Shown here: piece after piece, positions 1 to 64,000 of the stretch | How the letters are laid out: each line of letters begins with the position of its first letter | How positions within the stretch are numbered: position 1 is the stretch's first letter | From: an uncultured Candidatus Peregrinibacteria bacterium | GTDB lineage: Bacteria; Patescibacteriota; Gracilibacteria; Peribacterales; Peribacteraceae | Direction of reading: 5' to 3' | NCBI GenBank assembly: GCA_937863435.1 | Contig: CALMES010000147.1 | Location: 1,639 to 65,638, forward strand | DNA: 64,000 nt | The notes under the pieces: generated by a model | Told to the model about the DNA's origin: nothing | The model's database searches: none | Seen by the model: only the letters and a program-made list of their open reading frames with translations | Program-made: the position numbers and the translations under genes

Positions 1-77
1 ATGAATCCCACAATCATTTTATAAGAGCGAAAGACAAACAAAATTGCCATCCGTGATTTTAATGGTATTGTACATTC

Positions 78-494
78 ATGGTTACATCTTCAGCATTTTT
101 CACACCTTCCTCCATGCACACCTTTCACTCTCCTGTGAGCGGTTCTGGTTTTTACGAAAACAGGTTCTTATATCGAAATAATGCAGAAAGAGTTGAAGCA
201 TTTAAGGGCACATTAGAAAAGCAGGGCATTAACTTGCGAGATCCTCACGTTCAGGACGTTTTAGATAATTATAAAAATCTCATGAGACACATCGCCAATA
301 ATCCATTGCGCAAAAATCCCGAACCCCGTCCCTATCCGGAACTTCCTGCGTTATCATTAGGGAGTACAGTTCCCATGGCTACTCACGAGCAATCTTCACT
401 TCCTTTGGGGGTTGCCCAGCAAGCAATTCGTTTGCTTCTTACGGAAGTTTTACCCAGCCTCTCCAATGGAAGCGCTTTAAAAGGAAATAAATAA
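78..494 (+). CDS. hypothetical protein (138 aa)
   Basis: An intact ORF. A TATTGT hexamer at 66-71 lies 6 nt upstream of the ATG. A hairpin terminator follows at 521-549. No family recognised. Confidence 0.5.
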   Translation: MVTSSAFFTPSSMHTFHSPVSGSGFYENRFLYRNNAERVEAFKGTLEKQGINLRDPHVQDVLDNYKNLMRHIANNPLRKNPEPRPYPELPALSLGSTVPMATHEQSSLPLGVAQQAIRLLLTEVLPSLSNGSALKGNK

Positions 495-520
495 TAAACT
501 TGTTACAAGACAGCTTCACA

Positions 521-549
521 AAAAAGCCCCGACCAATGCAGGGCTTTTT
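521..549. terminator. bidirectional rho-independent terminator
   Basis: AAAAAGCCC (521-529) pairs with GGGCTTTTT (541-549) around an 11-nt loop. It lies between the convergent genes 78-494 and ssb. Confidence 0.6.
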
Positions 550-619
550 TGCTGAGGCTTTTCTTGTATCAGAGAGCCGAAGTTTGCGAATATCGGCTGC
601 GGCAGGATATAGATCGCGA

Positions 620-1483
620 TTAGAACGGAAGATCTTCTGGCTTGATATCGGATTCGTAACTGATATCCGGAACGGCCATGCCGGCAGCAACCGGCTGCGA
701 CTGATCGTAGCTTGGTGCCGACTGGCGCTGACTGCTTGGCACGCTGTCGGACTGCATGGAAGAGAACGCGTCGGCATTCTTGACGCCGAGTAAGCTGACC
801 TGGTCTGCAATAATTTCCGTTGTGTAGCGTTTGACGCCTGCCTGCGTTTCCCAGGTGCGGGTCTGCACGCGGCCAGTGACATACGCGCGGTTACCCTTCT
901 TGATATTTTTCTGGACTTCGACTGCGAGGTCGCCCCAGACAACGACGTTGTGGAACTCGACACGCTCTTTTATTTCGTTGCTGGCTTTGTCTTTCCACTT
1001 TTCGTTTGTCGCAACACCAATAGTGAGCACGTTCTGGCCGCTGGTTGTGGTGCGCATTTCGGGATCTTTGGTGACGTTACCAATGACCTGCACGCGATTG
1101 AGGCAGTTTGTCACCCGCTTTGCATCGGCCGGAACATCGATCTGACCGTTCTTCGGGTCCAGCAGGATCATGTCCATGGCGACGATTTTGGTTTTGGATT
1201 TCTTTTCGCCGCTGGCCGCATCATCCCAGCTGTCTGTCTGTAAGCGACCCGAAATGAAGAGCTGGGCTCCGGCGCGGACATACTGGCCGGCAACATCGGC
1301 CATGGCGCCCCACATAGTGACTGTGTGGAAACTCTTTCCCTGAATAGTCTCGCCCTTTTCGGAGCGGAAGGAGTAAGGAACGACTATGTTTAAATCCGTG
1401 ACGCTGGCGCCACCGGGAGTCTGACGAAGTGTAACAGGTTGTGTCTGGTAACCGATGATATCGATACGATTGAGAGAGAACAT
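620..1483 (-). CDS. ssb: single-stranded DNA-binding protein with two tandem OB folds
   Basis: The start is taken at MFSLNRIDIIGY. There are two SSB-like OB modules (NRIDIIGY...FISGRLQTDSW and NRVQVIGNV...YVTGRVQTRTW). A low-complexity tail ends in the acidic tip EDLPF. Confidence 0.85.
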   Translation of the reverse strand: MFSLNRIDIIGYQTQPVTLRQTPGGASVTDLNIVVPYSFRSEKGETIQGKSFHTVTMWGAMADVAGQYVRAGAQLFISGRLQTDSWDDAASGEKKSKTKIVAMDMILLDPKNGQIDVPADAKRVTNCLNRVQVIGNVTKDPEMRTTTSGQNVLTIGVATNEKWKDKASNEIKERVEFHNVVVWGDLAVEVQKNIKKGNRAYVTGRVQTRTWETQAGVKRYTTEIIADQVSLLGVKNADAFSSMQSDSVPSSQRQSAPSYDQSQPVAAGMAVPDISYESDIKPEDLPF

Positions 1484-1699
1484 CGTGATAGGAAGAATGG
1501 AAGTAAAGGAGGCCTCTATGAATGTTACTCGTTTATTCGTTGCTCGCTCACTCGTTACTGTACACATAACAGGTAACGAACGACTAAAATCGAGAACTAT
1601 AAAGGAACGTGGACATTTGTACACCTTTGCGTAGATGTTGATCAACTAATCGGAGTTGATTGGAAGTTTAAAATATTGTCGGATAGGAATTACGATACT

Positions 1700-1751
1700 C
1701 GAATTACGAAGTACGAACGCATTTCAAACTTGTATCGTACTTCGTAATTCG
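1700..1751. repeat. 17-bp perfect inverted repeat built from CGAAnTA heptad words
   Basis: CGAATTACGAAGTACGA at 1700-1716 pairs with TCGTACTTCGTAATTCG at 1735-1751 around an 18-nt loop. It lies in the divergent ssb/operon intergenic region. Confidence 0.8.
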
Positions 1752-1825
1752 CAATTCGTACTTCGCTCTCAAATTCGTTTGAAACCTCTAACAAAATTCG
1801 GCTCCGATAGTGTATTATCGCACCC

Positions 1826-4800
1826 ATGCGTCGGCGCACATTTTTGGGCAGCATAGGTCTCATGGGTCTTGCATTGCTGCAAAGCGCTCAGGCTGAGCAG
1901 TTTCAGCCAAAATATAACAATCCACAAACGTACGCCGAGGTGCAAAAGGGCATTGCCGAACTGAAGAAAAATATTGAGAGCGTCCAGTGCGGCGGCTGGC
2001 AGTCCGGCACAGAAGAAGAGGATGCAGCCAGTATGGGCGGCTGCAACGTACAGATACGCTGCGCCAGTGACAGTGCGGCGGCCACCGGCCCGGGAGACGG
2101 CAGCGATGAGGGCGGAGACATCGGCATCTGCTACGGCCGTGTCGCTTTCGCCAGCCGTAAAGATGCATCCGGCACCATGAATGTCTGTTCATCACGACCG
2201 AAAAACAACAAGGGCGAAACATACTTTCTTATTCATGAACTGGCCCATACGCTGCAATTCTGTCCGCATCGCGTGGGGGAGAGCGTGATTCATTCCCGCG
2301 AAACGTGCTGCAAATACGAGCGCGAAGCCTATCGCGCGCAATGCCAGGCAATGGCGGAAGACGGACAGCTTTCCGGCATTTCGATTGATCAGTGTGCCGA
2401 CTACGGCGCGTCCTATTTAAGCTGCGACAAATACGGTGTCAATGCGTGCGGCGTTCCGCCGATTGAGCCTGCAATGCAGATCACCATCCGCAAAGCGCTC
2501 TACGACGGCGGCGGCAAAACATGTGCGCAGGAAACAGCCGGACTCGACACAAAAAACCCGGACGCCAGCGGAGCCGACCCCCGTATCAAGGCGCTGCTGA
2601 AGCAAATCAACAAGCTGTCGGACGACCAGACCAAAAGCTCGAGCAGCACACCCTCCGCATTCCCGATGCCTGTTGTGACGGGCGCGCCCGGACGGGCAAA
2701 TCCCACCCCGACCGCGGACATAAAGCTGGGCGTCGGCGTACGCGCCGCATTCACCTTCCCCGACACGACCCTGGGCTTCAAGACCGCTTGTGACATCCAT
2801 CAGGCAAAAGACGCTCGCGGCAACGACATCAACCCTGAACGTCTGTGCATCAATGAAAATCCCGAACGAAACACTCCCAAAGACTGTAAAAAATTGTACG
2901 ATTTTCTGATCCGCCAGCAAAAGGACGCCAGACGCAATGACAACTGTGACGGCAGCAAGGAGAAGCTCTGCTTCGACTACACAGGCGTGTGTACCGGCCA
3001 GGGCTGCCGCACGCCGTTCTTTCCCGCATTTTCCTACACTCCACCCGTGTGTCCGCCACCGCCGCTGCCTGTGGTACCCGAGCAGGTGACGCAAAAACAA
3101 TCTTCGTTTTACCGCCACTACACAGTGACCGTTGATGCGCCGCAGAGTAATCACTGGGACGTAAGCGGGGAGTGTTACGACTGGTACATCGAGAAAGACC
3201 CTGAGCTGAACATGACCGTCAAAAAAAAGGCCGGCGGCAGTTACGCCGATACCAGGCCGTACGAACAGTGCGAGGTGAAAATCGGCAAAGACACATCGGC
3301 ATTCGAGAGCTCGTCTTCTTCTGCGGGCACGGCATCCGTGACACCGGGCGGTTCAGCCGGAAGTGCCGCTCCAAACATCACTCCCGAATGGAAACCGGCG
3401 AGTGACCAGAAGGGACAGTTCTGGCCGCAGAAAGGACTCGTCGGCCCGACCGATGATGACAGACAGCCGCGCACTGCCGCCGATCCGTGGGTAGCCGACG
3501 CGCAGACGAATCTGTCAATTCTGGACATGAAGAAAGCGAAAGATGTCACCAAAAACCTGGATGATGAAAACGACATCACGCCGTTTGCCACCAACCTGAT
3601 CGCCATCCGTCAAAAGGCCAGCAAGGCGATTGGGGCTCAGTCGCGTACCGACGATTTCGACGACACGGGCGAGCGCGGGTTTGTCAGCTGGTGGCTTACG
3701 CAGCAGCAGGAAATTATGAAGATTGTTCGCCAGCCGCAGGTACGACTGCTGCTTCCGTCGCGCTTCATTACCGGGCTCGATGAAACCGATGCGCTGTTTG
3801 CCTACGCCAAAGACAGCATTTCACAATCCAACGGCTACAGCGAAATCACCGTTCATGCCGGCTCCGAGGAGCTGGGCAATCTTCTGCAGTCGCTTCAGCA
3901 CAGTTTCTTCCTGCCGATTCAGGAGGTGCGCGTGCCTGTCATCGTGCCGCTGCTGTCGGAAACCGAAGCCAACACACGTATTGCCGAGTGGAAGTTATGG
4001 CAGCAGGAAAATCCTGCACACAAAGCCGATGCCGAGCCGTTCATTCACAAAATTGAAAGCTACCGCGACGCTGCGTTGCGGGTTCGCGACATGCGATCCG
4101 TCCTGCCGGCACGATCGAAGCAGCTGCTCACAGTCCAGAAGCAGATCCGCGGATTCTATGCCAGCTGGTATCTGCAGAACGCCAAGCGCGTCCAGCAATG
4201 GTCGCAGGTGAACGTCGTGCGCACGCAGATCAAGAAAACATGGAATACCATGGCAACAGCCCTGCTCGACGCATCGGCGTGCCAGCTGCAGTGGTGCAGC
4301 AATCAGCGCTACTCGCTGGCGGTTTACTCGCTGCTCGACGGATGGTTCCGCAAAACAGACAGAATACTGTTGAGCGCCACCGACCTCTCCAGTCTGCGGT
4401 ATCGTCCGCCCCGCGATCAGTCGATTGATTTTTCGTGGTTGCAACTGGGGTCAGGATCCAGTCTGCAGATGCCGGTGCTGTGGCCGGTACAAGTGCGTCT
4501 GACCATCCCCCTGCCTCCCCACAGCCTGAATGCGACACTGCCGGATATCGACGATTATCCCGACGTTCCGCAGTACGCCGATAACTACGCGGACTTGTTT
4601 GGCAGCATGCCGGTCCCCGACGTGCGTTTTCCTGCCGGCATCATTCCCCGCAACGAGGATTTTTCGGATTTTGCCATCAGCGATGCCTATCTGGTACCGC
4701 CCGTGGAGCGTGAAGACGTCCTCACGCAGGCACAGCAGATGCTTGATGCCCTGTCTTCTTCGTTTCAGGGCGATGACACCAGCCGCGACAATCTGAAGGG

Positions 4801-5245
4801 CGCTTACTGCCGTTTTGCCAACAGTATTCTGGAGGCACCCAATCCCGATGCGGGCAGCGACAGGCGTATCGTGCATATCGAGAATGATCTTCAGGAGCGT
4901 ATCGCCCGCCTGTTCTCACGCTTTATGCCCAACCGCGACAATGATTTCCGCGGCAAGGCAGACCGGCTCGCCGCGACGCCCGCACCGTCCCCCTGCCTCG
5001 ACGATGTGCCGTGTGCTCCTGCTCCCGGCGAAAGGCGGATCCGCGACAGCTGGCAGTGGACCGTCCGGTCGATGGCAACCGACATCCAGACTACCTACGA
5101 AGTACTGCGCGACAGCATGCTGCCGGCAATCGACCGCAATCCGTATCTGGATGCCGCCCGCAGCGTCCTTGTGCGCAGCATGCCGCTGGTGCTGCTGCCA
5201 CTCACCTACGACCTGTCACCATCCCTCCCTTCTTCCAACCCCTGA
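1826..5245 (+). CDS. large exported Cys-rich protein with HExxH (zincin-like) motif, otherwise unknown
   Basis: The N-terminus MRRRTFLGSIGLMGLALLQSAQA is a Tat-like RRxFL signal. HELAH is encoded at 2234-2248 inside a Cys-rich segment. A TATTAT hexamer at 1813-1818 lies 7 nt before the ATG. Confidence 0.75.
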   Translation: MRRRTFLGSIGLMGLALLQSAQAEQFQPKYNNPQTYAEVQKGIAELKKNIESVQCGGWQSGTEEEDAASMGGCNVQIRCASDSAAATGPGDGSDEGGDIGICYGRVAFASRKDASGTMNVCSSRPKNNKGETYFLIHELAHTLQFCPHRVGESVIHSRETCCKYEREAYRAQCQAMAEDGQLSGISIDQCADYGASYLSCDKYGVNACGVPPIEPAMQITIRKALYDGGGKTCAQETAGLDTKNPDASGADPRIKALLKQINKLSDDQTKSSSSTPSAFPMPVVTGAPGRANPTPTADIKLGVGVRAAFTFPDTTLGFKTACDIHQAKDARGNDINPERLCINENPERNTPKDCKKLYDFLIRQQKDARRNDNCDGSKEKLCFDYTGVCTGQGCRTPFFPAFSYTPPVCPPPPLPVVPEQVTQKQSSFYRHYTVTVDAPQSNHWDVSGECYDWYIEKDPELNMTVKKKAGGSYADTRPYEQCEVKIGKDTSAFESSSSSAGTASVTPGGSAGSAAPNITPEWKPASDQKGQFWPQKGLVGPTDDDRQPRTAADPWVADAQTNLSILDMKKAKDVTKNLDDENDITPFATNLIAIRQKASKAIGAQSRTDDFDDTGERGFVSWWLTQQQEIMKIVRQPQVRLLLPSRFITGLDETDALFAYAKDSISQSNGYSEITVHAGSEELGNLLQSLQHSFFLPIQEVRVPVIVPLLSETEANTRIAEWKLWQQENPAHKADAEPFIHKIESYRDAALRVRDMRSVLPARSKQLLTVQKQIRGFYASWYLQNAKRVQQWSQVNVVRTQIKKTWNTMATALLDASACQLQWCSNQRYSLAVYSLLDGWFRKTDRILLSATDLSSLRYRPPRDQSIDFSWLQLGSGSSLQMPVLWPVQVRLTIPLPPHSLNATLPDIDDYPDVPQYADNYADLFGSMPVPDVRFPAGIIPRNEDFSDFAISDAYLVPPVEREDVLTQAQQMLDALSSSFQGDDTSRDNLKGAYCRFANSILEAPNPDAGSDRRIVHIENDLQERIARLFSRFMPNRDNDFRGKADRLAATPAPSPCLDDVPCAPAPGERRIRDSWQWTVRSMATDIQTTYEVLRDSMLPAIDRNPYLDAARSVLVRSMPLVLLPLTYDLSPSLPSSNP

Positions 5246-5991
5246 TGCTGCGCCGTCTTTCAGTAACCGGCTTTCTGCTTCTTCTGCTCACTGCGCACTC
5301 GCCGTCTGCAGCGGCACAAACATCCGCGCCTTCGCCAGACGAAACGCGTACCGCCTGCCGCAATCGCATGTTCAAGGAGCTGGCGGCAGTGCACGATGAA
5401 TACCGCAGCGTCATATTCGGCAGTATCCAGGACAAAGACGGCAATGTTGTCGTCAAAGGCGGAGGGTCGGGAACCGTCGTCCGGCAGGGAATCCTGGAAG
5501 AGCGCGGCCGTCTGACCTCCGAACTGGTTGCGCCGATTATGGAAAGCTACCGCGCCTACCGCTGCCGCAGTCTTGCCGTCTGCAAGGTCCTGCAGGAATC
5601 CTTCAGTCATACCAATATGAAAGAGGCTGTACAAGTGCACACTCTCGGTTGCCAGCCGCAGGAGATCGAGCCGTACGAGGAATGTTTTTTCGGCACCGCC
5701 AAGAATGCCAAAGCGCGCCTGCCGCAAAGCGATGTACAGGCTCTGGGAACGGAATGTGACGTACTGGTGCAAGACACACTCACTATGGAGCGTGCCGTTT
5801 TGCGCACGGCCGTGGCGTACGACAGCGGCTACCGCGGTCTGCTCCAGTTTTCAGGCATGATGAACATGCTTCTCGATGCCACTGCGCGCTTCGCGTTTCC
5901 ACCGCTGCGCGACATGATCAACCTGCTGGGCAAACTGCACCAGATTCCGTGCTACATCGGTCAGTGTGATATGCGCAAAGACCTCCGATAA
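5245..5991 (+). CDS. exported hypothetical protein (248 aa)
   Basis: The signal peptide is MLRRLSVTGFLLLLLTAHSPSAAAQ. The ATG shares one base with the upstream TGA (TGATG at 5243-5247). Confidence 0.65.
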   Translation: MLRRLSVTGFLLLLLTAHSPSAAAQTSAPSPDETRTACRNRMFKELAAVHDEYRSVIFGSIQDKDGNVVVKGGGSGTVVRQGILEERGRLTSELVAPIMESYRAYRCRSLAVCKVLQESFSHTNMKEAVQVHTLGCQPQEIEPYEECFFGTAKNAKARLPQSDVQALGTECDVLVQDTLTMERAVLRTAVAYDSGYRGLLQFSGMMNMLLDATARFAFPPLRDMINLLGKLHQIPCYIGQCDMRKDLR

Positions 5992-5993
5992 TC

Positions 5994-6914
5994 ATGCCGA
6001 AAAAAACTCCCGTCACTACCGGCGCGACCGTCCGATCCGCCTCCGCAGCGAGGCAGGTAATGCAACGCATGCAGACAGTTGTGCGCAACAATCCGCTGCT
6101 GAGCGGCATTATTCTGGCAACCGTCGTGATTGCGGTGGGAACCAATGTGCTGCTGCACGCGGACCTGACAGGCGGCGGTAAGGATGGCGGCGGCACGGAA
6201 GCAGAACAAAGAAGGAATTTGAGAGCCTGCTCATCCAGCGGCACCGTCTTTGCCGGACTGACACCCAAAGAAGTGACGGAAAAATTCAGAAGCGACATGT
6301 CTCTGGTTGTCCAGGAACGCCAGGACCTGCTCATCAAGCCGTCGCTATGGACATGTGCGACGGACGACGGCGCCGGCACAGATCCTCCCATGCCGCAGCT
6401 GACGGCAATGGCCACAAACAAAATGCCGGCGTGGACCATCCGTACCGGCAAAAACACCTACGAAACGAAGCCGGTCCGCTTCGCCGATTTCTCGACTATC
6501 GTGATGGAATACGAGCGCAACTACGAATGCACCCTGTCGGAATTCCAGGGGAACGCACTCTCTGTTGTGAGCAATGATCTGGATGACTACGGTCTGCAAA
6601 ATCCGCAGGAAAAAAGCATCAGCCTGCTGCATATCGACAGCGGTCTTGGCGCGCGCATGAATCGCTTTTCGCAGACGATGCAGAACGAACGCCGGCGTGC
6701 GCGCATAGCTGTCGAGCGGACCGTCACCACTCTGCGCTCGATGGAGATTGCCGCGCCGCTTACCACCCGCATGCAATGCCTGGTCCGCCAGCAGCTCGAC
6801 CTGCGCAGTCTTATGAGCCTGCTTGCCGACACCATGAGCTGCATGCCACGCATCTGGGATGCCGCGACATCGCTCCATGACCGCTCATCCAGTGCCTCCA
6901 CCACGAATCCCTAA
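5994..6914 (+). CDS. N-terminally membrane-anchored hypothetical protein (306 aa)
   Basis: The TM helix LLSGIILATVVIAVGTNVLL follows a basic N-terminus. The gene starts 2 nt after the upstream stop. Confidence 0.65.
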   Translation: MPKKTPVTTGATVRSASAARQVMQRMQTVVRNNPLLSGIILATVVIAVGTNVLLHADLTGGGKDGGGTEAEQRRNLRACSSSGTVFAGLTPKEVTEKFRSDMSLVVQERQDLLIKPSLWTCATDDGAGTDPPMPQLTAMATNKMPAWTIRTGKNTYETKPVRFADFSTIVMEYERNYECTLSEFQGNALSVVSNDLDDYGLQNPQEKSISLLHIDSGLGARMNRFSQTMQNERRRARIAVERTVTTLRSMEIAAPLTTRMQCLVRQQLDLRSLMSLLADTMSCMPRIWDAATSLHDRSSSASTTNP

Positions 6915-8729
6915 ATGAAACACCTCTCGTCTGTTGCCATCGGCGCCATGATCTTCCTCCTGCCGGCGGCAGGAATGGCTGAATCCATCTTCGACACTTT
7001 CTACAACGAAGCGGCGCAGACGATTGACGGCACGCCGGTCAGTGACGCCATCGTACAATTTACCATTGATCAGATGCGATTGTGGGGGCCTCGCGGTATT
7101 GTACTGACCGCCGAGGATATCCGCCTCGCTCAGCTGGGAGATACTAAAGTGTGTCTCGGTAAAAAAGATCGTAATGGGGATACTATCCCGCCGATGAGCA
7201 GCGGCCTGGGTGCGTATACCTGCGACGGACTGAAGCAGGCTATAAAAGCCCTCATCGAAAGCGAGAGGCAGGCCCAACTGCTTGGCGACACACTCATCAC
7301 GATTGCAAACGGCAATGAAATGGCGATTGCCGACGAAGCGCACCGCGGATCCAATGTCGGTCAGCTGACCGCCACCTTCGGACGCCTGTGGAGCGGGACC
7401 GGCAGCCAGGCGGAAGCATGGCCGACGGACGCCGGCGATGCGGTGACCCAGCTGGAAAGCGCTCTGTCTGACGAACAGAAAGATCTGGACGCGATCATGC
7501 TCCGGTTTCACCACGGCTACTTCCGCGACGCGCGCGAGAATGACCCGCGCTTCCGCGACATAGGACCAAAAACCCGCGACGCGCTCGAAGCGATTGCCAG
7601 CCGGCTGAATATTGCGGGCGACACGCGCAAAACCGGAGACATTGCCACGCCGGTTCTCAAAACAAAAAATGTGACGCTGTGGGCACGCAAAGACGACATC
7701 GGTTTGCAGTGGACCTATCCGACGCATCTGGAACGCATGAACATTCAGGCTGCATGGGACTACCCGCAGCGCGCAGAGGGCGGACAGTCACTGGCCTATC
7801 CGTACGCGTACCGGGGCGAACCGAGGGCGGGTCAGGCATACAACATTGCAAGTCCGCTGTGCAGCCGCAGCCAGGGGCGTTTCGGCTTCCTCTGCCGACC
7901 GCTGCCCGCGGCATCCGGTTGCAACAGCACAACGGGGAGCGGAGCGCTCAGCAGCATTACCCTGACACGCTGCAGTCACACGATAACCGAGACACCCCCC
8001 GGTACCATGCAGCTGTGTTCCGGTGCCCTGCTTCTGTACAAAGACACCGGCAAGGCCGTAGGCGACCTCCAGCCTGGCGACAAGGCCGATCCGAAAGACA
8101 TCTGCTCGCCTGAAAGCAATATTCTGTACCAGGACGACACGACGCAGCATGCCTGCTATATCAGCTCCTGCCTGCGCCAGTCTATGAGCGGGCACACGAT
8201 TATCCCTCTGCGCAATACGACACTCTCCACAGAGGTGGCGGCACCGTTCCATGCGTTTGAACGGAATGATCCGCAACTGGGACTGTATGCCGAGATGAGC
8301 AGCAGCAACACTCCGGTTATCCTGCCGCCGTACCTGGGGCTGGACCTTGTGGCACTCTTCGAGCGGGATTACTGCGCGCAGAACGGGCTTCCGCCGGGCC
8401 CGCTTGCCGGCTACTGCAGCTATCAGAACAATCGGCGCGACGCATCGCCGCTTGCCCAGCTGAGCGCCATGTTCGGCTCCTACACGCAGGAGGCGGCGGA
8501 TCTCGCCAGCGACCTTGATCAGACCGCCGCACTCGGTGCGGCAACCGGCTACCGCCTCTCGCTCGACCAGTCGCTGCCCATTTACCGGACAACCGCCGCG
8601 TCACTGGCGCAAACCGTCCGCACTATCGCCAACCTGTTTAACGAACTCAAGAGCGCCCCTCTCACGCGCCAGCTCTGTCCCTGGATCGGCGCGCCGCAAG
8701 ACACCACCCTCACCCCTGTCGAACCATGA
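6915..8729 (+). CDS. exported Cys-rich hypothetical protein (604 aa)
   Basis: The signal peptide is MKHLSSVAIGAMIFLLPAAGMA. The ATG directly abuts the upstream TAA (6912-6917). Confidence 0.7.
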   Translation: MKHLSSVAIGAMIFLLPAAGMAESIFDTFYNEAAQTIDGTPVSDAIVQFTIDQMRLWGPRGIVLTAEDIRLAQLGDTKVCLGKKDRNGDTIPPMSSGLGAYTCDGLKQAIKALIESERQAQLLGDTLITIANGNEMAIADEAHRGSNVGQLTATFGRLWSGTGSQAEAWPTDAGDAVTQLESALSDEQKDLDAIMLRFHHGYFRDARENDPRFRDIGPKTRDALEAIASRLNIAGDTRKTGDIATPVLKTKNVTLWARKDDIGLQWTYPTHLERMNIQAAWDYPQRAEGGQSLAYPYAYRGEPRAGQAYNIASPLCSRSQGRFGFLCRPLPAASGCNSTTGSGALSSITLTRCSHTITETPPGTMQLCSGALLLYKDTGKAVGDLQPGDKADPKDICSPESNILYQDDTTQHACYISSCLRQSMSGHTIIPLRNTTLSTEVAAPFHAFERNDPQLGLYAEMSSSNTPVILPPYLGLDLVALFERDYCAQNGLPPGPLAGYCSYQNNRRDASPLAQLSAMFGSYTQEAADLASDLDQTAALGAATGYRLSLDQSLPIYRTTAASLAQTVRTIANLFNELKSAPLTRQLCPWIGAPQDTTLTPVEP

Positions 8730-10276
8730 AGCGCCTTCTTGTCATTGCCGGCCTCCTGCTGCTGCCAGCATCTGCTCTGGCGGCAGGACAACCCGCGCTG
8801 TCGCCATGGGTCCAAACCATTCTCGACAAAGCAGACAAGGGGATTGCCGTCGCCGCCAGACGTCCGGCCGATGAAGCCTGCCGCAGCGAACAGGATCCTC
8901 TCAAAAAAGCCCGGCTCAGGCAGACAGCGATTACGGAAGCGCAAAACGTCCTGCGCAAAGGCATTGATATCCGCACGCAGGTGAGTCTGGAGGCGCGCTC
9001 GTTGTTTGAACAGAACGTCTGTTTCCGCAGCGATGTCCGACTGGTTGAGGCCAAGATGCAGGAGGTGCGACAGGCAATGATCGACCACATCGACTCGTGC
9101 AATCTGGTCGGCGCAAACGTGCTTGGCAGCGTCTACTCCCTGCTCTCGCTGGCGCAAAAATCGCTTGTAACCGGCGGACTGGATCCGACCTATCGCGACA
9201 ATCTGGCGCGCCAAACGTACTTCTTCGAGAGCGAAGAGCTAGTCACAACACCGGGCACTCCGGTCGCACAGGACGATACATCCTCGGCTGCTCCGTCGTG
9301 CCCGTTTACCAGCGACTACGGCCCGCACTCCTACGCCACCGCACAAAGCCTGGAATCCGAAGGCACGCTGAGCTTCGGATGCGATGAAACCGTCATCCAG
9401 ACGCTGCCGGATACCCTCAAGAATGAATGGGAGAGACAGCATGCGTTTATGGCCGACATGAGCACGATTGCCGGGTCCATCAATGCCGCCATGCAGGCCT
9501 TTATCACCACCATGAACAGCACCGTTTCATACATCCGGCATGGCGCGCCGCCGGACATAAGCGACGACGCCCCCATTCGTCCGTCCGATGTCCGTCACGG
9601 CAAAGTCGACGGCTGTCTGGCGCTTGATGAGAACGAAGCGGGCAGCGAGGCGGCGCGTGACTACGCCGATGATTTCTCTGCGGCACCGCGCACGGATACC
9701 GATGCAATCTTGCCGCTGGGCCTTCTGTTCCGTCCGGCGTACGACTACTTCTCGCTCTTTCAAAATCCGCTCACGCTCCTGCAGCGCAGCGCCGACACCA
9801 AAGCCCGGCAGGGCTACGAGCAGGCGCTTGTCGGCCGCACTCTCTATGCAGGCAATGATACCGGCACGAAGCTGCTTTCGACTGTTGCCATGACAGAGCG
9901 GGACGAAAAAGACCTGCGCGGCATTTCTGCCAATCAGGCGCGGGAGCAGGCGATTGTGAATTCATGGAGCGCCGACGCCATACAGCGCAGCAGCGAGGCA
10001 TTTTCTGAGCTGGACGGCAGCGTGAAGGCCCTTGGCAATGTGGTAAAGGAGAAGGGAACGCTGCCGCTCTACATTCGTGACGTGGCGTATTTCCTCCTGC
10101 GCTCGTGCGTCGACGGCCACTGCACCAAGAATCTGGATACGATTTTGAAGCGCGTGCTCAATCCGTACTGCTACCCGTATTCATCGGATCTCTACAAAGA
10201 AGACAACGTGCCCGAGAAGTGCTTCTGTCAGGATCAGGAATGGGGAGGATACGCCGAGTATTGTATGGCGACGTAA
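8726..10276 (+). CDS. exported Cys-rich hypothetical protein (516 aa)
   Basis: The signal peptide is MKRLLVIAGLLLLPASALAA. There is a 4-nt ATGA overlap with the upstream gene. Confidence 0.7.
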   Translation: MKRLLVIAGLLLLPASALAAGQPALSPWVQTILDKADKGIAVAARRPADEACRSEQDPLKKARLRQTAITEAQNVLRKGIDIRTQVSLEARSLFEQNVCFRSDVRLVEAKMQEVRQAMIDHIDSCNLVGANVLGSVYSLLSLAQKSLVTGGLDPTYRDNLARQTYFFESEELVTTPGTPVAQDDTSSAAPSCPFTSDYGPHSYATAQSLESEGTLSFGCDETVIQTLPDTLKNEWERQHAFMADMSTIAGSINAAMQAFITTMNSTVSYIRHGAPPDISDDAPIRPSDVRHGKVDGCLALDENEAGSEAARDYADDFSAAPRTDTDAILPLGLLFRPAYDYFSLFQNPLTLLQRSADTKARQGYEQALVGRTLYAGNDTGTKLLSTVAMTERDEKDLRGISANQAREQAIVNSWSADAIQRSSEAFSELDGSVKALGNVVKEKGTLPLYIRDVAYFLLRSCVDGHCTKNLDTILKRVLNPYCYPYSSDLYKEDNVPEKCFCQDQEWGGYAEYCMAT

Positions 10277-10320
10277 AGGGGCTGGGGTTAATGGTTGGCA
10301 TTGATTGAGCATCTGGAAAC

Positions 10321-10376
10321 TCCCAACTACCAATACTCCAATTCCCAAATTGGTAGTTGGTTATTGGTAGTTGGGA
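10321..10376. repeat. 15-bp perfect inverted repeat of CCAACTA-type words (hairpin after operon)
   Basis: TCCCAACTACCAATA at 10321-10335 pairs with TATTGGTAGTTGGGA at 10362-10376. An inner CCAATT/AATTGG hairpin is also present. Confidence 0.8.
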
Positions 10377-10401
10377 TTTGTTCAATTGAATGATCAAAAC
10401 A

Positions 10402-10410
10402 TGCTAAGAT
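10402..10410 (+). promoter_or_regulatory. extended -10 box TGCTAAGAT
   Basis: It matches the window-wide TGCTAnAnT motif. It lies 6 nt upstream of an in-frame ATC at 10417. Confidence 0.45.
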
Positions 10411-10443
10411 CACCCTATCTCCTCAACTATTTTCATCGCCGGC

Positions 10444-10989
10444 TTGTCGTGGAGCACGACCGAAGAAACGCTCAAGAAGTATTTTACGCCGATTGCGTCT
10501 GTCGTGTCGGTCCGGCTCACGAAAGATCCGAAGACCGGCAAATCCAAAGGATACGCTTTCATCGAATTCCAAACGCCGGAGATTGCCAAAAAAGTGATGC
10601 GCCAGTGCGATGGCAAAAATTGCGATGGCCGGACAATGCGCATCGATATCGCAAAAGAAGAACCGGCGGAGCCGTGCAAGCTGTATGTATCAGGCTTGCC
10701 GCAGGGCATTTCGGAAGAAGCGCTGATCCGTCATTTATCGCAGGCCGGACAACTGGTGAGCGCCAAGATCGCGCACGAGGCCGGCAGCACCCGCAACCGC
10801 GGCTTTGCGTTTGTGGAAACAGAGACCGACGCAGATGTAGAGGCGATTATTGAGGCGCTGGATGGATCGATTTTGAATGATTCGAGACTGAGTATTAAAC
10901 GTGCGCGACCGAAGACGGATAAGGCGCCGATTGAGGGGAAAAGAAGAGGCGAGCAAGACACTAAAAACGCTAATGCAATTGAAAACTAA
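10444..10989 (+). CDS. RNA-binding protein with two RRM domains
   Basis: RNP-1 motifs KGYAFIEF and RGFAFVET are present. The track start is a TTG inside the first RNP-2 motif. The in-frame upstream sequence encodes IFIAG, so the true start is probably ATC at 10417. Confidence 0.8.
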   Translation: MSWSTTEETLKKYFTPIASVVSVRLTKDPKTGKSKGYAFIEFQTPEIAKKVMRQCDGKNCDGRTMRIDIAKEEPAEPCKLYVSGLPQGISEEALIRHLSQAGQLVSAKIAHEAGSTRNRGFAFVETETDADVEAIIEALDGSILNDSRLSIKRARPKTDKAPIEGKRRGEQDTKNANAIEN

Positions 10990-11603
10990 ATTTGTATTAA
11001 CCAAGCTGGTTGAAAAATAAAAAGAATCGTAAGGCTAATGACACCAATGATAAATAAGTAAAATGCGACGTTTCGACACACCACAATCCAAACCAATTGC
11101 CAAAAATTGAGAAAAAGTTTTTGTTTATTAGTGGTTGCAATCAGTATCTCTGCACACTCATTAATTCTACCTTTTAACAAAAAAAGAAAAGCTTTTTCCG
11201 AGTTTCTACGAATAAAATCAGCACCTTCTACTTCGTACGACCATTCTAGAAGTGATGCAATAACACCTATCACAAGTGATGCCAATAAGATCAGTGTTAT
11301 AATTTTAAATATCCGAGAGTCGGCTAGCGGAGATCCAATTGAATCCAGCAAAGGCAATGCGACCGTAAGGAATGTCCCAGCTGTAGCAAAAATAGTCAGG
11401 TAAAGGTTTCTTCTTTGTGAAAGCGCAGCATTGCGCGTTGTAATAGCTTCTTGTCCGAGCGATTGAATATGATTCAATGCTTTTACATTATCAGATTGCA
11501 GCCACTTGATAATATCTGCCATATCATTATTTAGCCCTTCTTCTGCGTCCGCTTGTTGCTTATATAGATTTCCAAAGAGAAACAAAATGATTTTCAGCCA
11601 CAT
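10986..11603 (-). CDS. hypothetical multi-pass membrane protein (205 aa)
   Basis: An AT-rich ORF with several hydrophobic helices and no recognised family. Its stop overlaps the RRM gene stop by 4 nt. Confidence 0.5.
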   Translation of the reverse strand: MWLKIILFLFGNLYKQQADAEEGLNNDMADIIKWLQSDNVKALNHIQSLGQEAITTRNAALSQRRNLYLTIFATAGTFLTVALPLLDSIGSPLADSRIFKIITLILLASLVIGVIASLLEWSYEVEGADFIRRNSEKAFLFLLKGRINECAEILIATTNKQKLFLNFWQLVWIVVCRNVAFYLFIIGVISLTILFIFQPAWLIQI

Positions 11604-11697
11604 GATATAATCCTAATTCATCTATTAAAACTCAACAATGACAACTAGATGAGGCTGAACATTGAGATGAAAGATATCATAGATAAATCGGCAACCA

Positions 11698-11822
11698 CCG
11701 CGGCTAAAAAAGCCGCTCCCTATGATCAAAAAATAAACCCAGGGGAGCAGGATGCTTCCTGCGGCGATTGATGTATTTTATAGTACCCATCGGGGCACGA
11801 TGCCCCTCCTGCGGATATATTT
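11698..11822. repeat. cluster of three REP-like hairpin elements
   Basis: Three hairpins are present. GCGGCT-AAAAA-AGCCGC lies at 11700-11716 in inverted orientation. GGAGCAGGATGCTTCCTGCGG lies at 11744-11764. CATCGGGGCACGATGCCCCTCCTGCGGATATATTT lies at 11788-11822 and is identical to 43391-43425. Confidence 0.8.
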
Positions 11823-11883
11823 TTTTCTTGGTAATTGGTCGTTGGTTTTTGGGATTTTTTTTCTGCGCTTAAGGCCCTCTAAC

Positions 11884-11892
11884 TGCTACAAT
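11884..11892 (+). promoter_or_regulatory. extended -10 box TGCTACAAT for dnaE
   Basis: It lies 7 nt upstream of the dnaE ATG (11900). No SD is present. Confidence 0.5.
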
Positions 11893-11899
11893 CCCATCA

Positions 11900-14800
11900 A
11901 TGAATCCCCAAGACTTCGTCCACCTACATACGCACTCCACTTTCTCTCTTCTGGAGGCTTTGCCTACGCCCGACGAGATTGTGCTGCGTGCCAAGGAATT
12001 GGGGCACGACGCGGTGGCGTTGTCGGACAAGGGCTACACCTACGGACTCATCCAGTTCTACAAAGCCTGCAAGAGCCATAAGATCAAACCGATTCTGGGG
12101 CTGGAAACGTACATTGCCGCACGCACGCGCCACGACAAAGACAGCTCATCCGACACACGGCGCTACCCACTGGTGCTGCTGGCCGAAACAGACGAAGGCT
12201 ACGAAAATCTGCTCAAACTTGCGACCAAGGCGGCGCTCGAAGGCATGTACTACAAGCCGAGAGTGGACAAAGAACTACTGCAGATGCACGGCAAAGGACT
12301 GATTGCGCTCAGCGGTCCAATTTCTGGTGCCATTCCACAGGCGGCGCTGGCCGAAGACCGCGAAAGAGTAAAGGCGCTCGTGGATGAGTACCGTTCGTAC
12401 TTTGGTCACGACAATTTGTATTTCGAACTGATGGATTTCCCAAACGTGCCGGGACAAGCGGAAGTGAATCAGCAACTGATTGCACTTGGCAAAGAATTCG
12501 GCGTGCCGCTGGTTGCCACCAACAATAGCCATTATTGCCGCCTGGAAGACGCCGAAGCCCACGACGTGCTGCTGTGCATTCAGAAGAACGCCAATGTGAA
12601 CGACGCCAGCCGCTTCTCCATGCGCGACAGCGATTTCTCCATGCCCACAAGCGAAGAGATGATGGCCAAATTCGCCCACGTGCCCGAAGCGATTGCCAAC
12701 ACGCGCGTGATTGCCGACCGCTGCACCATCAACATTAAGTTCGGCTCGTATAAAATTCCGAAATTCCCGATTACAACCGGAGAGACAGAGGAGGAGCTGC
12801 TGCGCACCAAATGCGAAGAAGGCTTGCGCGTACGCTATCCGCATGCACAGTCGAGGACAGCTCCGCACAATGGAGAGCAGTTTAGCCCTAAGCAGATCTG
12901 GGACCGATTGGATTACGAGCTGGAGACCATCAACACTATGGGATTTTCGGGGTACTTTCTGATTGTCGCCGACTTCATCGGCGAAGCCAAACGACGCGGC
13001 ATTACCGTGGGTCCCGGCCGTGGATCGGCGGCCGGTTCGATTGTGAGTTACGTGCTGGACATCACCACCCTCGATCCGCTGGAACATGGGCTGCTGTTCG
13101 AGCGCTTTCTGAATCCCGAACGCATCTCCATGCCGGATATCGACGTTGACTTTGCCGATACGCGCAGAGACGAAGTGCTGGAATATGTGCGGGCGAAATA
13201 CGGCACCGATCGTGTGGTCCAGATCTGTACGTTCGGAACACTGGCTGCCCGCGCAGCTGTCAAAGATGTCGGCCGCGCATTTGGTGTGTCATTCAACGAA
13301 ATGAATGCGTTGGCCAAGCTGATTCCCGAGCGTCCGGGCACAACACTCGACGAAGCGCTGGCAACCGACGAGCTGCAGGCCGCCATCAAGCACGATGAAA
13401 ACTACAAGAAAATTATTGATATCGCACTCAAGCTGGAAGGCAAATCGCGCCACGTGTCGGTGCATGCCTGCCGCGTTGTCATCACACCCGAACCGGCGAC
13501 CACCTACACCGCCATTCAGCGTGCGCCGAAAGACGAGAATACGATTATTACGCAGTACGACGCCAAGCCGCTGGAATCTTTGGGGCTGCTCAAAATGGAC
13601 TTCCTGGGCCTTAAGAACCTGACGATCATCCAGACGGCACTCGAAATTATCGAGCGCATGCACGGTATCAAAATTCATATTCCGGCGACGGGGATGAACG
13701 ACAAGAAAACCTTTGAGCTGCTGGCGCGCGGCGAAACAACCGGCGTGTTCCAGCTGGAATCCGCCGGCATGCGCCGCTACTTAAAGCAGCTCAAGCCGTC
13801 GGCCTTCGATGACATTACGGCCATGGTGTCTTTGTACCGCCCGGGTCCGATGGACAAGATTCCGGATTACATCAAATGCAAAAACGGCGAGAAGGAAGTG
13901 AAGTATCTGCATCCGGATTTGGAACCGATTCTCAAGCCCACGTACGGCGTTGGTATTTACCAGGAACAGATTCTGGAAATGGCGCGCACATTCGCCGGAT
14001 TCTCTCTGGCCGAAGCCGACTTGCTGCGCAGAGCCATCGGTAAGAAAATCAAGAAAGAGCTGGACGCACAGCGCGAAATATTTATCCGGAAAGCCAAAGA
14101 AAAAGGCTACACCGAGAAACTGGCTGTGACATTATTCGACGATGTGATTACGCCGTTTGCCGGTTACGGTTTCAACAAATCGCACGGTGCCTGTTACGCG
14201 CGCGTTGCCTACGAAACGGCATTTTTGAAAGCGCATTACCCAACAGAATTCATGGCTGCCCTGCTGAGTAGCGAGCAGGGTGATACCGATCGTATTTCCA
14301 TCGAAATCGAGGAAACACGCGCAATGGGACTGGAAGTTCTGCCGCCGGATATCAATGAATCGCTGTCGGACTTTACGGCGCTCGAAGGCCGCAAAATCCG
14401 CTTTGGACTGACAGCCATCAAAGGAGTCGGCGAAAGCTCCGTTGCCCAGATTATCGCTATTCGCGATGAGGTGGGCGGCAAGGGGAAGTTTGCCAGCCTG
14501 GAAGATTTTGCGCTGCGTGTGCCGAGTAAAATTCTCAACAAGAAACTTTTGGAATCGCTCGCCAAATCCGGTGCGCTGGATTCGCTCGGTGAACGCGCCA
14601 TACTTGTCGGGCAGTATCAGCGGATTGCCGAATTCAGTAAATCCGCCGGCGACAGTGCGGCGTCTCAAGTGGATCTTTTTGAATCGCTCCATACCGCATC
14701 CGATGCGTCGAAAATCTCCTTCGATCCGGTAACACCCGCAACCGCTCAGCAGAAATTGCTGTGGGAAAAAGAGACGCTCGGCCTCTACGTTTCCAGCCAT

Positions 14801-15670
14801 CCGCTCGCCGGACTTCGCAAGTACATCAGGAAAAAGGCACGACTCATCAATACTGTCACATCCGAAGACAGTAACAAGCGCGTCACGCTTGCCGGTATTA
14901 TCGAAAGCGTGAAACCCATCCGCACCAAGAAAGGAGACATGATGGCGATTATCAGTATTGAGGATGGCACCGGAAAAATTGAAGTAACACTGTTTCCAAA
15001 AGTGTATACGCAGGCGATGGATATTCTGGAGCGACCGGACACCGTGCTGGTGATTGCCGGAACGATCGATATGCGCGGCGGTGTTCCACAACTGCGTGCC
15101 GAAGCGCTCAAGCGCGCATCACTCACGACGATGATCGAAAAGGCCAGGGAGCTGGGCTCCTACGACGAAGAGGAGGCGAAAAACTGGCGCCCGAACCTGC
15201 GCGAGAATGAAGAAAAGATCGAAACCGTGACAGACGAAGGCGATGTGATCGTCCAGACAGTCGAGAAATCTGCAACGACAAGCAAGTCTGCATCGCCTAT
15301 GGCAAGTGACGGCATACACGGCCCGCTGGGACTATGGATTCGTGGCGGCATGGATACGGAGTGGGCAAGTGCCAAGCTGGGGATTAGTGATGAGAAGAAA
15401 GGAGGAGAGGAGGAGAGGTTGGAAAAAGAGGATGCCGAAGACGCACTCAAGGCACATCATCAGCCTGCTATTTCCATTCACACCATCACGCTTCCACCCA
15501 AAGCCCCGCGCGATTTACTCATTGCGCTCAAGCAGATTTTCGAAACGTTCCCGGGCAGCGAAAAGGTGCAGCTGAATATCGGCGGAAAAATTGTGCCGGT
15601 ACCGATGACGATTACGGTGTCGCCGGTGCTGGATAAGAAGGTGGAAGAGGCGGTGGGGAAGTATTCTTAA
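11900..15670 (+). CDS. dnaE: DNA polymerase III alpha subunit
   Basis: The N-terminal PHP motif FVHLHTHSTFSLLEA is present. Polymerase core motifs are conserved along 1256 aa. Confidence 0.95.
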   Translation: MNPQDFVHLHTHSTFSLLEALPTPDEIVLRAKELGHDAVALSDKGYTYGLIQFYKACKSHKIKPILGLETYIAARTRHDKDSSSDTRRYPLVLLAETDEGYENLLKLATKAALEGMYYKPRVDKELLQMHGKGLIALSGPISGAIPQAALAEDRERVKALVDEYRSYFGHDNLYFELMDFPNVPGQAEVNQQLIALGKEFGVPLVATNNSHYCRLEDAEAHDVLLCIQKNANVNDASRFSMRDSDFSMPTSEEMMAKFAHVPEAIANTRVIADRCTINIKFGSYKIPKFPITTGETEEELLRTKCEEGLRVRYPHAQSRTAPHNGEQFSPKQIWDRLDYELETINTMGFSGYFLIVADFIGEAKRRGITVGPGRGSAAGSIVSYVLDITTLDPLEHGLLFERFLNPERISMPDIDVDFADTRRDEVLEYVRAKYGTDRVVQICTFGTLAARAAVKDVGRAFGVSFNEMNALAKLIPERPGTTLDEALATDELQAAIKHDENYKKIIDIALKLEGKSRHVSVHACRVVITPEPATTYTAIQRAPKDENTIITQYDAKPLESLGLLKMDFLGLKNLTIIQTALEIIERMHGIKIHIPATGMNDKKTFELLARGETTGVFQLESAGMRRYLKQLKPSAFDDITAMVSLYRPGPMDKIPDYIKCKNGEKEVKYLHPDLEPILKPTYGVGIYQEQILEMARTFAGFSLAEADLLRRAIGKKIKKELDAQREIFIRKAKEKGYTEKLAVTLFDDVITPFAGYGFNKSHGACYARVAYETAFLKAHYPTEFMAALLSSEQGDTDRISIEIEETRAMGLEVLPPDINESLSDFTALEGRKIRFGLTAIKGVGESSVAQIIAIRDEVGGKGKFASLEDFALRVPSKILNKKLLESLAKSGALDSLGERAILVGQYQRIAEFSKSAGDSAASQVDLFESLHTASDASKISFDPVTPATAQQKLLWEKETLGLYVSSHPLAGLRKYIRKKARLINTVTSEDSNKRVTLAGIIESVKPIRTKKGDMMAIISIEDGTGKIEVTLFPKVYTQAMDILERPDTVLVIAGTIDMRGGVPQLRAEALKRASLTTMIEKARELGSYDEEEAKNWRPNLRENEEKIETVTDEGDVIVQTVEKSATTSKSASPMASDGIHGPLGLWIRGGMDTEWASAKLGISDEKKGGEEERLEKEDAEDALKAHHQPAISIHTITLPPKAPRDLLIALKQIFETFPGSEKVQLNIGGKIVPVPMTITVSPVLDKKVEEAVGKYS

Positions 15671-15676
15671 CGGACG

Positions 15677-16215
15677 GACCTCATCCGGCCCTACGGGCCA
15701 CCTTCTCCTGCGAGGAGAAGGATTCTTATTGAGATATGGATTTTGGAGCTGATTTTTCTCTGGATTCAATCAGAGATTCTTCGATCTTTTTCAAAGAGAA
15801 TGGCAAATTCTCCAGTACTTCTTCGTTCGTTAATCGCAATACAGGAATTTCGTAGTCAGCGAAAATACCCTCGGTGCGCTCTGCATCCTGAGCTGCTTGT
15901 CCAATATGAATCGGACCATCCACTTCAATAATAAGCGGTGGGTTGTTGCACAGAAAATCAGCAATAAATCTGCCAACTGGCGCTTGACGCCTGAATTTAT
16001 AACCAAGAAATTTTCGATCTCGCAAAATATTCCATAAAACCTTCTCAGCATCTGTTAATCGTTTCCGCAAATCGCGCGCATGCTCTAAAACTTTCGGTAA
16101 TTGACGTACGACGGACATGCCATAGTAGTAGCTTGCTGTTTCAAAGAACGCAAATTCTATACCAATCAAACCAACACTCCCTTCTCCTCGCAGGAGAAGG
16201 GCCGGGGATGAGGTC
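15677..16215. mobile_element. DUF559 gene cassette bounded by about 36-45-bp terminal inverted repeats
   Basis: The left end at 15677-15721 is GACCTCATCC...CCTTCTCCTGCGAGGAGAAGG. The right end at 16180-16215 is CCTTCTCCTCGCAGGAGAAGGGCCGGGGATGAGGTC. Each end carries a 9-bp-stem palindrome. Confidence 0.6.
15726..16118 (-). CDS. DUF559 (Vsr-like) endonuclease domain protein
   Basis: The sequence LTDAEKVLWNILRDRKFLGYKFRRQAPVGRFIADF...IIEVDG is typical of DUF559. The start is taken at MSVVRQL. Confidence 0.75.
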   Translation of the reverse strand: MSVVRQLPKVLEHARDLRKRLTDAEKVLWNILRDRKFLGYKFRRQAPVGRFIADFLCNNPPLIIEVDGPIHIGQAAQDAERTEGIFADYEIPVLRLTNEEVLENLPFSLKKIEESLIESREKSAPKSISQ

Positions 16216-16272
16216 AAACTATTAGATAAACCTCCCTGCTGGCATCACAATGACGCTAGCAGGGAAGATCTT

Positions 16273-16590
16273 TCATCTTAAACGGTTGAGAGCAAGAAAT
16301 GCGTCCACGAGCGCTTGGCCCAATGTCGTCAACATGACCTCGTTCGAGTACGGAGTCTTAGGAGCAACGAGGCCGCATGCCTCAAGGCTTAAAATAGCAG
16401 CCTTCGCTTTCTGTGGATCTTTGTGCATTTTTTCCTGCACGAAGTGCAGCGTCTGCCCGCTTAGCATAAGGAGAAATTGGATGTATTCAGGCCGCTTACA
16501 TAACAGACCAAAACTGTTAATGAATGCGCCCTGTGCCTTATTCAATTCGGGAAGCATGACCACCTCCTCAAGCATGGGATGAAAGATCAA
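16273..16590 (-). CDS. hypothetical small protein, possibly winged-helix
   Basis: The minus-frame product looks protein-like, while the overlapping plus-frame ORF is Cys/Ser/Arg-rich. The start is uncertain (TTG 16590 or ATG 16575). Confidence 0.4.
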   Translation of the reverse strand: MIFHPMLEEVVMLPELNKAQGAFINSFGLLCKRPEYIQFLLMLSGQTLHFVQEKMHKDPQKAKAAILSLEACGLVAPKTPYSNEVMLTTLGQALVDAFLALNRLR

Positions 16591-16666
16591 TTCTCACTTC
16601 ACCGTGAAATGAGGTCGTTATTTATATACTTCTTGTTCTAAATGTCAACTATTGTACACTCTGTCC

Positions 16667-17290
16667 ATGCACATCCTCCCTGCCACAGCCGAAAATATCG
16701 CGAAAGCTGCCGATATCATTCTCGCGGGCGGCATTGTTGGCCATGCCACCGAAACCTGTTACGGATTGGCATGCGATATGACGAACCTGAAAGCCGTGAC
16801 AAAACTCTTTGACGTCAAACAAAGATCGCACGAAAAATCAGTATCGGCTCTGTTTTCGAGCATCGAAGAATCGGAAAAATTTGTGCTATGGACCGAGCAG
16901 GCGAGAGAGCTTGCGAAGAAATATTTACCCGGCCCGCTCACCATTATTCTGCGCGTACGACCGGACACCTCCTCACCACTTTTTCCGGCTGCTGAAAATC
17001 CGGCAATTGATGACCTGACATTGGGTGTACGCATATCCTCGCATCCGGTTGCCATGCAGCTTTCGGCGCTCTGCAAGCGGCCCATCAGCACGACGTCGGC
17101 GAACTTGGCGAGCCTTCCAAGCCCGTACAGTATTGCTGACATCGTTGCTCAATTTGAAGGCCAATCGTTGCAACCAGACATTCTCCTCGACTCGGGTGTA
17201 CTTCCGTTTTGCCCTCCGTCGACGATTGTTGATTGCTCAAAACAGGAGATGCAAATCGTTCGTCAGGGCGATATCGACGTACGAATCTAG
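16667..17290 (+). CDS. tsaC: L-threonylcarbamoyladenylate synthase (YrdC/TsaC family)
   Basis: The YrdC motif GGIVGHATETCYGLACD is present. A TACACT hexamer at 16655-16660 lies 6 nt before the ATG. Confidence 0.85.
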   Translation: MHILPATAENIAKAADIILAGGIVGHATETCYGLACDMTNLKAVTKLFDVKQRSHEKSVSALFSSIEESEKFVLWTEQARELAKKYLPGPLTIILRVRPDTSSPLFPAAENPAIDDLTLGVRISSHPVAMQLSALCKRPISTTSANLASLPSPYSIADIVAQFEGQSLQPDILLDSGVLPFCPPSTIVDCSKQEMQIVRQGDIDVRI

Positions 17291-17432
17291 AATTACGAAT
17301 TACGATAATTTTGTTATTTATAGTTAACAAAATAGATAGTTTGATTGTCTTATTTTATCTATTAATCAATACTATTGCCTGGTAATCAACCATGCCAACT
17401 TGTCGTAATTCGTGATTCGCAATTCGTAATTC
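17290..17432. repeat. inverted AATTACG-word repeats flanking a 97-nt AT-rich spacer
   Basis: GAATTACGAATTACGA at 17290-17305 pairs with TCGTAATTCGTGATTC at 17403-17418 with 1 mismatch. A further TTCGTAATTC lies at 17423-17432. Confidence 0.7.
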
Positions 17433-17467
17433 ATTACCGACGCGAGTGTCACTCGCACCAATTTTCC

Positions 17468-17476
17468 TGCTATCAT
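17468..17476 (+). promoter_or_regulatory. extended -10 box TGCTATCAT for nrdR
   Basis: It lies 6 nt upstream of the ATG at 17483. Confidence 0.5.
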
Positions 17477-17482
17477 CCCCTC

Positions 17483-17944
17483 ATGCACTGTCCCCGCTGC
17501 AAACACGACGACACGGCTGTTATCGATTCCCGCGATACCGAAGAAGGCCGCGCCATCCGCCGGCGCCGTGAGTGTGAAAAATGCAAGCATCGCTTCACTA
17601 CGTTCGAGCGCCAGGAAATGTCGTCGCTCATTGTGGTCAAACGCGACGGCACGCGCGAACCGTATAGCCGCACCAAACTCGAACGCGGCATTTGGGTCGC
17701 CTGCACCAAGCGTCCGGTGAGCCAGAAGGCGATTGATGACATGCTGAGCGAACTGGAAGAAAAGTGGGGCAAAAACCGCGAGGAAGTCGAAAGTTCCGCC
17801 ATCGGGAAAGATGTCATGACCGCACTCGCCGCCATCGACAAAGTCGCCTACATCCGCTTTGCATCGGTGCATCGCGAATTCAAGGATGTGGAGGAATTTA
17901 AGAAAGAATTGGGGAAGTTGTTTGGTGGCAAAGAAGAAAAATAA
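17483..17944 (+). CDS. nrdR: transcriptional repressor NrdR
   Basis: The N-terminus MHCPRCKHDDTAVIDSRDT...RRRRECEKCKHRFTTFE carries the zinc ribbon. An ATP-cone domain follows. Confidence 0.9.
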   Translation: MHCPRCKHDDTAVIDSRDTEEGRAIRRRRECEKCKHRFTTFERQEMSSLIVVKRDGTREPYSRTKLERGIWVACTKRPVSQKAIDDMLSELEEKWGKNREEVESSAIGKDVMTALAAIDKVAYIRFASVHREFKDVEEFKKELGKLFGGKEEK

Positions 17945-17945
17945 A

Positions 17946-18248
17946 TCATGATTCCGACGCCAGACTCAAAAGCACCAACAATTGCTCTCGCGTCGCAAGA
18001 GTGTGAGAGCAACGTTTATTGAGAAATGCTGACATCAGATCTGCCGCCTTATCATTCACATTTCGAAATCCTCCAATTTTATCTCCTGGGGTATTGGCGA
18101 GAATCTTGTCAATCTCAGCATCGTCAAGTGTTTCGGCACCGAAAGTGTATACATCGTAGCCATTTCCATGGCGAATAATTTCTACTCTTTTATTGCCCTG
18201 AAGATGGGGTGGAATGGGTGCAGTCTCGTAAGAATTGTTTTTGTGCAT
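17946..18248 (-). CDS. hypothetical protein (about 100 aa)
   Basis: An AT-rich ORF with no family. The start is chosen at MHKNNSYE and is uncertain. Confidence 0.35.
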   Translation of the reverse strand: MHKNNSYETAPIPPHLQGNKRVEIIRHGNGYDVYTFGAETLDDAEIDKILANTPGDKIGGFRNVNDKAADLMSAFLNKRCSHTLATREQLLVLLSLASES

Positions 18249-18362
18249 AGTGATACAGGATATCATATTTTTGATTACAAAAATCGGATTTGAAAGATGG
18301 GCTGTAAGGGGGGGGTGTTGATTAATGTGAAAATATCTGACCAAAGAATTATCCTTAAAAAA

Positions 18363-18440
18363 GGAGCAGGATGCTTCCTGCGGAGAGTTAAGAAATATTT
18401 CATGAGCCGCCGCGGCCGGGAACGGCCGCTCTGGAGATTG
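18363..18440. repeat. two REP-like hairpin elements
   Basis: GGAGCAGGATGCTTCCTGCGG at 18363-18383 is identical to 11744-11764. GCGGCCG-GGAA-CGGCCGC at 18412-18429 is followed by the tail TCTGGAGATTG. Confidence 0.8.
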
Positions 18441-18500
18441 TGGGTGATCATAATGAATTAGTCATGACCTTCTTCCTCTCTCGTGCTACCATTTCCGGCC

Positions 18501-18509
18501 TGCTACACT
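18501..18509 (+). promoter_or_regulatory. extended -10 box TGCTACACT for aspS
   Basis: It lies 6 nt upstream of the ATG at 18516. Confidence 0.5.
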
Positions 18510-18515
18510 ACATTT

Positions 18516-20276
18516 ATGCTACGTACCAACACCTGCGGCGAACTTACGGCTGCCTCAATCGATACCTCGGTCACACTATGCGGCTGGGTCAATACGCGCA
18601 GAGATCACGGTGGGCTCATCTTTATCGATCTTCGCGACCGATATGGCTTAACTCAGATCGTCTTTCATCCTGAGACGAATGCAGACGCTTTTGCGGTTGC
18701 CGAAACACTCCGCCCGGAGTGGGTGATTCAAGTGGAAGGAAAAGTAGCGAGGCGCTTAGAGGGAACGGAAAATAAGAAAATGCCGACCGGTGAAATCGAG
18801 ATTGTGGCGAGTAAGCTCACAGTCCTCAACAAAGCCAAAACACCGCCGTTTGAAATCGATAACGAAAAGCCGGTCAACGAGGAGCTGCGCCTGGAATACC
18901 GCTACCTCGATATGCGCCGCGAACGCATGCAGAAAAATATCATGCTGCGCAGCAAAGTTTTTCAGATCATCCGCCAGTATTTTACTGCGCAAGATTGTCT
19001 GGAAATCGATACGCCATGTCTCATAAAAGGCACGCCAGAAGGCGCTCGCGAATACCTGGTGCCGTCTCGCGTGTACCCGGGAAACTTCTTCGTACTGCCG
19101 CAAAGCCCGCAGCAGCTCAAGCAACTCTGCATGGTCGGCGGACTGGATAAATACTTTCAGATCGCCCGCTGCTTCCGCGACGAGGATTTGCGCGGCGACA
19201 GGCAGCCAGAATTCTTGCAGCTCGACTTCGAGATGAGCTTTGGCGACCAAGGGGATGTACAAAAAATCATTCAGGGATCAATCGAAGAGATCATCAGGCA
19301 GTGTTCGGATAAGCCGCTGAAAAACGGCAAAGTCGAGAAGCTCACGTGGAAACACGTGATGGATACCTATGGATCCGATAAGCCCGATTTGCGCTACGAT
19401 CTGCCGATTACGGATGTGTCGGAGATTTCCAAAAGCTGCGGATTTGAAGTGTTCGAGAAAGCACTCGCCGCCAACGGCACCGTTCGTGCGCTGCGCGTGC
19501 CAGGCGGCGCCGAGCTGAGCCGCAAGGAGATTGATACGTGGACAGAGCTCGTAAAAGAATTAAAGGCCAAAGGCCTCGCCTATATTCTCTTTAAGCCCGA
19601 AGGCCCAAGTTCGCCCCTGCTCAAATTCTTCAAGCCAGGATTTTTAGAACAACTACAAGAAGCAGCTGGCGCACAGGCGGGCGACGCATTGTTCTTTGGC
19701 GCCGACAAATACAAGATTGTGTGCGCCGCACTCAGCCGCGTACGCAGCGAAGCCGCCAAACGTTTCAACTTGATCGATACCTCTGTCCACGCCCTCTTCT
19801 GGGTGACAGACTTCCCGATGTTCGAGGAAAATGAGGATGGCACACTCACCTTCAGCCATCATCCGTTTACATCGCCGAATGTCGAGCAGTGGAAAAACCG
19901 CAAGGAGAAGCCGCTCGATGTGCATGCTGTGTGTTACGATCTCGTGCTCGACGGCTACGAACTAGGCTCGGGTTCCATCCGCATTCATAACCCTGAGTTG
20001 CAGCAGGAAGTATTCGACATGCTTGGCTTTAGTAAAGAGGATCAGCAGAAGCGCTTCGGCCATATGCTCAAGGCATTCGAGTATGGCGCGCCGCCGCACG
20101 GTGGTTTCGCCTACGGCATCGACCGCGTCGTGATGATCCTCGCTGGCGAACCGAACATTCGCGAGGTGACACCGTTCCCGAAGGATCAGAAAGCAAAGGA
20201 TTTGATGCTCGGTGCACCGTCGATGATGCCAAATAAGCAAGTGGAGGAGTTGGGCATCAAGATTGTGGAAGCGTAA
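18516..20276 (+). CDS. aspS: aspartate--tRNA ligase
   Basis: The N-terminus is MLRTNTCGELT. Class II motifs are present, including the FRDEDLRGDRQPEF region and GGFAYGIDR. Confidence 0.95.
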   Translation: MLRTNTCGELTAASIDTSVTLCGWVNTRRDHGGLIFIDLRDRYGLTQIVFHPETNADAFAVAETLRPEWVIQVEGKVARRLEGTENKKMPTGEIEIVASKLTVLNKAKTPPFEIDNEKPVNEELRLEYRYLDMRRERMQKNIMLRSKVFQIIRQYFTAQDCLEIDTPCLIKGTPEGAREYLVPSRVYPGNFFVLPQSPQQLKQLCMVGGLDKYFQIARCFRDEDLRGDRQPEFLQLDFEMSFGDQGDVQKIIQGSIEEIIRQCSDKPLKNGKVEKLTWKHVMDTYGSDKPDLRYDLPITDVSEISKSCGFEVFEKALAANGTVRALRVPGGAELSRKEIDTWTELVKELKAKGLAYILFKPEGPSSPLLKFFKPGFLEQLQEAAGAQAGDALFFGADKYKIVCAALSRVRSEAAKRFNLIDTSVHALFWVTDFPMFEENEDGTLTFSHHPFTSPNVEQWKNRKEKPLDVHAVCYDLVLDGYELGSGSIRIHNPELQQEVFDMLGFSKEDQQKRFGHMLKAFEYGAPPHGGFAYGIDRVVMILAGEPNIREVTPFPKDQKAKDLMLGAPSMMPNKQVEELGIKIVEA

Positions 20277-20295
20277 AAATTGATAGTCACCAATA

Positions 20296-20978
20296 GAGCG
20301 GCTTTTCTAGCCGCGGGGGTCGATCATTCTAGCCGCGGATGTCAATCATTATCACCTATTGATAATCATTCAATGACACCACATCCCACCTGCCCGATGC
20401 CAATGACCAAGGATAATCCTGTGGCGTCACGCATAATTCTGCCTTTACAGGATTTTGATGAATATATTTCAATGCCAGCCATGGCTCTCGAGCCAATCGG
20501 ATATGAAAACGAGACTGCCAGATTGGACCTCGACCAATATTGAAACTGACTGCTCGTTTATAAATGCCAATTGTTTTTGAGACAGAGCCACCTTCCGGAA
20601 CATTCATCAGAATATGGCAATGGTCGGGCATAATGACAAATCCAAATAGGAAAAATGGATAATGGGCTTGTATTTGATAGAGCGACTCGACTGCAATTCT
20701 GGCTGCTGCTGGATCGAAAAAAATATCTTTACGACCCTGGATATTGGTTGTAATTAACATGGGAAAACTGCTTTGTATAGGGTGACGCTGGGACATGCAG
20801 GTATTCTAAATGCCCGCGGGCAGAAAGCCCGCTCTGCAGGATCTGAATATTTTTCCAGCATCGAAAAATGATTATGCAGAAGCCATATTTGGCGTTCTAC
20901 GAATAAAAAGAACACCAATGCCATTTGGAGCGGGCTTTCTGCCCGCAGATTGATGTAAAATGGCCGCGGATATACATG
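20296..20978. mobile_element. RAYT-type Y1 transposase gene flanked by REP-like hairpins
   Basis: Hairpins lie at 20296-20343 on one side of the CDS at 20356-20796. Further hairpins lie at 20821-20850 and 20927-20978 on the other side. Confidence 0.65.
20356..20796 (-). CDS. REP-associated tyrosine transposase-like (IS200/IS605 Y1, COG1943-like)
   Basis: The HUH motif MPDHCHILM is present. The C-terminal segment IWQSRFH...LKYIHQNPVKAEL carries the catalytic Tyr context. Confidence 0.75.
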   Translation of the reverse strand: MSQRHPIQSSFPMLITTNIQGRKDIFFDPAAARIAVESLYQIQAHYPFFLFGFVIMPDHCHILMNVPEGGSVSKTIGIYKRAVSFNIGRGPIWQSRFHIRLAREPWLALKYIHQNPVKAELCVTPQDYPWSLASGRWDVVSLNDYQ

Positions 20979-21015
20979 AAATAAACATTCAAATATGGTT
21001 TTTTTGGCTTCCGTC

Positions 21016-21024
21016 TGCTATACT
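21016..21024 (+). promoter_or_regulatory. extended -10 box TGCTATACT
   Basis: It lies 6 nt upstream of the ATG at 21031. Confidence 0.5.
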
Positions 21025-21030
21025 ATCTTG

Positions 21031-21939
21031 ATGTCCCCGAACCCAATTCCAGACGACGAGGCGGCAAAAAAACTTCGCGCCCTGCGCGAGGAGGATATTC
21101 GTCGTGCATCCGCACTGGGGCAAAAACGTTCGGCGGAAGAGGCTGCCTTGCGTGAACATTTGCGGGAGAAAAAAGAGGAGGAGCAGCGACGCGGCGAGGC
21201 AGTAGCCCATGAACGAGACATGGCGTGGGAGCAGCAAGGCGAAGACAAGAAAGAGTTCTTTAAAGAAAAGAAGCAGCGCGACGCCGAGATCGCCGCCGAT
21301 AAAGAGCGTCGCGAAAAAGAGGCTAAGGCGCTGGAAGATTTGCATCTTGCTCATGTGGAACAGGAAAAGAAACGAAAGGCCTACATGGATGAATTGCATG
21401 CCGCTGCCAAAGAGAAGTTTGAAAAAGAGCAGGAGAAAAATTTGGCAGTACAAGCCAAGCTGAATGCCAGACAAGAAGCCGAACGGAAACTGATGGCTGA
21501 TAAAGATATGCTGCAAGCTGATGAGAGACGTCAAGAAGAGGAGCTGAACCGCGATATGCGCGCCAAGAAAGCCGTGATTGAAGAGCAGAAGAAAAAGAAT
21601 ATGTACGAGCTGGAACAATGGCTGCGCATGCAAACCTTTGCGATTGACAGCGATATCCGCACAAAAATGAATCACGCCAGAATGATGAGTCGTGAGGCTG
21701 GCAATCGCGAACTTCTCGACGTGCAGATGGAAGACAAGCGCCGCAAGGCAGCAGTAAAATCCGAGCACGAGAAACGCAAGGCAACCATCGACAACAACGC
21801 CCGTCTGCAAGTATCGGCGCTCGAAGCATTGGAGCGGACACAACTCACATCGATTCGCCTGGCGACAGCGTCAAAAATTGATGCCGCCGAACGCACGCTG
21901 CGCCGCAAGCTAGAAGAGATCGAGCGGGGGATGAAGTGA
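21031..21939 (+). CDS. K/E/R-rich coiled-coil protein, unknown function
   Basis: The start at MSPNPIPDDE is supported by the -10 geometry. The product is highly charged and heptad-like. The antisense ORF 20989-21843 is an L/F-rich mirror artefact. Confidence 0.6.
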   Translation: MSPNPIPDDEAAKKLRALREEDIRRASALGQKRSAEEAALREHLREKKEEEQRRGEAVAHERDMAWEQQGEDKKEFFKEKKQRDAEIAADKERREKEAKALEDLHLAHVEQEKKRKAYMDELHAAAKEKFEKEQEKNLAVQAKLNARQEAERKLMADKDMLQADERRQEEELNRDMRAKKAVIEEQKKKNMYELEQWLRMQTFAIDSDIRTKMNHARMMSREAGNRELLDVQMEDKRRKAAVKSEHEKRKATIDNNARLQVSALEALERTQLTSIRLATASKIDAAERTLRRKLEEIERGMK

Positions 21940-21993
21940 TGTACGAGAATTCCCGCTTTAGCTTACCAGCGGAACTGGGTACTATAGCCAGGC

Positions 21994-22079
21994 GCCCGGG
22001 TGGCGAAATGGCAGACGCATCAGCCTTAGGAGCTGACGAGAGCAATCTCATGGAGGTTCAAGTCCTCTCCCGGGCACCA
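21994..22079 (+). tRNA. tRNA-Leu (anticodon UAG), class II with long variable arm, CCA encoded
   Basis: The acceptor stem is GCCCGGG/CCCGGGC. The anticodon stem TCAGC/GCTGA carries the loop CTTAGGA. The T arm is GGAGG-TTCAAGT-CCTCT. The 3-prime end is ACCA. Confidence 0.9.
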
Positions 22080-22236
22080 CACAAAGCACCTTCAACGTCA
22101 CGTGCTGCACATCGGAGTGCTTAGGACATGCGAAAGTTCGGGCACGCAGGCGTGGCGCAGCCCTTTCGCTCGGAAAGAATGAGGCTTTCTGCAACCTCAC
22201 TTCAACGAGTTCTGCACCTCAGGCGGTACAATGTAT

Positions 22237-22854
22237 CTATTGCCCGCCAATGCGGCGGTAATACCGAAGGGTCGCAGTTCCCCAGCCCATATCGCATGGC
22301 TCGACCAAGATTTCCTCCAGGGCATCGGATTCTATTTTGAGCGGATTGGCGATGATGGCATGCGCGCCGGGCTTCATCCCTTCGAGCGTGCGCCTCATGC
22401 GCAGCAGCAGATCCGGACCAAAGCAGGTGGCATGCGAAAAGACAATGTCGGCATCGGCAATATCGGCATCGAACATATCGCCTTGAATAAATGAGATCTC
22501 CTGAGTGCGCCTATAGTCATCCAGCGTCTGACAAATTTCTTTGTCATAGATTGCGAGCACTTCCTGCGATGCACGGTGAAGATCGGGCACCAATTCCACG
22601 CCGACGCATTTACGAAACGGAAATTGCAGCGCGGCATAGAAGACCGCTTTGCCCGTACCAGAGCCAAGATCGTAGAACACCTGGCCCTGCTTCGGATTGA
22701 CGCGTGACAAAAAAGTCTCGACCGCCTTGGGCGTTACTTCGCCATACGTAAGCTCGAACGCTGTGTATTGCCTGTACGACTCTTTCGCCTTCGACGAAAT
22801 CGCATGACCGGAGATGGACGCAAAGAGCCGGCTGTCGATTGCAGCAATGTCCAT
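22237..22854 (-). CDS. DOT1-like class I SAM-dependent methyltransferase
   Basis: The segment YGEVTPKAV...VFYDLGSGTGKAV...GVE...GDMF...IVFSHATCFGPDL...MKPGAHAI aligns by eye with the DOT1 catalytic core (YGE, DLGSGVG, GVE, GDF, FVNNFAFGPE, MKEGGRI). Confidence 0.6.
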   Translation of the reverse strand: MDIAAIDSRLFASISGHAISSKAKESYRQYTAFELTYGEVTPKAVETFLSRVNPKQGQVFYDLGSGTGKAVFYAALQFPFRKCVGVELVPDLHRASQEVLAIYDKEICQTLDDYRRTQEISFIQGDMFDADIADADIVFSHATCFGPDLLLRMRRTLEGMKPGAHAIIANPLKIESDALEEILVEPCDMGWGTATLRYYRRIGGQ

Positions 22855-22885
22855 AGATGTACAAAGACAAAATGAGCTGTTATCA

Positions 22886-24658
22886 CTAGCTTACTCCTGC
22901 CGCCTTTTGAATCTTCTGCAGGGTATCAATGAGCATGGCGGGGTCTGTCATGGTTTCGCGAAGCTGCGATTCGATCCTGCCAATATACTTCTGTTCCATG
23001 GCATGAATCGCCGCAATAGCCTGCCTGCCGATTGCCACCTGCATCCGGCCTGTCGAGGTTTCGGTTGTGATTGCAATGCTGCCGTTTGTCAGATTGGCTG
23101 CCAGCTGCGGATCTGCTTTTTTCAGAGCTGCGGCTATTGACAGAATCTCCCGCGTCGCGGCTTCAGTCCCGCGCTCAGATTTTACGGCCTCCGGTGCCGC
23201 CGCCGGATTCGGATTGACCGGGGCAGTTGTATCGACACCACCTGTCACCACCTTCTTTATCTCTTCCAGAGCCTTGATGTCGGCTTCGTAGCCGTGCATT
23301 TCGGCAATCAGACTTTTGCGGATCGGCTCCAGCGCCGCAATCTCGGCATTGTTGCGCTCTATCTGCCGTGTAAATTCATCCAGACGATTTTTCAGCTGCG
23401 CTTTGACGACAGCATCCGTTGTTTTGTCCATGTCCTGCTTCATGGTCTGGATTTCGCCTTCATTGAACGCATTATTAGCCTTCAGATCTTTTTCGCGCAC
23501 TTCCTTCTCTCCGATTTTGAGCGTCAGCGCATTAATCTTGGCCGTACGCTCGGCAATCAGAGCGTCCGCCCCCACCTTGCGATCGGCAAGCTCCTTCTGG
23601 AGCGCCTCACGATTGGCGGCCGGAACTGCGCCGGAAACGGCTTCAGGCGCAAGCGGCTTGCCATCCGGCCCCACAGCCGGCCTCTGCCCCTCCTCTCCGG
23701 CCAGTTTGTTGTACGAACCGTCTTTGATGCTCTGAAGCAATGAATAGGCCAGAATTGCCAGCTGAATCATGCCACCGATTTTATTGCCGGAATTTTTCAT
23801 TTCCTGCTGTACGATTTTCATTTCGGCCTGAATGCGCTCGCCGTTTGTCTTGGCACTATCGCGCTCAGCTACGAGCTTCTTCATAAGAGCTTCATCTTCC
23901 GGGCTCTTGCGTTTTGACTCTGATGCATCATCTGTCTCGGGATATGCCGCCTGGAACGTAGCGGTCATTTCTGCATGCGCCTTCCTGAGAGCGGCTGCTT
24001 CTTCGGGCTTTAAGCCGATCTTCGCAGCTTCTGCTGGCGTCAAGCCGTCCATCATCATTCTTGACGTCAGTTTTCCGTCTTGCTGCAGTTGAGCGACTTT
24101 TCTTCCAAGATCTGGACCGAGAGTCTTGGCGAATTTCTCCTGAGCCATACCTTCCACTGCCATAAATTTTACGTTCTCTGGCGACAAGGTATTCATATTT
24201 GCATTAAACTCTGCCTTCTTGTCGGGAGTCATATCTTTTGTTGTATTTTCAATGTGACTTTTTTCTGCTGGCGAGAGAGACTTTGCCCAATCTTGCGTGT
24301 CGCCGCCTTTCTCTAGCTTTGGCGCAAGCACCGTGCCTTCGCCAGGAATTCTTGCCCGTGCAGCTTCCGCTCTTGCCTTTACGGCTGCAACTAATTTTGC
24401 TGCCGCCTCCGAACTTGGCGGAGGGGCAAGCACTGTGCCTTCGCCGAATTTTGACATTTTGGTGAGCGAGTCAGCTGCGTCTTTCGTCACATCTTCTGCA
24501 TGCGTGATTTTGTTCTGAGCCTCTTGCCTAGGATCTCTGCCCGTTTCTCCGGGCTTGGGCGACTCAGTTTTCACTTCGGCAGTTGTCGGCTTTGGCATTT
24601 CTGCACCAAAAATCAATCGTTGCTCCCTCTCGCCCATAAAGAAATGTGAATACTTCAT
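22886..24658 (-). CDS. hypothetical Lys/Ala/Glu-rich coiled-coil protein (590 aa)
   Basis: An intact ORF with the motif GEGTVLAP present twice. It has one internal hydrophobic segment, GGMIQLAILAYSLLQSI. No family recognised. Confidence 0.6.
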   Translation of the reverse strand: MKYSHFFMGEREQRLIFGAEMPKPTTAEVKTESPKPGETGRDPRQEAQNKITHAEDVTKDAADSLTKMSKFGEGTVLAPPPSSEAAAKLVAAVKARAEAARARIPGEGTVLAPKLEKGGDTQDWAKSLSPAEKSHIENTTKDMTPDKKAEFNANMNTLSPENVKFMAVEGMAQEKFAKTLGPDLGRKVAQLQQDGKLTSRMMMDGLTPAEAAKIGLKPEEAAALRKAHAEMTATFQAAYPETDDASESKRKSPEDEALMKKLVAERDSAKTNGERIQAEMKIVQQEMKNSGNKIGGMIQLAILAYSLLQSIKDGSYNKLAGEEGQRPAVGPDGKPLAPEAVSGAVPAANREALQKELADRKVGADALIAERTAKINALTLKIGEKEVREKDLKANNAFNEGEIQTMKQDMDKTTDAVVKAQLKNRLDEFTRQIERNNAEIAALEPIRKSLIAEMHGYEADIKALEEIKKVVTGGVDTTAPVNPNPAAAPEAVKSERGTEAATREILSIAAALKKADPQLAANLTNGSIAITTETSTGRMQVAIGRQAIAAIHAMEQKYIGRIESQLRETMTDPAMLIDTLQKIQKAAGVS

Positions 24659-25029
24659 TGTTTGGAAGGGGAAGGAGTTGCGGTAAATGCTGCGTCGAGT
24701 TTGGCCATCACTTCTTCTTCTCTCTGCTTATCCTGTTGCTCAGCAGAGGACAAAATGTCGCGCTTGGTTTTTGCGACCATTTGCGAAAAGTCCTGTGACC
24801 AGATTTTGAATGCCTCTTCATACGCTGCATAGGCCTTGTCGTAGCGCTGGTAACGCACTTTACGCGCCTCCGGCGTTTCCTGTGGATAGCGCTCGTCGAG
24901 GTGCGGCAAATTCGTGGAAACGAGCTCTAGCTCAATGTCGCCCATGAGCGCGTCGTAGATATCGACACCCGCTGGCATTTGAATGCCGAGCGCCGTAAGA
25001 CCCGTGGTTGTTTGTGTATTTTCGGCCAT
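24655..25029 (-). CDS. hypothetical protein (124 aa)
   Basis: There is a 4-nt overlap with the downstream 590-aa gene. TGCTATAAT at 25040-25048 lies 10 nt upstream. Confidence 0.55.
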   Translation of the reverse strand: MAENTQTTTGLTALGIQMPAGVDIYDALMGDIELELVSTNLPHLDERYPQETPEARKVRYQRYDKAYAAYEEAFKIWSQDFSQMVAKTKRDILSSAEQQDKQREEEVMAKLDAAFTATPSPSKQ

Positions 25030-25039
25030 AAATCTGATT

Positions 25040-25048
25040 ATTATAGCA
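25040..25048 (-). promoter_or_regulatory. extended -10 box TGCTATAAT
   Basis: The minus-strand motif lies 10 nt upstream of the ATG at 25029. Confidence 0.45.
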
Positions 25049-25143
25049 GAAAACCCTCTTTGAGGGAACTACCAATTTCCAATAAGCTAACTCCCAAGCA
25101 GGATTTGGCTATTTTTTGGTAGTTGGGAATTGGTGATTGGGAA

Positions 25144-28100
25144 TTACTCCGCTACCACTTTTGCTTCTACCAGTTTCTTTTCTTTCTGAGACTTCTTCTG
25201 AAGTGCTGCAATTTCAACGGTCAGTTCCGGCAAATAATCTTTCGTGCCGGCCTTGCGGATCAAATCTGCTTCGTTGATACGCAGGGTTTGACTAGAGATA
25301 CGCCACTGCGGATTGACTTGCAGCAGCTGCATGATTTCTGCGGCTGTCACACGCGGATTGAGGGTGAGAACCACTTCGCGCTTGCCTTTAGACACCTCAT
25401 CGCTCTTGACGCGTGTCACACCACTTCTGCGGCACGCCATTTTGAGACGAATGATATTGAGCAGGTGAATAACTTGCTGCGGCAACTTGCCGTATTCTTC
25501 CAGAAGATCATTTTCGAACTCAGCCAAAATCGCCTCATCCTCTGCGCCAGCAAGCTTCTGGTAGATGCCGATTTTCTCCTGTTCTTCCGGAATATAAAAC
25601 GACGGAATGAGCGCTTCAAACGGCAGAATGATTTCGATGTTCTGCACTTCTTCCTCCACTTTACCGCCAGCCTTTAGCTCTTCGACAGCACTCTTGAGCA
25701 TGCGCAGATAATGACTCACGCCGACTGTCTGCATGTTGCCCGATTGATTGGCGCCCAAAATTTCTCCCGATCCACGGATTTCCAAATCGCGCATGGCGAT
25801 CTGAAAGCCGGAACCGAGTTCGGATGCCTCGACAATCGCGCGCAGGCGCTTTTTGGCGTCGTCCTTGAGACGCTGGGAATGATACAGGAAGTACGAATAC
25901 GCCTGAATCGGACCACGGCCAACGCGGCCGCGCAGCTGATACAGCTGCGACAAACCGAACTTTTCCGCTTCGTTTACAATGAGGGTGTTCGCCCGCGCCA
26001 AGTCGATACCGTTTTCGATGATGGTGGACGACACCAGCACATCAAACTTTCCTTCTTTGAACGCCATGATGCGCTCTTCGAGTAATTCCGGTTTGAGCTG
26101 GCCGTGCGTCACCACAAACTTGGCTTCCGGCACCAGTGCTCGGAGCTTCATGGCGAATGCATCGATCGTTTGCACGCGGTTATGCAGCACGTACACCTGT
26201 CCTTTGCGTGCCAATTCTTTCTGAATCGCCTCCCGGATAAGCGAATCGGAATACTTGCGCACTTCGGTAATAATCGGCAGGCGGCCCGGCGGGGGAGTGG
26301 TGATAATGGTGATGTCACGTAGCTTATGAAGACCAAGGTTGAGTGTGCGTGGAATCGGTGTGGCTGTGAGCGTGAGAATATCCACAGCCGCACGCATGGA
26401 CTTCATGATTTCTTTCTGCTTTACCCCGAAGCGCTGCTCCTCATCGATGATGACAAGTCCTAAATTGAAGAATTTTACATCTTCCTGAAGCAATCGATGC
26501 GTACCGACCACAATATCCAAGTCACCTTTGCGCAATTTTTCGAGCACAACCGCCTGCTCCTGCTTGCTACGGAAACGCGAGAGCATATCGATGCGGATAT
26601 TAAAGCCCTTCATGCGCTCCAGTAAGCTCTTGTAATGCTGATCAGCCAAGATGGTGATCGGACTGAGCAGGGCCACCTGCTTGCCGCCCTGCACCGCCTT
26701 AAATGCCGCGCGCATGGCAACTTCTGTTTTTCCGAATCCCACATCTCCACACACCAGACGATCCATCGGATGATCACCCTCCATATCCCGTTTTAGGTCT
26801 TCAATAGCCTTCATCTGGCCCGGCGTCTCTTCGTAGGGGAATGCCTCATCAAACTTCTTCTGCGCCTCTGTATCGTCACCGTAACGATGTCCTTTGGCCT
26901 TGGCACGTTTGGCATAGATCTCCAGAAGCTCTTTGGCGATGCGCTGGGTTTCTTCGGAAATTTTCTTGGTGATGCGCTTCCAGTCGGCAGCACCCAGGCG
27001 CGTGAGTACCGGCTCATCCCCTTCTTCATGCACGAATTTGCTGAGTTTATCCGCCTGATCGACCGGCACAAACAATTTGTCGTTTTCGGCGTACGTAATC
27101 TCCAGATATTCGCGCGCCAGGCCATCCACTTCCTTCTGCGTCATTCCTTCAAAACAGCCGATACCATGTTCCATGTGCACCACGAAATCACCAACCTGCA
27201 GAGAGGTAATAAAGTCGAGAGCCAGGCGCTGTACTGAGCGCTGCTTGTTTTCTTTTTTGAGCGAGAATATTTCGCGGTCAGTAATGAGGGCGCATTTCAA
27301 ATCCGGATTCTGGAGTGAGTGTGGCAGCAGTGCATCTTTATCAGCCGGCACAATCGTAATCGCGCCTTTGCGGCGTTCGCCGGTCAAAAACTGCACTTTC
27401 TCCTCCGTTAAAATGGCTTCCAGCTCAACTGCGCGCTTGGTGACGATAATGAGTGACCATTCCTGATGTAACTTATCTTTTACATCGTTGATAAAATCAG
27501 GAAGGGTGTAGAACTTCAGAACCGATAAATAGCGCACGTGCACATGACCCTCTTCCGACTGCGGAAAGGAAGTGAAGTGCAGTGTGTCTACACCTTTAAG
27601 TGACTCGATTTCATCCTGATCATCAAGTACCAACAATTTATTTTTAGGAAACTGACGCGCGAGCGGTGCTGTCTTTGTCCAGGTGAGTGGATACAAGACA
27701 ATTGTTCCTTCGTGATCTGCCGTGATTCCTAAATTATAACGATCAACTTTTGAGATTTTTTCCACCGTATCAAAAGCGAACTGGATGCGGAAAGAATGAT
27801 CTGCACCCACCGGATAAATATCGAGCGTGTCACCGGTGCGACGGTATTCCCCTGTGGATAAATACGGATCATTGCCGTGTGAGTAACCACAATCAATGAG
27901 CTGACTGAAAAGATCTGTGAAATCAATTTTCTGACCAACCTTCAATTCAATTGCACGTTCTTCCATTTCGGAAAAAAGCGGCAATTCACGCTCCCATAAA
28001 CCTTTCTCAATGAGCGAGACACCGCCTCCATGAAACAGATGCACCAGGCTGGCGATATGGTCAGCAGTGACTTCCTCTTCCGGAAAATGAATCACATCTG

Positions 28101-28323
28101 TTTTCTGCTCAAAAAATTGCAGCCAATGAACCAATCCCTCTACGCGCGTTTCATCTTCTGTCACCACTACCGCACTACGCGGTTCTAAATGCAGAATATG
28201 ACTTAAAAGCATCGCCTTTGCCGTTTCATTTGATGCGCCGGACACCGTGAGTTCCTGACGGTCGCGCAAAAGAGCGATGAGCTCGCTATGAGTTGTAGGA
28301 CCGATAAAGAGTGATGGCTTCAT
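25144..28323 (-). CDS. mfd: transcription-repair coupling factor
   Basis: The 1059-aa product has SF2 helicase motifs (GDVGFGKTEVA, DEEQRFGV, TATPIPRTL) and a TRCF-type C-terminus. Confidence 0.95.
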   Translation of the reverse strand: MKPSLFIGPTTHSELIALLRDRQELTVSGASNETAKAMLLSHILHLEPRSAVVVTEDETRVEGLVHWLQFFEQKTDVIHFPEEEVTADHIASLVHLFHGGGVSLIEKGLWERELPLFSEMEERAIELKVGQKIDFTDLFSQLIDCGYSHGNDPYLSTGEYRRTGDTLDIYPVGADHSFRIQFAFDTVEKISKVDRYNLGITADHEGTIVLYPLTWTKTAPLARQFPKNKLLVLDDQDEIESLKGVDTLHFTSFPQSEEGHVHVRYLSVLKFYTLPDFINDVKDKLHQEWSLIIVTKRAVELEAILTEEKVQFLTGERRKGAITIVPADKDALLPHSLQNPDLKCALITDREIFSLKKENKQRSVQRLALDFITSLQVGDFVVHMEHGIGCFEGMTQKEVDGLAREYLEITYAENDKLFVPVDQADKLSKFVHEEGDEPVLTRLGAADWKRITKKISEETQRIAKELLEIYAKRAKAKGHRYGDDTEAQKKFDEAFPYEETPGQMKAIEDLKRDMEGDHPMDRLVCGDVGFGKTEVAMRAAFKAVQGGKQVALLSPITILADQHYKSLLERMKGFNIRIDMLSRFRSKQEQAVVLEKLRKGDLDIVVGTHRLLQEDVKFFNLGLVIIDEEQRFGVKQKEIMKSMRAAVDILTLTATPIPRTLNLGLHKLRDITIITTPPPGRLPIITEVRKYSDSLIREAIQKELARKGQVYVLHNRVQTIDAFAMKLRALVPEAKFVVTHGQLKPELLEERIMAFKEGKFDVLVSSTIIENGIDLARANTLIVNEAEKFGLSQLYQLRGRVGRGPIQAYSYFLYHSQRLKDDAKKRLRAIVEASELGSGFQIAMRDLEIRGSGEILGANQSGNMQTVGVSHYLRMLKSAVEELKAGGKVEEEVQNIEIILPFEALIPSFYIPEEQEKIGIYQKLAGAEDEAILAEFENDLLEEYGKLPQQVIHLLNIIRLKMACRRSGVTRVKSDEVSKGKREVVLTLNPRVTAAEIMQLLQVNPQWRISSQTLRINEADLIRKAGTKDYLPELTVEIAALQKKSQKEKKLVEAKVVAE

Positions 28324-28493
28324 GCTCTAAGAAAAGCGCTGCGCGCTATGTTAATAAAAATGATGACAATAGAGTGTTGTAGGCGACCACATTCTCTTCT
28401 CATCCAAAGGCGCTCCAACTAAAAACTATAAACCAATAACAAGAAACCTCTTCGGATGTTCGATATATCATCTACTTTCAACAGTATTATATC

Positions 28494-29654
28494 CTACTCA
28501 TCCGCCATCCGCAACGGCATGATGAGATGTAGATACTGCTCATCGGTTGGCAGGCGGAAGACAGCCGGGTGCATTTTGTCGGATAATTCCATATCAAGCG
28601 AATCGCTGTCGATACGTGACAGGAAATCGATCAGATAGTGCGAACTGATGGCGATCTTGTTTTCCGTTCCCTGTACCATTGCAGCAATATCGGATTCGTC
28701 TTTTCCCATCTGTGTCTGTTTAGTAGAAAGATGCATCACCTCCGGCGTAATGGCAAAGGTAATATTATTATTCACCTCCTTCGCAAAGTAATGCATGCGT
28801 TTTACCGCACTAAGAAGCTCTTTTACTGAAATATGGCACGTAGTGTTTTTTACTTTTGGCAGCACCTGAATGTAGTCTGGAAATTTCCCATCAATCAAGC
28901 GACTGGTAAGTTGTACATGTCCGACTGTTGCCTCTATTTGCTGCTGACTCACATTCATACTAATAACATCTGTTTCTGAAATCTTCTTCTCTTTCTTTTC
29001 TTTATTCTCGGCGCCTTCGGCCATTTTTCTCCCGGCAATCACTACCTTTAATTCCTCTAAAAACTTCGCCGGAATAATACACGACATTTCCTGCTCAATT
29101 CCCTCAACCGACATTTTGTACTCTGATAAACGATAGCTATCGGTTCCCACAAGTGTGATCGCACCCTGTTCCACCTTCATAAACACACCCGAGATAACCG
29201 GACGTGATGTTGTTTTGGCGCAGGCGAAAGTTACCAGGTTTAGCGCCCGTAGAAGAGGATCGGCCGGAAGGGAAAATGTCGCCTGTTTTGCAATAGAGGT
29301 AATAACCGGATACGCCGACGCGCTCTCGCCGGAAATCATGGCTTTTGCCCGCTTGGATTTGAGTTTTAACTGAGTTCCTTCCGCAGCTTCCAGAACCACT
29401 TCTTCGTCCTGATTGTATTGTACAAAGTTTAAGAGTGCTTTTGCTGGAACGGTAATTGTGCCCTCACTTTCTATTGTCGCATCGAAACTCATCACAATGG
29501 ATAACTCCAGATTTGTCGCACTTAATGTGCAACGATTTCCACTCACCACCATAAGAACGTTTTGCAAAATCGGCAACATCTGCTCGCCGCCAATTGCACG
29601 ACTTGTCAGTTGTACAGCAGAGAGAAGTGCGGATGTTTTGCAGGAGAATTTCAT
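28494..29654 (-). CDS. dnaN: DNA polymerase III beta sliding clamp
   Basis: The N-terminus is MKFSCKTSALLSAVQLTSRAIGGEQMLPILQNVL. Length is consistent with a three-domain clamp. Confidence 0.9.
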   Translation of the reverse strand: MKFSCKTSALLSAVQLTSRAIGGEQMLPILQNVLMVVSGNRCTLSATNLELSIVMSFDATIESEGTITVPAKALLNFVQYNQDEEVVLEAAEGTQLKLKSKRAKAMISGESASAYPVITSIAKQATFSLPADPLLRALNLVTFACAKTTSRPVISGVFMKVEQGAITLVGTDSYRLSEYKMSVEGIEQEMSCIIPAKFLEELKVVIAGRKMAEGAENKEKKEKKISETDVISMNVSQQQIEATVGHVQLTSRLIDGKFPDYIQVLPKVKNTTCHISVKELLSAVKRMHYFAKEVNNNITFAITPEVMHLSTKQTQMGKDESDIAAMVQGTENKIAISSHYLIDFLSRIDSDSLDMELSDKMHPAVFRLPTDEQYLHLIMPLRMADE

Positions 29655-30146
29655 AAGGTATTGAGAGAGGGAAGTTATTCTAGAAGCTGGCTTGAAAAAT
29701 GAAAAGAGATATCCAAATTTTCTTTCTTACCGGAGTTATCCACATTCCACACGTCTCTATTTATGAAAAAGGTTTTAAAAAAATTTTATATATTCAGATA
29801 GTCATCATAGTAGGGGGTTGTAAGATAATCAGGAATGATTTGTAATGATGGGGATTGGTGTGGAAGAATCGACGTAAGTATTATTGTCATTGTTGTCTGA
29901 AAGCCAAAAAGTGAAAAATCTGTATAAAAAGTGTGTGTGGAATGAGTGTGGATAACTTTTGAGTTGTCGGCAGGTGTTTGATACTGGGAGCCAATGTTAT
30001 ATAAATGGCTTACAATAAAGGAAAGCTACATGATATGTGGATAGATCGGGAAGAATGGGGATAAGGTGGAAAAGAGGTTATCCACATTGGATGTGGATAA
30101 CTTTTAACAGGAGCATCGCCTTTCTTTGTATAATATTTTCTTATAA
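29655..30146. promoter_or_regulatory. putative oriC: DnaA-box cluster plus AT-rich unwinding region
   Basis: TTATCCACA occurs at 29736-29744 and 30078-30086. TGTGGATAA occurs at 29947-29955 and 30092-30100. TGTGGATAG occurs at 30036-30044. An AT-rich tract lies at about 29755-29830. Confidence 0.65.
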
Positions 30147-31448
30147 TCAGACTTTCTTTTTAAAGCCTGCCCGCTGCTCAGGCTGCGTTGCCTGTTTGTT
30201 GTTCGGGCGAATGTCGAGCTCTTGTTTTGTTTTTACAAATGAATCGTCAGGAATATCTTGTGATACGGTGATGTTGGACGCCAAAAATGAGCCTGCACCG
30301 ACCTTGATGCCAGGCGAGATGCAGCAGTGGATGCCAGTGCGAATATTTGCCCCCAGAATAGCGCCAAACTTTGTGAGGCCGGTGGGAGTTGGCTCTCCTT
30401 TTACATGAGACTGAATTTCTGTTTCATCTAAACGTAAGTTACCAAGTGTTGTCCCGCCGCCAAGCGATGTATTGGCATCAATCACGCTGTCGCCCACGTA
30501 ACTCATGTGCGTCCATACATTGTCTGCCAGCACAGACCGGACAACTTCCGTGTTGTAGCCGATGACACAATTCTCGCCAATTGAGGAATTGCGTACCAGC
30601 GCATTATTGGCAACGATCGTGTTATCCCCAATAGTGCACGGGCCCATAATGGTTGCGTGTGGCAGTACGCGGACATTCTCGCCGAGCACAACAGCTCCTT
30701 CTATAACAGCGCTCTTGTGAATCTTGGTGGATGCGGGAATGATCGGCTTGGCATTGGTCGGGAGCACGAGCGGGAGCACATTGAGTAAATGCCATGGATA
30801 TTTGATTGCCTGCCACTCACCATTGTAAGGAAGAGCTTCGTAATGGCCCGACTTGAAAAGGATATCGAGTGCTTGTTCGTAGCCATCATCCTTTTTTGTT
30901 TCAATCTTCTTGAGTGTCTGGAGAAGGAGGGCGGCATTTTTGTGCCCATGCGCGACGATGTTGACCATGTCAGACGGCTCATTGCCAGCACCTGGCTTTT
31001 CGACAATTGAGGTAATGCGCCTGTTTTTAACTGTCAGATAGCCACCCGGGAAATACTGCTTTACTTTTTTGGCCAGCAGAACGCCATCAATTTTCTTGTC
31101 GTTCATTTTCAGGAGAATAGCTTTGTAAGCTCGCGGCTCGATCAGGTCATTGCTGTTTACTAGCAATACAGGTTCCTTCTTGCAAATCGGCAGCGCCGAC
31201 AAAAATGCTTCGCGCATGCCGAGCGAATCATCTTTCTGTTCGACAAACTGCACATTCTTGAGCTTCAGTTTTTTGGCGAGCATGAGATTGTGTTTGCCAC
31301 CGACGAGTATCAACTCCTTGCAGCCACCTTCACGCAGGCGATCAATCTGGTGCTCTAAAATTGTTTTGCCACCAATGTGCCAGAAGCATTTTTCTTTGAG
31401 TGGCCAGAAGCGCGTAGAAAGGCCGGCAAAAATGACGATGGTCTTCAT
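30147..31448 (-). CDS. sugar-phosphate nucleotidyltransferase with C-terminal left-handed beta-helix (GlmU/GCD1-like)
   Basis: The N-terminus MKTIVIFAGLSTRFWPL is an NTP-transferase motif. The C-terminal half contains hexapeptide repeats. Confidence 0.75.
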   Translation of the reverse strand: MKTIVIFAGLSTRFWPLKEKCFWHIGGKTILEHQIDRLREGGCKELILVGGKHNLMLAKKLKLKNVQFVEQKDDSLGMREAFLSALPICKKEPVLLVNSNDLIEPRAYKAILLKMNDKKIDGVLLAKKVKQYFPGGYLTVKNRRITSIVEKPGAGNEPSDMVNIVAHGHKNAALLLQTLKKIETKKDDGYEQALDILFKSGHYEALPYNGEWQAIKYPWHLLNVLPLVLPTNAKPIIPASTKIHKSAVIEGAVVLGENVRVLPHATIMGPCTIGDNTIVANNALVRNSSIGENCVIGYNTEVVRSVLADNVWTHMSYVGDSVIDANTSLGGGTTLGNLRLDETEIQSHVKGEPTPTGLTKFGAILGANIRTGIHCCISPGIKVGAGSFLASNITVSQDIPDDSFVKTKQELDIRPNNKQATQPEQRAGFKKKV

Positions 31449-31822
31449 TGGTTGGATAGCATACAGGATAACCGGGCAGAAATAGCAAGCAGTTACGCAA
31501 TAATGTCCACAAGGTCTGCCGGGATCCGAAAAGCCGGCCACCTATGGCGGTCGGCAGCGCCAATTCTTTGGCTCAGCGGAAAATGCTGATAATAATTTTA
31601 TGATTTCCGTCAGCGTATTCCAGATCCAGCTCCATACATCTGTTCGTTCTTCGTTTGGCGTCTGACTGGGCATGCGATCCGCTCCTGGAGGGCCTTGGAG
31701 GCAAGATCAGCTTGTTCAGCATACACACACTCAGGCTTCTTCAGTGGTATATCAACTATTGCTGACACCTCAAATCACTTGACTTTTTTCTTAGAGTGAG
31801 ATTGTGAAATGTAAATAATAGT

Positions 31823-34800
31823 TTGCATTCTGGTCAAACATTCTTTACCCTTTCAGGTTATATTCTATTTCTTTCTTGTATTGCCATGTCCTGGTATCTC
31901 GTTTTTGCTCTCGCAGTAATCTTGTGTGCCTATTGTTGCAGGGCATCGGTTTCGGCTTTGATTTATTCACGCAGGGTGCAAAGCATTGTTGTCATGAGCT
32001 CGGTATTGCTTTCAACAGTTCTTATCCCGGTGGGTCCGCATGCATCCCTGGAAGGGATTGGTGCCGATGCATCTCTGGAGACGGTTGATATGTCGCTGCA
32101 AGCACCGCCTTCCGACACAGCAATGCCTGAAAGCGCGCAAGAGATCTCCAGCTCAGATTCATCATCTCTGGTGCCGGCTTACTTCGATCCCTCTATGGCC
32201 TCACGGCAAAGCCAGGCTTCCAGTCTGTCTGGCGACTCATCCTGGACGGGGTCGTCATCGCAAGAGTCGGTTTCCGCTTCTTCGCCCTCCTCGTCGGATG
32301 CGGGCTTTGCAGGCTCTCTGCAGTCAGCCTATTTCAGTTCGGCATACTCCGATGACAGCGTCTCTTCCCGATCGTCCGAGGAGGCGGCTTTCCCGTCACT
32401 TTCATCGAGTTTCTCATCTGAAAATTCCGACGCGCAGGCCGCAACACCGGCCGACAGGGCAGAAGAAGTGGCGAGCGAGCCAGAGGAGCTGCGCGCAGGG
32501 GATGAGTGGGTGCTGCTGGTCGGACCGAATTCTGTTGCAGACAATAAAGAGGTACAGGCCATGATGCGGCGGATTGATGCTGAGCCGAAAGTGACAGATT
32601 CGTCGTTTTCTCTTTCCAATTCGGTTTCAAAAATTTTTCAAAATATTGCCGGCATAGAGTCGAGCACGCCTGCGGAATTGAGCGGCGATCGCGCAGCTCT
32701 GATGCGCAAGGTGAATGATGTAAAAAAGACCAACCAAGCCGGACGCAATACTGCTGTCGCCGAGCTGGCGGGAAGGCTGGGACGAACGGTTGCCTCTCTG
32801 CGCGCCCCTGGTTCGCTGAGCATTGACATTGTGCTGAACGCAGAGAAAATCCGTTTGCCGAAAGACCGCATTGCAGAGCTGAATGCAGAGTTGCAGGGGT
32901 ACAGAATAGTTGAACTGGATGCGGTGAAGGCAACGTTGAGCCAGTCAGTGCCGCAAATACAGGCAAATACCGTATGGACCAAAAAATCCGATAACAACAG
33001 CTGCACGCCAGGCTCGGCTGATTGTATTACCGGAAGAGGGATGAAAATTGCGGTTATTGATACCGGCATTGATTACAGACATGTGGAGTTTGGTGCGTGC
33101 GCGACACTTGGCAATTGCCCTAAAATTGCCGATGCGTACGATTTTGTGAATAACGACAGCGATCCTGTCGATGACAACGGTCATGGTACGCACGTAGCCG
33201 CTATTGCGGCTGGAAATGGTGTGCTTAAAGGAGTAGCGCCGGATGCGAGGCTGTATGTGTATAAAGTGCTAGGTGCGAATGGCGAAGGGGACGGAGGATT
33301 GGTAGCGGCTGCAATTGATAGGGCTCTTGATCCTGACAACAATGGTGACTTGAGCGATCGTGCCGACGTTATCAATTTAAGCCTGAACTCCGCCACGGAA
33401 CATAATCCAAACGACTTGATGAGCCTAGAGGTAGATGCTGCCGCTCAATTGGGTGCAATAGGGGTCGTAGCGGTTGGCAACAATGGTGCCGGGGGATTCA
33501 TTTATTCGCCTGCCAATGCGCGCGAAGGCATCGCGGTTGGGGCTGTTGATAAATTGGGAAATTTGTATTCCTATTCAACGCGCAGCAAAACATCATTGTA
33601 TATTCCAAAGCCAGATATTGTAGCGCCGGGAGTCGGGATTTGTGCAGCCAGAGCAGCCGGCCAGCTGAACGGCGCTCAGTCATGTATCGACAGCAACCAT
33701 GTCTATCTGGATGGTACCAGCATGGCTGCTCCGCATGTTGCGGGGGTGGCAGCACTTATGCGCCAGGCTCATCCTTCGTGGACGCCGCAGCAAGTAAAAG
33801 CTGCCTTGCGCGCTACTGCAGGAGGTGCCAATGCATTCAGCCTCAACGCATTTTCATCGCAGGGGTTCGGATTGATCAATGCGGCGCAGGCGGTGTTTCA
33901 GGCTACGCCTGTTGATGCGGTGACGCTGTCAACCGCAGGCGGCGTGAGCGGGATTATCAATGTAACTGGCGCAGTGAATGCGTCGTCGATCGCCTCTTAT
34001 TCGCTGTGGATGCAGTCATTTAAAACCGGCATCCGGACCAATCTTTTTACATCTTCCGCTCCGCCGAGCGGAAACATCTTGATGTCGGGATTTGATACAC
34101 ATGCGCTGGGCATTGGTGATCAGTATTATCTGGTCCTTGAGGCGACAGACACTGCCAGTCGTATCAGTCGCGATGTCTCCATTATCTATTCAAACAATAC
34201 CGTACCATCTCCGGCGGATTTGCAGCTGACTGTTGTCGGCGACTCTGCATGGGTGCCGACGGGAACGGGCACCTATCAAATGACGGTCAAAAATCTGGAT
34301 GCGTCAGTGACGGCTAATGCGGTCGTTGTGACGGCGGATCTCGACACGCATTCCGCCTTTGTGCCCGCCCTTTCCAGCCCCGAGTGCGTGACGACAGGGG
34401 CGCACGATGCAGTGTGCACGATTGCCGCGCTTGCGCCGGGGGCCAGCAAGAAATTCACTGTCAAATTTGCCCCGCAAGACAGCAAGGTCACATGTGATCC
34501 TACCATCACCAATGTGGCAAACGCGTGGTCTGATAACTATGATTCCGCTCCCGCCAACAATCAGAATATTGTGACCAATACAGCGTTCCGCTGCCCTGCA
34601 GATCTTTCCATCACGCGCACAGGCTCGGGCTCCATTCAGCGCGGCATGATCGGCGGCTACACAATGGTTGTTGCCAATGCGGGGCCGGGCAACGCATCCA
34701 GCGTAGCCGTGACAGACATTCCTCCAACGACAGACGCGGTATTTCAGCCGGCACTCAGTTCCGGCTCATGTCATGTGGTGGGACAGAACGTGGTGTGTAA

Positions 34801-37800
34801 CAATTTTGGCTTGAATGCGGGGGCATCGCAGACGCTGACCATCGCATACCTCATTCCGGCCGTTGCAAACTGCTCACCTGAAAATGCGCAGACATCTGCG
34901 GCAATTTCATCCTCCACTTTCGATTGGTATCTGTCCAACAATACAAGCAGTACTCTGCAGACAAGCATCACATGTCCTGCCGGCAGCACAGCAGACGTGT
35001 CGCTGACGGCCAGCGGATCAAACACGTCCGTTCTGGGATCGCCGTTTGTTTTTGCCGCCACGGCTTTCAACAAAGGACCTCAGACTGCTGCAAATACTGT
35101 TTTGACGGTGACACTTCCCGCTGGCGCGGCCATTGTTTCCACATCGGATGCCACCTGCGGTCTTTCCAACGGCGTTATAGCCTGCCCTGCCACGGCGCTT
35201 GCGGTGAACCAGTCAAAAACCCTGGTGCTTCAGCTGCGTCTGCCGCTGGGCGGGGCCTGTCCGGTGTCTGCGACGACAGTGGCAAACGTTTCTGCGGCGA
35301 CGTCGGATCCTGTTTCGGGCAATAATACTGCCTCAGCAACCACCGGCGTCAGCTGCCCGCCTGCCGACCTTTCTCTGGTACGCACCGGCTCCGCCAGCAT
35401 TGTTCGTGGTTCTGCCGGCGCGTTTGTGATCACAGTCACCAACAACGGTCCGGGAGACGCATCGAACGTGTCGATAGCCGATAACCCGCCTGCCGATTTT
35501 GTCTATCAGACATCTGCAGGATGCCGGCTCGTCGGTTCGACGCCGGTGTGTGACGGTTTCAATCTTGCTGCGGGTGCCAGCAAAACATTCACGATCCGTT
35601 ACAGCGTTCCGGCCATTGCCAATTGCAGTCCGAAGAATGTGACGTCCTCGGCGACGGTCACTTCCTCGGCAACAGACCCGGATGCTGCGAATAATACCAC
35701 GGCTGGCCTGGTCACCGTTATTGTCTGCCCTCCTCCGTCTGCAGACTTGGCGGTGGCTGCAACGGGAACTGCGGCCGTACTTCCGGGAAACAATTTCTCG
35801 GTCTATGTTTCTGTAAAAAACACGGGTCCCAACATCGCAAACAGTGTCGTTCTGAAAAATCAGATGCCTGCCGGCGCCGTATTTGTCTCGAGTTCCGATG
35901 TCAATTGTATCGATATTGCGGGAGTGGTGACTTGCGGGTCGGTCAGCCTGTCGGTCAATGAGACGAAGGCAACAACCATCCGGATGAAAATGCCTCAATC
36001 TTTCGCTTGTCCTGCAACAGTAACAAACACCGTTTCCGCCACGTCGAGTACGGATGATGCGAATACCACGAATAATACCGCCGGTTTTTCCACCTCAATC
36101 CTCTGTCCGTCCGCCGATCTTTCTGTTGTGCGCACGGGCATTACGCCTGTCATGAGAGGGGATTCATCCGCGTTTGTCGTGACGGTTACCAACAACGGTC
36201 CGGATACGGCTACAGCCGTCGCGCTTACAGACAATCTGCCGTCTGATTTTCAGTTTCAGGCATCCGCGGGCTGTCAGGCAGTGAATGGCAAGGTGTTGTG
36301 CAGCGGCTTCGATCTGCCCTCCGGTTCGTCCAAAACTTTCACGGTGAACTATAAGGTTGCCACGACAGCCCCGTGCTCACCCGGGTCGGTCACATCGTTT
36401 GCCAGCGTCACATCAGCGGTTGCGGATCCGTCTGGCGCCAATAATGCCACCAATGTCCTGACCACGCAGATCGTGTGTCCTCAGGCAGACCTGATGGTTA
36501 CAGCCACAGGCTCGACTGCTTCTATTGTAGGATTGCCATACGGCATTGCGGCAACCATGAAAAATAACGGTCCTCAGACAGCGCCAGACGCCGTTCTCGC
36601 CATTGCGCTTCCTGCAAATGCGATCATCTTGTCTACGTCCGATCCCACGTGTTTGCCTGGCGCGCAGAACATTGTGACCTGCGCTGCGGTCAGCCTGACG
36701 AGCGGACAGACAAAGACGCTCTCTCTCCAGATCAGGCTGCCGGCTAGCGCTGCCTGTCCCGTCACCGTCGAGGCTGTTGCGTCAGCATCCTCGTCGACCA
36801 ATGACCCGGTGCCCGGCAATAACACGTCCATCGTGCAGACAGTAAACGGATGCCCGAAGGCGGATGTACTGACAACAGTCCAGGGGCCTGCAGAAATTGT
36901 GATGGGCGCAGTGCTTACGGTCACCGGATCCGTCGTCAACGCAGGCCCGCAGGCCGCCGATGCGGTCAGGATTTCGTTCACGCTGCCGCCGAATGCAACA
37001 GTGCTGTCCGTCACAGATGCGGCATGTACGGCATCGGCCAGTCTTTTGACCTGCTTGCCGACCACTCTTGACCTGAATCAGGTGAAGAAAGTCGGCGTCC
37101 GATACAGACTGCCGCTCACTGCCTCCTGTCCGGCGACTATGCCTACCGTCGTTTCGGCGACCGCGGCAACTCTCGATCCGGTTGGTGCCAATAATGCCGC
37201 AACGCTCAGTACCAGCTTTGCCTGTCCGCCTGCTGATATTTCTGTCACGCGCACCTCAAGCGGCAGTGTCATGCGCGGGGATGTCTTTACCGTCACACTC
37301 ACGTCCGCCAACAAAGGTCCCGGCCCTGCCAACAATGTGGTTCTCACCGATATGCCCGGATCAGGCCTTGGTTTTGTCTCCGGCACAACTGGCTGCAGCG
37401 CCTCGGGTCAGCTGGTTATCTGCGTCATCGGAAACCTCGCGTCCGCAAGCACGAAAACTTTTACTTTGCGCTACAACACCACTCCGCCCGCACTTTCGTG
37501 CACGAACACCGTTGTCCAGTCGTTTGCCAAAGTGACAACATCGTCCCCTGATCCCAATACATCTGACAACACCGCAGGTCCGGTGAATGTCGCTGTCAAT
37601 TGTCCGCAGGCGGATGTGTCGATTGCCACACCCGGTCCGGCTACCGCATTTGTTGGTGACACATTTTATGCCACCTACACCGTCAAAAATAATGGTCCGT
37701 ATGCCGCTGACAATGTCAGGTTTACCGGCAGCATTCCTGCCGGAGGCGTTCTCATCGGATCGGCACCGGCAGGTTGCACCATAACAGGCAACCAGTTGCA

Positions 37801-39112
37801 GTGCATGGTGGGTTCACTGGCGCTGAATCAGTCCAAAACCATCACGTATCCGTATACGTTTTCCGGCAGCGGCTTCGCCTGTCCGGCAACACTCGACAAT
37901 ATCGCCACAGTCACCGCAGCCACGTCGGATCCGGTGAGCGCCAACAATTCCGTCAATCAGAAAAACACGGTGCTGTGTCCGTCTGCAGACATATTTGTTG
38001 GCGTGAATACATCGCCGACCGCCGTTACGGACGGCGTCTTTTCGGTGACATTTGCCGCCAAGAATACCGGGCCAAGCGTTGCGCAGAATGTCGTGCTCAG
38101 CAACCTTCTCCCTGAGAACAGCGCATTTGTCAGCTCGTCGGATGCATCCTGTACGTATAACGCCGCCGCACGCAAAGTGACCTGCGCGTCCGTCAGCCTG
38201 GCAAAAGATGCCGTGAAATCCGTGACGATCCAGCTGAAAATGCTTGCAGGTTCCCAGTGTCCGGTTGCCGTCGGCAACGTGGTGACTGCCTCCAGTGCCA
38301 CAGCCGATCCCAATGCTGCCAATAATACCGTGACCGGCTGGACGGGCATTACCTGTCCGATTGCAGATCTGCAGGCGTCCATTTCCGGCATGAGTGCCGG
38401 CAAAGCTGAGGATGTATTCACTACCACTCTCACAGCCAAAAACAACGGTCCTGCCAATGCATACGGCGTTGTGCTCGGGGCACAGCTGCCGGCCGGTGCG
38501 GTGCTCATGGGAATTTCGGATCCCACCTGTCAGCTTAACGGTCAGAATATTTCCTGTGCGCCGACCGCACTGCCTGCCAGTCAGGTGAAGACGGTGTACA
38601 TGAACTTCAAGATGCCAGCAGGCTCCAGTTGTCCGGTGAGCCTTAAGACGGTGGTGACGGTTTCCAGCTCTCTTGTCATCGATCAGGTTGATAACAACTG
38701 GGACATTCTCTGGGGAACGCTGCAATGCCCGCCGCCTGTTCCGCCAAACCTGGCGGCTGTCGCGTCCGGTCCTGCCTCCGTCGCCAAAAACAAAGCAGCG
38801 TCCTATACCTTCGGCGTCGTCAATACATCTCCGGCCAATGCCGCCAAAGCGGATCCTTCCACCCTTGTCGTGATTTTGCCGGCTAATACCGTTTTCACCG
38901 CCAAGAATTCCAGCCCGCTGTGTTCACTTGCATCTCCCACTTCCATTTATTGCAAGGCACCGGCTATGGCGAGCGGTCAGTCGACCCTTTTCCCGGTGAT
39001 CCTGACTCGCAAATCGGCAGGAAAGGTTGCTTTTAACGGCGTGCTTGTGCCCGGAGGCGCAGACACCAACAGCGGCGACAATCAGGCAGTCATCAACACC
39101 ACTATCAAGTAA
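31823..39112 (+). CDS. giant surface protein: TM anchor, Ser-rich linker, subtilisin-like S8 protease, about 13 DUF11/CARDB-like repeats
   Basis: The catalytic triad contexts are VIDTGID, HGTHVAAIAAG and GTSMAAPHVAG. Modules starting CP.ADL and containing N(N/K)GP(G/Q) repeat through the rest of the protein. The start is uncertain (TTG 31823 or ATG 31886). Confidence 0.85.
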   Translation: MHSGQTFFTLSGYILFLSCIAMSWYLVFALAVILCAYCCRASVSALIYSRRVQSIVVMSSVLLSTVLIPVGPHASLEGIGADASLETVDMSLQAPPSDTAMPESAQEISSSDSSSLVPAYFDPSMASRQSQASSLSGDSSWTGSSSQESVSASSPSSSDAGFAGSLQSAYFSSAYSDDSVSSRSSEEAAFPSLSSSFSSENSDAQAATPADRAEEVASEPEELRAGDEWVLLVGPNSVADNKEVQAMMRRIDAEPKVTDSSFSLSNSVSKIFQNIAGIESSTPAELSGDRAALMRKVNDVKKTNQAGRNTAVAELAGRLGRTVASLRAPGSLSIDIVLNAEKIRLPKDRIAELNAELQGYRIVELDAVKATLSQSVPQIQANTVWTKKSDNNSCTPGSADCITGRGMKIAVIDTGIDYRHVEFGACATLGNCPKIADAYDFVNNDSDPVDDNGHGTHVAAIAAGNGVLKGVAPDARLYVYKVLGANGEGDGGLVAAAIDRALDPDNNGDLSDRADVINLSLNSATEHNPNDLMSLEVDAAAQLGAIGVVAVGNNGAGGFIYSPANAREGIAVGAVDKLGNLYSYSTRSKTSLYIPKPDIVAPGVGICAARAAGQLNGAQSCIDSNHVYLDGTSMAAPHVAGVAALMRQAHPSWTPQQVKAALRATAGGANAFSLNAFSSQGFGLINAAQAVFQATPVDAVTLSTAGGVSGIINVTGAVNASSIASYSLWMQSFKTGIRTNLFTSSAPPSGNILMSGFDTHALGIGDQYYLVLEATDTASRISRDVSIIYSNNTVPSPADLQLTVVGDSAWVPTGTGTYQMTVKNLDASVTANAVVVTADLDTHSAFVPALSSPECVTTGAHDAVCTIAALAPGASKKFTVKFAPQDSKVTCDPTITNVANAWSDNYDSAPANNQNIVTNTAFRCPADLSITRTGSGSIQRGMIGGYTMVVANAGPGNASSVAVTDIPPTTDAVFQPALSSGSCHVVGQNVVCNNFGLNAGASQTLTIAYLIPAVANCSPENAQTSAAISSSTFDWYLSNNTSSTLQTSITCPAGSTADVSLTASGSNTSVLGSPFVFAATAFNKGPQTAANTVLTVTLPAGAAIVSTSDATCGLSNGVIACPATALAVNQSKTLVLQLRLPLGGACPVSATTVANVSAATSDPVSGNNTASATTGVSCPPADLSLVRTGSASIVRGSAGAFVITVTNNGPGDASNVSIADNPPADFVYQTSAGCRLVGSTPVCDGFNLAAGASKTFTIRYSVPAIANCSPKNVTSSATVTSSATDPDAANNTTAGLVTVIVCPPPSADLAVAATGTAAVLPGNNFSVYVSVKNTGPNIANSVVLKNQMPAGAVFVSSSDVNCIDIAGVVTCGSVSLSVNETKATTIRMKMPQSFACPATVTNTVSATSSTDDANTTNNTAGFSTSILCPSADLSVVRTGITPVMRGDSSAFVVTVTNNGPDTATAVALTDNLPSDFQFQASAGCQAVNGKVLCSGFDLPSGSSKTFTVNYKVATTAPCSPGSVTSFASVTSAVADPSGANNATNVLTTQIVCPQADLMVTATGSTASIVGLPYGIAATMKNNGPQTAPDAVLAIALPANAIILSTSDPTCLPGAQNIVTCAAVSLTSGQTKTLSLQIRLPASAACPVTVEAVASASSSTNDPVPGNNTSIVQTVNGCPKADVLTTVQGPAEIVMGAVLTVTGSVVNAGPQAADAVRISFTLPPNATVLSVTDAACTASASLLTCLPTTLDLNQVKKVGVRYRLPLTASCPATMPTVVSATAATLDPVGANNAATLSTSFACPPADISVTRTSSGSVMRGDVFTVTLTSANKGPGPANNVVLTDMPGSGLGFVSGTTGCSASGQLVICVIGNLASASTKTFTLRYNTTPPALSCTNTVVQSFAKVTTSSPDPNTSDNTAGPVNVAVNCPQADVSIATPGPATAFVGDTFYATYTVKNNGPYAADNVRFTGSIPAGGVLIGSAPAGCTITGNQLQCMVGSLALNQSKTITYPYTFSGSGFACPATLDNIATVTAATSDPVSANNSVNQKNTVLCPSADIFVGVNTSPTAVTDGVFSVTFAAKNTGPSVAQNVVLSNLLPENSAFVSSSDASCTYNAAARKVTCASVSLAKDAVKSVTIQLKMLAGSQCPVAVGNVVTASSATADPNAANNTVTGWTGITCPIADLQASISGMSAGKAEDVFTTTLTAKNNGPANAYGVVLGAQLPAGAVLMGISDPTCQLNGQNISCAPTALPASQVKTVYMNFKMPAGSSCPVSLKTVVTVSSSLVIDQVDNNWDILWGTLQCPPPVPPNLAAVASGPASVAKNKAASYTFGVVNTSPANAAKADPSTLVVILPANTVFTAKNSSPLCSLASPTSIYCKAPAMASGQSTLFPVILTRKSAGKVAFNGVLVPGGADTNSGDNQAVINTTIK

Positions 39113-39125
39113 ATTTTTCTCTCGC

Positions 39126-39160
39126 ACCATCTCCTGATTAGCACATAATCAGGAGATGGT
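39126..39160. terminator. 15-bp perfect hairpin, bidirectional terminator candidate
   Basis: ACCATCTCCTGATTA-GCACA-TAATCAGGAGATGGT lies between convergent genes. Confidence 0.65.
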
Positions 39161-39173
39161 TGATTGATGCATT

Positions 39174-40019
39174 TTACTCCCACACAACGTCAATCGTTCC
39201 ATCGCGATCGGTTCGTTTAGTGGGAATGCCAAAGTGTGTGAGGCGATCCAGGATTGCTTGTTTTGGATGGCCAAAGAGATTGGCTTTTCCCACCGAGATA
39301 ATCGCGAGATCGGGATGCACCGCGATGAGAAAACCGGTGGATGTAGAAGTGAGGCTGCCGTGATGGCCGATCTTCAGAATGTCGGCATGAATATCCAGGC
39401 CGCTCGCGATAATTTTCCCCTCATATCTTTGCTCCAGATCGCCGGTGAAGAGGGCGGAGTGATTTTTAAAACGTGCACGCAGAACCACCACTTCATCGTG
39501 CGGATTACTGTGGTAGGTGCCGAATGCATCGGGCGGCGGCCACAACATGTCGAAGATCAGGCCGTCGCCTATGTCGATTGTGTGACCAGGCTCGGATCGC
39601 AGCAGCGGGATTTTCTGCGCATTCATTTCGGCAAGCATATGCGCGTAGCGCGGCTGATTGTAATCTACGCCACTCATCAGAACCTGGCCGATATCGTAAC
39701 GCTTCAGAATTGCGGGGAAGCTAGCGATATGATCCAAATGAGGGTGTGTGAGAATCAGCAGATCAATCCGTCGATTGAAAAAATCCAAGTGCGAGCCAAG
39801 TTGCTCGAGTGTTGTCAGATCCGGCCCACCATCAATCAGAATTCTTTTGCCACTCGGACTTACAATCAATTCGCTGTCGCCCTGTCCGACATCCAGAAAC
39901 GAGAGATGCGTCTTGCCATCGGGCACATTGATGAGTTGATGCCATGCTAAAAAAAGGCAGAACGGGATCGCCATACAGGCCCAGATCAACCTGCTTGCCG
40001 CTGATTGTGGGTCAGACAT
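39174..40019 (-). CDS. ComEC/Rec2-related metallo-beta-lactamase domain protein (stand-alone)
   Basis: The motifs LSFLDVGQGDS...LIDGG and THPHLDHI are present after one N-terminal TM helix. TAGCAT lies 6 nt upstream of the ATG. Confidence 0.75.
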   Translation of the reverse strand: MSDPQSAASRLIWACMAIPFCLFLAWHQLINVPDGKTHLSFLDVGQGDSELIVSPSGKRILIDGGPDLTTLEQLGSHLDFFNRRIDLLILTHPHLDHIASFPAILKRYDIGQVLMSGVDYNQPRYAHMLAEMNAQKIPLLRSEPGHTIDIGDGLIFDMLWPPPDAFGTYHSNPHDEVVVLRARFKNHSALFTGDLEQRYEGKIIASGLDIHADILKIGHHGSLTSTSTGFLIAVHPDLAIISVGKANLFGHPKQAILDRLTHFGIPTKRTDRDGTIDVVWE

Positions 40020-40078
40020 GGAAGCATGCTAGCGCACGTCAAAAAATTGTGAACGCAGTAGACGCTCGTTCGTACACC

Positions 40079-41320
40079 TTACTGTTGCTTGCGCTTGCGT
40101 GCTGTGCGATGACCGGCGACTGCACCGGAGATAGCCACAAGGCTCAAGAGTCCGACGCCGCTGTTTGGCAGATCGACAATTTTGGAAACGCCGGACGATT
40201 CGTTACCGGCCGTATCGCGTGCGGTTACTTTAACGCCGAAGACGCCCGGTTCGACATTGCTGAAGCTGACTTTTGTCGTGCCAACGGGTTCGCCGGGGAC
40301 AAAGTGAATGCCATCAGTTGTCGTGTAGACGTTGTAATCGGCCAAGTCGCGTGCCGAATTAATGCTGCCGACCCAGAATGCGCCGACATCGTATGTTCCG
40401 TCCTTGCGGATTTTCGGCGTCAGTCCCAAATCGGTCGGGTTTTCCGGTGGCAGGAGATCGGCCTGCACGGGTGGTGATACAGAGCTCGTGCCCGGGTTGG
40501 GAATGTACGGTGCGCTTGCGCCCGATCCATCCGTCATTCTGTAGCCGAAGAAGGTGACCTGCGGAAGTGGCAGGAGCAGCGTTGCGCTGTCTGCAGCCGC
40601 AATCGGCTGCAGCAGCCCGAGAACGTACACTTTTTCTGGCACCTGCGCCGACGTGTCGAGCGTGATGGTCGAACTACCCGAGAAGGCAGTGCGATTGATG
40701 GTGAGTTGTGACCCGCTGCTATCAACAATAATAAACTGATTCGGCGAGAGGAGCTGAGACTGATTCAGGGGCTTGGAGAATTCGAGCAGCACGCCGGTCT
40801 GGCTGTAGCCGCGCACGCGCATGAGCATGAGGGGCTCAAGAGACGACGCAGCAGAAGAGGAGGCAATTGTTGGAGACGATGAGCCTGGCATAAAAACGTC
40901 GGATGGCGTGAGTCCCGAGCGCGAGGAGTTCTGAGACGAGGCGGCAGACAGCATTTCGGCCGACGCTTCCGCCTCGAAGCCGTCACTCTCGATACCGGCT
41001 TTATTCACCGCCATGACCGACACATACACTTTCTTGCCCTTATAAGGAGCAGAGGCAAAGGTAAAAGTAGTATCATTGTTTTTTGTAGGCTCAAAATCGT
41101 CGTAGTTTCCCTGATTGCTTAAAATGGACGTGCGGCTGTAGTACACGTTGTAATGATCGATGTCGCTGCCTTGTACCGCCTGCCACTGGACTATCAGTTT
41201 ATCGCCAGAATAAGCGGCGGATACGTTCTGTACATTCGACGGAATGGCCGCAGCAACAGCAGTTGCGACGGATACGCACGAAAGAAAAATGGCGATGAGT
41301 GATGTTTGTTTTATGTTCAT
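40079..41320 (-). CDS. exported FN3-domain protein with LPxTG-like C-terminal sorting signal
   Basis: A signal peptide is present, and FN3-like modules occur at both ends. The C-terminus is DLPNSG followed by a hydrophobic stretch and RKRKQQ. Confidence 0.7.
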   Translation of the reverse strand: MNIKQTSLIAIFLSCVSVATAVAAAIPSNVQNVSAAYSGDKLIVQWQAVQGSDIDHYNVYYSRTSILSNQGNYDDFEPTKNNDTTFTFASAPYKGKKVYVSVMAVNKAGIESDGFEAEASAEMLSAASSQNSSRSGLTPSDVFMPGSSSPTIASSSAASSLEPLMLMRVRGYSQTGVLLEFSKPLNQSQLLSPNQFIIVDSSGSQLTINRTAFSGSSTITLDTSAQVPEKVYVLGLLQPIAAADSATLLLPLPQVTFFGYRMTDGSGASAPYIPNPGTSSVSPPVQADLLPPENPTDLGLTPKIRKDGTYDVGAFWVGSINSARDLADYNVYTTTDGIHFVPGEPVGTTKVSFSNVEPGVFGVKVTARDTAGNESSGVSKIVDLPNSGVGLLSLVAISGAVAGHRTARKRKQQ

Positions 41321-41391
41321 TTCCTAATATTATAGCGGATTTTGGGGTTTTTTACAACAGATGGGATGGGGGAGCCGAGGTTCCCCTGCCG

Positions 41392-41739
41392 TCACGTGTT
41401 GCGGTACAGGTGAGCCGCAGTGGACAGACTTATTATTCCTATAGCCAGAAACGTCATTGCGTACACGCATTTTTCTCGTGGAGTGATGCGCGTGCTTCTC
41501 ATTAGACTCCTTTGCTCCTTTTCGAGCTTGCTTCTTGCTCTGGGCGAGATCTCTTCATCGAGCTTTCTGTCGAGAAGATCCATCTTCTGCATCATGCCTT
41601 TCATGCTTGTCTTGTAGACGAAGTTTTGAAGCGCCAACTGGCTGAATGCAATGATGGAAATGGTCATGGCGGCAAGGCCGATCAGGTAGATGGTGCCGAC
41701 GCAAAAGAGGCGAATGAGATGCAGAGATACGAGCGACAT
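41392..41739 (-). CDS. small membrane protein (115 aa)
   Basis: Two TM helices flank a charged coiled segment. This is one of the few genes with an SD-like AGGAGA upstream. Confidence 0.5.
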   Translation of the reverse strand: MSLVSLHLIRLFCVGTIYLIGLAAMTISIIAFSQLALQNFVYKTSMKGMMQKMDLLDRKLDEEISPRARSKLEKEQRSLMRSTRITPREKCVYAMTFLAIGIISLSTAAHLYRNT

Positions 41740-41809
41740 TGGAGGCTCTCCTGTTGCAGCGGAGGTGAAGGAACTAATTGTATTTTACCATCTTTTAGTA
41801 TGTCTGCAG

Positions 41810-43282
41810 CTAGCTCTTCATGAGATTATGGAGTTTCAATTGCCATGCCAAGACAGCCATCAGCCCCAGTGCTGCTATAAGACCGACGATAATCGATGAG
41901 ATCGTGATCAGAAGTGGAGAAAACAGCCAGAGAATGAGTGCTAGTACGCCTGTGTAGATCAGAAACTTCGACAGAAATTCGCGCGGGAAACGCATGGGCA
42001 TAATTTTGAGTGCTTGCGGTAGCAGAAGAATCGCCAGTACCGCATTCACGACGTTGGCGGTTGTGGCTGCGCCGACAAAGCCGAGTTTTGGGATGAGGAA
42101 ATAGTTGAGTGAGAAGGAGAGGACGACCCCGAGAAGCATGGTTTTGACGAGCGGCTTCCATGCGTGCGTTGTGAGCATCGTGTAAAAGCTAAAGAGCACA
42201 ATGCCGTTTAAGAGCATCGGTCCGCTCATAATCTTGAGCGCCGTATCGGAACCTGCGTGCCACATGCCTGTTGCTGGATCAATTCCGGATAGATAGCTCT
42301 CCGCTGTAAGGAGCTGTATGAGCGGGCGCGACCAGAGGAAGCAGAAGAGAAACGATGTGGAGCCGAGGAGGAGAATCATCAGAAATGTTTTGCCAAGCAG
42401 TGAGGATGTATCGGCGCCTTCGTCACTGCGCTTGCTCAGCACTGGAAGTGTGGAGTTTAAGAGAAACGTTGGCACGAGATAGGTCATTTCGGTGATGCGG
42501 CCGGCAAAACCGTAGTAGGCGTTTTGTATGTCGTAATCCTCCGGCCGCAGAATGGCGATCATTGTGAGATCGAACTGACGGTAGAGAGCAACGCACAGAA
42601 ACGCAAAACCGTAGGGAATGGAACCCTTGATAAGTGTTTTCATCAGCTGCGAATCCCACGTAAATCGCACCGGCATCAGGCGCAGTGAAAAGATGACCGA
42701 CAGAATAAAGAGGACAAACGCGCCCAGTCCGCCGATAGCGATAAAGAGATTCAGATCATGCACATTCGTACTGGCTCGCACACCCATGACAACGACAAGC
42801 CCGATGAGCGTTGCAGTCACTATTCTCTGGGTCACTTCCGATATGAACACGAAGTGCATTTTGTACGTCACTTGGAAAACCGTGCGCAGAATGCCGGCAA
42901 GCAACGTGAAAAGTGGAACAGACGCCGCAATGGCAATGGCAATCGGCAGTGGAGTGGAGCGCCACGATGGCGATACCCAGGCGATACCCACGCCAAGTCC
43001 GAGTGAGAGAATGCTGATGAGCCCGCGAATGAGAATGAGTCCGCCGAGCACCTTTGGCTGATCTTTGGCTTTGGCGAGTTCTTTCACCGATACGACGTAC
43101 AGTCCGAAATCCGAAATGATCGCGAATATCTGCAGGTACGCATACGACGAGTTGTAGTTTCCGGCGAGTTCTTTGCTGAGTCCGATCGCGATAAACTTCA
43201 CCGTAATCACGCTCAGCGCGGCCATCACAAATTGACTGGCCATTTGCCACAGCGTGGAGCTTGCGATTTGCTTGGTCGACAT
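41810..43282 (-). CDS. MOP-superfamily polysaccharide/lipid-linked oligosaccharide flippase (Wzx/MurJ-like)
   Basis: The product has about 12-14 TM helices. The start MSTKQIASSTLWQ is fixed by the TGCTATACT box 6 nt upstream. Confidence 0.7.
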   Translation of the reverse strand: MSTKQIASSTLWQMASQFVMAALSVITVKFIAIGLSKELAGNYNSSYAYLQIFAIISDFGLYVVSVKELAKAKDQPKVLGGLILIRGLISILSLGLGVGIAWVSPSWRSTPLPIAIAIAASVPLFTLLAGILRTVFQVTYKMHFVFISEVTQRIVTATLIGLVVVMGVRASTNVHDLNLFIAIGGLGAFVLFILSVIFSLRLMPVRFTWDSQLMKTLIKGSIPYGFAFLCVALYRQFDLTMIAILRPEDYDIQNAYYGFAGRITEMTYLVPTFLLNSTLPVLSKRSDEGADTSSLLGKTFLMILLLGSTSFLFCFLWSRPLIQLLTAESYLSGIDPATGMWHAGSDTALKIMSGPMLLNGIVLFSFYTMLTTHAWKPLVKTMLLGVVLSFSLNYFLIPKLGFVGAATTANVVNAVLAILLLPQALKIMPMRFPREFLSKFLIYTGVLALILWLFSPLLITISSIIVGLIAALGLMAVLAWQLKLHNLMKS

Positions 43283-43288
43283 GGGGGA

Positions 43289-43297
43289 AGTATAGCA
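43289..43297 (-). promoter_or_regulatory. extended -10 box TGCTATACT for flippase gene
   Basis: The minus-strand motif lies 6 nt upstream of the ATG at 43282. Confidence 0.5.
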
Positions 43298-43390
43298 GGA
43301 ACGCGAATGACGAATCACGAATGGTTTAATCAATACTTCCCGCAGACGGAGCATCGTGCTCCGGGCGTATATCGGGCATTAAGAGCGTCG

Positions 43391-43425
43391 CATCGGGGCA
43401 CGATGCCCCTCCTGCGGATATATTT
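43391..43425 (+). repeat. REP-like hairpin element, 35-nt perfect copy of 11788-11822
   Basis: The element reads CATCGGGGCACGATGCCCCTCCTGCGGATATATTT. Confidence 0.85.
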
Positions 43426-43538
43426 GGTGATTTTGACATATATATTTTCGTCCTTGTTTCGTGTTTCGGATTTGGTTCTTCATATTTTTTGCTATTTGTC
43501 TCTTGTATCTTGCTATTTTGCCCATATACTCGCCTCTG

Positions 43539-44456
43539 ATGCCACTCCCTTTTAAGCATCTAACGTCAACCAAACAACTCACACGCAGTGATACCGATCA
43601 GCTATTGAAGGTATCTGGTGACATGGAAAATATTCTCAAAGATGGCGGGAGCGATTTGCTGAAGGGCAAAATCCTTGCCTCTCTTTTTTATGAACCATCG
43701 ACGCGTACGCGCCTCAGTTTCGAGGCCGCGATGCTGCGTCTTGGCGGCAATGTTCTGACAGCCGAAGGACTTCAATTCAGTTCACTGTATAAAGGCGAAA
43801 CGATCGAAGACACGATGCTCATGGTTTCGCAGTACGCCGATATTATTGCCATGCGCCACCCGGAAGCCGGCAGCGCGGATCAGGCTGCCAGTGCCGCACT
43901 CATTCCGTTCATCAATGCCGGTGATGGCCCCGGTCAGCACCCCACGCAGGCGCTCCTCGATCTCTACACTATCCAAAAAGAGCGCGGAAAAATTGATGGC
44001 ATCACGATCGCGATGGTGGGGGATCTTAAGTACGGTCGGACAGTTCATTCATTGTGTTACTTACTCGGTCTCTACAAAGACATCAAATTTATCTTCATCG
44101 CCCCGCCGGAACTGCCAATGCCCGAAAAGGTGACCAGTTATTTAGACGAGCGGAAATTTCAGTACACAGCCAAGGAATCAATAGAAGATGGTGTCGATGC
44201 GGATATTATGTATGTCACCCGTGTGCAGAAAGAGCGATTTACAAATCAGGCTGATTACGAACGACTCAAGCTGCGATACATTCTGAAAGCTGATCAGCTG
44301 AAAGGGAAAAAGGTCACGATCATGCATCCGCTGCCTCGTGTCGGGGAAATCGCCACTGATGTCGACGCGCTTCCCAATGCCGCCTATTTCCGACAGGCAG
44401 CCAATGGCGTACCAATGCGCATGGCCTTACTCGCGATGTTGCTTGGAAAAGCGTAG
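43539..44456 (+). CDS. pyrB: aspartate carbamoyltransferase catalytic subunit
   Basis: The motifs FYEPSTRTRLSFE, HPTQALLD and HPLPR are present. Confidence 0.95.
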   Translation: MPLPFKHLTSTKQLTRSDTDQLLKVSGDMENILKDGGSDLLKGKILASLFYEPSTRTRLSFEAAMLRLGGNVLTAEGLQFSSLYKGETIEDTMLMVSQYADIIAMRHPEAGSADQAASAALIPFINAGDGPGQHPTQALLDLYTIQKERGKIDGITIAMVGDLKYGRTVHSLCYLLGLYKDIKFIFIAPPELPMPEKVTSYLDERKFQYTAKESIEDGVDADIMYVTRVQKERFTNQADYERLKLRYILKADQLKGKKVTIMHPLPRVGEIATDVDALPNAAYFRQAANGVPMRMALLAMLLGKA

Positions 44457-44514
44457 GCGTTCTGTGGAGGCGTAGAACGCCTGGATTGGCTTATAGACGC
44501 AACATATTGCGTCT
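44455..44514 (+). repeat. two hairpins between pyrB and the second RAYT-like gene
   Basis: The first hairpin is AGGCGTTCT...AGAACGCCT at 44455-44482, followed by the tail TGGATTGG. The second is AGACGCAA-CATA-TTGCGTCT at 44495-44514. Confidence 0.7.
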
Positions 44515-44576
44515 TTACGAAAGTATCCGGATTGATTGAGGTAGAGGCACGACGTGTAGTCAATCATGCTACTGGC

Positions 44577-45194
44577 ATGACGCTTTTCAAAGGTCGCTAT
44601 CGAAGCGAGACAACCCGGCTGCAATCGCACAATTATGCCGGCCCCGGCTATTATTTTGTCACTATCTGTACCAAGAACCGCTTGCCGTGGTTTGGGGAAA
44701 TTGTGAACGGAAAAATGCAATTGTCGGACAGTGGCCGAATTTTATCGTATGAATGGCAGCAAACGACACGACGTCGGCCGAATGTGATTATTGATGAATG
44801 GATTATTATGCCAGATCATTTTCATGCAATCGTGCAGATCTTGTCTGCTGATAAGAATCAGCGATCTGTCGAGACGGGCCGGCGATTAGATATATTACAA
44901 CAGGATAAATTTGTAGATGAATTTTGCAATAGCCGGCCCGTCTCGACAGAAGAGGAGTCAGAAATCTTTGCGATCAAATCCAAAACCGCCAACGCAACGC
45001 GCAAATGGAAACGCGGCTGTTTGGGCGCAGTCATCAATCAATTTAAAATGACCTGTACCAAACAAATCCGAGGGATGGGAAATTATGATTTCGCCTGGCA
45101 ACCGTTATATCACGACGTCATCATCCGCGATGCATTCGCATTACATCGCATCCGACGGTATATACAAAACAACCCCGCTAATTGGCGGGGTTGA
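44577..45194 (+). CDS. REP-associated tyrosine transposase-like (Y1/HUH, COG1943-like)
   Basis: The motifs YYFVTICTKNR and the HUH element MPDHFHAIV are present. The C-terminal segment is WQPLYHDVIIRD...RRYIQNNPANW. Confidence 0.7.
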   Translation: MTLFKGRYRSETTRLQSHNYAGPGYYFVTICTKNRLPWFGEIVNGKMQLSDSGRILSYEWQQTTRRRPNVIIDEWIIMPDHFHAIVQILSADKNQRSVETGRRLDILQQDKFVDEFCNSRPVSTEEESEIFAIKSKTANATRKWKRGCLGAVINQFKMTCTKQIRGMGNYDFAWQPLYHDVIIRDAFALHRIRRYIQNNPANWRG

Positions 45195-45234
45195 TTGCTG
45201 ATCAAAATGTGTGCGGAGGCGCAAAATCTTGCGA

Positions 45235-45651
45235 CTACGCATTTTTGGCATTGCGGGCGACAAAGCGCTCGATGGCGATTTTGCCAGGTCCGTGCAGCAT
45301 CAAGAGGATGCTGGATGCAAGCAGCAGACAATCCAATTCATATCCACCCGGAGCTGCGTAGCCAATCTGGAACAGGAAGATTTTGAGACCAATCGCACCG
45401 ATCATAATGATGGACAGACAGAGCGAGGCTGTGCGGACGAGAATGCCGACGATGAGGGCAATGCCTGCAACTGGTTCGGCGATAGCCAGAAATTTCATCA
45501 AAAGGAACAATGGCATTGGCATCATTTGCGGTGCCGTAGTCATGGAAATCAGTGGAAACTTCTGTAAGCCGTGAGCGATGAAGCTGCCGGCGATAGCAAG
45601 GCGGACGAGCAGTAAGCCAATATCGGTATGGCGAGAAAGAATATGTTTCAT
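45235..45651 (-). CDS. DoxX family membrane protein
   Basis: The segment IGLLLVRLAIAGSFIAHGLQKF is present within a four-TM pattern. Confidence 0.7.
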   Translation of the reverse strand: MKHILSRHTDIGLLLVRLAIAGSFIAHGLQKFPLISMTTAPQMMPMPLFLLMKFLAIAEPVAGIALIVGILVRTASLCLSIIMIGAIGLKIFLFQIGYAAPGGYELDCLLLASSILLMLHGPGKIAIERFVARNAKNA

Positions 45652-45807
45652 GAATAGAGAGAGTGAGGAAATAGTCGCTTCCTACTAAACTTCAGGCACA
45701 CAGTTTTTGCAAGAGCAGACATACTGCTTCGTTTGTTCTGTCGAGTATTTTTTCAATGTGTAAAAAGCCTTTATGCAAGTTCCAAGAGTCGCGTATAGTG
45801 ACCGTGC

Positions 45808-46731
45808 ATGCTCAAAACATCCATCGCCGGCGTCGCATTTCCATCGTACATTTTCAACGCATCTGGCCCATGCGACACCACTTTTGAAGAATTGTCCGCA
45901 ATTGGCGCATCGCAATGCGGAGCGATTACGATGAAATCGAGTACACTCGAGTTTCGTGCGGGTAACGAAGAGCCGCGCTATGTTCGCGTGCCGCTTGGCT
46001 CTATCAACAGCATGGGTTTGCCGAATTTGGGCTACAAACAGTACATTGATTTTGCTCCAAAGCTCAAACAATATAACAAACCGATTGTCGCGAGTTTGGC
46101 CGGACTTTCGCCCGATGAATTTCCTGTACTGGTCAAAGCATTTCAGGAAAGTGATGCCGATGTGATCGAAGTGAATCTGTCGTGTCCGAATGTGAAAGGC
46201 AAGCCGCAGATTGGCTACGATTTTGCCATGTCGGAGCAGGTTCTTAAAAGCATCATGAACCTTGGCTCGAAACCTCTTGGCGTGAAATTGCCACCGTACT
46301 TCGATGCAGTGCATTGGGATCAGATGGCGGAAATTCTGCTCAAATTCCCACTCGCATTCGTCTGCTGCATTAATTCGGTTGGCAATACGCTCATCATCGA
46401 TCCGGAAACCGAACGGCCGCTCATCAAGCCTAAAGGCGGCTTTGGCGGTTTGGGTGGCGAATACATCAAGCCAGTAGCGCTTGCCAACGTGCGGGCATTC
46501 TACGAACGTCTGCAAGGAAAAATTGCAGTGATTGGCGTCGGTGGCATTGCAACTGGAACAGATGCATTTGAATTTCTCCTGGCTGGTGCTGACGCTGTGC
46601 AAGTCGGCACGCAATTCGAGAAAGAAGGGCCGGATTGTTTTGAGCGAATTTCTCGCGAGCTGGAGCAAATATTGAAGCGAAAGGGCTATGCGGATATTGC
46701 GGCGGCGAAGGGGAAGTTGAAGATTTTATAG
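45808..46731 (+). CDS. pyrD: dihydroorotate dehydrogenase, class 1
   Basis: The motif NASGP is present, along with the active-site Cys context NLSCPNV and GGIATG. Confidence 0.9.
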   Translation: MLKTSIAGVAFPSYIFNASGPCDTTFEELSAIGASQCGAITMKSSTLEFRAGNEEPRYVRVPLGSINSMGLPNLGYKQYIDFAPKLKQYNKPIVASLAGLSPDEFPVLVKAFQESDADVIEVNLSCPNVKGKPQIGYDFAMSEQVLKSIMNLGSKPLGVKLPPYFDAVHWDQMAEILLKFPLAFVCCINSVGNTLIIDPETERPLIKPKGGFGGLGGEYIKPVALANVRAFYERLQGKIAVIGVGGIATGTDAFEFLLAGADAVQVGTQFEKEGPDCFERISRELEQILKRKGYADIAAAKGKLKIL

Positions 46732-46956
46732 AATCGGAATATTTCGATTTATATTGCCATTGCCGTGAGACGCCCCGGACTGAATCTTTGCAACTCAACG
46801 ATTTGGCTGGATGCTGATTATTGAACTAGTCGGGGCGTCTGTATTTAAAAAATTTATAAATTCTTTCAATTATTTCCGAGATTAGGAAATCTTCCCTATA
46901 ATAGCCATATATCAGCAATCCTCATCCGCGGCGGCCATGTTGTATCGTCCAAAGGG

Positions 46957-48240
46957 ATGCGGCTGGCGGATGTGTTGTATGAGAATGGGGAAGTAAAAAA
47001 AGTAGGTGATAATCTTCAGTCGGAGCCGCATGCCGATCTCATAGAGGCCGAAGGCATGTTGCTCTTTCCGGGGCTCATCGATTGCCATGTGCATTTTCGC
47101 GAGCCGGGCTTGGAGCACAAAGCGACACTGGAAAGTGAAGCGCGTTGTGCAAGGCTTGGCGGTATTACGACCGTGTGCGAAATGCCGAATACCGTTCCGC
47201 CGACAGTCACGATTGTCGCGCTTGCAGACAAAGTGCGTCGGGCCGAAAAAGTGCGGGGATTCGATTTTCATTTTTTCTTCGGTGTTACCGAAGCTGCGCA
47301 TCTGCACGCTCTGCGCGAACTTTGGACAGGTGAATCGGCAGAGCTCCGACGCCTGAAAAAATATTGCTGCGGTGTGAAATTATTTTTGGATCACTCAACG
47401 GGCAATCAAATGGTCGCGCGCGAACTGATCGATGATATTTTTGCTGCGTGTGCCAAGTTACACATTCCGCTTGTCGCTCACTGCGAAGATCCGGAGATCA
47501 ATGCTGCTGCGGCACAAGCAAACAAATCTACGGATATTAGTGCTCATTCACTCATGCGTCCGCCAGAATCAGAAGCGTCATCGATTAGCTTTGCACTCGA
47601 AAAAGTACGCACGCATGGAACCGCGTTACACATCGCGCATCTTTCTACTAAGCAGGGAATTGAACTTGTCCGTCAGGCAAAAAAGGATGGCCTGCCCGTG
47701 ACCTGCGAAGTGTGCCCGCACCATTTACTGCTCTTGACCGATGATTATTCGTGGCTTGGCACGCGCGGGAAAATGAATCCACCATTGCGATCTGCTGATC
47801 ATCTCAAAATGTTATGGAAAGGAATTGCTGATCATACTGTTGATTGTGTTTCGACGGATCATGCACCGCACACCATCGACGAAAAAAACGCGCTCGAAGC
47901 TCTCAAGGCGCCAAGCGGCGTGCCCGGAGTGGAGACGATGGTGCCGCTGCTTTTGAGTGTCGTGGCTGGGAAGTGGCCGACGAATAATCAGAAACGAATT
48001 ACGAATTACGAATTACGAATTACGCCGGAAGATATTCTTCGGCTCTGTTTTACGAATCCGAATCAGATTTTCTCTTTGGGACGCGAAGAGATTTCTGAAG
48101 GAGCGAAGACGCCGATTGTGATTATCGATCCAGCGGTTGAATGGACAATCAGCGCCGAAAACCAGCACAGCAAATGCGGCTGGACGCCGTACGAGGGCTG
48201 GAACGTCACCGGAAAAGTTATGCAGATTGTAGGATCTTAA
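46957..48240 (+). CDS. pyrC: dihydroorotase
   Basis: The motif DCHVHFREPG is present. The conserved N-terminal strand ILIRGGHVV is encoded in frame upstream of the first ATG, so the start is probably ATA at 46909. A repeat-derived insertion lies at 47974-48021. Confidence 0.9.
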   Translation: MRLADVLYENGEVKKVGDNLQSEPHADLIEAEGMLLFPGLIDCHVHFREPGLEHKATLESEARCARLGGITTVCEMPNTVPPTVTIVALADKVRRAEKVRGFDFHFFFGVTEAAHLHALRELWTGESAELRRLKKYCCGVKLFLDHSTGNQMVARELIDDIFAACAKLHIPLVAHCEDPEINAAAAQANKSTDISAHSLMRPPESEASSISFALEKVRTHGTALHIAHLSTKQGIELVRQAKKDGLPVTCEVCPHHLLLLTDDYSWLGTRGKMNPPLRSADHLKMLWKGIADHTVDCVSTDHAPHTIDEKNALEALKAPSGVPGVETMVPLLLSVVAGKWPTNNQKRITNYELRITPEDILRLCFTNPNQIFSLGREEISEGAKTPIVIIDPAVEWTISAENQHSKCGWTPYEGWNVTGKVMQIVGS

Positions 48241-48862
48241 CGAGATCTTCCAAATTATTGGTATGGAGCTTCGCGTTCTTGTGAGCATCTTTTCCCGTAT
48301 ACGTATGCTGTACCAGGCAACTGACCATACCGGCGGCATTGGCCGCAGCCACATCAAATTCCTGATCGCCCACATACAGACAACGATGCGGGTCAACTTT
48401 CAATTTCTTGGCTGCAAGTGTTAAGCCGTACGGGTCGGGCTTCATTCTTTCCTGCATATCATCAGCTGTGATAATTGTTTCGGTGTAGCGGCTAAATTGC
48501 ATATTTTCATCCAATGCTTCGACATATTTTTTCCACGCTCCAGTGACAATTGCAGTCGGTGCAATATTTTTTGCATACGATAAAATCGGCTCTGCGCCCT
48601 GGCGCCACTTTGCCTTGGTTTTCAGCAGGCGCAGGTAGACTTCGTCACGCTTGGCGCGCAGCTTTTCTTCCTCAGTGTTATCGATGCAATAATGTGTGAG
48701 CCATTGCGGGAGTGACCAGCCGGTTTTGTAGAGAGTGGAAAATTCACTCTTGGTCATTTTGATTTTCACCAAAGCGAATGCCTCCATGCATGCTTCTTCA
48801 TAGAGATCGACTGTCTCAACGAGCGTGCCGTCTAAATCGAAGATGATAGCGTGGAAATTCAT
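48218..48862 (-). CDS. HAD-superfamily hydrolase
   Basis: Motif I (IIFDLDGTLV) and motif IV (YVGDQEFD) are present. Confidence 0.8.
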   Translation of the reverse strand: MNFHAIIFDLDGTLVETVDLYEEACMEAFALVKIKMTKSEFSTLYKTGWSLPQWLTHYCIDNTEEEKLRAKRDEVYLRLLKTKAKWRQGAEPILSYAKNIAPTAIVTGAWKKYVEALDENMQFSRYTETIITADDMQERMKPDPYGLTLAAKKLKVDPHRCLYVGDQEFDVAAANAAGMVSCLVQHTYTGKDAHKNAKLHTNNLEDLVKILQSA

Positions 48863-48967
48863 AAAAGCGATAGGCGAGTAGCGGTAAGCGATAAGTCTCC
48901 TTACCGCTAGCCGCTTCCAGCTTACCGCTTCTTAATACTAATGCAATAAACCAATCATTTAGTCCAA

Positions 48968-50887
48968 TTAGACCTCGATAATAATCGGCATGATCATCGG
49001 CTCGCGGTCGAGTTTCTTGGAGAAGAATCGCCAGAGAGCACTCGTTACTTCGCGCTTTAAGTTTCCGATCGACTTCTCGCCACGGGCGAGAGCATCTTCG
49101 TAGGTCTTGCGGATGATTTGTGTGGCTTGCTTATTGATATCGGCCTGTTCGGAGCCGTACACAAAGCCGCGCGAGAGAATGAGCGGGTCAGACACCAGAC
49201 GCATCGACTCGGCGTATACCTTAATGGTGGCCACGAACACGCCCGCGTTGGTCATCATGCGGCGATCGTCGAGAATGCGTTCGCCATCGCCACCCGCACC
49301 GCGACCATCGATAATAATATCGTTGGCGGTGAGCTTGTGTTTGGACCTTCGAGCGGCACCTTGTGCGTCGAACTCAAGAATTTCGCCGTTAGTCAGCAGG
49401 TGCACCTGGTTTTCCTGATAGCCAATACTCTTGGCAAGATCGGCATGCGCAGCGCGCATGTAAGGTTCGCCGTGCTCCGGAATAATATGCTTGGCCCGCA
49501 CAAGGCGATGCATGAGCATGATGTCATTCTGGTAACCGTGACCGGTTGTATGGAGAGCAAGTTCCTGATTGGTAAATACTTTTGCGCCCATGAGGTGCAG
49601 GTTGTTCACCACTTTGGCAACAGCGCGTTCGTTTCCCAGAATAGGGTTGCTGCTGAGGATGACGGTATCACCCTTTTTCATGCGGACGTGCTGATGAGTG
49701 CCGAGCCCCATGCGAGCGAGACTTGCGCGCTCTTCGCCTTGGGAACCGGTTGTGAGGATTAAGACTTCGCGGTCCGGGATCTTTTCCATACCCGGCCCCA
49801 CTTTGCGGATCATGCCGCGGGGAACCTGGATATAGCCAAGACTCTGTGCGATTTCGATGTTCTCTTCCATCGAGCGGCCGGAGACAAACACCTTGCGGTT
49901 GAGTGTCTTGGCGTGTTCGATGACTTGCTGCAGGCGATTCAAGAGTGAGCTGAATGTTGAGACAATCAGACGGCCTTTGGCATCGCGCATTAAGTTAAAG
50001 AGTGTTTCGGAAATTGCTTTTTCACTGAGCGCATTGCCTGGCTTGGTCGCGTTGGTGGAGTCGGCGATGATCGCCAATACCCCTTCGTCGCCCAGTTCAG
50101 CCAGACGCTGAAAGTCGGCTGGTGGTTCATTCATCGGCGTTAAGTCGAACTTAAAGTCGCCGGTGTGCAGTATTTTTCCATACGGTGTATGGATTGCAAC
50201 CGCTGCGGAGTCGGGGATACTATGCGTGACGCGCAGGAATTCGACCTGGACCGGACCGAGCATCACTTTATCGCCGAAATTCACAGTATTCAGACGAGCC
50301 TTGCTCGTCAGCTTTTCCTCATCCAGACGCTTTTTGACAAACGCCATGGTGAGGCGTGTGCCATAGCAAGGTGGGAAATGGAGCTGTGGCAGCAAATGTT
50401 GCACAGCGCCAATATGGTCTAGGTGACCGTGGGTAAAGATAACGGCTTTGATGCGATTTTCTTTGCCCTTAAGCGAGCTGATATCGGGAATAAGGTAGTC
50501 GATACCCGGCATGTCTTCCTCCGGAAACTGCAGACCGAGGTCGACAATATAGAGGTCGCCATCCACGTCGATAACCATACAGTTGCGGCCGACTTCTTCG
50601 AAGCCGCCGAGCGGATAAATGCGCAGTCCCTTGCCCGATGCAGGAGCTGTGTGTGCTGCTTTAGGAGCAGGCTTTTGCTGTCCGCCATGACCCGAATGCT
50701 TGGGTTGCTGCTGATGCTGTCGAGGCTGCTGATTATGCGGCTTCGATGCATGCGGCTGCGAAGGAGGTACGGGTTTGCCGGTGTTTTGCGAAGCTTGCAC
50801 TGGAGACGCTTTTGCGTCTGCAGCGGGAGTAGTGGAGCCCTCTGGGCCGCCTACTACTTTCTTCACCCAATCTTGAACTGATTTCAT
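48968..50887 (-). CDS. rnj: ribonuclease J with low-complexity N-terminal extension
   Basis: The motifs RIYPLGGFEEVGRNCMV and THGHLDHIGA (beta-CASP MBL) are present. The first 85 aa or so are Pro/Gln/Lys-rich. Confidence 0.9.
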   Translation of the reverse strand: MKSVQDWVKKVVGGPEGSTTPAADAKASPVQASQNTGKPVPPSQPHASKPHNQQPRQHQQQPKHSGHGGQQKPAPKAAHTAPASGKGLRIYPLGGFEEVGRNCMVIDVDGDLYIVDLGLQFPEEDMPGIDYLIPDISSLKGKENRIKAVIFTHGHLDHIGAVQHLLPQLHFPPCYGTRLTMAFVKKRLDEEKLTSKARLNTVNFGDKVMLGPVQVEFLRVTHSIPDSAAVAIHTPYGKILHTGDFKFDLTPMNEPPADFQRLAELGDEGVLAIIADSTNATKPGNALSEKAISETLFNLMRDAKGRLIVSTFSSLLNRLQQVIEHAKTLNRKVFVSGRSMEENIEIAQSLGYIQVPRGMIRKVGPGMEKIPDREVLILTTGSQGEERASLARMGLGTHQHVRMKKGDTVILSSNPILGNERAVAKVVNNLHLMGAKVFTNQELALHTTGHGYQNDIMLMHRLVRAKHIIPEHGEPYMRAAHADLAKSIGYQENQVHLLTNGEILEFDAQGAARRSKHKLTANDIIIDGRGAGGDGERILDDRRMMTNAGVFVATIKVYAESMRLVSDPLILSRGFVYGSEQADINKQATQIIRKTYEDALARGEKSIGNLKREVTSALWRFFSKKLDREPMIMPIIIEV

Positions 50888-51090
50888 TACTTTGTTGGAA
50901 ATAAATATGTCGTGACGTACGTATCACTGTCATCATCCTACTCCGTCTTGGGATAAATAGCAAGCATGTCATTTGTCGTGCATAGTATTTTTTGGCTTAT
51001 ATTCAATAAGTTATTGGTTTTTAGAAGAGGAAACAGATGAACCAGAGGATGCAGAAGAACCAGAAGATATGATAGTTATTATCCCTCAAA

Positions 51091-51115
51091 TAGGGAGCGG
51101 CTTTTCTAGCCGCAG
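51091..51115 (+). repeat. REP-like hairpin element
   Basis: The element is TAGGGAGCGGCTTTTCTAGCCGCAG. The same core occurs at 20296-20316 and, inverted, at 11698-11724. Confidence 0.8.
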
Positions 51116-51142
51116 CGCTGTATGTAGATTTTGCAGCAAAAT

Positions 51143-51311
51143 ATGCGCAAGCGAGGTCGTCGGGACTGGTGCATAAAACGATGGCATCGTGGTGGGTGCT
51201 TTTTGCTAATTTTGCTACATCACCGCACCCGCGGTGTCTCGATATATTCTGCCGCTGAAAATTCTGATGCCATTGATCCAGCATCAAATTACGACGACCT
51301 CGCTTGCGCAT
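51143..51311. repeat. 169-bp element bounded by 20-bp perfect terminal inverted repeats
   Basis: ATGCGCAAGCGAGGTCGTCG at 51143-51162 pairs with CGACGACCTCGCTTGCGCAT at 51292-51311. Confidence 0.8.
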
Positions 51312-51445
51312 CAAAATTTCAATCGTTAGATATCATATTGAGAAATGGATGTCTCTCAATCGACTTGCGAAGCAAACTTGATTCTTGAGTGTTCACCTTG
51401 TGTTGCTTGCCGATAGCTTCCCGTACGTGTACCCTTTTTTCCTGT

Positions 51446-53470
51446 ATGAAGGTTACTGTCTCAACAGGTCACACCAAGGCTCCTGCTAGCACTCTTTTGG
51501 TGCCGATCGTTCTTGGCGGGAGTTCGGGTGAGCAGGTTTTTTTCCTGATTCAGAGCGAAGGAAAGCCTGGCGGAACGGGAAATTTGCAGGAGGAATGCGT
51601 CGCGGTTTTGACCCACAGCGTTCTGGAGGGTGAGGGGGACGCGTATACGCGTCTGGAAAGTGCGCTGAAAGAGCTGAACGGATTGCTCAAAGGCTTTCAG
51701 CTGACTGATGTGGTAAAAGATGTCAGTGCGATTGTGGGCCTTCTGGAGCCGGATGGAAATCTGCATCTGTCGCACGTGGGGCGATCCGAGGCGTATCTTG
51801 TCCGTGAAGGTGCGGCAACACAGATTACTGAATACAGTCGCGGCAAGCAGCCCGCATCATTTTTGCATATTGTTTCAGGTCCCATTGAAGGAGGGGACAA
51901 TGTGCTGCTTTCCACCCAGCGCCTGCTTCGCGAATTTACGCCGGCACAGTTAGCGCATCTTGTTACAAACGAAGAAGCACCTTTGGACGATATCGTCTCG
52001 GCGCTGGAGGCCGAAAAAGAGGCGGCATGCATCGTACACATTTCCGTTCCGCAGGGTGCTGGCAAGAAAGAACAAGACATTCCTCCGCCAGTTGCACGTC
52101 TGCACGCGCGTCACGAGGGTCGTCGATCCGCCCGCAGGCAGGGGACGAGCAATCCTGTAGCAGCATTTCTGTCATCGATACAGCTTCCGGATTTTTCCGG
52201 TGTTGCCCGTATCGGCACAATGAAGGAAAAAGTCGGTGGCAAAGTGTCGCGTGTCAAACATACGGGCGGAAAGTACGTCGCAAATTTTCTTGAGGATCTG
52301 TCTGATCCCAAGCGCAAACGGAAAGCCCATCTGCTTCTGCTCGCCGGAGCGGCCGGATTGTTCCTGGTGATGTGGCTGGTTATTCAGGTTTCGCTTATCA
52401 GTCAGAAAAGCCAGACAAGCGGCGAGCTTAAGTCTCTGATTACGCAAATCACCGCCGATATTCAGACCGCCGATAACCGCAAACTGGCCGGCGATACCGA
52501 CAGTGCGAATGCCATTTTGCAACGTGCGGAAGATCGCGCTCATCAGGTAATGGCCAACGAAACAGGCTTGTATCGCAGTGATGCTCTCAATCTCCTGGAT
52601 CAGATTCGCTCCAAGCGTGAGGAGATGAACAACATCACGCGCGTACCCCCGCGCGTCATGGCCAATCTCAGCTCCAAAAAGTCAGGTGTCAGCGCGCAGG
52701 GTATGATCGGCATTGCCGATGGTGAATTTATTGTCTATGACCGCCAGGATCTCTACCGTGTGCTCCTTAACTCGGCTGAAGGTCCGACACATCTGAATAC
52801 CGAGGAGTTGATAGTCGACGGTGCCGATTTTCCGCGCTTCCAGTCCACTGTGTATCTTACAACAGGCAACAGCGTGATTGAGGTGGCGAATAACCAGCCC
52901 ACCATCATGAAAACCGAGGATCCCAGCGGCTGGGTAACGGGCGTCGATGTCAAAACATATCTGCGCAATATGTATATTCTCTCGCCGGAGCGCAAGCAGA
53001 TCTACAAGTACGAACATCTCTCCGGCCGCTTTGGTCCATCGGCCGAATACAATGTGAACGGCGATCTGACCGGCGCGCTCGATATGGTGATTACGGGTCC
53101 TGTGTATGTACTGAAGGAAACGTTGCCCGCAACAGCTACCGCCGCCGGAGGCCGTGAGGTCATCAAGCTGCTGCGCGGAGAAAAGCAGAGCTTCTCGATT
53201 CGTAATTTGCCGCCGGGGGCACTCAACGGCGTGACGAAAATTTTCAAGTCCGGTACGAGCGGTAATTTCTATTTCCTCGACCCGACCAGCAAGCGCGTCA
53301 TTGTGACAACGAACGACGGTGATCTGGGAGATTCGCTCTACATTCGTCAGTATGTGCTGGATTCCGATCAGATAGGCAAGCTGCAGGATGTCTATGCGAA
53401 CGCCGATGACACGCGTCTCTACGTTCTTGACGAAAAGAATGTCTATTCTATCGATCTGCAGGCACGGTAG
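51446..53470 (+). CDS. membrane protein with N-terminal degenerate PP2C-like domain and large C-terminal extracytoplasmic domain
   Basis: The segment LSHVGRSEAYLVREGAATQITEYS resembles the PP2C motif GDSRAYL...QLT.DH with the Asp replaced. A central TM helix (LLLLAGAAGLFLVMWLVIQVSLI) is present. Confidence 0.5.
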   Translation: MKVTVSTGHTKAPASTLLVPIVLGGSSGEQVFFLIQSEGKPGGTGNLQEECVAVLTHSVLEGEGDAYTRLESALKELNGLLKGFQLTDVVKDVSAIVGLLEPDGNLHLSHVGRSEAYLVREGAATQITEYSRGKQPASFLHIVSGPIEGGDNVLLSTQRLLREFTPAQLAHLVTNEEAPLDDIVSALEAEKEAACIVHISVPQGAGKKEQDIPPPVARLHARHEGRRSARRQGTSNPVAAFLSSIQLPDFSGVARIGTMKEKVGGKVSRVKHTGGKYVANFLEDLSDPKRKRKAHLLLLAGAAGLFLVMWLVIQVSLISQKSQTSGELKSLITQITADIQTADNRKLAGDTDSANAILQRAEDRAHQVMANETGLYRSDALNLLDQIRSKREEMNNITRVPPRVMANLSSKKSGVSAQGMIGIADGEFIVYDRQDLYRVLLNSAEGPTHLNTEELIVDGADFPRFQSTVYLTTGNSVIEVANNQPTIMKTEDPSGWVTGVDVKTYLRNMYILSPERKQIYKYEHLSGRFGPSAEYNVNGDLTGALDMVITGPVYVLKETLPATATAAGGREVIKLLRGEKQSFSIRNLPPGALNGVTKIFKSGTSGNFYFLDPTSKRVIVTTNDGDLGDSLYIRQYVLDSDQIGKLQDVYANADDTRLYVLDEKNVYSIDLQAR

Positions 53471-53563
53471 AGGAGTAACTGCCAATTTGCCAAGGATCAA
53501 TTCCCAGGCAGCATTTGGTAGTTGGACTTTTCTACGAGCTTTCCTCGTCAAGCCGCTCTCTCA

Positions 53564-53572
53564 TGCTACTCT
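53564..53572 (+). promoter_or_regulatory. extended -10 box TGCTACTCT
   Basis: It lies 6 nt upstream of the ATG at 53579. Confidence 0.5.
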
Positions 53573-53578
53573 ATCTGT

Positions 53579-53962
53579 ATGCCCCGCATCATGGTCTTCG
53601 GCACGTTTGATCACTTTCACCCCGGTCATAAGTTTGTGCTGGATGAAGCGGGCAAGCGCGGGGAAGTGATTGTGATTGTCGCTACAGACGCTCATGTAGG
53701 TCAGATTAAAGGTCGCAAACCTGATCAAAATGAATCGCAGCGTATCCGTGTTTTGCGATCACACTATCCTGATTATACGATTGCTTTGGGTGATCCGGAT
53801 GATTTTATGGCCCCGCTGAAGCACTACAAGCCAGACCTGATTCTGTTGGGTTACGATCAGCAGATGCCGCCTGGAGTGTCGCTCGAGGATTTACCCTGTC
53901 CAATTGAGCGTTTAGCAGCATTTGAGCCGGAAAAGCATAAGAGTAGTCTGCGGAGAGGGTAA
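53579..53962 (+). CDS. cytidylyltransferase-like nucleotidyltransferase (RibL/FAD-synthase-like)
   Basis: The N-terminus IMVFGTFDHFHPGH carries the (H/T)xGH signature. Confidence 0.6.
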   Translation: MPRIMVFGTFDHFHPGHKFVLDEAGKRGEVIVIVATDAHVGQIKGRKPDQNESQRIRVLRSHYPDYTIALGDPDDFMAPLKHYKPDLILLGYDQQMPPGVSLEDLPCPIERLAAFEPEKHKSSLRRG

Positions 53963-54108
53963 GGTGGGTATTGTGTGTATGGCGCGTAAAGCGGGTTTAT
54001 TGTATGTACAATCGTTCTGATTTCTTCGTAAGCATCTGTACCCACCTTACCCACAATATCCGCCATACGCGTCTTACCCTCACCCTCGTTGAGTTTTAAC
54101 TCAAAAAC

Positions 54109-54117
54109 TGCTATAAT
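54109..54117 (+). promoter_or_regulatory. extended -10 box TGCTATAAT
   Basis: It lies 6 nt upstream of the ATG at 54124. Confidence 0.5.
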
Positions 54118-54123
54118 AACTCG

Positions 54124-54759
54124 ATGACTTTCTACAAACACCCACTTTTCAAACAAATTGCCGGCGCTGTTGCGGGCATGCTGGTGATGACTGGCGTGTA
54201 TTTTGCCATTCAGTCGGCCACGCCGCAGATGACGGCTCTTTTGATCGGCGCCGATTCACGGGTGAGCAATACGGCCGCTCGCGTAGCGGTAAATGATAAG
54301 ACGGCGGATCCGGAGCTCATTGCTCGTCTGGCATCCAAGGCCAGGGAAGTGGCGTCTCAGCTTGCCCCGGATTCATCTGCCGATACCACAACCCAAATGG
54401 AGCAGAATACGATGGAGCGTCTGGCGCGGCGCAAGCAACTCGCTCAATATGCTGCAATTGCGCAGCCGACGGTTACCACTAGCTCGGCTGCATCGCAGAC
54501 ATACATCAGCGCCAATGAGCAGGCACGCATTGCCAGGCGTCGACAGGAACTGGGTCTTGCGGCTCAGGAATTGGCGACAAAACAGGTTGCGTCCGGCCCC
54601 GGTCTGCATGCGGGTGCTGATCTCTCGCGTCCTCATGATTTAAGTCAGACCGGCATTCCGCTGCCCCTGCTGGCCGTCTTGGCACTTATTGGCACATCGG
54701 GCATATCTCTCTGGCTCCGTCGTGGCAGATTGTTTGCTATGGAGAAGGCAAAAAACTAG
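54124..54759 (+). CDS. hypothetical protein with N-terminal anchor and LPxTG-like C-terminal signal
   Basis: An N-terminal TM helix is present. The C-terminus is DLSQTG followed by a hydrophobic stretch and RRGR. Confidence 0.55.
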   Translation: MTFYKHPLFKQIAGAVAGMLVMTGVYFAIQSATPQMTALLIGADSRVSNTAARVAVNDKTADPELIARLASKAREVASQLAPDSSADTTTQMEQNTMERLARRKQLAQYAAIAQPTVTTSSAASQTYISANEQARIARRRQELGLAAQELATKQVASGPGLHAGADLSRPHDLSQTGIPLPLLAVLALIGTSGISLWLRRGRLFAMEKAKN

Positions 54760-54768
54760 TATAGAGGT

Positions 54769-55575
54769 GTGTCACTCCTCTTTACAGCAGTACTGTTTGT
54801 TGTCTTCGGATTAGTTTTCGGCAGCTTTGGAAATGCGACTGCCATTCGTCTGGCCAAAGGCGAGAGTCTTGGCGGGCGTTCGCACTGTCCGCACTGTATG
54901 CATGTCATTGCATGGTACGATTTGTTTCCGGTGTTCAGTTACTTGCTGCTTGGGGGTAGATGCCGCAACTGCAAAAAACCGATCGCGCTGCAGTATTTCA
55001 TGATGGAACTTGCTTGTTCGGTGCTTTTTTTACTCGCGCTCGCCTCCTCCCCGCACAATGTTCCTGCAGCTGTCTCAACGGCTATCGTCTTTTTCGGACT
55101 GCTGCTCATATGCGTGTTCGATTTCCATCACCAGCAAATCCCCGATGCGTTTACGGCCATCGTCTTCGTCGGTGCAGTCGCGTCCATTTTACTGCGGGGC
55201 TACAGCGCCATTCCCGACGCACTGACCGGAGCGGCTATTGGCATTATCTGGTTTGGATTCCAGTGGGTGATCAGCCGCGGGACACTCGTCGGCTCCGGTG
55301 ATATCTGGCTTGCGGGCGCGATTGGTATCTGGCTGGGATCCGGTGCCACCGTCACCATGCTCATGGTCAGCTACATTGTGGGTGCCATTGTGGCGTCGTA
55401 CCTCATTCTCACCAAGAAAATGGCGCTCAAAAAAAGCTATCTGCCGTTTGCGCCGTTCATGGCAACCGGTTCGATCATTGCGTTCATAGGTTTCAATAAT
55501 TTACCGCTGGCATTACTCGTGATTGCCTTCCTGGGAATTTCGAATGCGTATTTGGCGTTGATGATCGGGGATTAA
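54769..55575 (+). CDS. pilD: prepilin peptidase (A24 family)
   Basis: The start is GTG. The zinc-binding Cys pairs CPHC...CRNC are present, and the protein is multi-TM. Confidence 0.85.
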   Translation: MSLLFTAVLFVVFGLVFGSFGNATAIRLAKGESLGGRSHCPHCMHVIAWYDLFPVFSYLLLGGRCRNCKKPIALQYFMMELACSVLFLLALASSPHNVPAAVSTAIVFFGLLLICVFDFHHQQIPDAFTAIVFVGAVASILLRGYSAIPDALTGAAIGIIWFGFQWVISRGTLVGSGDIWLAGAIGIWLGSGATVTMLMVSYIVGAIVASYLILTKKMALKKSYLPFAPFMATGSIIAFIGFNNLPLALLVIAFLGISNAYLALMIGD

Positions 55576-55648
55576 ATGAGGATGAGAGGATGCGAAGATG
55601 TGCGCCAGCGAGGTTGTCTGAGCAGGTGACTGACTTTATGGCATCATA

Positions 55649-55715
55649 AATTACGAATTACGAATTACGAATTACGAATTACGAATTACGAATTACGAAT
55701 TACGAATTACGAATT
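55649..55715. repeat. heptanucleotide microsatellite (AATTACG)x9 plus partial unit
   Basis: There are nine perfect tandem copies at 55649-55711 followed by AATT. The tract lies in a convergent intergenic region. Confidence 0.95.
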
Positions 55716-56047
55716 TTCAATGATGCATAAATTGTCACTGTTTTCAACGCAGGCCTGTTCGCACTTCGTCATTCGAGCTTCGTACATCGTGTACAAAAAA
55801 ATCGAGGGCTCGACCTAGAAAGGGAACCCCCGAAGATGTATCAGCTGATACATGTTCGGCTGCCCCACAAGGGGGTGATCCCTTCGTTTCAATGGATACA
55901 GAGTATCAACTGGAACGAAGAGACCGCGAACAAATAACAGGGCTGATAGGCAAATCATACTGTTTTTAGGGGATTTGTCAATAATTCTTGCCTTTCTTTT
56001 GTTAGGACTCTATTGAGGTCAAAAATCAACTATTGCGGCTCCCAGAC

Positions 56048-56779
56048 TCATCGAATATCGGTATGATTCTTGGTAATAGGCCGTTTGAGTACTGCTTCCG
56101 CCAGATAATTGGCTACATAGGTGGCGCCAGAGCGTACAAAACCTTGATTTTTGAGTCTGCGAGCGGATGTATAGTTGTAGAAAGACGGATGAAACCGCAC
56201 TTTCCCAACCGCATGCAGGCGGCGAGCCAAATCGGCATCGTCGCCGTAGAACGTAATCGTCGTATCGAAGCCGTCGATGGCTTCCAGAGCAGCGCGGCGA
56301 ACGGCGAAGTTGCCACCCACAACCATGTATCGTGTGAGCAGGTAAGCGGGAAATGCCAGGCAGTTCCAGTACATTTTCACACATGCGTTCTGCCATTTAC
56401 GCAGATCTGTAAAGCGGTACGGCCCGCTTAAGCAGGCGAGTTTTGGCTGCCTGGAGAATTGCTTGTTGATGAAGGCAAACCACTGCGCCGACACCATGCT
56501 GTCGGCATCGATAAACGCCAGAATATTGCCGCTCGATTCGGTAAATCCGCGCTGACGGGCAGCGGACGTGCCCTTGATTTTTTCTTCCACCAGACGAATG
56601 CCGGGCATGGAGCGTACAATCGAAGCGGTTGAGTCTGTGCTGTTGTTATCCACGACAATTACTTCGCATACGTTGGGCGTTTTGGCAGCAAGAATACTCT
56701 GGAGGCATTTCCCGATGTATTGCTCCTCATTGTATGCCGGCACGATGACGCTGATGCGCAGCTGGATCATGGGAGGCAT
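56048..56779 (-). CDS. family 2 glycosyltransferase
   Basis: The motif ISVIVPAYNEEQYIGKCLQSI and the DAD motif (FIDADS) are present. Confidence 0.85.
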   Translation of the reverse strand: MPPMIQLRISVIVPAYNEEQYIGKCLQSILAAKTPNVCEVIVVDNNSTDSTASIVRSMPGIRLVEEKIKGTSAARQRGFTESSGNILAFIDADSMVSAQWFAFINKQFSRQPKLACLSGPYRFTDLRKWQNACVKMYWNCLAFPAYLLTRYMVVGGNFAVRRAALEAIDGFDTTITFYGDDADLARRLHAVGKVRFHPSFYNYTSARRLKNQGFVRSGATYVANYLAEAVLKRPITKNHTDIR

Positions 56780-56946
56780 TGTGCGAGAGGAGTGGGAGGA
56801 TAGCAAGTACGGTAATTACCAATTACCAAAGACCAACTACCAAACATCAATTATTATACTGTTGGGAGTTGGCGTATTGGCAGTTGGTAGTTTTCCAGAA
56901 AGCATCTTCTACAGCCACCGCTCCTGTATCATGTTATTCTTTCACC

Positions 56947-57387
56947 ATGAAGGTTGTCGCCAAAAACCGTCGGGCACTGTTCGATTTTGAAATTCTGGAA
57001 ACGATCGAAGCAGGGATGATTCTCACTGGCCAAGAGGCAAAGTCGGTGCGGATGGGTCATGCCAATTTGGCCGGAGCGTACGTGTCTTTTTTGCACGGGA
57101 AGCCGATTCTCAAAAACGCCAGCATTTCGCCCTACGCGTTTGCATCGAATCTCGATGGCTATGATCCTGGTCGTGAACGTCCTCTGCTCCTTAAAAAGCG
57201 GGAGATTGAGAAATTGAATGCCCAGACAGCCGAGCGGGGCATCTCTATTGTGCCGCTGGAAATCCGTGCGGGGAAGTTCATTAAAATTGCACTTGGCATT
57301 GGTCGCGGCCAGAAGCGACTCGATAAGCGGCAGAAGATCAAAGAACGCGATATGGATAGAAGAATGAGGACAGGAAGGGAATTGTAG
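56947..57387 (+). CDS. smpB: SsrA-binding protein
   Basis: The N-terminus is MKVVAKNRRALFDFEILETIEAGMILTGQEAKS. TATTCT lies 6 nt upstream of the ATG. Confidence 0.9.
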   Translation: MKVVAKNRRALFDFEILETIEAGMILTGQEAKSVRMGHANLAGAYVSFLHGKPILKNASISPYAFASNLDGYDPGRERPLLLKKREIEKLNAQTAERGISIVPLEIRAGKFIKIALGIGRGQKRLDKRQKIKERDMDRRMRTGREL

Positions 57388-57389
57388 TA

Positions 57390-57530
57390 AATTCCAAGAT
57401 ACAAGATACAAATTTCAAAAAGAACCAATTATCAATGATCAGCTATAACAACTATTGGAACTTGCTCTCTGTTATTTTTTGATGCTTGTTTCTTGTATTT
57501 TGATGCTTTTTTATCTTGTATCTTGGAATT
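57390..57530. repeat. 141-bp element with 19-bp perfect terminal inverted repeats of CAAGATA words
   Basis: AATTCCAAGATACAAGATA at 57390-57408 pairs with TATCTTGTATCTTGGAATT at 57512-57530. Confidence 0.85.
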
Positions 57531-57568
57531 TTAAGCTTGAGTCTGTACATTCGTCTACACTCTCATCT

Positions 57569-58165
57569 ATGGACCTCCTCCCGTCTCAAATCAAGCGCAC
57601 GATCGAAGAGTTTACCAAGCTGCCCGGCATTGGGCCGAAGTCTGCTGAACGCCTCACGTTTCATTTACTGCGCTCGCGCAAGGCGTCGCCCGAGACGCTC
57701 GGTCGCGCACTTTTAGAGCTTAAAAATCAACTGCAGTACTGCCGCCAGTGCCAGATGGTTGCAACCGAAGAACTGTGTCCGGTGTGTCGCGAAACAAGTC
57801 GCGACAGTTCCGCGATTCTCGTTGTGGAAGAACCGCTGGATGTGATCGCGTTTGAAAAATCCGGCTACAAAGGATTGTACCACGTGCTCCACGGTGTATT
57901 GTCCCCGATCGACGGCATGGGCCCGGAGCAGCTCAAGCTGCGCGAGCTTGTTGACCGGACAAAAGCGGGCGGCGTGAAAGAGCTGATTATCGCCACGAAC
58001 CTGGATATCGAAGGCGAAGCGACAGCTACCTACATTCGCCAGCAGTTATCATCTGTTGTTCCATCTATTTCACGATTGGCTCATGGACTCCCGCGAGGTG
58101 CAGACATTGAGTTTGCGGATCAAGTGACGCTGCGAGAGGCGATTGCGGGGAGAAGGGTGATGTGA
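57569..58165 (+). CDS. recR: recombination protein RecR
   Basis: The HhH segment LPGIGPKSAERLTFHLL, the zinc finger C-x2-C...C-x2-C and a Toprim domain are present. TACACT lies 7 nt upstream. Confidence 0.9.
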   Translation: MDLLPSQIKRTIEEFTKLPGIGPKSAERLTFHLLRSRKASPETLGRALLELKNQLQYCRQCQMVATEELCPVCRETSRDSSAILVVEEPLDVIAFEKSGYKGLYHVLHGVLSPIDGMGPEQLKLRELVDRTKAGGVKELIIATNLDIEGEATATYIRQQLSSVVPSISRLAHGLPRGADIEFADQVTLREAIAGRRVM

Positions 58166-58322
58166 GGCATTGGGTAAAATTCGAAGATCAAAAAACGAAG
58201 AACCAGACAAATTTTAAGTAAGAAATTTGAAAATACTATTTTGTTAAATCGGGTCATTTGTTTCAAATTTATGCTTTCGTTCTTGTTTCAAATTTGGTTC
58301 TTTGACCTTCGAATTTTTCACA

Positions 58323-59381
58323 TTAGAGTGACTTTAGATATCTTTCAAAAATCCGCTGCAACACTTTCATGCTTTCCAGATCAATCCACTCCGTATCCTG
58401 ATGATGTCCGCCGCCCAAGCAAATCGTCACAATGCCGGGAATATTGTGCGGGGTTAAGAAACGTCCATCCGAAGCACCCCGCTCTACTGTCAGATTAACC
58501 GGCTTTCCCAATTCTGCTTCCGATGCCGCAATGTACGCCGCAATCAGCGGATGAGTCGGATCTGTACGGAACACCGGTTCTTCGTCGATGTACTCGTACT
58601 CTCCCTGGCGAAAACATTGTGCTGCAACAGCCTTTACTTTTTCATGATGAGCCGTGCGAATATCGATTTTTGCGTCGCAGAGATCGGGTGTGACATTCAG
58701 TGCGATGCCGGCACGAATGTCGACAATGCTCATGATCGTTTCGGGAATTTTGGCGATCTCATTTTTGAATATGTCAAAGTCCTTAATGAACGAATGAATC
58801 GCGTTGTCGCCATCTTCCGGGCGACTGCTGTGAGCCGCTTTGCCGCGGCGCAGAATGTCGAGGCGCAGAATGCCGTACTGCAGTTTTACCACCGAAAAAT
58901 TGCCGCCGCCATCGGGCAAAATGGCACATTCGGGGCGAAATCCTTCGTTATCGAGCAAGTACTTGACGCCGTCTTTTCCGCCGATTTCCTCGTCGGTTGT
59001 CAGCATAATGCCAAGGCTTGTAGCTGAGCCGGACTCCACATGCGCACGAAACGCATTGAGCGCCACTGCCGCCGGGCCTTTCATGTCGTACACGCCGCGG
59101 CCGAATAATTTTCCATCTTTCATGCGCGGAACGAACGCTTGCGGGGGAGCGGGCACGACATCCAGGTGTGCGATGAACATAATTTTCGGTGTCAGTTTTT
59201 CTTTGTATGACACAACCATGGAGTGATGTCCGTTACGTTCGTAGCGATGAAATTCCACTGGCAAATCACTCAAATACTGTTCGCAAAACAGCAGTATTTC
59301 CTTGCAGGCTTTTATATCCGTTGATACCGATGGAATGAGAATCATCTGAGGTAAAAGCTGGTCGAGCGGGAGAGAGGACAT
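58323..59381 (-). CDS. M20 family metallopeptidase (ArgE/DapE-like)
   Basis: The motifs AHLDVVPA, GRGVYDMKG and TTDEEIGG are present. The start is uncertain (59381 or 59408). Confidence 0.8.
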   Translation of the reverse strand: MSSLPLDQLLPQMILIPSVSTDIKACKEILLFCEQYLSDLPVEFHRYERNGHHSMVVSYKEKLTPKIMFIAHLDVVPAPPQAFVPRMKDGKLFGRGVYDMKGPAAVALNAFRAHVESGSATSLGIMLTTDEEIGGKDGVKYLLDNEGFRPECAILPDGGGNFSVVKLQYGILRLDILRRGKAAHSSRPEDGDNAIHSFIKDFDIFKNEIAKIPETIMSIVDIRAGIALNVTPDLCDAKIDIRTAHHEKVKAVAAQCFRQGEYEYIDEEPVFRTDPTHPLIAAYIAASEAELGKPVNLTVERGASDGRFLTPHNIPGIVTICLGGGHHQDTEWIDLESMKVLQRIFERYLKSL

Positions 59382-59499
59382 GGAAAAAGACGAAAATGTG
59401 TACGGCATCTTTGTACGATGCTTAAGCCCTAAACGCAAGTATTTAGCAGAATTATTTGCAATTTATTTAAGTTTCTCTACGATGTAGCGCACATCATCG

Positions 59500-59607
59500 T
59501 CCTATCAAGAGAGATGCAAAGGGAACTGGCCCGTTATATGCATCCCCCAACTCTTCGCTTCGCGAAGTAAGTGGGAATCCAGCCCTCGCATAGAGGGAAA
59601 GATAGCT
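59500..59607 (+). promoter_or_regulatory. SAM-I (S-box) riboswitch aptamer
   Basis: CCTATCAAGAGAGATGCAAAGGGAACTGGCCCG...GGGAATCCAGCCCTCGCATAGAGGGAAAGATAG matches the S-box core by eye (TATCAAGAG, GGGA, CTGGCCC, AATCCAGC, AAAGATAG). P1 is CTATC/GATAG and P2 is GATGCA/TGCATC. Confidence 0.8.
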
Positions 59608-59620
59608 TCCGTGTTATTGC

Positions 59621-59649
59621 CTCTTTCTCTCGCAGGAAGAGTTTTTTTT
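59621..59649 (+). terminator. riboswitch expression-platform terminator
   Basis: CTCTTTC-TCTCGCA-GGAAGAG is followed by T8. The aptamer 3-prime segment GAAAGA (59597-59602) can pair with TCTTTC (59622-59627) as an antiterminator. Confidence 0.7.
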
Positions 59650-59806
59650 ATTACTTCTTACCGAGGGACGAGATGGCCACATGATTTATTTCTTCCAAAC
59701 ATGCTCGATGCCTATGTGCATGCGAGCGCTGCAGGGGCAGGCAATCGCCTGAATAACCCCATCCCTTGCAGCGACTGGGTGCTTTTATCAACTTTTTATT
59801 TTATGT

Positions 59807-60751
59807 ATGAACAGCAAAGAATTTTCCTATAATGAGTCTCATGATCCGAAAAGAAAATATTTTTTCTCAGATACATTTGGAGGTAGCGCAGAGTGGGATC
59901 CTCTTTCATTGCCGGACCCGGATGCGCAGATATCAACCGATTTTTCGGGATCTCCGCTTACTCCTTGCGAGCGGCGTTTTGATACGTATGGACAGGAGCG
60001 TGTGACGGATCATCTCTTGCGTCTTATTTTGCAGCAATTTGATGAATTGGCTCGTAGGCCAGACATATCTGGCGGCAGGAGGCAACAGGCTTTACGTCTT
60101 GGAACTGGAGTTTTTATAAATTATGCTCCTCGTACCAGTCACAGCAACGCTCAGCCTTTTTATGTGGCGACTGCTCGTGGTGGAAATATCCGGATTGTTT
60201 CTACTCCTCTTGAAGCCTTGTCTGCAATTAAAGGAGAAATCGAAACTCTTCACCACTTGCCTAATCCAGAACGAGGGGAGGCGGACAATGGTTTGTATGA
60301 CTGGACTCAGCAATTTCGATCGAAATTAACGCCAATTCTCTTGGATCCTGATCATGGACTTGATCTCATTGAAGATGATCCTGCAGATATTCCAGCGCCA
60401 GATAATCGTTGGCATATTGCATTTGTCGATCGATTCGGAAATGTGATTTCGTATACGGATAACCCTGAAGATCAATGGGGGGAAATAGAGACATTGGCTG
60501 ATCGCGTTGGTGATTCGCGTCGGGAAATACGGCTGCTACTTGATGGTCATGAAACTGTCCCTTTGACACTCGCAACATCACTGGGTTCAGCGCACCCGGG
60601 TGGCGTATCGATCTATCGAAATGGTGGTATTGATTTAGTGAGAAAGTGGCAGGTAGGAGAAACGGCTTCCGAGAGACTTGCTCAGTCTGCGTTTAGAAAA
60701 TTAGGCAATCCAACGATAGGTACAACCATAGAAATTGCTCCTAATGCCTAA
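59807..60751 (+). CDS. divergent DUF62-like protein (SAM hydroxide adenosyltransferase/chlorinase-fluorinase fold), function unknown
   Basis: The C-terminal half contains the family hallmark VDRFGNVISY and a GG.SIY..GG.DLV-like tail. The N-terminal catalytic motifs (TDFG, DPGVG, FHGRD) are not conserved. Confidence 0.45.
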   Translation: MNSKEFSYNESHDPKRKYFFSDTFGGSAEWDPLSLPDPDAQISTDFSGSPLTPCERRFDTYGQERVTDHLLRLILQQFDELARRPDISGGRRQQALRLGTGVFINYAPRTSHSNAQPFYVATARGGNIRIVSTPLEALSAIKGEIETLHHLPNPERGEADNGLYDWTQQFRSKLTPILLDPDHGLDLIEDDPADIPAPDNRWHIAFVDRFGNVISYTDNPEDQWGEIETLADRVGDSRREIRLLLDGHETVPLTLATSLGSAHPGGVSIYRNGGIDLVRKWQVGETASERLAQSAFRKLGNPTIGTTIEIAPNA

Positions 60752-62270
60752 AAGCTCTCGTCCCCGTCAGTACCATCGCAATTCCCAGTTTCTCTGCCGC
60801 CGCAAATACTTCTGCATCTTTCACCGATCCGCCGGGCTGGATAATGGCGACTACTCCGGCCTTGGCGGCTTCGGTGAGGGCGTCTGGGAACGGAAAGAAA
60901 GCGTCGCTTGCGAGTACCGATCCTTGCACACGTTCACCCGCGCGCTTGATGGAAATCCATGTCGAATCCACTCGGCTCGTCTGGCCAGCGCCGATGCCGA
61001 CAGTCACGCCGTCTTTGGCGAGGACAATGGCATTGGATTTTGCATGCTTCACCACTTTCCAGGCGAAGAGCAGATCCTGAATTTGGGCAGGAGTTGGCTT
61101 CTTGCTCGTGATGAATTGCAAGTCTGCTTCGTTAATCTGCTTGCTATCCGCACTCTGTACCAGCATGCCGTCGAATGCGCTGCGATAGACGACGCGCTCT
61201 TTTTTCTCGAGCAGCGGCAATTCGATCACACGGATGTTTGGCTTCTGTTTGAGAATTTCCAGTACACCAGCTTCGTAACTTGGCGCCAGAATGATCTCGG
61301 TAAAAATTTTCTGATCAATGATTTTTTTGGCGATCACTTCCGTGCATTCTTTGTTGAGGGCAATGATGACGCCGAAAGCCGAGAGGCGATCGGTGTCGTA
61401 GCCTTTTTGGAACGCGACATTGATATCGCTGTCGGAGGCAATGCCGCTCGGGTTGGCATGTTTTACAAAGACCGCGGTCGGCGCTGTAAAATCACAGGCC
61501 ATTTGCCACGCGGCGTCACTGTCTAAAATATTCAGATAACTCAGCTCTTTTCCCTGCAGCACTTTCCAGCGCACCGGCTTGCCGTCCAGTTCGTAAAACT
61601 TGCCCCACTGATGCGGATTTTCGCCGTAGCGCAGCACGCGGCCGTTTGTGAGTTGTAGACTTTGATTGGCTCCCGTTGTAAAAAACTCCGCAATCAGTCC
61701 ATCGTAGCGTGCCGTGTGGGCGAATACTTTGGCAGCCAGCTGCTTGCGCAGTTCCGGCGATGTGTCGCCATTTTTTTTGATCTCATCAATGACGCGGCTG
61801 TAATCAGCCGGGTCACAAATGACGGTCACAGACGCATGATTTTTTGCCGCTGACCGGAGCATCGTAGGTCCGCCAATATCGATCTGCTCGACCATCTCTT
61901 TTTCAAAATCAGCTCCCGATTTTCCGGCTTTCTTGCCCTGTTCCAGCGTTTGTTCAAACGGATATAAATTCACGACAATCATGTCGATTGCATCGATACC
62001 CAGTTTTTTTGTTTCGGCTTCGTGCTCGCTATCGCCACGGCGATAGAGAATGCCGCCCATCAGCAGCGGATGCATTGTTTTGACTCTGCCAGACAGGCAC
62101 TCGGGGAAATGCGTAATGTCTTCAACAGAGGTTGTTTTGATGTCTTTTTCGGCCAGAAATTTGGCAGTTCCGCCGGTTGAAATAATCTCAAATCCCAGAG
62201 ATATGAGCTGGTTTGCCAGCATATCAATCTGCTGTTTGTCGGACACCGAAAGGAGCGCGCGCTTGGCCAT
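60741..62270 (-). CDS. purH: bifunctional AICAR transformylase / IMP cyclohydrolase
   Basis: The N-terminus MAKRALLSVSDKQQI...STGGTAKFL is the MGS-like domain. An AICARFT domain follows. Confidence 0.95.
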   Translation of the reverse strand: MAKRALLSVSDKQQIDMLANQLISLGFEIISTGGTAKFLAEKDIKTTSVEDITHFPECLSGRVKTMHPLLMGGILYRRGDSEHEAETKKLGIDAIDMIVVNLYPFEQTLEQGKKAGKSGADFEKEMVEQIDIGGPTMLRSAAKNHASVTVICDPADYSRVIDEIKKNGDTSPELRKQLAAKVFAHTARYDGLIAEFFTTGANQSLQLTNGRVLRYGENPHQWGKFYELDGKPVRWKVLQGKELSYLNILDSDAAWQMACDFTAPTAVFVKHANPSGIASDSDINVAFQKGYDTDRLSAFGVIIALNKECTEVIAKKIIDQKIFTEIILAPSYEAGVLEILKQKPNIRVIELPLLEKKERVVYRSAFDGMLVQSADSKQINEADLQFITSKKPTPAQIQDLLFAWKVVKHAKSNAIVLAKDGVTVGIGAGQTSRVDSTWISIKRAGERVQGSVLASDAFFPFPDALTEAAKAGVVAIIQPGGSVKDAEVFAAAEKLGIAMVLTGTRAFRH

Positions 62271-62284
62271 GGGACCGTATACTA

Positions 62285-62388
62285 GGGCAGAGGGAGGGGG
62301 TTGGGAAGGGCGCGGTGGGGAATTAATCGATTAGGCGTTAGAGTATTATGAGTTGGAACGGAACAAGGGTTGGGGCTAGGGTTAGGGG
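62285..62388 (+). other. two canonical G-quadruplex motifs in divergent promoter region
   Basis: GGGCAGAGGGAGGGGGTTGGGAAGGG starts at 62285. GGGTTGGGGCTAGGGTTAGGGG lies at 62367-62388. Confidence 0.6.
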
Positions 62389-62553
62389 CAGACCACCAGT
62401 TTCTAGTTTTTAGTTTCGAGGTTTTGATTCTTTTGGAAATTGGCAGTTGGAAGTTGGTAGTTCTCTTCTGATTCTTCTTAAGCCCTACTTCCTTCATATT
62501 CCTTGTAAAAATCGGCTTTCTCTGCTATCATAGTGAGATACTTTTGACAAAAA

Positions 62554-63024
62554 ATGTCACCTGCCAAAAAAACACCCAAAGCCGGCACAAGGAAGATCGT
62601 CAAAAAAAATGACGATGTGATCGGAAAAAATGCCGCAGGGAATGCCGTGGCTGTATCTCCTGCCGCTCAAAAATCCATTCTTCTGGTGGAAGATGAAGTG
62701 CCGCTTGCACATGCGCTGGAACTGAAGCTGAAGAATGACGGTTTCGTCGTGAAGACAGTTGCCAACGGATCTGACGCGCTGGAGCAGGCAAAAAAAGGCG
62801 GCTATCAGCTCATGCTTCTCGACCTGATCATGCCCCTGATGGACGGTTTCAGCGTGCTGTCGGAGCTCAAGAGCCGGAAGATTGCGCTGCCGGTCATTGT
62901 GCTCAGCAATCTCGGACAGGAGGAGGATCGCGCCAAGGCCAAGTCTCTGGGGGCGCTTGATTATTTCGTCAAATCCAACACGCCTATTTCCGACATTATC
63001 GCCCGCGTCAAACAGGTTATCTAA
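62554..63024 (+). CDS. single-domain response regulator (CheY-like receiver)
   Basis: The receiver motifs ILLVEDE and MLLDLIMPLMDG are present, with the conserved Lys context LSNLG. Confidence 0.85.
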   Translation: MSPAKKTPKAGTRKIVKKNDDVIGKNAAGNAVAVSPAAQKSILLVEDEVPLAHALELKLKNDGFVVKTVANGSDALEQAKKGGYQLMLLDLIMPLMDGFSVLSELKSRKIALPVIVLSNLGQEEDRAKAKSLGALDYFVKSNTPISDIIARVKQVI

Positions 63025-63033
63025 ATTTTCCGT

Positions 63034-64000
63034 ATGCAACTCACAAACACCCAGCTCGGCCAGATTCTCGTCACGCAAAGTTACCTGTCGGAAGCGGAGC
63101 TGAAGCAGGTGATGGCGGAGGCAAACGAGCGCAATGTGGAACTGCGCACTGTTTTGTTTGAACGCCGTCTGCTCACATCGGAATTGCTGGAAAATGCGCT
63201 GTCGGAATACTATAAACTGCCGTTTTACGATCTTGTCAGCAAGCCGCCAAGCCCCGAGGCTGTCGCGCTGTTGCCTGAGGAATTTTCCCGGTCGTATTCG
63301 GTGGTGATTGTCGCCAAAGACGATACAAACCAGACGATTACGGTGGCAACCTCCGACCCGCAGGTTCCGGGGCTTGAGGAGGCGATCCGCTTAAACTACG
63401 GCCAGCCGAAAATGGTGGCAGTGAGTTCGGAGGCCGCCAGCAAGGTGAAGAAGGAAAATTTCTGGGGATCCGAGGCAAAAATGGATTCAAAGCACTACGA
63501 AGGACAGGTGCTGTTTGTCTACAGCCCGAAGAACGCGATTTCCAATTCGTTTTCGCTGTACCGCAAGTCACTTGCCACCCGCTTTCAGTCCATTATCGAC
63601 AAGCAGCACAAGGTTGCCCCCGAAATTCTCGAAGAAATTTTTGACGACGCGATGATGCTCAAGGCATCCGACATCCACTTCGAGCCGCAGGAAAAGGATG
63701 TGATCGTGCGCTTCCGTGTGGACGGCGTGATGCATGAGGCCGGACGTCTGCCGAAGCAGTTTTACGAAGGCATCATCAACCGCATCAAGATTGAGGCGAA
63801 CCTGCGTATCGATGAACACTTCGCTGCACAGGACGGAGCGATTCGCTACAAGTCGAAGGCCGGCACCATGGACGTGCGTGTTTCCATTATTCCCATTGTG
63901 GATGGCGAGAAGATCGTTATGCGTCTCTTGTCTGAGTACGTTCGTAACCTGACGCTCATGGATCTTGGCTTTTCGGATGCCTACCGTGAAACGCTTGAGA
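63034..64000 (+). CDS. pilB: type IV pilus assembly ATPase PilB/GspE family (3-prime partial, runs off window)
   Basis: The ATG is at 63034. The N-terminal GspE_N-type domain (LLENALSEYYKLPFYDL) is followed by LKASDIHFEP...VRFRVDG. No stop occurs before 64000. Confidence 0.85.
   Translation, partial: MQLTNTQLGQILVTQSYLSEAELKQVMAEANERNVELRTVLFERRLLTSELLENALSEYYKLPFYDLVSKPPSPEAVALLPEEFSRSYSVVIVAKDDTNQTITVATSDPQVPGLEEAIRLNYGQPKMVAVSSEAASKVKKENFWGSEAKMDSKHYEGQVLFVYSPKNAISNSFSLYRKSLATRFQSIIDKQHKVAPEILEEIFDDAMMLKASDIHFEPQEKDVIVRFRVDGVMHEAGRLPKQFYEGIINRIKIEANLRIDEHFAAQDGAIRYKSKAGTMDVRVSIIPIVDGEKIVMRLLSEYVRNLTLMDLGFSDAYRETLE

What the first reader, a model, noticed from the sequence alone, without database searches (positions are those of the whole stretch)
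66..62284. Pervasive leaderless-type gene starts: TGCTAnAnT -10 box 6-8 nt upstream of the start codon, no Shine-Dalgarno
About 20 genes have a TAnnnT hexamer ending 6-8 nt before the start codon, and the hexamer is often preceded by TGC. The cases are listed here as hexamer, spacer length and start coordinate.
- TATTGT, 6 nt, ATG 78
- TATTAT, 7 nt, ATG 1826
- TGCTACAAT, 7 nt, ATG 11900
- TACACT, 6 nt, ATG 16667
- TGCTATCAT, 6 nt, ATG 17483
- TGCTACACT, 6 nt, ATG 18516
- TGCTATACT, 6 nt, ATG 21031
- TGCTATAAT, 10 nt, ATG 25029 (minus strand)
- TAGCAT, 6 nt, ATG 40019 (minus strand)
- TATAAT, 8 nt, ATG 41320 (minus strand)
- TGCTATACT, 6 nt, ATG 43282 (minus strand)
- TATACT, 8 nt, ATG 43539
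- TATAGT, 8 nt, ATG 45808
- TGCTACTCT, 6 nt, ATG 53579
- TGCTATAAT, 6 nt, ATG 54124
- TAGTAT, 6 nt, GTG 54769
- TATTCT, 6 nt, ATG 56947
- TACACT, 7 nt, ATG 57569
- TAGTAT, 8 nt, ATG 62270 (minus strand)
With transcription starting about 7 nt after a -10 box, these mRNAs would begin at or within 1-2 nt of the start codon. Internal cistrons of the 1826-10276 operon also lack purine-rich SD sequences. The geometry also helps to fix true start codons, for example for the flippase, nrdR and aspS genes.
Basis: seen in the sequence. Interest (0 to 1): 0.6.

Follow-up and report, generated by a model that had tools for sequence, protein, structure and literature searches.

The report
Leaderless gene starts in a Peribacteria genome
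In this uncultured candidate-phyla-radiation (Peribacteria) bacterium, about a fifth of all genes (19 of 44 in this window) have a promoter -10 box 6-9 bases before the start codon and almost none has a Shine-Dalgarno site, so their mRNAs very probably start at the start codon; the mechanism is well known from other bacteria but I found no report of it for this lineage.

Summary
All 19 listed sites are in the sequence as described. In the window, 19 of 44 called genes have TAnnnT 6-8 nt before the start, against 3.1 expected from shuffles.

The window lies in a 2.14-Mb Peribacteraceae (CPR) MAG. About 0.55 Mb of it is SD-rich, compositionally foreign and phage-like. In the 1.5-Mb compositional core, TAnnnT ends 6-9 nt before 28.4% of starts, against 7.8% in dinucleotide shuffles (z about 29), with a sharp peak at 6 nt.

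The hexamer behaves as a sigma-70 -10 box:
- An extended TGn (mostly TGC) and a -35 TTG sit at canonical distances and move with the hexamer.
- Position -1 is a pyrimidine and +1 is the A of ATG.
- The signal is concentrated at operon heads.

SD motifs are near background in the core. The 16S tail of a same-genus genome reads AUCUCCUUA rather than ACCUCCUUA. The geometry is conserved in relatives (nrdR: 10 of 11 genomes) and enriched in all 20 family genomes sampled. By a crude pattern test it is also enriched in more than half of 143 other Patescibacteria.

No RNA data could be examined. This is a new lineage for a known mechanism (Actinobacteria and Deinococcus-Thermus type). Two window genes, pyrC and an RRM protein, appear to start at AUA and AUC at the predicted +1.

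The parts
66..80 (+). TATTGT, 6 nt, ATG 78 (138-aa protein, no family found)
   Evidence: TGG precedes the hexamer. Best -35 is TTGCCA at 16 nt.
1813..1828 (+). TATTAT, 7 nt, ATG 1826 (first gene of the 1826-10276 coupled operon)
10403..10419 (+). TGCTAAGAT, 6 nt, ATC 10417: candidate non-AUG leaderless start of a two-RRM protein
   Evidence: Relatives G001, G003 and G007 have ATG at exactly the aligned codon. RRM_1 profile position 1 aligns to residue 5. Starting at TTG 10444 would cut the RNP-2 motif.
11884..11902 (+). TGCTACAAT, 7 nt, ATG 11900 (dnaE, DNA polymerase III alpha)
16655..16669 (+). TACACT, 6 nt, ATG 16667 (tsaC, threonylcarbamoyl-AMP synthase)
   Evidence: The geometry is kept in L001 and L004.
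17468..17485 (+). TGCTATCAT, 6 nt, ATG 17483 (nrdR)
   Evidence: The NrdR profile aligns 1 to 1. In 10 of 11 relatives TAnnnT lies exactly 6 nt before the ATG.
18501..18518 (+). TGCTACACT, 6 nt, ATG 18516 (aspS)
   Evidence: Five of 12 relatives keep spacer 6, and two more have 8-9.
21016..21033 (+). TGCTATACT, 6 nt, ATG 21031 (302-aa protein, no family found)
   Evidence: L001 has the same geometry.
25027..25048 (-). TGCTATAAT, 10 nt, ATG 25029 (124 aa). Near-leaderless, with a predicted leader of about 4 nt.
40017..40031 (-). TAGCAT, 6 nt, ATG 40019 (ComEC-type MBL-fold protein)
   Evidence: The -10 is weak. Best -35 is TTCACA at 16 nt.
41318..41334 (-). TATAAT, 8 nt (or TAATAT, 6 nt), ATG 41320 (413 aa, no family found)
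43280..43297 (-). TGCTATACT, 6 nt, ATG 43282 (Polysacc_synt flippase-type protein). The longest ORF would start at 43354.
43525..43541 (+). TATACT, 8 nt, ATG 43539 (pyrB)
45794..45810 (+). TATAGT, 8 nt, ATG 45808 (pyrD)
46897..46911 (+). TATAAT, 6 nt, ATA 46909: candidate non-AUG leaderless start of pyrC (dihydroorotase)
   Evidence: Seven relatives in other genera have ATG at the aligned codon. Same-genus G001 keeps TATAAT-AGCCAT-ATA. The first ATG, at 46957, would remove 16 conserved residues.
53564..53581 (+). TGCTACTCT, 6 nt, ATG 53579 (cytidylyltransferase-family protein)
54109..54126 (+). TGCTATAAT, 6 nt, ATG 54124 (211 aa, no family found)
54757..54771 (+). TAGTAT, 6 nt, GTG 54769 (prepilin peptidase A24)
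   Evidence: The gap to the upstream gene is only 9 nt, so the promoter sits inside that gene's 3' end.
56935..56949 (+). TATTCT, 6 nt, ATG 56947 (smpB)
57556..57571 (+). TACACT, 7 nt, ATG 57569 (recR)
62268..62284 (-). TAGTAT, 8 nt, ATG 62270 (purH)
18246..18262 (-).
   Evidence: L001 is the same.
31446..31463 (-). Extra candidate: TATGCT, 9 nt, ATG 31448 (433 aa)
29655..29690 (-). Example of the other gene class: a leadered start with a -10 (TAGAAT) about 22 nt upstream and a C/U-rich, G-free leader (cttccctctctcaatacctt) before ATG 29654

Best explanation
These are sigma-70-type promoters, frequently of the extended -10 kind (TGnTAnnnT) with a weak -35. They sit directly against the coding sequence, so that RNA polymerase starts at the A (or G) of the start codon, or 1-4 nt before it for the 8-10 nt spacers. 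The resulting mRNAs are leaderless or nearly so.

By analogy with other bacteria, I infer that such mRNAs are translated by direct binding of a ribosome carrying initiator tRNA to the 5'-terminal AUG, with no Shine-Dalgarno pairing.

This is the main identifiable start-site layout of a Peribacteraceae genome that has largely given up the SD/anti-SD system. The other genes are either leadered with C/U-rich, G-poor leaders or are translationally coupled inside operons.

What is shown:
- the motif, its sharp spacing and its promoter anatomy;
- its restriction mainly to operon heads;
- its conservation in relatives;
- the scarcity of SD;
- the altered anti-SD in congeners.

What is inferred:
- the position of the transcription start;
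- the mode of ribosome loading.
For: Spacing:
- TAnnnT occupancy is 12.4%, 6.0%, 5.5% and 5.4% at spacers 6, 7, 8 and 9, against a 2.1% baseline, in 1193 core genes.
- The z-score against dinucleotide shuffles is 29.
- Spacer 6 puts the A of ATG 7 nt after the hexamer, which is the modal bacterial -10-to-TSS distance (established knowledge).

Promoter anatomy:
- A -35 TTG, T at -17, TGC at -15..-13 and a pyrimidine at -1 with a purine at +1.
- The -35 signal tracks the hexamer for spacers 7-9.

Start codons downstream of TGnTAnnnT:
- ATGs that open coding ORFs number 56, 31, 22, 20 and 23 at spacers 6 to 10.
- At spacers 4, 5, 12 and 15 they number only 1-6.

Operon position: 30.7% of heads against 16% of internal genes.

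Start codon type: 95% of the starts behind these boxes are ATG.

Start positions: they match homologue N-termini.

Conservation of geometry with turnover of the free letters:
- nrdR 10 of 11 relatives, aspS 5 of 12.
- The pattern TGnTAnnnT-N6-ATG is at least 2-fold over its reversed control in 19 of 20 family genomes.

SD scarcity in the core and anti-SD variants:
- The anti-SD core is UCUCC in the same-genus genome G001 and in G005 and G006, and UUUCC in G015 and G016.
- PMC10783764 lists Ca. Peribacter riflensis as SD-scarce and lacking CCUCC.
Against: - No transcription start was mapped.
- Many -35 elements in the window are poor, matching TTGACA at 2-3 of 6 positions.
- Several hexamers are weak (TAGCAT, TATTGT, TAAATT).
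- Spacers 8-10 may give short leaders rather than none.
- About a third of the raw hits are expected by chance (7.8% of the 28.4%).
- The MAG has no 16S gene, so its own anti-SD is unknown.
- My gene calls are home-made, not made with Prodigal or GeneMarkS-2.
Confidence: 0.85

Rival explanations
1. The promoters are real, but the transcripts are not strictly leaderless. Either transcription starts a few nt upstream, giving 1-10 nt leaders, or additional upstream promoters make leadered mRNAs that carry most of the expression.
For: - Spacers 7-10 are also enriched.
- The ATG 25029 case has a 10-nt spacer.
- Some genes, such as 62554, have a better TGCTATCAT box 22 nt upstream.
- In G001 the RRM gene has TGCTACGAT 14 nt before its ATG.
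Against: - The sharp mode is at exactly 6 nt.
- The pyrimidine(-1)/A(+1) signature persists for spacers 8 and 9: T at -1 in 54-61%. This suggests that the start codon's A is still the chosen start.
- Leaders of 5 nt or less are conventionally counted as leaderless.
Confidence: 0.1
2. TAnnnT is not a promoter. It is an RNA-level, non-SD translation-initiation signal in leadered mRNAs, like the non-SD RBS of GeneMarkS-2 group B genomes.
For: - The genome lacks SD, so some other signal is needed.
- The motif also exceeds the control at operon-internal genes: 16% against 5.5%.
Against: - An extended TGn and a -35 TTG sit at canonical sigma-70 distances and move with the hexamer.
- The motif is enriched mainly at operon heads.
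- It is absent at the tightly coupled junctions of the 1826-10276 operon.
- The consensus TAtAcT/TAnnnT is the Pribnow box.
Confidence: 0.04
3. The pattern is a chance or compositional artefact, or an artefact of start-codon choice.
For: - TAnnnT is a loose motif: about 2% per offset, or 7.8% for four offsets.
Against: - My starts were chosen by coding score alone.
- z = 29 against dinucleotide shuffles.
- Internal ATGs show 0.6%.
- The N15 spacing control is flat.
- Homologue N-termini agree with the starts.
- The geometry is conserved in relatives.
Confidence: 0.01

Closest known systems
Leaderless-rich bacterial genomes: GeneMarkS-2 'group C' (Actinobacteria such as Mycobacterium tuberculosis, and Deinococcus-Thermus). 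See PMC6028130, and PMC12340547 for D. radiodurans.
   Same: - A Pribnow box TAnnnT lies 6-8 nt from the start of first genes in operons.
- The share is 25-50% of operons in group C; here it is about 31% raw and about 21-24% net.
- The start is mostly ATG.
- The -35 is dispensable or weak.
   Different: - In group C the other genes carry SD sites. Here SD is close to background, and the anti-SD is mutated in congeners.
- The remaining heads have C/U-rich, G-poor leaders.
- The lineage is CPR/Patescibacteria, which those papers do not list.
- There is no experimental TSS or reporter evidence here.
[quoted passage not shown] Peribacter riflensis at 7% SD). See also the 'no anti-SD' organisms of PMC6107228.
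   Same: - Same lineage.
- SD motifs are near background in the core genome.
- The 16S tail is AUCUCCUUA in the same-genus genome, and UUUCC in two other genera.
   Different: - Those papers record the loss of SD/anti-SD but, as far as I read them, do not describe what replaces it in Peribacteria: -10 boxes abutting the start, and CU-rich leaders.
- At least one family member (G002) still has the canonical CACCUCC.
SD-independent initiation in Bacteroidia/Flavobacteriia
   Same: SD is rarely used, and the anti-SD is lost or unused.
   Different: - To my knowledge the Bacteroidetes promoter is TAnnTTTG at -7 with a -33 TTTG, and the mRNAs are leadered with A-rich leaders.
- Here the promoter is sigma-70-like (TTG, TGn, TAnnnT), many genes have no leader, and the leaders that exist are C/U-rich.

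Membership tests
Bacterial leaderless-rich genome (GeneMarkS-2 group C type) | A -10 (Pribnow) motif localised at a fixed, short distance (6-8 nt) from gene starts | tested here: met
   The peak is at spacer 6 (12.4%), with 5.4-6.0% at spacers 7-9, against a 2.1% baseline. z = 29 against shuffles.
Bacterial leaderless-rich genome (GeneMarkS-2 group C type) | The motif is a promoter element (with -35 and extended -10 context) and precedes first genes in operons rather than internal genes | tested here: met
   A -35 TTG, TGn and Y(-1)R(+1) track the hexamer. Operon heads carry it at 30.7% and internal genes at 16%.
Bacterial leaderless-rich genome (GeneMarkS-2 group C type) | A substantial share of operons (roughly 25-50%) is affected | tested here: met
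   30.7% of core operon heads raw, and about 21% of all core genes after subtracting the baseline. In the window the count is 19 of 44.
Bacterial leaderless-rich genome (GeneMarkS-2 group C type) | The remaining genes use SD-type ribosome-binding sites | tested here: not met
   Core heads have SD-like motifs at 6.2% against a 3.1% control, and core internal genes at 18.5% against 7%. Strong SD usage is confined to compositionally foreign, phage-like contigs.
Bacterial leaderless-rich genome (GeneMarkS-2 group C type) | Mapped transcription starts coincide with start codons (5' UTR of 5 nt or less) | not testable with these tools
SD-scarce lineage lacking the CCUCC anti-SD (PMC10783764 class iv) | The 16S rRNA 3' tail lacks CCUCC | tested here: inconclusive
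   There is no 16S gene in this MAG. Same-genus G001 and also G005 and G006 have CAUCUCCUUA. G015 and G016 have UUUCC. G002 is canonical.
SD-scarce lineage lacking the CCUCC anti-SD (PMC10783764 class iv) | A low fraction of genes has an SD motif upstream | tested here: met
   In 1193 core genes, GGAGG occurs 20 times against 7 in the control, and GAGGT 28 against 10. In the window, 1 of 44 genes has an SD.
Bacteroidetes-type SD-independent expression | A TAnnTTTG -7 promoter and A-rich leaders | tested here: not met
   The consensus is TGnTAnnnT with a -35 TTG. The leaders are C/U-rich and G-poor.

The most novel reading that the evidence does not exclude
Leaderless initiation from start-abutting extended -10 promoters may be a default expression mode across much of the Candidate Phyla Radiation, not only in Peribacteraceae. 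It would be coupled to erosion of the SD/anti-SD system.

In this setting a 5'-terminal AUA or AUC may serve as a start codon (pyrC and the RRM protein in this window). That would mean relaxed start-codon discrimination on leaderless mRNAs in these reduced ribosomes.
Probability: 0.2. Interest if true: 0.7.

Novelty: new member of a known kind. Interest (0 to 1): 0.5.

Why it matters
CPR bacteria make up a large part of bacterial diversity, are almost all uncultured, and have reduced ribosomes. How they start translation is largely unknown beyond the remark that some lack the anti-SD.

A start-site layout made of leaderless genes, C/U-rich leaders and coupling has three practical consequences.

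1. **Gene calling.** SD-trained gene finders will misplace starts. Examples here are aspS, nrdR, the flippase, pyrC and the RRM protein.
2. **Binning.** SD-rich contigs stood out as foreign or phage DNA.
3. **Expression design.** It informs any future genetic system built for these organisms.

It also adds a deep-branching lineage to the argument that leaderless initiation is an old and recurrent solution.

Tried and rejected
1. **SD use in the whole MAG.** Over the whole MAG I first found a clear SD peak: 26% of operon-internal genes. It segregates by contig.
   - The SD-rich contigs are tetranucleotide outliers.
   - They encode phage portal, terminase and primase-helicase proteins.
   - After a composition-only split the core is SD-poor.
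   - So 'the genome uses both SD and leaderless starts' was rejected for the chromosome.

2. **General use of AUA, AUC or AUU as 5'-terminal starts.** There is no enrichment of ATH at spacer 6 over other spacers, either in frame upstream of called starts or after TGnTAnnnT. Only individual cases remain.

3. **infC starting at ATT after TACAAT-N6 (C120:3241).** This was rejected.
   - The N-terminal extension LRQR...RPRINEQ is conserved upstream in all family members.
   - The TACAAT encodes Tyr-Asn.
   - The real start is an NTG codon after a C/U-rich leader.

4. **SD sites adapted to the variant anti-SD (GGAGA/GAGAU).** These are not enriched over GGAGG/GAGGU.

5. **16S rRNA of the MAG itself.** It is absent.

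7. **Literature.** Searches for leaderless with Patescibacteria, CPR, Peribacteria or Saccharibacteria found no report of the phenomenon.

Full report
**What the window is**

- The window is C147:1639-65638 of a 2.14-Mb, 168-contig MAG with GC 50%.
- AspS has its closest relatives (76-95% identity) in MAGs labelled Candidatus Peribacteria or Peribacteraceae. This is the CPR/Patescibacteria group.
- The standard code fits: full-length NCBIfam matches were obtained under table 11.

**The observation**

- I made my own gene calls from a codon-usage model and chose starts by coding score alone, without any motif information.
- On these calls, 19 of 44 window genes have TAnnnT with a 6-8 nt spacer. 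Dinucleotide shuffles of the upstream 60 nt give 3.1 +/- 1.6, with a maximum of 9 in 1000.
- The listed starts agree with the N-termini of family profiles:

| Protein | Query residue to profile position |
|---|---|
| NrdR | 1 to 1 |
| AspS | 1 to 3 |
| DnaE | 3 to 3 |
| TsaC | 6 to 6 |
| PyrB | 6 to 1 |
| PyrD | 2 to 4 |
| RecR | 5 to 4 |
| PurH | 1 to 4 |
| SmpB | 4 to 2 |
| Flippase-type Polysacc_synt | 8 to 3 |
| Prepilin peptidase | 12 to 1 |

For nrdR, aspS and the flippase the longest ORF starts further upstream.

**A complication in the genome: foreign contigs**

- Over the whole MAG I saw both the -10 signal and a clear SD signal.
- The two signals segregate by contig.
- The SD-rich, -10-poor contigs are outliers in tetranucleotide space.
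- Their largest proteins are phage portal, large terminase and primase-helicase proteins.
- A composition-only definition gives a core of 61 contigs and 1.495 Mb. The same-genus genome G001 has 1.4 Mb. A further 0.55 Mb is foreign sequence.

| Gene set | n | TAnnnT at spacer 6-9 | Control offsets | SD-like motif | SD control |
|---|---|---|---|---|---|
| Core operon heads | 890 | 30.7% | 11.5% and 6.9% | 6.2% | 3.1% |
| Core internal genes | 200 | 16% | 5.5% | 18.5% | 7% |
| Foreign contigs | – | background | – | about 30% | – |

- 'No Shine-Dalgarno' is therefore correct for the organism itself.

**Strength and shape of the signal in the core**

- In 1193 core genes, TAnnnT occupancy is 12.4%, 6.0%, 5.5% and 5.4% at spacers 6, 7, 8 and 9.
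- It is about 2.1% at every other offset from 0 to 44.
- The net excess is about 21% of all genes.
- Against 200 dinucleotide shuffles the z-score is 29.
- Downstream of the stricter TGnTAnnnT, ATGs that open coding ORFs number 56, 31, 22, 20 and 23 at spacers 6-10, against 1-6 at spacers 4, 5, 12 and 15.
- The commonest hexamers are TATACT, TATTCT, TACACT, TATCAT and TACAAT. TGC precedes 33 of 148 spacer-6 boxes.

**Why the motif is a promoter**

For the spacer-6 class (n = 162), one search shows:
- positions -35, -34 and -33 read T 60%, T 52% and G 36%;
- T is at -17;
- T, G and C are at -15, -14 and -13 (49%, 44% and 40%);
- position -1 is C or T in 89%.

Further points:
- For spacers 7, 8 and 9 the -35 signal moves by 1, 2 and 3 nt. 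It is therefore tied to the hexamer and not to the ATG.
- This is the anatomy of a sigma-70 promoter of the extended -10 type. The A of the ATG sits 7 nt after the hexamer, which is the modal start distance (established knowledge).
- The pyrimidine at -1 persists for spacers 8 and 9 (T in 54-61%). This hints that the A of the ATG is still the preferred start.
- Starts behind these boxes are 95% ATG.

**Related genomes**

- nrdR keeps TAnnnT exactly 6 nt before its ATG in 10 of 11 Peribacteria genomes, with different hexamer and spacer letters.
- aspS does so in 5 of 12 genomes, and two more have spacers of 8-9. tsaC does so in 2-3 of 8.
- The pattern TGnTAnnnT-N6-ATG exceeds its reversed control at least 2-fold in 19 of 20 same-family genomes, with a median of 3.1. 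In 15 genomes of other families of the class the median is only 1.4.
- In 143 Patescibacteria of other classes the median is 2.4 against the reversed control and 2.1 against an N15 spacing control. The N6/N15 ratio is at least 2 in 81 genomes and at least 3 in 35. It is individually significant (p < 0.001) in 62 and below 1.3 in 23.
- This crude test is not calibrated on named genomes. It suggests that the layout is widespread but patchy in the CPR.

**The anti-SD**

The MAG has no 16S gene. In relatives the 3' tail reads as follows:

| Genome | 16S 3' tail |
|---|---|
| G001 (same genus), G005, G006 | GGAACAUCUCCUUA |
| G015 | CAUUUCCUUA |
| G016 | CGUUUCCUUA |
| G002, and G019 of another family | canonical CACCUCC |

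- This agrees with PMC10783764, which lists Ca. [quoted passage not shown]
- An S1 homologue with four S1 domains is present in all 21 genomes examined.

**What the other genes do**

- Among core operon heads without a start-abutting -10, 34% have at least 14 pyrimidines and at most 2 G in the last 20 nt, against 7.6% at a control offset.
- Words such as TTTCCC and CTTCCC peak 9-10 nt before the ATG. A -10 box often lies 25-45 nt upstream.
- Window examples are the starts at 1483, 29654, 45651 and 56770, all on the minus strand.
- Internal cistrons of the 1826-10276 operon are joined by overlaps or gaps of 0-2 nt without any purine-rich element. This fits termination-reinitiation coupling, which is my inference.

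**Non-AUG starts at the predicted +1**

Two earlier notes on this window led me to test these.

- pyrC:
  - TATAAT (46897-46902) is followed after 6 nt by an in-frame ATA at 46909.
  - Dihydroorotase profiles begin to align just after it.
  - Seven relatives from other genera have ATG at exactly that codon.
  - The same-genus genome keeps TATAAT-AGCCAT-ATA, though it also has an in-frame ATG nine codons upstream that is absent here.
- RRM protein:
  - TGCTAAGAT is followed after 6 nt by an in-frame ATC at 10417.
  - Three relatives have ATG at that codon (MSSTLFIAGLSW). The next canonical start, TTG 10444, would cut the RNP-2 motif.
- Genome-wide there is no enrichment of ATH at +1, so these remain individual candidates.
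- A third candidate, infC with ATT, was rejected. infC instead starts at an NTG codon after a C/U-rich leader: CTG in 7, TTG in 3, GTG in 1 and ATG in 1 of 12 genomes.

**Comparison with what is known**

- The arrangement works like the leaderless genes of Actinobacteria and Deinococcus-Thermus (GeneMarkS-2 group C, PMC6028130). PMC12340547 shows experimentally for D. radiodurans that a TAnnnT next to the ORF is the -10 of leaderless genes.
- It differs in that the rest of the genome does not use SD.
- In the paper library I found no report of leaderless transcription in Peribacteria or any CPR lineage. PMC10783764 reports only the SD/anti-SD loss.
- Earlier agents of this scan reached the same reading on other Peribacteria genomes. 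Those are not independent evidence.

**Limits**

The transcription starts are therefore predicted.
- The gene calls are my own.
- The phylum-wide test is crude.

**Verdict**

- This is a new lineage for a known mechanism, of moderate interest.

Noticed in passing
window 46897-46959: pyrC appears to start at ATA 46909, exactly 6 nt after TATAAT. Seven relatives in other genera have ATG at the aligned codon. Same-genus G001 keeps the ATA. The first ATG, at 46957, would delete 16 conserved residues.
   Followed up: yes
window 10403-10446: The two-RRM protein appears to start at ATC 10417, 6 nt after TGCTAAGAT. G001, G003 and G007 have ATG at that codon. Starting at TTG 10444 would cut the RNP-2 motif.
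   Followed up: yes
genome contig C120, about 3166-3715 (outside the window); loci L112-L123: infC (IF3) has no ATG start. A conserved N-terminal extension begins at an NTG codon directly after a C/U-rich leader: CTG in 7, TTG in 3, GTG in 1 and ATG in 1 of 12 Peribacteraceae. This is reminiscent of the autoregulatory unusual start codon of infC in other bacteria.
   Followed up: partly
genome contigs C107, C96, C108, C72, C146, C67, C10, C29, C41 and others (about 0.55 Mb, outside the window): The MAG contains SD-rich contigs that are compositional outliers and encode phage portal, terminase and primase-helicase proteins. They inflate the MAG to 2.14 Mb, against about 1.4 Mb for the congener. 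They would mislead any genome-wide SD statistic.
   Followed up: partly
window, upstream of the minus-strand starts at 1483, 29654, 45651, 56770 and 59381; genome-wide in core contigs: Leadered genes carry C/U-rich, G-poor leaders (TTTCCC or CTTCCC ending 9-10 nt before the ATG) in place of SD. 34% of the non-leaderless operon heads meet a pyrimidine/G criterion, against 7.6% at a control offset. What reads this signal is unknown. An S1 homologue is present.
   Followed up: partly
loci L082-L090 (16S 3' ends of relatives): The anti-SD core varies within one family: CCUCC (G002), UCUCC (G001, G005, G006) and UUUCC (G015, G016). This looks like stepwise erosion.
   Followed up: partly
143 Patescibacteria genomes G031-G178: TGnTAnnnT-N6-ATG is at least 2-fold over the N15 spacing control in 81 of 143 genomes from other CPR classes, and below 1.3-fold in 23. 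Leaderless-type geometry may therefore be widespread but patchy in the CPR. The test is not calibrated on named genomes.
   Followed up: partly
window 41740-41760 (minus strand): The only SD-like element in the window is CAGGAGAG, 8-9 nt before ATG 41739. It would pair perfectly with the variant anti-SD (UCUCCU) of the congener.
   Followed up: no

Follow-up and report, generated by a model that had tools for sequence, protein, structure and literature searches.

What could a five-gene operon whose products all appear to be exported, and which no family search recognises, do for a bacterium of the Candidatus Peregrinibacteria? No member of this lineage has been cultured; their genomes are small, and a dependence on other cells is presumed. 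The locus lies in a stretch of 64,000 nucleotides from one such bacterium (the window, to which all positions refer), and its genes, here g1 to g5, had been read in a preliminary description as a dedicated extracellular multiprotein assembly with one possible protease.

Gene order and its conservation

The five open reading frames lie on the forward strand. The largest subunit, g1 (1826–5245, 1139 aa), is followed by g2 (5245–5991, 248 aa from its ATG), g3 (5994–6914, 306 aa), g4 (6915–8729, 604 aa, a short form of this protein) and g5 (8726–10276, 516 aa); from one frame to the next the spacing is −1, +2, 0 and −4 nt. The sizes, coordinates and all four junctions first described for these near-abutting frames were reproduced in the window. 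A longer, GTG-started frame from position 5011 merely overlaps g1. None of the five start codons has a purine-rich Shine-Dalgarno motif within 25 nt, so translational coupling is predicted from the geometry of the junctions.

The order g1 to g5, on one strand and with tight junctions, is kept in about 27 loci and down to 22% identity, wherever the contig reaches. These comprise 12 complete operons besides that of the window and about 14 more that are cut by contig ends yet consistent, with no counter-example. In most cases the spacing across the 13 operons is −4, −1, −8 or −11 nt or falls between +1 and +6 nt. Because it is found again in every related locus examined, the five-gene arrangement is beyond chance, and the survey of gene neighbourhoods, strictly collinear in all loci with enough DNA, did not refute the reading of a dedicated unit.

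The cassette is almost always flanked by a divergent ssb and by dnaE, within a fixed synteny that runs lspA-ftsW-murG-ppi-gltX-x-murB-ssb(-), then g1–g5, then dnaE. In the window both anchors stand outside the unit, with ssb (two SSB domains) upstream at 620–1645 on the reverse strand and dnaE downstream at 11900–15670 on the forward strand. A search showed ssb divergent from g1 in 13 loci, and additional gene tables show the same orientation. Neither ssb nor dnaE has an envelope role. No paralogue of g1–g5 occurs in the window, where the cassette is single-copy.

All five proteins diverge equally fast, with 67–73% identity where SSB and DnaE retain 94–96%, and with 24–29% in a deeper comparison where SSB and DnaE retain 60–65%. 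Such fast evolution suits interaction with a host just as well as a housekeeping role in the envelope. The best conserved of the five is g2, whose 48 recovered relatives carry neither a name nor a Pfam domain. The relatives carry the taxon names Candidatus Peribacteraceae, Peribacteria or Peregrinibacteria. For g1, an exhaustive search of representatives gave a family of 222 cluster representatives (151 at E ≤ 1e-30). A word-indexed search with g1 alone or with a 68-sequence alignment returned 3 proteins and under-reports this family; the metagenome scan for homologues used a 13-sequence g1 alignment.

The unit had also been described as bracketed by hairpins. The hairpins exist, one with a perfect 17-bp stem in the divergent ssb/g1 intergenic region (1700–1751, stem 1700–1716/1735–1751) and one after g5 with a 13-bp stem (10322–10375, stem 10322–10334/10363–10375, alternative arm 10349–10360). 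Both are built from period-7 repeats, and these heptamers recur at no fewer than ten (at least 10) other intergenic sites of the window, so the hairpins are not specific brackets of the operon; they are part of a dispersed, genome-wide class of intergenic heptamer repeats. The upstream hairpin is conserved in locus L001 and absent in L024 and L033. The downstream hairpin may act as a terminator; no T-run follows it, and a terminator scan did not call it.

Searches for known families and folds

The five core proteins gave no match to Pfam, NCBIfam, PHROGs or PADLOC, and none to the PDB in profile searches. Weak single matches to Phage_portal_2, HTH_Tnp_2, NepR, thymidylate synthase (Pfam/NCBIfam) and monoacylglycerol lipase, and to RdRp L and a fusion glycoprotein in the PDB profile search, were taken as noise. 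The six longest of 68 g1 relatives gave only a sub-threshold collagen-repeat match in Pfam. The AF2 model of g1 (mean pLDDT 83.7, pTM 0.69) retrieved nothing at E ≤ 1e-3 when compared by Foldseek with the PDB and BFVD. With the fold comparison covering this g1 model against those two collections, the first impression that none of the five core proteins belongs to a characterised family holds. The model of g4, obtained from a 16-sequence input, was poor (pLDDT 53.4).

A shared C-terminal motif had suggested that g2, g3 and g4 are paralogues, and this was not borne out. Probabilities from hhalign were 0.07–3.6% with profiles of 14–16 sequences and below 1% with 3-sequence profiles, and no top alignment fell at the C-termini.

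The g1 family is marked by a CGGW motif in its N-terminal part, by a Cys-rich module (aa ~320–480 of g1) and by a conserved C-terminal core of ~630 aa. The model of g1 includes a helical arm of ~100 residues (aa 712–820; 3959–4285, forward strand) composed of helices 712–728, 730–756 and 759–820, with pLDDT of ~90–96. In the families of g2 to g5 the conserved positions are mainly Cys, Gly, Pro and Trp, not catalytic-looking motifs.

Export, cysteines and membrane tethering

Hydropathy and by-eye reading agree with the claim that every product begins with a signal peptide or an N-terminal anchor. Sec-like signal peptides were recognised at the N-termini of g1, g2, g4 and g5, which are predicted on this basis to be exported; that of g1 (1826–1894) reads by eye as MRRRTFLGSIGLMGLALLQSAQA, followed by EQ. 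The RRRTFL within it had been called Tat-like. The motif is present, but it is RQRTFF in an orthologue of 69% identity, and an RRx-hydrophobic motif occurs in only 8 of 138 full-length relatives. Tat export is therefore unlikely, since orthologues do not conserve the twin-arginine motif S/T-R-R-x-F-L-K.

The g3 protein is predicted to be the membrane-tethered subunit. Its putative signal-anchor (aa ~34–58; 6093–6167, forward strand) is the sole hydrophobic segment in the hydropathy scan apart from the signal peptides. The window g3 has no lipobox of the form L-[AS]-[GA]-C, and its anchor looks uncleaved from the sequence; in the orthologues of loci L006, L017, L020 and L027 a lipobox-like L-A-[AGS]-C replaces the anchor.

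The description of all five products as rich in Cys was overstated, although an enrichment does exist. They contain 1.6–3.2% Cys (pooled 2.35%) against 1.31% in 30 other ORFs of the window, which is only ~1.8-fold, and a mean of 1.67% has been given for a Peribacteria proteome (PMC4736985). Nearly every Cys is conserved across the five families, with 8 conserved in g2, 5 in g3 and 8 fully conserved in g5, whose C-terminus is Cys-rich. Exported Cys-containing proteins have been described as an investment of Peribacteria (PMC4736985), and a gene for an MdbA-like extracytoplasmic disulfide oxidoreductase occurs in CPR bacteria (PMC6744442).

Two known classes of surface structure were considered and set aside. 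Sortase-assembled pili and surface proteins were ruled out, as the five proteins have neither an LPXTG-like motif outside the signal peptide nor a C-terminal hydrophobic segment, and the flanking gene tables of the loci contain no sortase gene. Type IV pilins and pseudopilins were rejected as well, with no pilin match in Pfam or NCBIfam and with N-termini that read by eye as ordinary signal peptides ending in A-x-A.

An accessory zincin-like domain

An alignment of g1 with its 69%-identical orthologue reveals an insertion of ~225 aa (aa 59–283; 2000–2674, forward strand), seen as an alignment gap, that holds a Cys-rich, M76-like domain. This accessory domain spans ~200 aa and has 11 invariant cysteines. 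The HELAH reported earlier was confirmed at 2234–2248 in g1 (aa 137–141), and all 12 intact copies in the domain alignment keep its H, E and H; it lies in a predicted helix (131–145) and is a putative zinc-binding and catalytic motif. Downstream, CCKYEREAY (aa 161–169; 2306–2332, forward strand) represents a conserved CCxxExEA in the predicted helix 158–178. The domain alignment (A14) shows no variation at C95, C96 and E99 and almost none at A102, and from sequence and model together Glu165 or Glu167 of g1 is a candidate third zinc ligand. In the g1 model, strands 74–80, 107–109 and 117–123 precede helix 131–145 and then the Glu-bearing helix, with pLDDT mostly 75–95 over aa 100–270.

Resemblance to small Atp23/M76-type zincins had been suspected. 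Peptidase_M76 is indeed the best Pfam match among relatives of the domain, with the P0004 domain reaching E 6.7e-4 and 19.9 bits; two others among the 12 domain sequences gave 15.9 and 12.6 bits, making three sub-threshold matches (3/12). No domain sequence reached the gathering cut-off of PF09768 (25.2 bits), the alignments span ~85–105 residues of the 170-position profile, and the window copy gave nothing in Pfam even at E ≤ 10. The suspicion thus stands as a resemblance and not as a family assignment. Other sub-threshold Pfam matches of the domain relatives are likewise nearly all to zincin families. Among the weak Foldseek matches in BFVD (E 0.2–4), small zincins are over-represented (lethal factor, IrrE-like, SprT-like and M10), and Foldseek found no zincin match in the PDB.

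The domain is present in 8 of 152 g1 representatives and in g4 of 8 other loci, always in g1 or in g4; no locus has it in both, and no free-standing copy lies within 10 kb. It sits in g1 in the window's clade and in g4 in deeper clades, and is absent in other lineages. The g4 proteins that carry it are long forms of 800–990 aa from the deeper clades, in which the catalytic motif is often degenerate; the window g4 has a short linker at aa ~368–397. Since g1 and g4 exchange a domain, the two proteins likely work together.

One complex or other arrangements

These results are best explained, with a probability of roughly 0.6, by g1 to g5 being subunits of one extracytoplasmic complex specific to Candidatus Peregrinibacteria (Peribacteria lineage), encoded by a vertically inherited core-genome cassette between ssb and dnaE. 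A multiprotein assembly is suggested by the coordinated conservation of the five genes and by the accessory domain that moves between g1 and g4; judging from the sequences, the five proteins probably build a cell-surface machine.

The main alternative, which we consider rather unlikely, is a host- or partner-contact apparatus, in which the proteins would form a surface adhesin complex of an episymbiotic cell and the zincin would act on host-surface proteins. Evolution of the five proteins is two to three times faster than that of the housekeeping proteins on either side, g1 and g4 accept variable insertions (880 to 1836 aa and 600 to 990 aa among relatives), and the long helical arm of the g1 model would suit such a role. 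Attachment has been expected for the Cys-containing exported proteins of Peribacteria (PMC4736985), and families enriched in CPR bacteria have been linked to cell-cell interaction (PMC6744442). Adhesins, however, are usually multi-copy, strain-variable and placed in variable loci, whereas this cassette is single-copy, has all five genes everywhere and occupies a fixed core locus. Nor do the proteins, the longest relatives included, contain a known adhesion domain of the Ig-like, lectin or FG-GAP type.

It is improbable that there is no complex and that five separately acting secreted proteins (exo-enzymes or scavenging factors, for instance) merely have a common promoter. An export signal of its own on each protein and a putative protease domain on one would fit that arrangement, but the constant gene order, tight junctions and equal divergence down to 22% identity would be unexpected under it. 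The conserved Cys, Gly, Pro and Trp positions, the movement of the accessory domain between g1 and g4 only, and the membrane tether predicted for g3 also speak against independence. A horizontally acquired toxin, defence or phage-derived cassette, to which the operon G+C of 0.589 (0.475 and 0.504 in the flanks) and the inverted repeats on both sides might point, is largely refuted by synteny and very improbable, because every lineage has the same insertion site and flanking genes and the divergence follows that of SSB and DnaE, which indicates vertical descent, while many relatives show little or no G+C excess, the hairpins belong to a repeat class of many intergenic sites, PHROGs and PADLOC are silent and no integrase or transposase lies beside it within the window.

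Proposed working of the complex

For the preferred reading of a single complex, the following working is proposed. The five genes would be transcribed together, and the overlap between the stop codon of one and the start codon of the next would hold the ratio of the products fixed. The Sec route would take all five products out of the cell, where the almost fully conserved cysteines would be oxidised to disulfides outside the membrane. There g3 may keep the soluble g1, g2, g4 and g5 bound to the outside of the membrane, its anchor being a predicted transmembrane segment here and probably a lipid in other lineages. The g1 protein would serve as a large scaffold with its ~100-residue helical arm. 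The disulfide-rich zincin domain, which resembles Atp23/M76, would ride on the complex, on g1 here with HELAH and the downstream Glu intact, and would most likely trim or mature a subunit or a bound substrate. As it is elsewhere found on g4, degenerate or absent, this domain appears dispensable for the core function.

Judging from the cassette's universal presence, its single copy and its gene neighbourhood, we consider housekeeping work in building or maintaining the envelope or surface layer the most likely core function. We also entertain, at somewhat less than even odds, the bolder view of an unprecedented extracytoplasmic machine with new folds that is essential to all Peregrinibacteria, that replaces missing envelope or division functions or docks partner cells, and whose Atp23-like maturation domain has moved between two subunits.

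Comparison with known systems and significance

Atp23 is a metalloprotease and assembly factor of the mitochondrial intermembrane space that has a protease-independent assembly role, which the degenerate domain copies would parallel. The likeness to peptidase M76 (Atp23, PF09768) concerns the accessory domain only, a small putative zincin that bears HExxH and, on the predicted helix that follows, a conserved Glu. The likeness extends to the many conserved cysteines, 11 invariant ones here against ten in Atp23, which works in an oxidising compartment (PMC4951193); the predicted export of the domain would likewise place it in an oxidising compartment outside the cytoplasm. Atp23 differs in being free-standing, whereas the domain here is an insertion in much larger bacterial exported proteins, and the relation lies below the Pfam cut-off, with no significant PDB or Foldseek match.

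The Mycoplasma pneumoniae P1 adhesin operon is a compact, lineage-restricted operon of a wall-less, reduced bacterium for exported proteins that are believed to assemble at the surface, and its adhesins have known host receptors. By analogy only, it shares with the present cassette several large, presumably co-transcribed exported proteins without homologues outside the lineage. Unlike it, the present cassette is conserved across a whole phylum, and no relation in sequence or fold is claimed.

Closer in lineage are the large Cys-rich proteins of Candidatus Peribacter riflensis, which likewise carry signal peptides, are without functional annotation and are taken to be extracellular (PMC4736985). 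With a mean of 1655 aa and 7.2% Cys, one cluster of 14 genes and differences between strains (PMC4736985), they contrast with the lower Cys content, the fixed five-gene set and the conserved core locus described here. No mention of the cassette was found in that report (PMC4736985) or in the CPR protein-family survey.

Every examined member of the lineage keeps this putatively exported five-protein set at a single position and in the same order, which makes the set a strong candidate for a central part of its envelope or partner-contact biology. With a confident model that has no relative among solved or viral structures, g1 may add a new fold. The accessory domain, at its sub-threshold level of resemblance, would add the cell surface of a bacterial phylum to the mitochondrial intermembrane space as a place where Atp23-like, disulfide-rich zincins occur, and its putatively active and degenerate copies together form a natural experiment on protease versus scaffold roles.

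Gene organization and export signals

Five plus-strand ORFs, here called g1 to g5 from first to fifth, are found at 1826-5245 (g1, 1139 aa), 5245-5991 (g2, 248 aa counted from its ATG), 5994-6914 (g3, 306 aa), 6915-8729 (g4, 604 aa) and 8726-10276 (g5, 516 aa). The ORFs agree with the preliminary description, as do their junctions: g1 and g2 overlap by 1 nt, g2 and g3 are 2 nt apart, g3 and g4 abut, and g4 and g5 overlap by 4 nt. None of the five start codons is preceded by a purine-rich ribosome-binding motif, and it is therefore from junction geometry only that translational coupling may be proposed. Read from the N-terminal sequences, g1, g2, g4 and g5 begin with ordinary cleavable signal peptides, and g3 carries a tail of ~33 residues followed by a hydrophobic segment (aa ~34-58), the only one in the five-protein set besides the signal peptides. 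LPXTG-like signals and C-terminal anchors were absent from g1-g5. The Tat-like RRRTFL once highlighted in g1 is not conserved: the closest orthologue has RQRTFF, and an RRx-hydrophobic motif occurs in only 8 of 138 full-length relatives. Disulfide-dependent proteins normally leave the cell unfolded, and Sec export would therefore be more likely than Tat.

The hairpins on either side of the operon (1700-1751 and 10322-10375) are perfect, as first reported, but do not delimit a unit, because they are built of period-7 repeats that recur in numerous other intergenic regions and form a feature of the whole genome. The upstream hairpin lies between diverging genes and is present in L001, one of the related loci compared with the window, and missing in loci L024 and L033. 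Short intergenic tandem arrays of 7-nt period occur at 1735-1765, 10350-10374, 17280-17305, 17403-17432, 25123-25145, 43304-43322, 47994-48024, 48865-48895, 55649-55715 (9.6 perfect copies), 56814-56843 and 62398-62462. Their units include ACGAATT and TTGGTAG. The arrays are often inverted and can then fold into long hairpins, and a heptamer palindrome like that of the window also lies upstream of g1 in L001 (9859-9941). In appearance they are a class of REP-like or terminator-like repeats present throughout the genome.

Families and folds of the core proteins

In an exhaustive profile search with g1, 222 cluster representatives passed E ≤ 1e-3, of which 151 also passed E ≤ 1e-30; most are 900-1250 aa long. 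The g2 search gave 48 proteins, none with a Pfam domain or an informative recorded name, and one of them is encoded on a 1.39-Mb contig. None of g1-g5 matched Pfam, NCBIfam, PHROGs or PADLOC, profiles of all five families found no relative among PDB sequences, and the longest relatives of g1, g3, g4 and g5 contained no Pfam domains. A confident AlphaFold2 model of g1 built from 68 diverse sequences (mean pLDDT 83.7, pTM 0.69, 577 residues at pLDDT of at least 90) had no Foldseek match at E ≤ 1e-3, the best E being 1.1 in PDB and 0.02 in BFVD. The g4 model was poor (pLDDT 53.4) and also had no Foldseek match, which is uninformative for a model this weak. The early impression that no recognized family is represented has thus held for the core proteins in the profile searches and, for g1, in the fold search. 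Neither the genome paper on Peribacteria nor the survey of CPR protein families was found to describe the cassette. Since the core proteins are without a family match, and the g1 model without a fold match, the cassette appears to lie outside known systems, and only the accessory domain described below has a recognizable distant relative.

The proteins had also been called Cys-rich, and a relationship among g2-g4 had been hinted at. Cysteine content exceeds that of the window's other ORFs only ~1.8-fold and is near the lineage mean, which is already high in Peribacteria (PMC4736985); for paralogy of g2-g4 no support was found. Elsewhere in the window, a 2429-aa protein (31823-39112, plus strand) with a subtilase (Peptidase_S8) domain, 12 DUF11 repeats and 2.5% Cys belongs with the giant surface proteases that Peribacteria have been reported to encode.

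The accessory zincin-like domain

The HELAH motif of g1 is genuine but lies outside the conserved core, within a ~225-aa insertion (aa 59-283) that is absent from the 69%-identical orthologue and from most g1 relatives. This accessory domain was found in 8 of 152 g1 representatives, all with HEL.H, and inside long-form g4 at eight other loci. It never occurs in both g1 and g4 of one operon, and never free-standing within 10 kb; in L001, L008, L010, L011, L012 and L033 it is missing from both genes. Across these loci, g1 and g4 are the only proteins between which the domain has moved. In the 12 intact copies, 11 cysteines are invariant, HExxH is kept and the predicted helix that follows bears a CCxxExEA motif; four g4 copies (L006, L027, L030 and L031) have lost the HExxH.

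A Pfam scan of the domain copies gave sub-threshold matches only, almost all to zincin families. Peptidase_M76, the family of the mitochondrial protease Atp23, scored best and matched in 3 of 12 copies (at best 19.9 bits against a Pfam cut-off of 25.2, E 6.7e-4, profile positions 36-118 of 170), followed by Peptidase_M91, eCIS_core, DUF6782 and YgjP-like, and the weak BFVD matches of the g1 model were likewise enriched for small zincins. The likeness to Atp23/M76 suggested at the outset is therefore fair as a resemblance and does not extend to membership, and the window copy itself has no Pfam score at all. Atp23, a protease, likewise carries many cysteines (ten) and resides in an oxidising compartment (PMC4951193).

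Conservation of the cassette and its neighborhood

In the window, ssb (620-1645, minus strand; two SSB domains) lies upstream of g1, the operon is directly followed by a gene (10444-10989, plus strand) for a small protein that has two RRM_1 motifs, and dnaE lies beyond it. The two-RRM gene is also present in L001 and is not universal among the other loci. The window is from Candidatus Peregrinibacteria (Peribacteraceae), and the relatives nearest to g1 and g4 bear these names. The genome with the 69%-identical g1 has the five-gene set at the corresponding place, and in a distant Peribacteria genome (22-29% identity) g1-g5 again stand in order, with overlapping junctions, between ssb and dnaE. 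Further loci were obtained by a metagenome scan and contig look-ups, and their ORFs were searched with profiles. Wherever the contig continues, g2, g3, g4 and g5 follow g1 on one strand, with no exception among 12 complete operons besides the window and ~14 others cut by contig ends; this strict collinearity answers the neighborhood check proposed in the preliminary description. In 13 operons, neighboring genes mostly overlap by 4, 1, 8 or 11 nt or are separated by 1 to 6 nt, and a wider block recurs throughout: lspA-ftsW-murG-ppi-gltX-x-murB-ssb(-), then g1-g5, then dnaE. Because order, junctions and surrounding block are conserved, the cassette is old, belongs to the core genome and has been passed on by vertical descent.

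An exported-protein operon is thus framed by two replication genes, with ssb always divergently paired with g1 and dnaE almost always after g5. A single ssb chain of ~285-340 aa that contains both SSB/OB domains is encoded in the window, L001, L006, L024, L026-L031 and L033. At L024, a weakly matching Y1-transposase-like gene (17191-17688, minus strand) between g5 and dnaE is the sole mobile-element trace found at the cassette locus. The fifth gene of L030 (11608-12435) is called at only 275 aa, with a faint match to DUF4215 (Myxococcus cysteine-rich repeat), and could represent g5 after truncation or a frameshift.

The G+C content of the window operon is 0.589, against 0.475 and 0.504 in its flanks (~0.49). 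Most relatives, though not all, show a lesser excess (L001, L020 and L030 among the loci considered). As it is small or absent in many, the excess does not point to horizontal transfer and probably reflects amino-acid composition, not foreign origin.

A putative extracytoplasmic complex

Several observations suggest that g1-g5 act together: besides the fixed order and tight junctions and the moving domain, these are equal divergence, a single tether and conserved cysteines. Where SSB and DnaE are 94-96% identical, g1-g5 are each 67-73% identical, and where SSB and DnaE are 60-65% identical, each is at 24-29%, so that all five diverge at equal rates. Exactly one member, g3, is predicted to be membrane-tethered, by a transmembrane anchor in the clade of the window and, in four other clades, by a lipobox-like signal. 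Almost every cysteine of g1-g5 is conserved, in odd numbers in g3 (five) and the g1 core (thirteen); speculatively, this would leave room for inter-subunit disulfides, or for one free Cys each.

At a probability of about 0.6, g1-g5 are a co-functioning exported complex. The proteins would form one extracytoplasmic, disulfide-stabilised assembly, tethered to the membrane through g3. Its large scaffold would be g1, which bears a ~100-residue helical arm (aa 712-820 in the AlphaFold2 model), and the optional Atp23-like zincin may mature a subunit or a substrate. For the specific role of such a complex, contact with a host is the main rival to an envelope function. That the five are independent secreted enzymes is unlikely for proteins sharing one rate of divergence and one tether, and a mobile cassette is unlikely at so constant a locus. 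Since the cassette is universal, single copy and at a fixed core locus beside envelope genes, a housekeeping envelope or surface-layer function is the role favored for the complex, though far more tentatively than the complex itself.

Follow-up and report, generated by a model that had tools for sequence, protein, structure and literature searches.

Sequence comparison points to AUA and AUC as start codons of leaderless mRNAs in a genus of Candidatus Peribacteraceae

The window analysed in this work, a stretch of 64,000 nucleotides, comes from an uncultured groundwater bacterium of Candidatus Peribacteraceae (Peregrinibacteria, CPR); a genome of the same genus is a MAG bearing that label, and the genomes of relatives range from 0.7 to 1.9 Mb. 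The window harbors a gene coding for a protein with two RRM domains, whose features are the following:

10321 to 10377, plus strand: hairpin with a long perfect stem (CCCAACTACCAATA...TATTGGTAGTTGGG), terminator-like, located 3' of the upstream gene.
10402 to 10410, plus strand: promoter element of the extended -10 type, TGCTAAGAT (TGn + TAAGAT), which includes the in-frame TAA at 10405-10407; recognized by its match to the genome consensus and by its conservation.
10411 to 10416, plus strand: spacer CACCCT, 6 nt that separate the start codon from the -10 box; what remains of a 14-15-nt spacer, according to the alignment with loci L002, L025, and L026.
10417 to 10419, plus strand: ATC, predicted 5'-terminal start codon, aligned with the ATG start of all the orthologues.
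10417 to 10989, plus strand: reading frame encoding the two-RRM protein, with 190 codons followed by a TAA stop (Pfam RRM_1 twice, E = 1.2e-36).
About 10429 to 10641 and about 10678 to 10905, plus strand: RRM1 and RRM2, respectively (Pfam RRM_1).
10429 to 10446, plus strand: RNP-2 hexamer I-F-I-A-G-L, the beta-1 strand of RRM1, where position 1 of the Pfam RRM_1 profile falls.
10444 to 10446, plus strand: TTG (Leu10), the gene-caller start and a rival initiation site, from which a 181-aa protein is called in public assemblies.

The assignment of the protein to RRM_1 (PF00076) relies on a significant profile match with both RNP-1 and RNP-2 in two domains; the RNP-2 motifs are IFIAGL and LYVSGL, and the RNP-1 motifs are KGYAFIEF and RGFAFVET. 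The canonical RRM_1 fold and the RNP-2 and RNP-1 motifs are shared with the bacterial Rbp/RbpA-type proteins; however, typical bacterial Rbp proteins possess one RRM, whereas two tandem RRMs are embedded here in one 190-aa protein, whose best matches outside CPR are the RRMs of eukaryotic nucleolin (31-34% identity). The hairpin at 10321-10377 has a folding energy of -34.1 kcal/mol (z = -6.98), a stability reached by 0 out of 200 shuffled sequences, and 25 nt lie between its end and the -10 box; this terminator-like structure would set the RRM gene off as a separate transcription unit.

The reading frame of the gene proceeds, codon by codon, through TGA (10387), ATG (10390), ATC, AAA, ACA, TGC, TAA (10405-10407), GAT, CAC, CCT, ATC (10417), TCC, TCA, ACT, ATT, TTC, ATC, GCC, GGC, and TTG (10444), and its translation after the TAA is D-H-P-I-S-S-T-I-F-I-A-G-L-S-W. 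Direct reading of the sequence confirmed what the initial annotation had stated about this region, that is, the absence of any ATG, GTG, or TTG between the TAA and position 10444, the location of the TTG inside the first RNP-2 (it is the last codon of the IFIAGL hexamer), and the succession of TGCTAAGAT, six nucleotides, and the ATC at 10417. An in-frame ATG also occurs at 10390, five codons before the TAA; it precedes the -10 box, and the relatives do not share it.

The first RRM_1 domain covers residues 5-75 counted from the ATC, corresponding to profile positions 1-70; since the profile begins at residue 5, a start at TTG 10444 would remove the beta-1/RNP-2 strand. The predicted N-terminus would be (M)SSTIFIAGLSWSTTEETLK for a protein initiated at the ATC, and (M)SWSTTEETLK for one initiated at the TTG. 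As to the 5' end of the transcript, positions 10413 to 10424 contain a single purine, A10417, which is for this reason the transcription start expected from the sequence. The first 30 nt of the mRNA predicted from 10417 fold with 0 kcal/mol, i.e., they are unstructured, and an unstructured 5' end is needed for efficient leaderless initiation (PMC8459731).

The initial annotation had also raised the possibility that a sequencing error conceals an ATG; this was checked and no such error was found. The look-up was carried out with the 181-aa protein starting from TTG 10444, a query that retrieves TTG-called copies only. This protein is present on 11 contigs, six loci of which were fetched; they come from distinct samples, were built with different assemblers (megahit for ERZ27248701, SPAdes for four ERZ7245xx, and Logan for SRR14234036), and share with the window 99.5-100% identity over 2.8-6.5 kb. 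The 130 nt upstream, including the ATC, are base-for-base identical in all six independent assemblies. Furthermore, a 190-aa version beginning with M, that is, the product of any ATG, GTG, or TTG allele, was searched for in the gene index and none was retrieved. Thus, the ATC is a real allele, and it appears to be fixed in this species. It has been seen in a single near-clonal species population, in samples from at least three separate sources; because it is limited to one such population, it may be recent, and selection acting after the change is not measurable. A degenerate pattern scan for evolutionary intermediates (the deletion described below with an ATG, or an ATC with a long spacer) gave 0 hits in metagenome_contigs and, in genome_contigs, the sister genome alone.

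Seven orthologues of the RRM protein were then compared with it; whole genomes of family members, among them the sister species, supplied four, and other assemblies the remaining three (P0001, P0002, and P0008). In all seven, the codon aligned to ATC 10417 is ATG, and none starts at the TTG; a start there had been named in the initial annotation as an outcome that would contradict its proposal. The N-terminus is MSSTLFIAGLSW in the sister species (genome G001, locus L002, 89% identity) as well as in P0001, P0002, and P0008, and MSSSLFVGGLSW, MSCSLFVGSLSW, and MSKSLFIGSVSW in the family-level genomes; MSSTLF and MSSSLF are examples of how these proteins begin, and their RNP-2 reads LFIAGL, LFVGGL, or LFIGSV. 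In the window, the ATC aligns with this ATG, no canonical start preserves the conserved N-terminus, and a stop lies four codons upstream. The two-RRM gene is found in 5 of the 25 genomes of the family.

In three close relatives (L002, L025, and L026), the extended -10 element is kept as TGCTACGAT or TGCTACCAT, while the flanking upstream DNA has diverged. The distance between the -10 box and the ATG is 14-15 nt in these relatives, compared with 6 nt in the window lineage, which underwent a lineage-specific 8-nt deletion. Two other changes are proper to the window lineage, namely ATG to ATC and, at Leu10, TTA to TTG (the three close relatives have TTA). The dN/dS of the gene versus its relatives is about 0.045, with a dS of about 1.2, indicating that it is under strong purifying selection. 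The window branch accumulated 17 synonymous codon changes and 6 others, most of them conservative; codons 2-9, which precede the TTG, account for two of the synonymous changes and for a conservative replacement of L by I. Versus the sister species, the same eight codons have 4 synonymous and 1 conservative changes, which are undatable relative to the change from ATG to ATC. The genes of the relatives stop at ordinary TAA and TAG codons, with no sign of stop reassignment.

The occurrence of ATG in the same position at other genes of the window, already pointed out in the initial annotation, was verified by counting: TGNTANNNT-N6-ATG occurs 9 times versus 1.37 expected, and 0 out of 100 shuffles reached 9. 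Throughout the genome, ATG codons that follow a -10 element and begin an ORF of 100 aa or more peak at spacing 6, with 60 cases, which represents the modal geometry of gene starts; spacings 7, 8, 9, and 10 count 34, 26, 21, and 24 cases, respectively, over a background of about 5-8. The consensus derived from the 60 sites is ttTcTGCTATacT-N6-ATG, the commonest second residue being Ser, and the -10 element of the RRM gene, TGCTAAGAT, fits it. Hence the placement of TGCTAAGAT-N6-ATC is that of a leaderless gene, with the -10 box about 6-7 nt before the first codon; the canonical 5'-terminal AUG or GUG of leaderless mRNAs is lacking at the RRM gene, where the window and the six assemblies have ATC. 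As a class, ATH codons are not significantly enriched at the leaderless position genome-wide: at spacing 6 there are 4 ATC and 13 ATT after an extended -10 element, and 9 ATA, 6 ATC, and 9 ATT after a relaxed one, with similar values at other spacings. Because of this lack of bulk enrichment, the case for AUH starts (AUA, AUU, or AUC) rests on a gene-by-gene comparison.

For this comparison, the genome of the sister species (G001) was fetched whole, and 913 orthologous ORF pairs were compared between it and the window genome (G000). The first start codon common to both genomes in or near the alignment start is ATG in 489 pairs, TTG in 64, and GTG in 39. The initial orthologue screens, dominated by shadow frames and by conserved DNA of promoters or leaders, were replaced by sharper criteria; these criteria and a promoter-independent test of coding divergence upstream of the first canonical start yield the same small set of genes. 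AUH starts are rare, amounting to about 4 genes per roughly 900 orthologue pairs:

RRM gene, in G000: TGCTAAGAT-N6-ATC; no canonical start upstream, TTG at codon 10.
pyrC, in G000 and G001: TATAAT-N6-ATA; in G000 no canonical start upstream and an ATG 16 codons in; in G001 an in-frame ATG 9 codons upstream.
def, in G000 and G001: TACAAT or TACACT-N6-ATA; G000 lacks an upstream canonical start, its first ATG being 35 codons in; in G001 an ATG 35 codons upstream.
VOC-family gene, in G001: TGCTACCTT-N6-ATA; no canonical start upstream; the aligned codon in G000 is ATG.
46897 to 46911, plus strand: the pyrC start region, second case in the window, with the promoter TATAAT (46897-46902), AGCCAT, and ATA (46909-46911); the first ATG is at 46957.

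The ATA at 46909 is in frame with I-S-A-I-L-I-R-G-G-H-V-V, and the pyrC gene of the sister species has an identical TATAAT-agccat-ATA arrangement; among the family-level orthologues, the aligned codon is ATG in eight and GTG in one. In G000, def has TACAAT-N6-ATA without any canonical start in frame before it, and its match to Pfam Pep_deformylase begins at residue 6; the gene is single-copy in G000, where fmt is also present. The N-termini predicted from the ATA codons are (M)TILPIVIGQDQPILR for Def and (M)SAILIR for PyrC. The clean pyrC and def cases are the G000 copies only, the G001 copies having upstream in-frame ATGs. The strong parallels to the RRM gene all use ATA rather than ATC; the other ATC candidates are limited to def of G004, where TACACT-N6-ATC is ambiguous since an in-frame TTG lies 6 codons upstream, and the C19 gene, which is without the leaderless geometry.

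Several candidates were discarded. The ATA of def in G005 is preceded by a GTG; C79, C80, C106, and C76 are false positives sharing an ATG a few codons downstream; C59 and C129 have only 3 differences; C9 is probably a shadow frame. Separately, in infC (the IF3 gene) of G000 a canonical start is missing from the frame, and the 33 codons that precede its conserved NEQIRVPEV diverge in a coding-like manner.

In the RRM, pyrC, def, and VOC-family genes, the segments delimited by the AUH codon and the first canonical start were pooled (83 codons, two species) and tested for coding evolution. Their differences are distributed as 4/2/28 at codon positions 1/2/3, corresponding to a dN of 0.041, a dS of 0.633, and a dN/dS of 0.065; in def, codons 2-35 have 14 synonymous changes and 1 non-synonymous change. 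That the differences are mainly synonymous indicates that these segments are translated, and, since no canonical start precedes them in G000, a non-canonical codon must initiate them, the obvious site for which would be the AUH codon lying 6 nt after the -10 box and aligned to the ATG of the orthologues. The use of AUA at the leaderless position in this genus, in turn, makes AUC credible at the RRM gene.

Concerning the translation apparatus, IF3 discriminates against near-cognate start codons; it is encoded in the window genome, and no obvious extension is apparent in the sequence as read. In both genomes, the initiator tRNA has the C1-A72 mismatch, a CAT anticodon, and the pairs A29:U41, G30:C40, and G31:C39; its anticodon stem thus contains two of the three G:C pairs (A29:U41 is the exception) that contribute to P-site selection of the initiator (PMC3017606). 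An initiator tRNA with a GAU anticodon was sought and none was found, the initiator being CAU. A search for the anti-SD of this MAG found no 16S gene in its assembly; Ca. Peribacter riflensis is listed among the SD-scarce organisms without a CCUCC anti-SD (PMC10783764), and the ribosomal protein bS21 is often absent in Peregrinibacteria (PMC9297842). Both the SD-scarcity of Ca. Peribacter and the frequent loss of bS21 are consistent with SD-independent initiation.

Taken together, the orthologues, the promoter geometry, and the parallel ATA genes support the leaderless initiation at a 5'-terminal AUC put forward in the initial annotation, and we consider it likely that A10417 is the first base of the RRM mRNA and that ribosomes initiate, probably weakly, at this codon. 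According to this reading, the extended -10 element TGCTAAGAT would drive transcription from A10417, giving an mRNA without a leader, whose 5'-terminal AUC would presumably be read by fMet-tRNA despite the third-position mismatch; the product would be (M)SSTIFIAGLSW..., 190 residues long and with the first RRM intact. The ancestral state, apparently retained in the relatives, would be an AUG after a leader of about 8 nt; in the window lineage, the 8-nt deletion would have rendered the mRNA leaderless and the AUG would have turned into AUC. The latter is expected to be a weak start, and expression would probably be lowered or tuned rather than abolished. The AUA solution would be common to def and pyrC, in each of the two species, and to the VOC-family gene of the sister species. 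Points that count against a start at the AUC include the presence of IF3, the TTG that arose on the window branch as a canonical alternative nine codons downstream, the very poor performance of a 5'-terminal AUC in model bacteria, the use of ATA rather than ATC in the strong parallels, and the lack of a genome-wide enrichment of ATH codons at the leaderless position.

In principle, the data can also be read in other ways. The change from ATG to ATC might represent a recent loss of the start codon, in which case the gene would be silent or residually expressed and on its way to becoming a pseudogene, its intact ORF reflecting the youth of the mutation. The confinement of the ATC to one species-level population with contigs 99.5-100% identical, the retention of ATG by all the other relatives, and the dispensability of the gene in the family (it is present in 5/25 genomes) speak for such a loss, as does the very low efficiency of near-cognates on leaderless mRNAs in the bacteria tested: the output of AUC, AUU, and AUA in Caulobacter leaderless reporters is drastically below that of AUG, which E. 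coli leaderless mRNAs require (PMC8459731). On the other hand, the ATC is the sole allele on record across at least three separate sample sources, the ORF bears no other lesion, and the 8-nt deletion places the codon exactly at the modal leaderless position; moreover, AUA appears to support def and pyrC in the same genus, with N-terminal segments evolving as coding, and a weak start is not equal to a dead gene. We therefore hold this loss to be rather unlikely. A start at TTG 10444, on a 27-nt leader, would yield a 181-residue protein with an RRM1 devoid of beta-1, the change from TTA to TTG compensating for the loss of the ATG. This TTG is a canonical codon, the first in frame, and new on the window branch (TTA in the three close relatives); nevertheless, its use would delete positions 1-5 of the RRM_1 profile, and the RNP-2 strand is central in the RRM sheet. 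Synonymous changes affect about 10% of the codons on the branch, so the one from TTA to TTG may be due to chance, and the TTG lies 33 nt after the -10 box, while the ATG starts of the genome cluster 6-10 nt after it. No Shine-Dalgarno-like sequence occurs in the 27 nt either, and the lineage appears to be SD-independent anyway (PMC10783764). On balance, we regard initiation at the TTG as improbable.

A near-cognate codon just downstream in the same frame (ATT 10429 or ATC 10435) might also initiate, giving MFIAGL... or M-AGL..., respectively. Both are in-frame AUH codons within unstructured RNA; yet they lie inside the message (12 and 18 nt after its predicted 5' end) with no ribosome-binding signal, the N-termini of the orthologues align to 10417 instead, and the parallel AUH cases all lie exactly 6 nt after the -10 box, so that we assign very little probability to either. 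An artefact or a recoding event is the remaining reading: ATC and ATG differ by a single G-to-C substitution, which might be an error at 10419, and translation from the in-frame ATG 10390 might read through the TAA at 10405. The base-for-base agreement of six independent assemblies speaks against the error, the position of ATG 10390 upstream of the conserved -10 box and its absence in the relatives against read-through, and the ordinary TAA and TAG stops of the relatives' genes against recoding; in our opinion, the chance of any of these is negligible.

The preferred reading, that is, a leaderless mRNA beginning with AUC, can be compared with known systems. The bacterial leaderless mRNAs (those of lambda cI, Caulobacter, Mycobacterium, and Deinococcus) likewise have the -10 box about 6-7 nt before the first codon, no 5' UTR, no Shine-Dalgarno, and an unstructured 5' end, in an architecture common genome-wide; they differ in their 5'-terminal AUG (or GUG in mycobacteria, whose leaderless mRNAs begin with RUG; PMC9094748), in place of which AUC is predicted here, or AUA in the sister cases. 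In E. coli, the AUU start of infC (and of pcnB) serves IF3-dependent autoregulation. These are conserved genes with a third-position near-cognate start and a lowered, IF3-sensitive initiation, as may be the case here; however, their mRNAs are leadered and have a Shine-Dalgarno, which helps near-cognate codons, whereas the RRM mRNA of the window is predicted to lack a leader. The infC gene of the window genome, without a canonical start, recalls the near-cognate start of infC in E. coli. By analogy, the nearest natural parallel to the leaderless AUH starts would be found in mammalian mitochondria, whose leaderless mRNAs have AUA, AUU, or AUC first codons decoded as initiating methionine; the bacterium differs in using the standard genetic code, with AUH starts as rare exceptions. 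In these mitochondria, initiation at leaderless AUA depends on m5C/f5C34 of tRNA-Met and on the extensions of IF-3mt (PMC11775629).

The RRM, def, pyrC, and VOC-family genes together point to AUH starts on leaderless mRNAs in this CPR genus, whose members, judging from the comparison of sequences, probably start translation at AUA and AUC on such mRNAs. More tentatively, and as a possibility that we would not yet favor, the SD-independent and largely leaderless system of the genus may have relaxed the discrimination of the third position at the 5'-terminal codon, AUA and AUC being genuine and evolutionarily stable starts, as in mammalian mitochondria but with the standard code and in a free-standing bacterium. 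This might be tied to the initiator tRNA with two G:C pairs and to the reduced ribosome, and the weak starts might set a low or IF3-sensitive expression of def, pyrC, the VOC enzyme, the two-RRM protein, and perhaps infC.

A practical consequence regards gene callers, which mis-annotate such genes: the RRM protein in public data is 9 residues short (181 vs. 190), Def is 35 residues short (120 vs. 155 aa), and PyrC would be 16 residues short if started from its first ATG, so that CPR proteins look truncated or defective, though they probably are not. Moreover, the change of start codon and the 8-nt promoter-proximal deletion of the RRM gene would offer a compact example of the re-tuning of expression by two small mutations. 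Leaderless initiation is considered the ancestral mode of starting translation, and in the bacteria tested it is almost absolutely dependent on a 5'-terminal AUG (or GUG). If our reading is true, natural and conserved AUA and AUC leaderless starts would make the AUG rule lineage-dependent and would represent a bacterial counterpart to the AUH initiation of mitochondria.

The pyrC gene of the window possesses a promoter and start region of the form TATAAT-N6-ATA, where N6 denotes 6 nt between the -10 box and the start codon, the commonest leaderless geometry of this genome. Three loci have ATA at the predicted start codon:

window 46897-46959, pyrC promoter and start region
contig C148 of the same genome (G000), position 1022 (locus L116), minus strand, ATA start of peptide deformylase, with TACAAT 6 nt upstream
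contig C2 of the sister species (G001), minus strand, VOC/glyoxalase-like gene of 145 aa, with its G000 counterpart on C150

The pyrC orthologues of the family carry ATG at the codon aligned to the window ATA (GTG in one), and the sister species has a promoter and ATA identical to those of the window. Moreover, between the two species, the 48 nt 3' of the ATA and about 30 nt 5' of it are far better kept than synonymous sites in the rest of the gene (dS of 0.18 versus 1.24).

The peptide deformylase gene starting at ATA is the only one harbored by G000; 35 codons separate the ATA from the first ATG, and the public protein call (P0009) is truncated at 120 aa (7 contigs). As for the VOC/glyoxalase-like gene, TGCTACCTT-N6-ATA in the sister species corresponds to TACAAT-N7-ATG in G000. 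The first canonical start of the former lies 27 codons in, and its use would imply the loss of the IDHVGI metal-binding strand.

Further non-canonical starts may occur in two other genes of G000:

contig C19, minus strand, gene of an ATP-grasp protein of 800 aa (GILGMNARN...)
contig C120, locus L028 1189-1290, infC 5' region, devoid of an in-frame canonical start

Both species share CCC ATC GCC CTC AAR CTC TTC ACY CAC GGC ATC CTC GGY ATG in the ATP-grasp gene, where the 13 codons ahead of the first ATG differ at three positions only, all synonymous, and conservation drops sharply 5' of the ATC. There is no -10 box 6 nt before this ATC, which could possibly represent a leadered start. No in-frame ATG, GTG or TTG precedes the conserved NEQIRVPEV of infC in G000; in the sister species alone, a 1-nt indel brings an upstream ATG into frame. 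Judging from the conserved segment LRQHHKGSFNAPSGLKPRY, infC could have a non-canonical start, possibly CTG.

Regarding the tRNAs, the following feature was considered:

contig C106 of G000, 40080-40156, initiator tRNA, identical in G001

Its anticodon stem (A29:U41, G30:C40, G31:C39) retains two of the three conserved G:C pairs. ARAGORN reported no tRNA-Ile(GAT) in the G000 assembly; it retrieved a 97-nt "tRNA-???" on contig C107, c[20465,20561], with the anticodon read as four bases (gaat), together with one tRNA-Ile(TAT) and four CAT-anticodon tRNAs.

The two-RRM gene, whose ATC occupies the position of the orthologues' ATG, is preceded by a hairpin:

window 10321-10377, nearly perfect hairpin lying after the 516-aa gene upstream and ahead of the RRM promoter

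This hairpin is exceptionally stable (-34.1 kcal/mol, z = -7). Downstream of the RRM locus, a 35-nt element occupies window positions 11788-11822 and recurs, without any difference, at 43391-43425. Within the section 2001-12000, the GC content is 58-61% over 2-10 kb, a region of large genes with no Pfam matches on record, and falls to 45% in the stretch from 10 to 12 kb, where the RRM gene and the adjoining membrane-protein gene lie.

The two-RRM protein (window 10417-10989) has a patchy distribution, being present in 5 of the 25 family genomes. Outside close relatives it is best matched by eukaryotic nucleolin RRMs (31-34% identity), and these matches may point either to convergence or to an unusual source of the gene.
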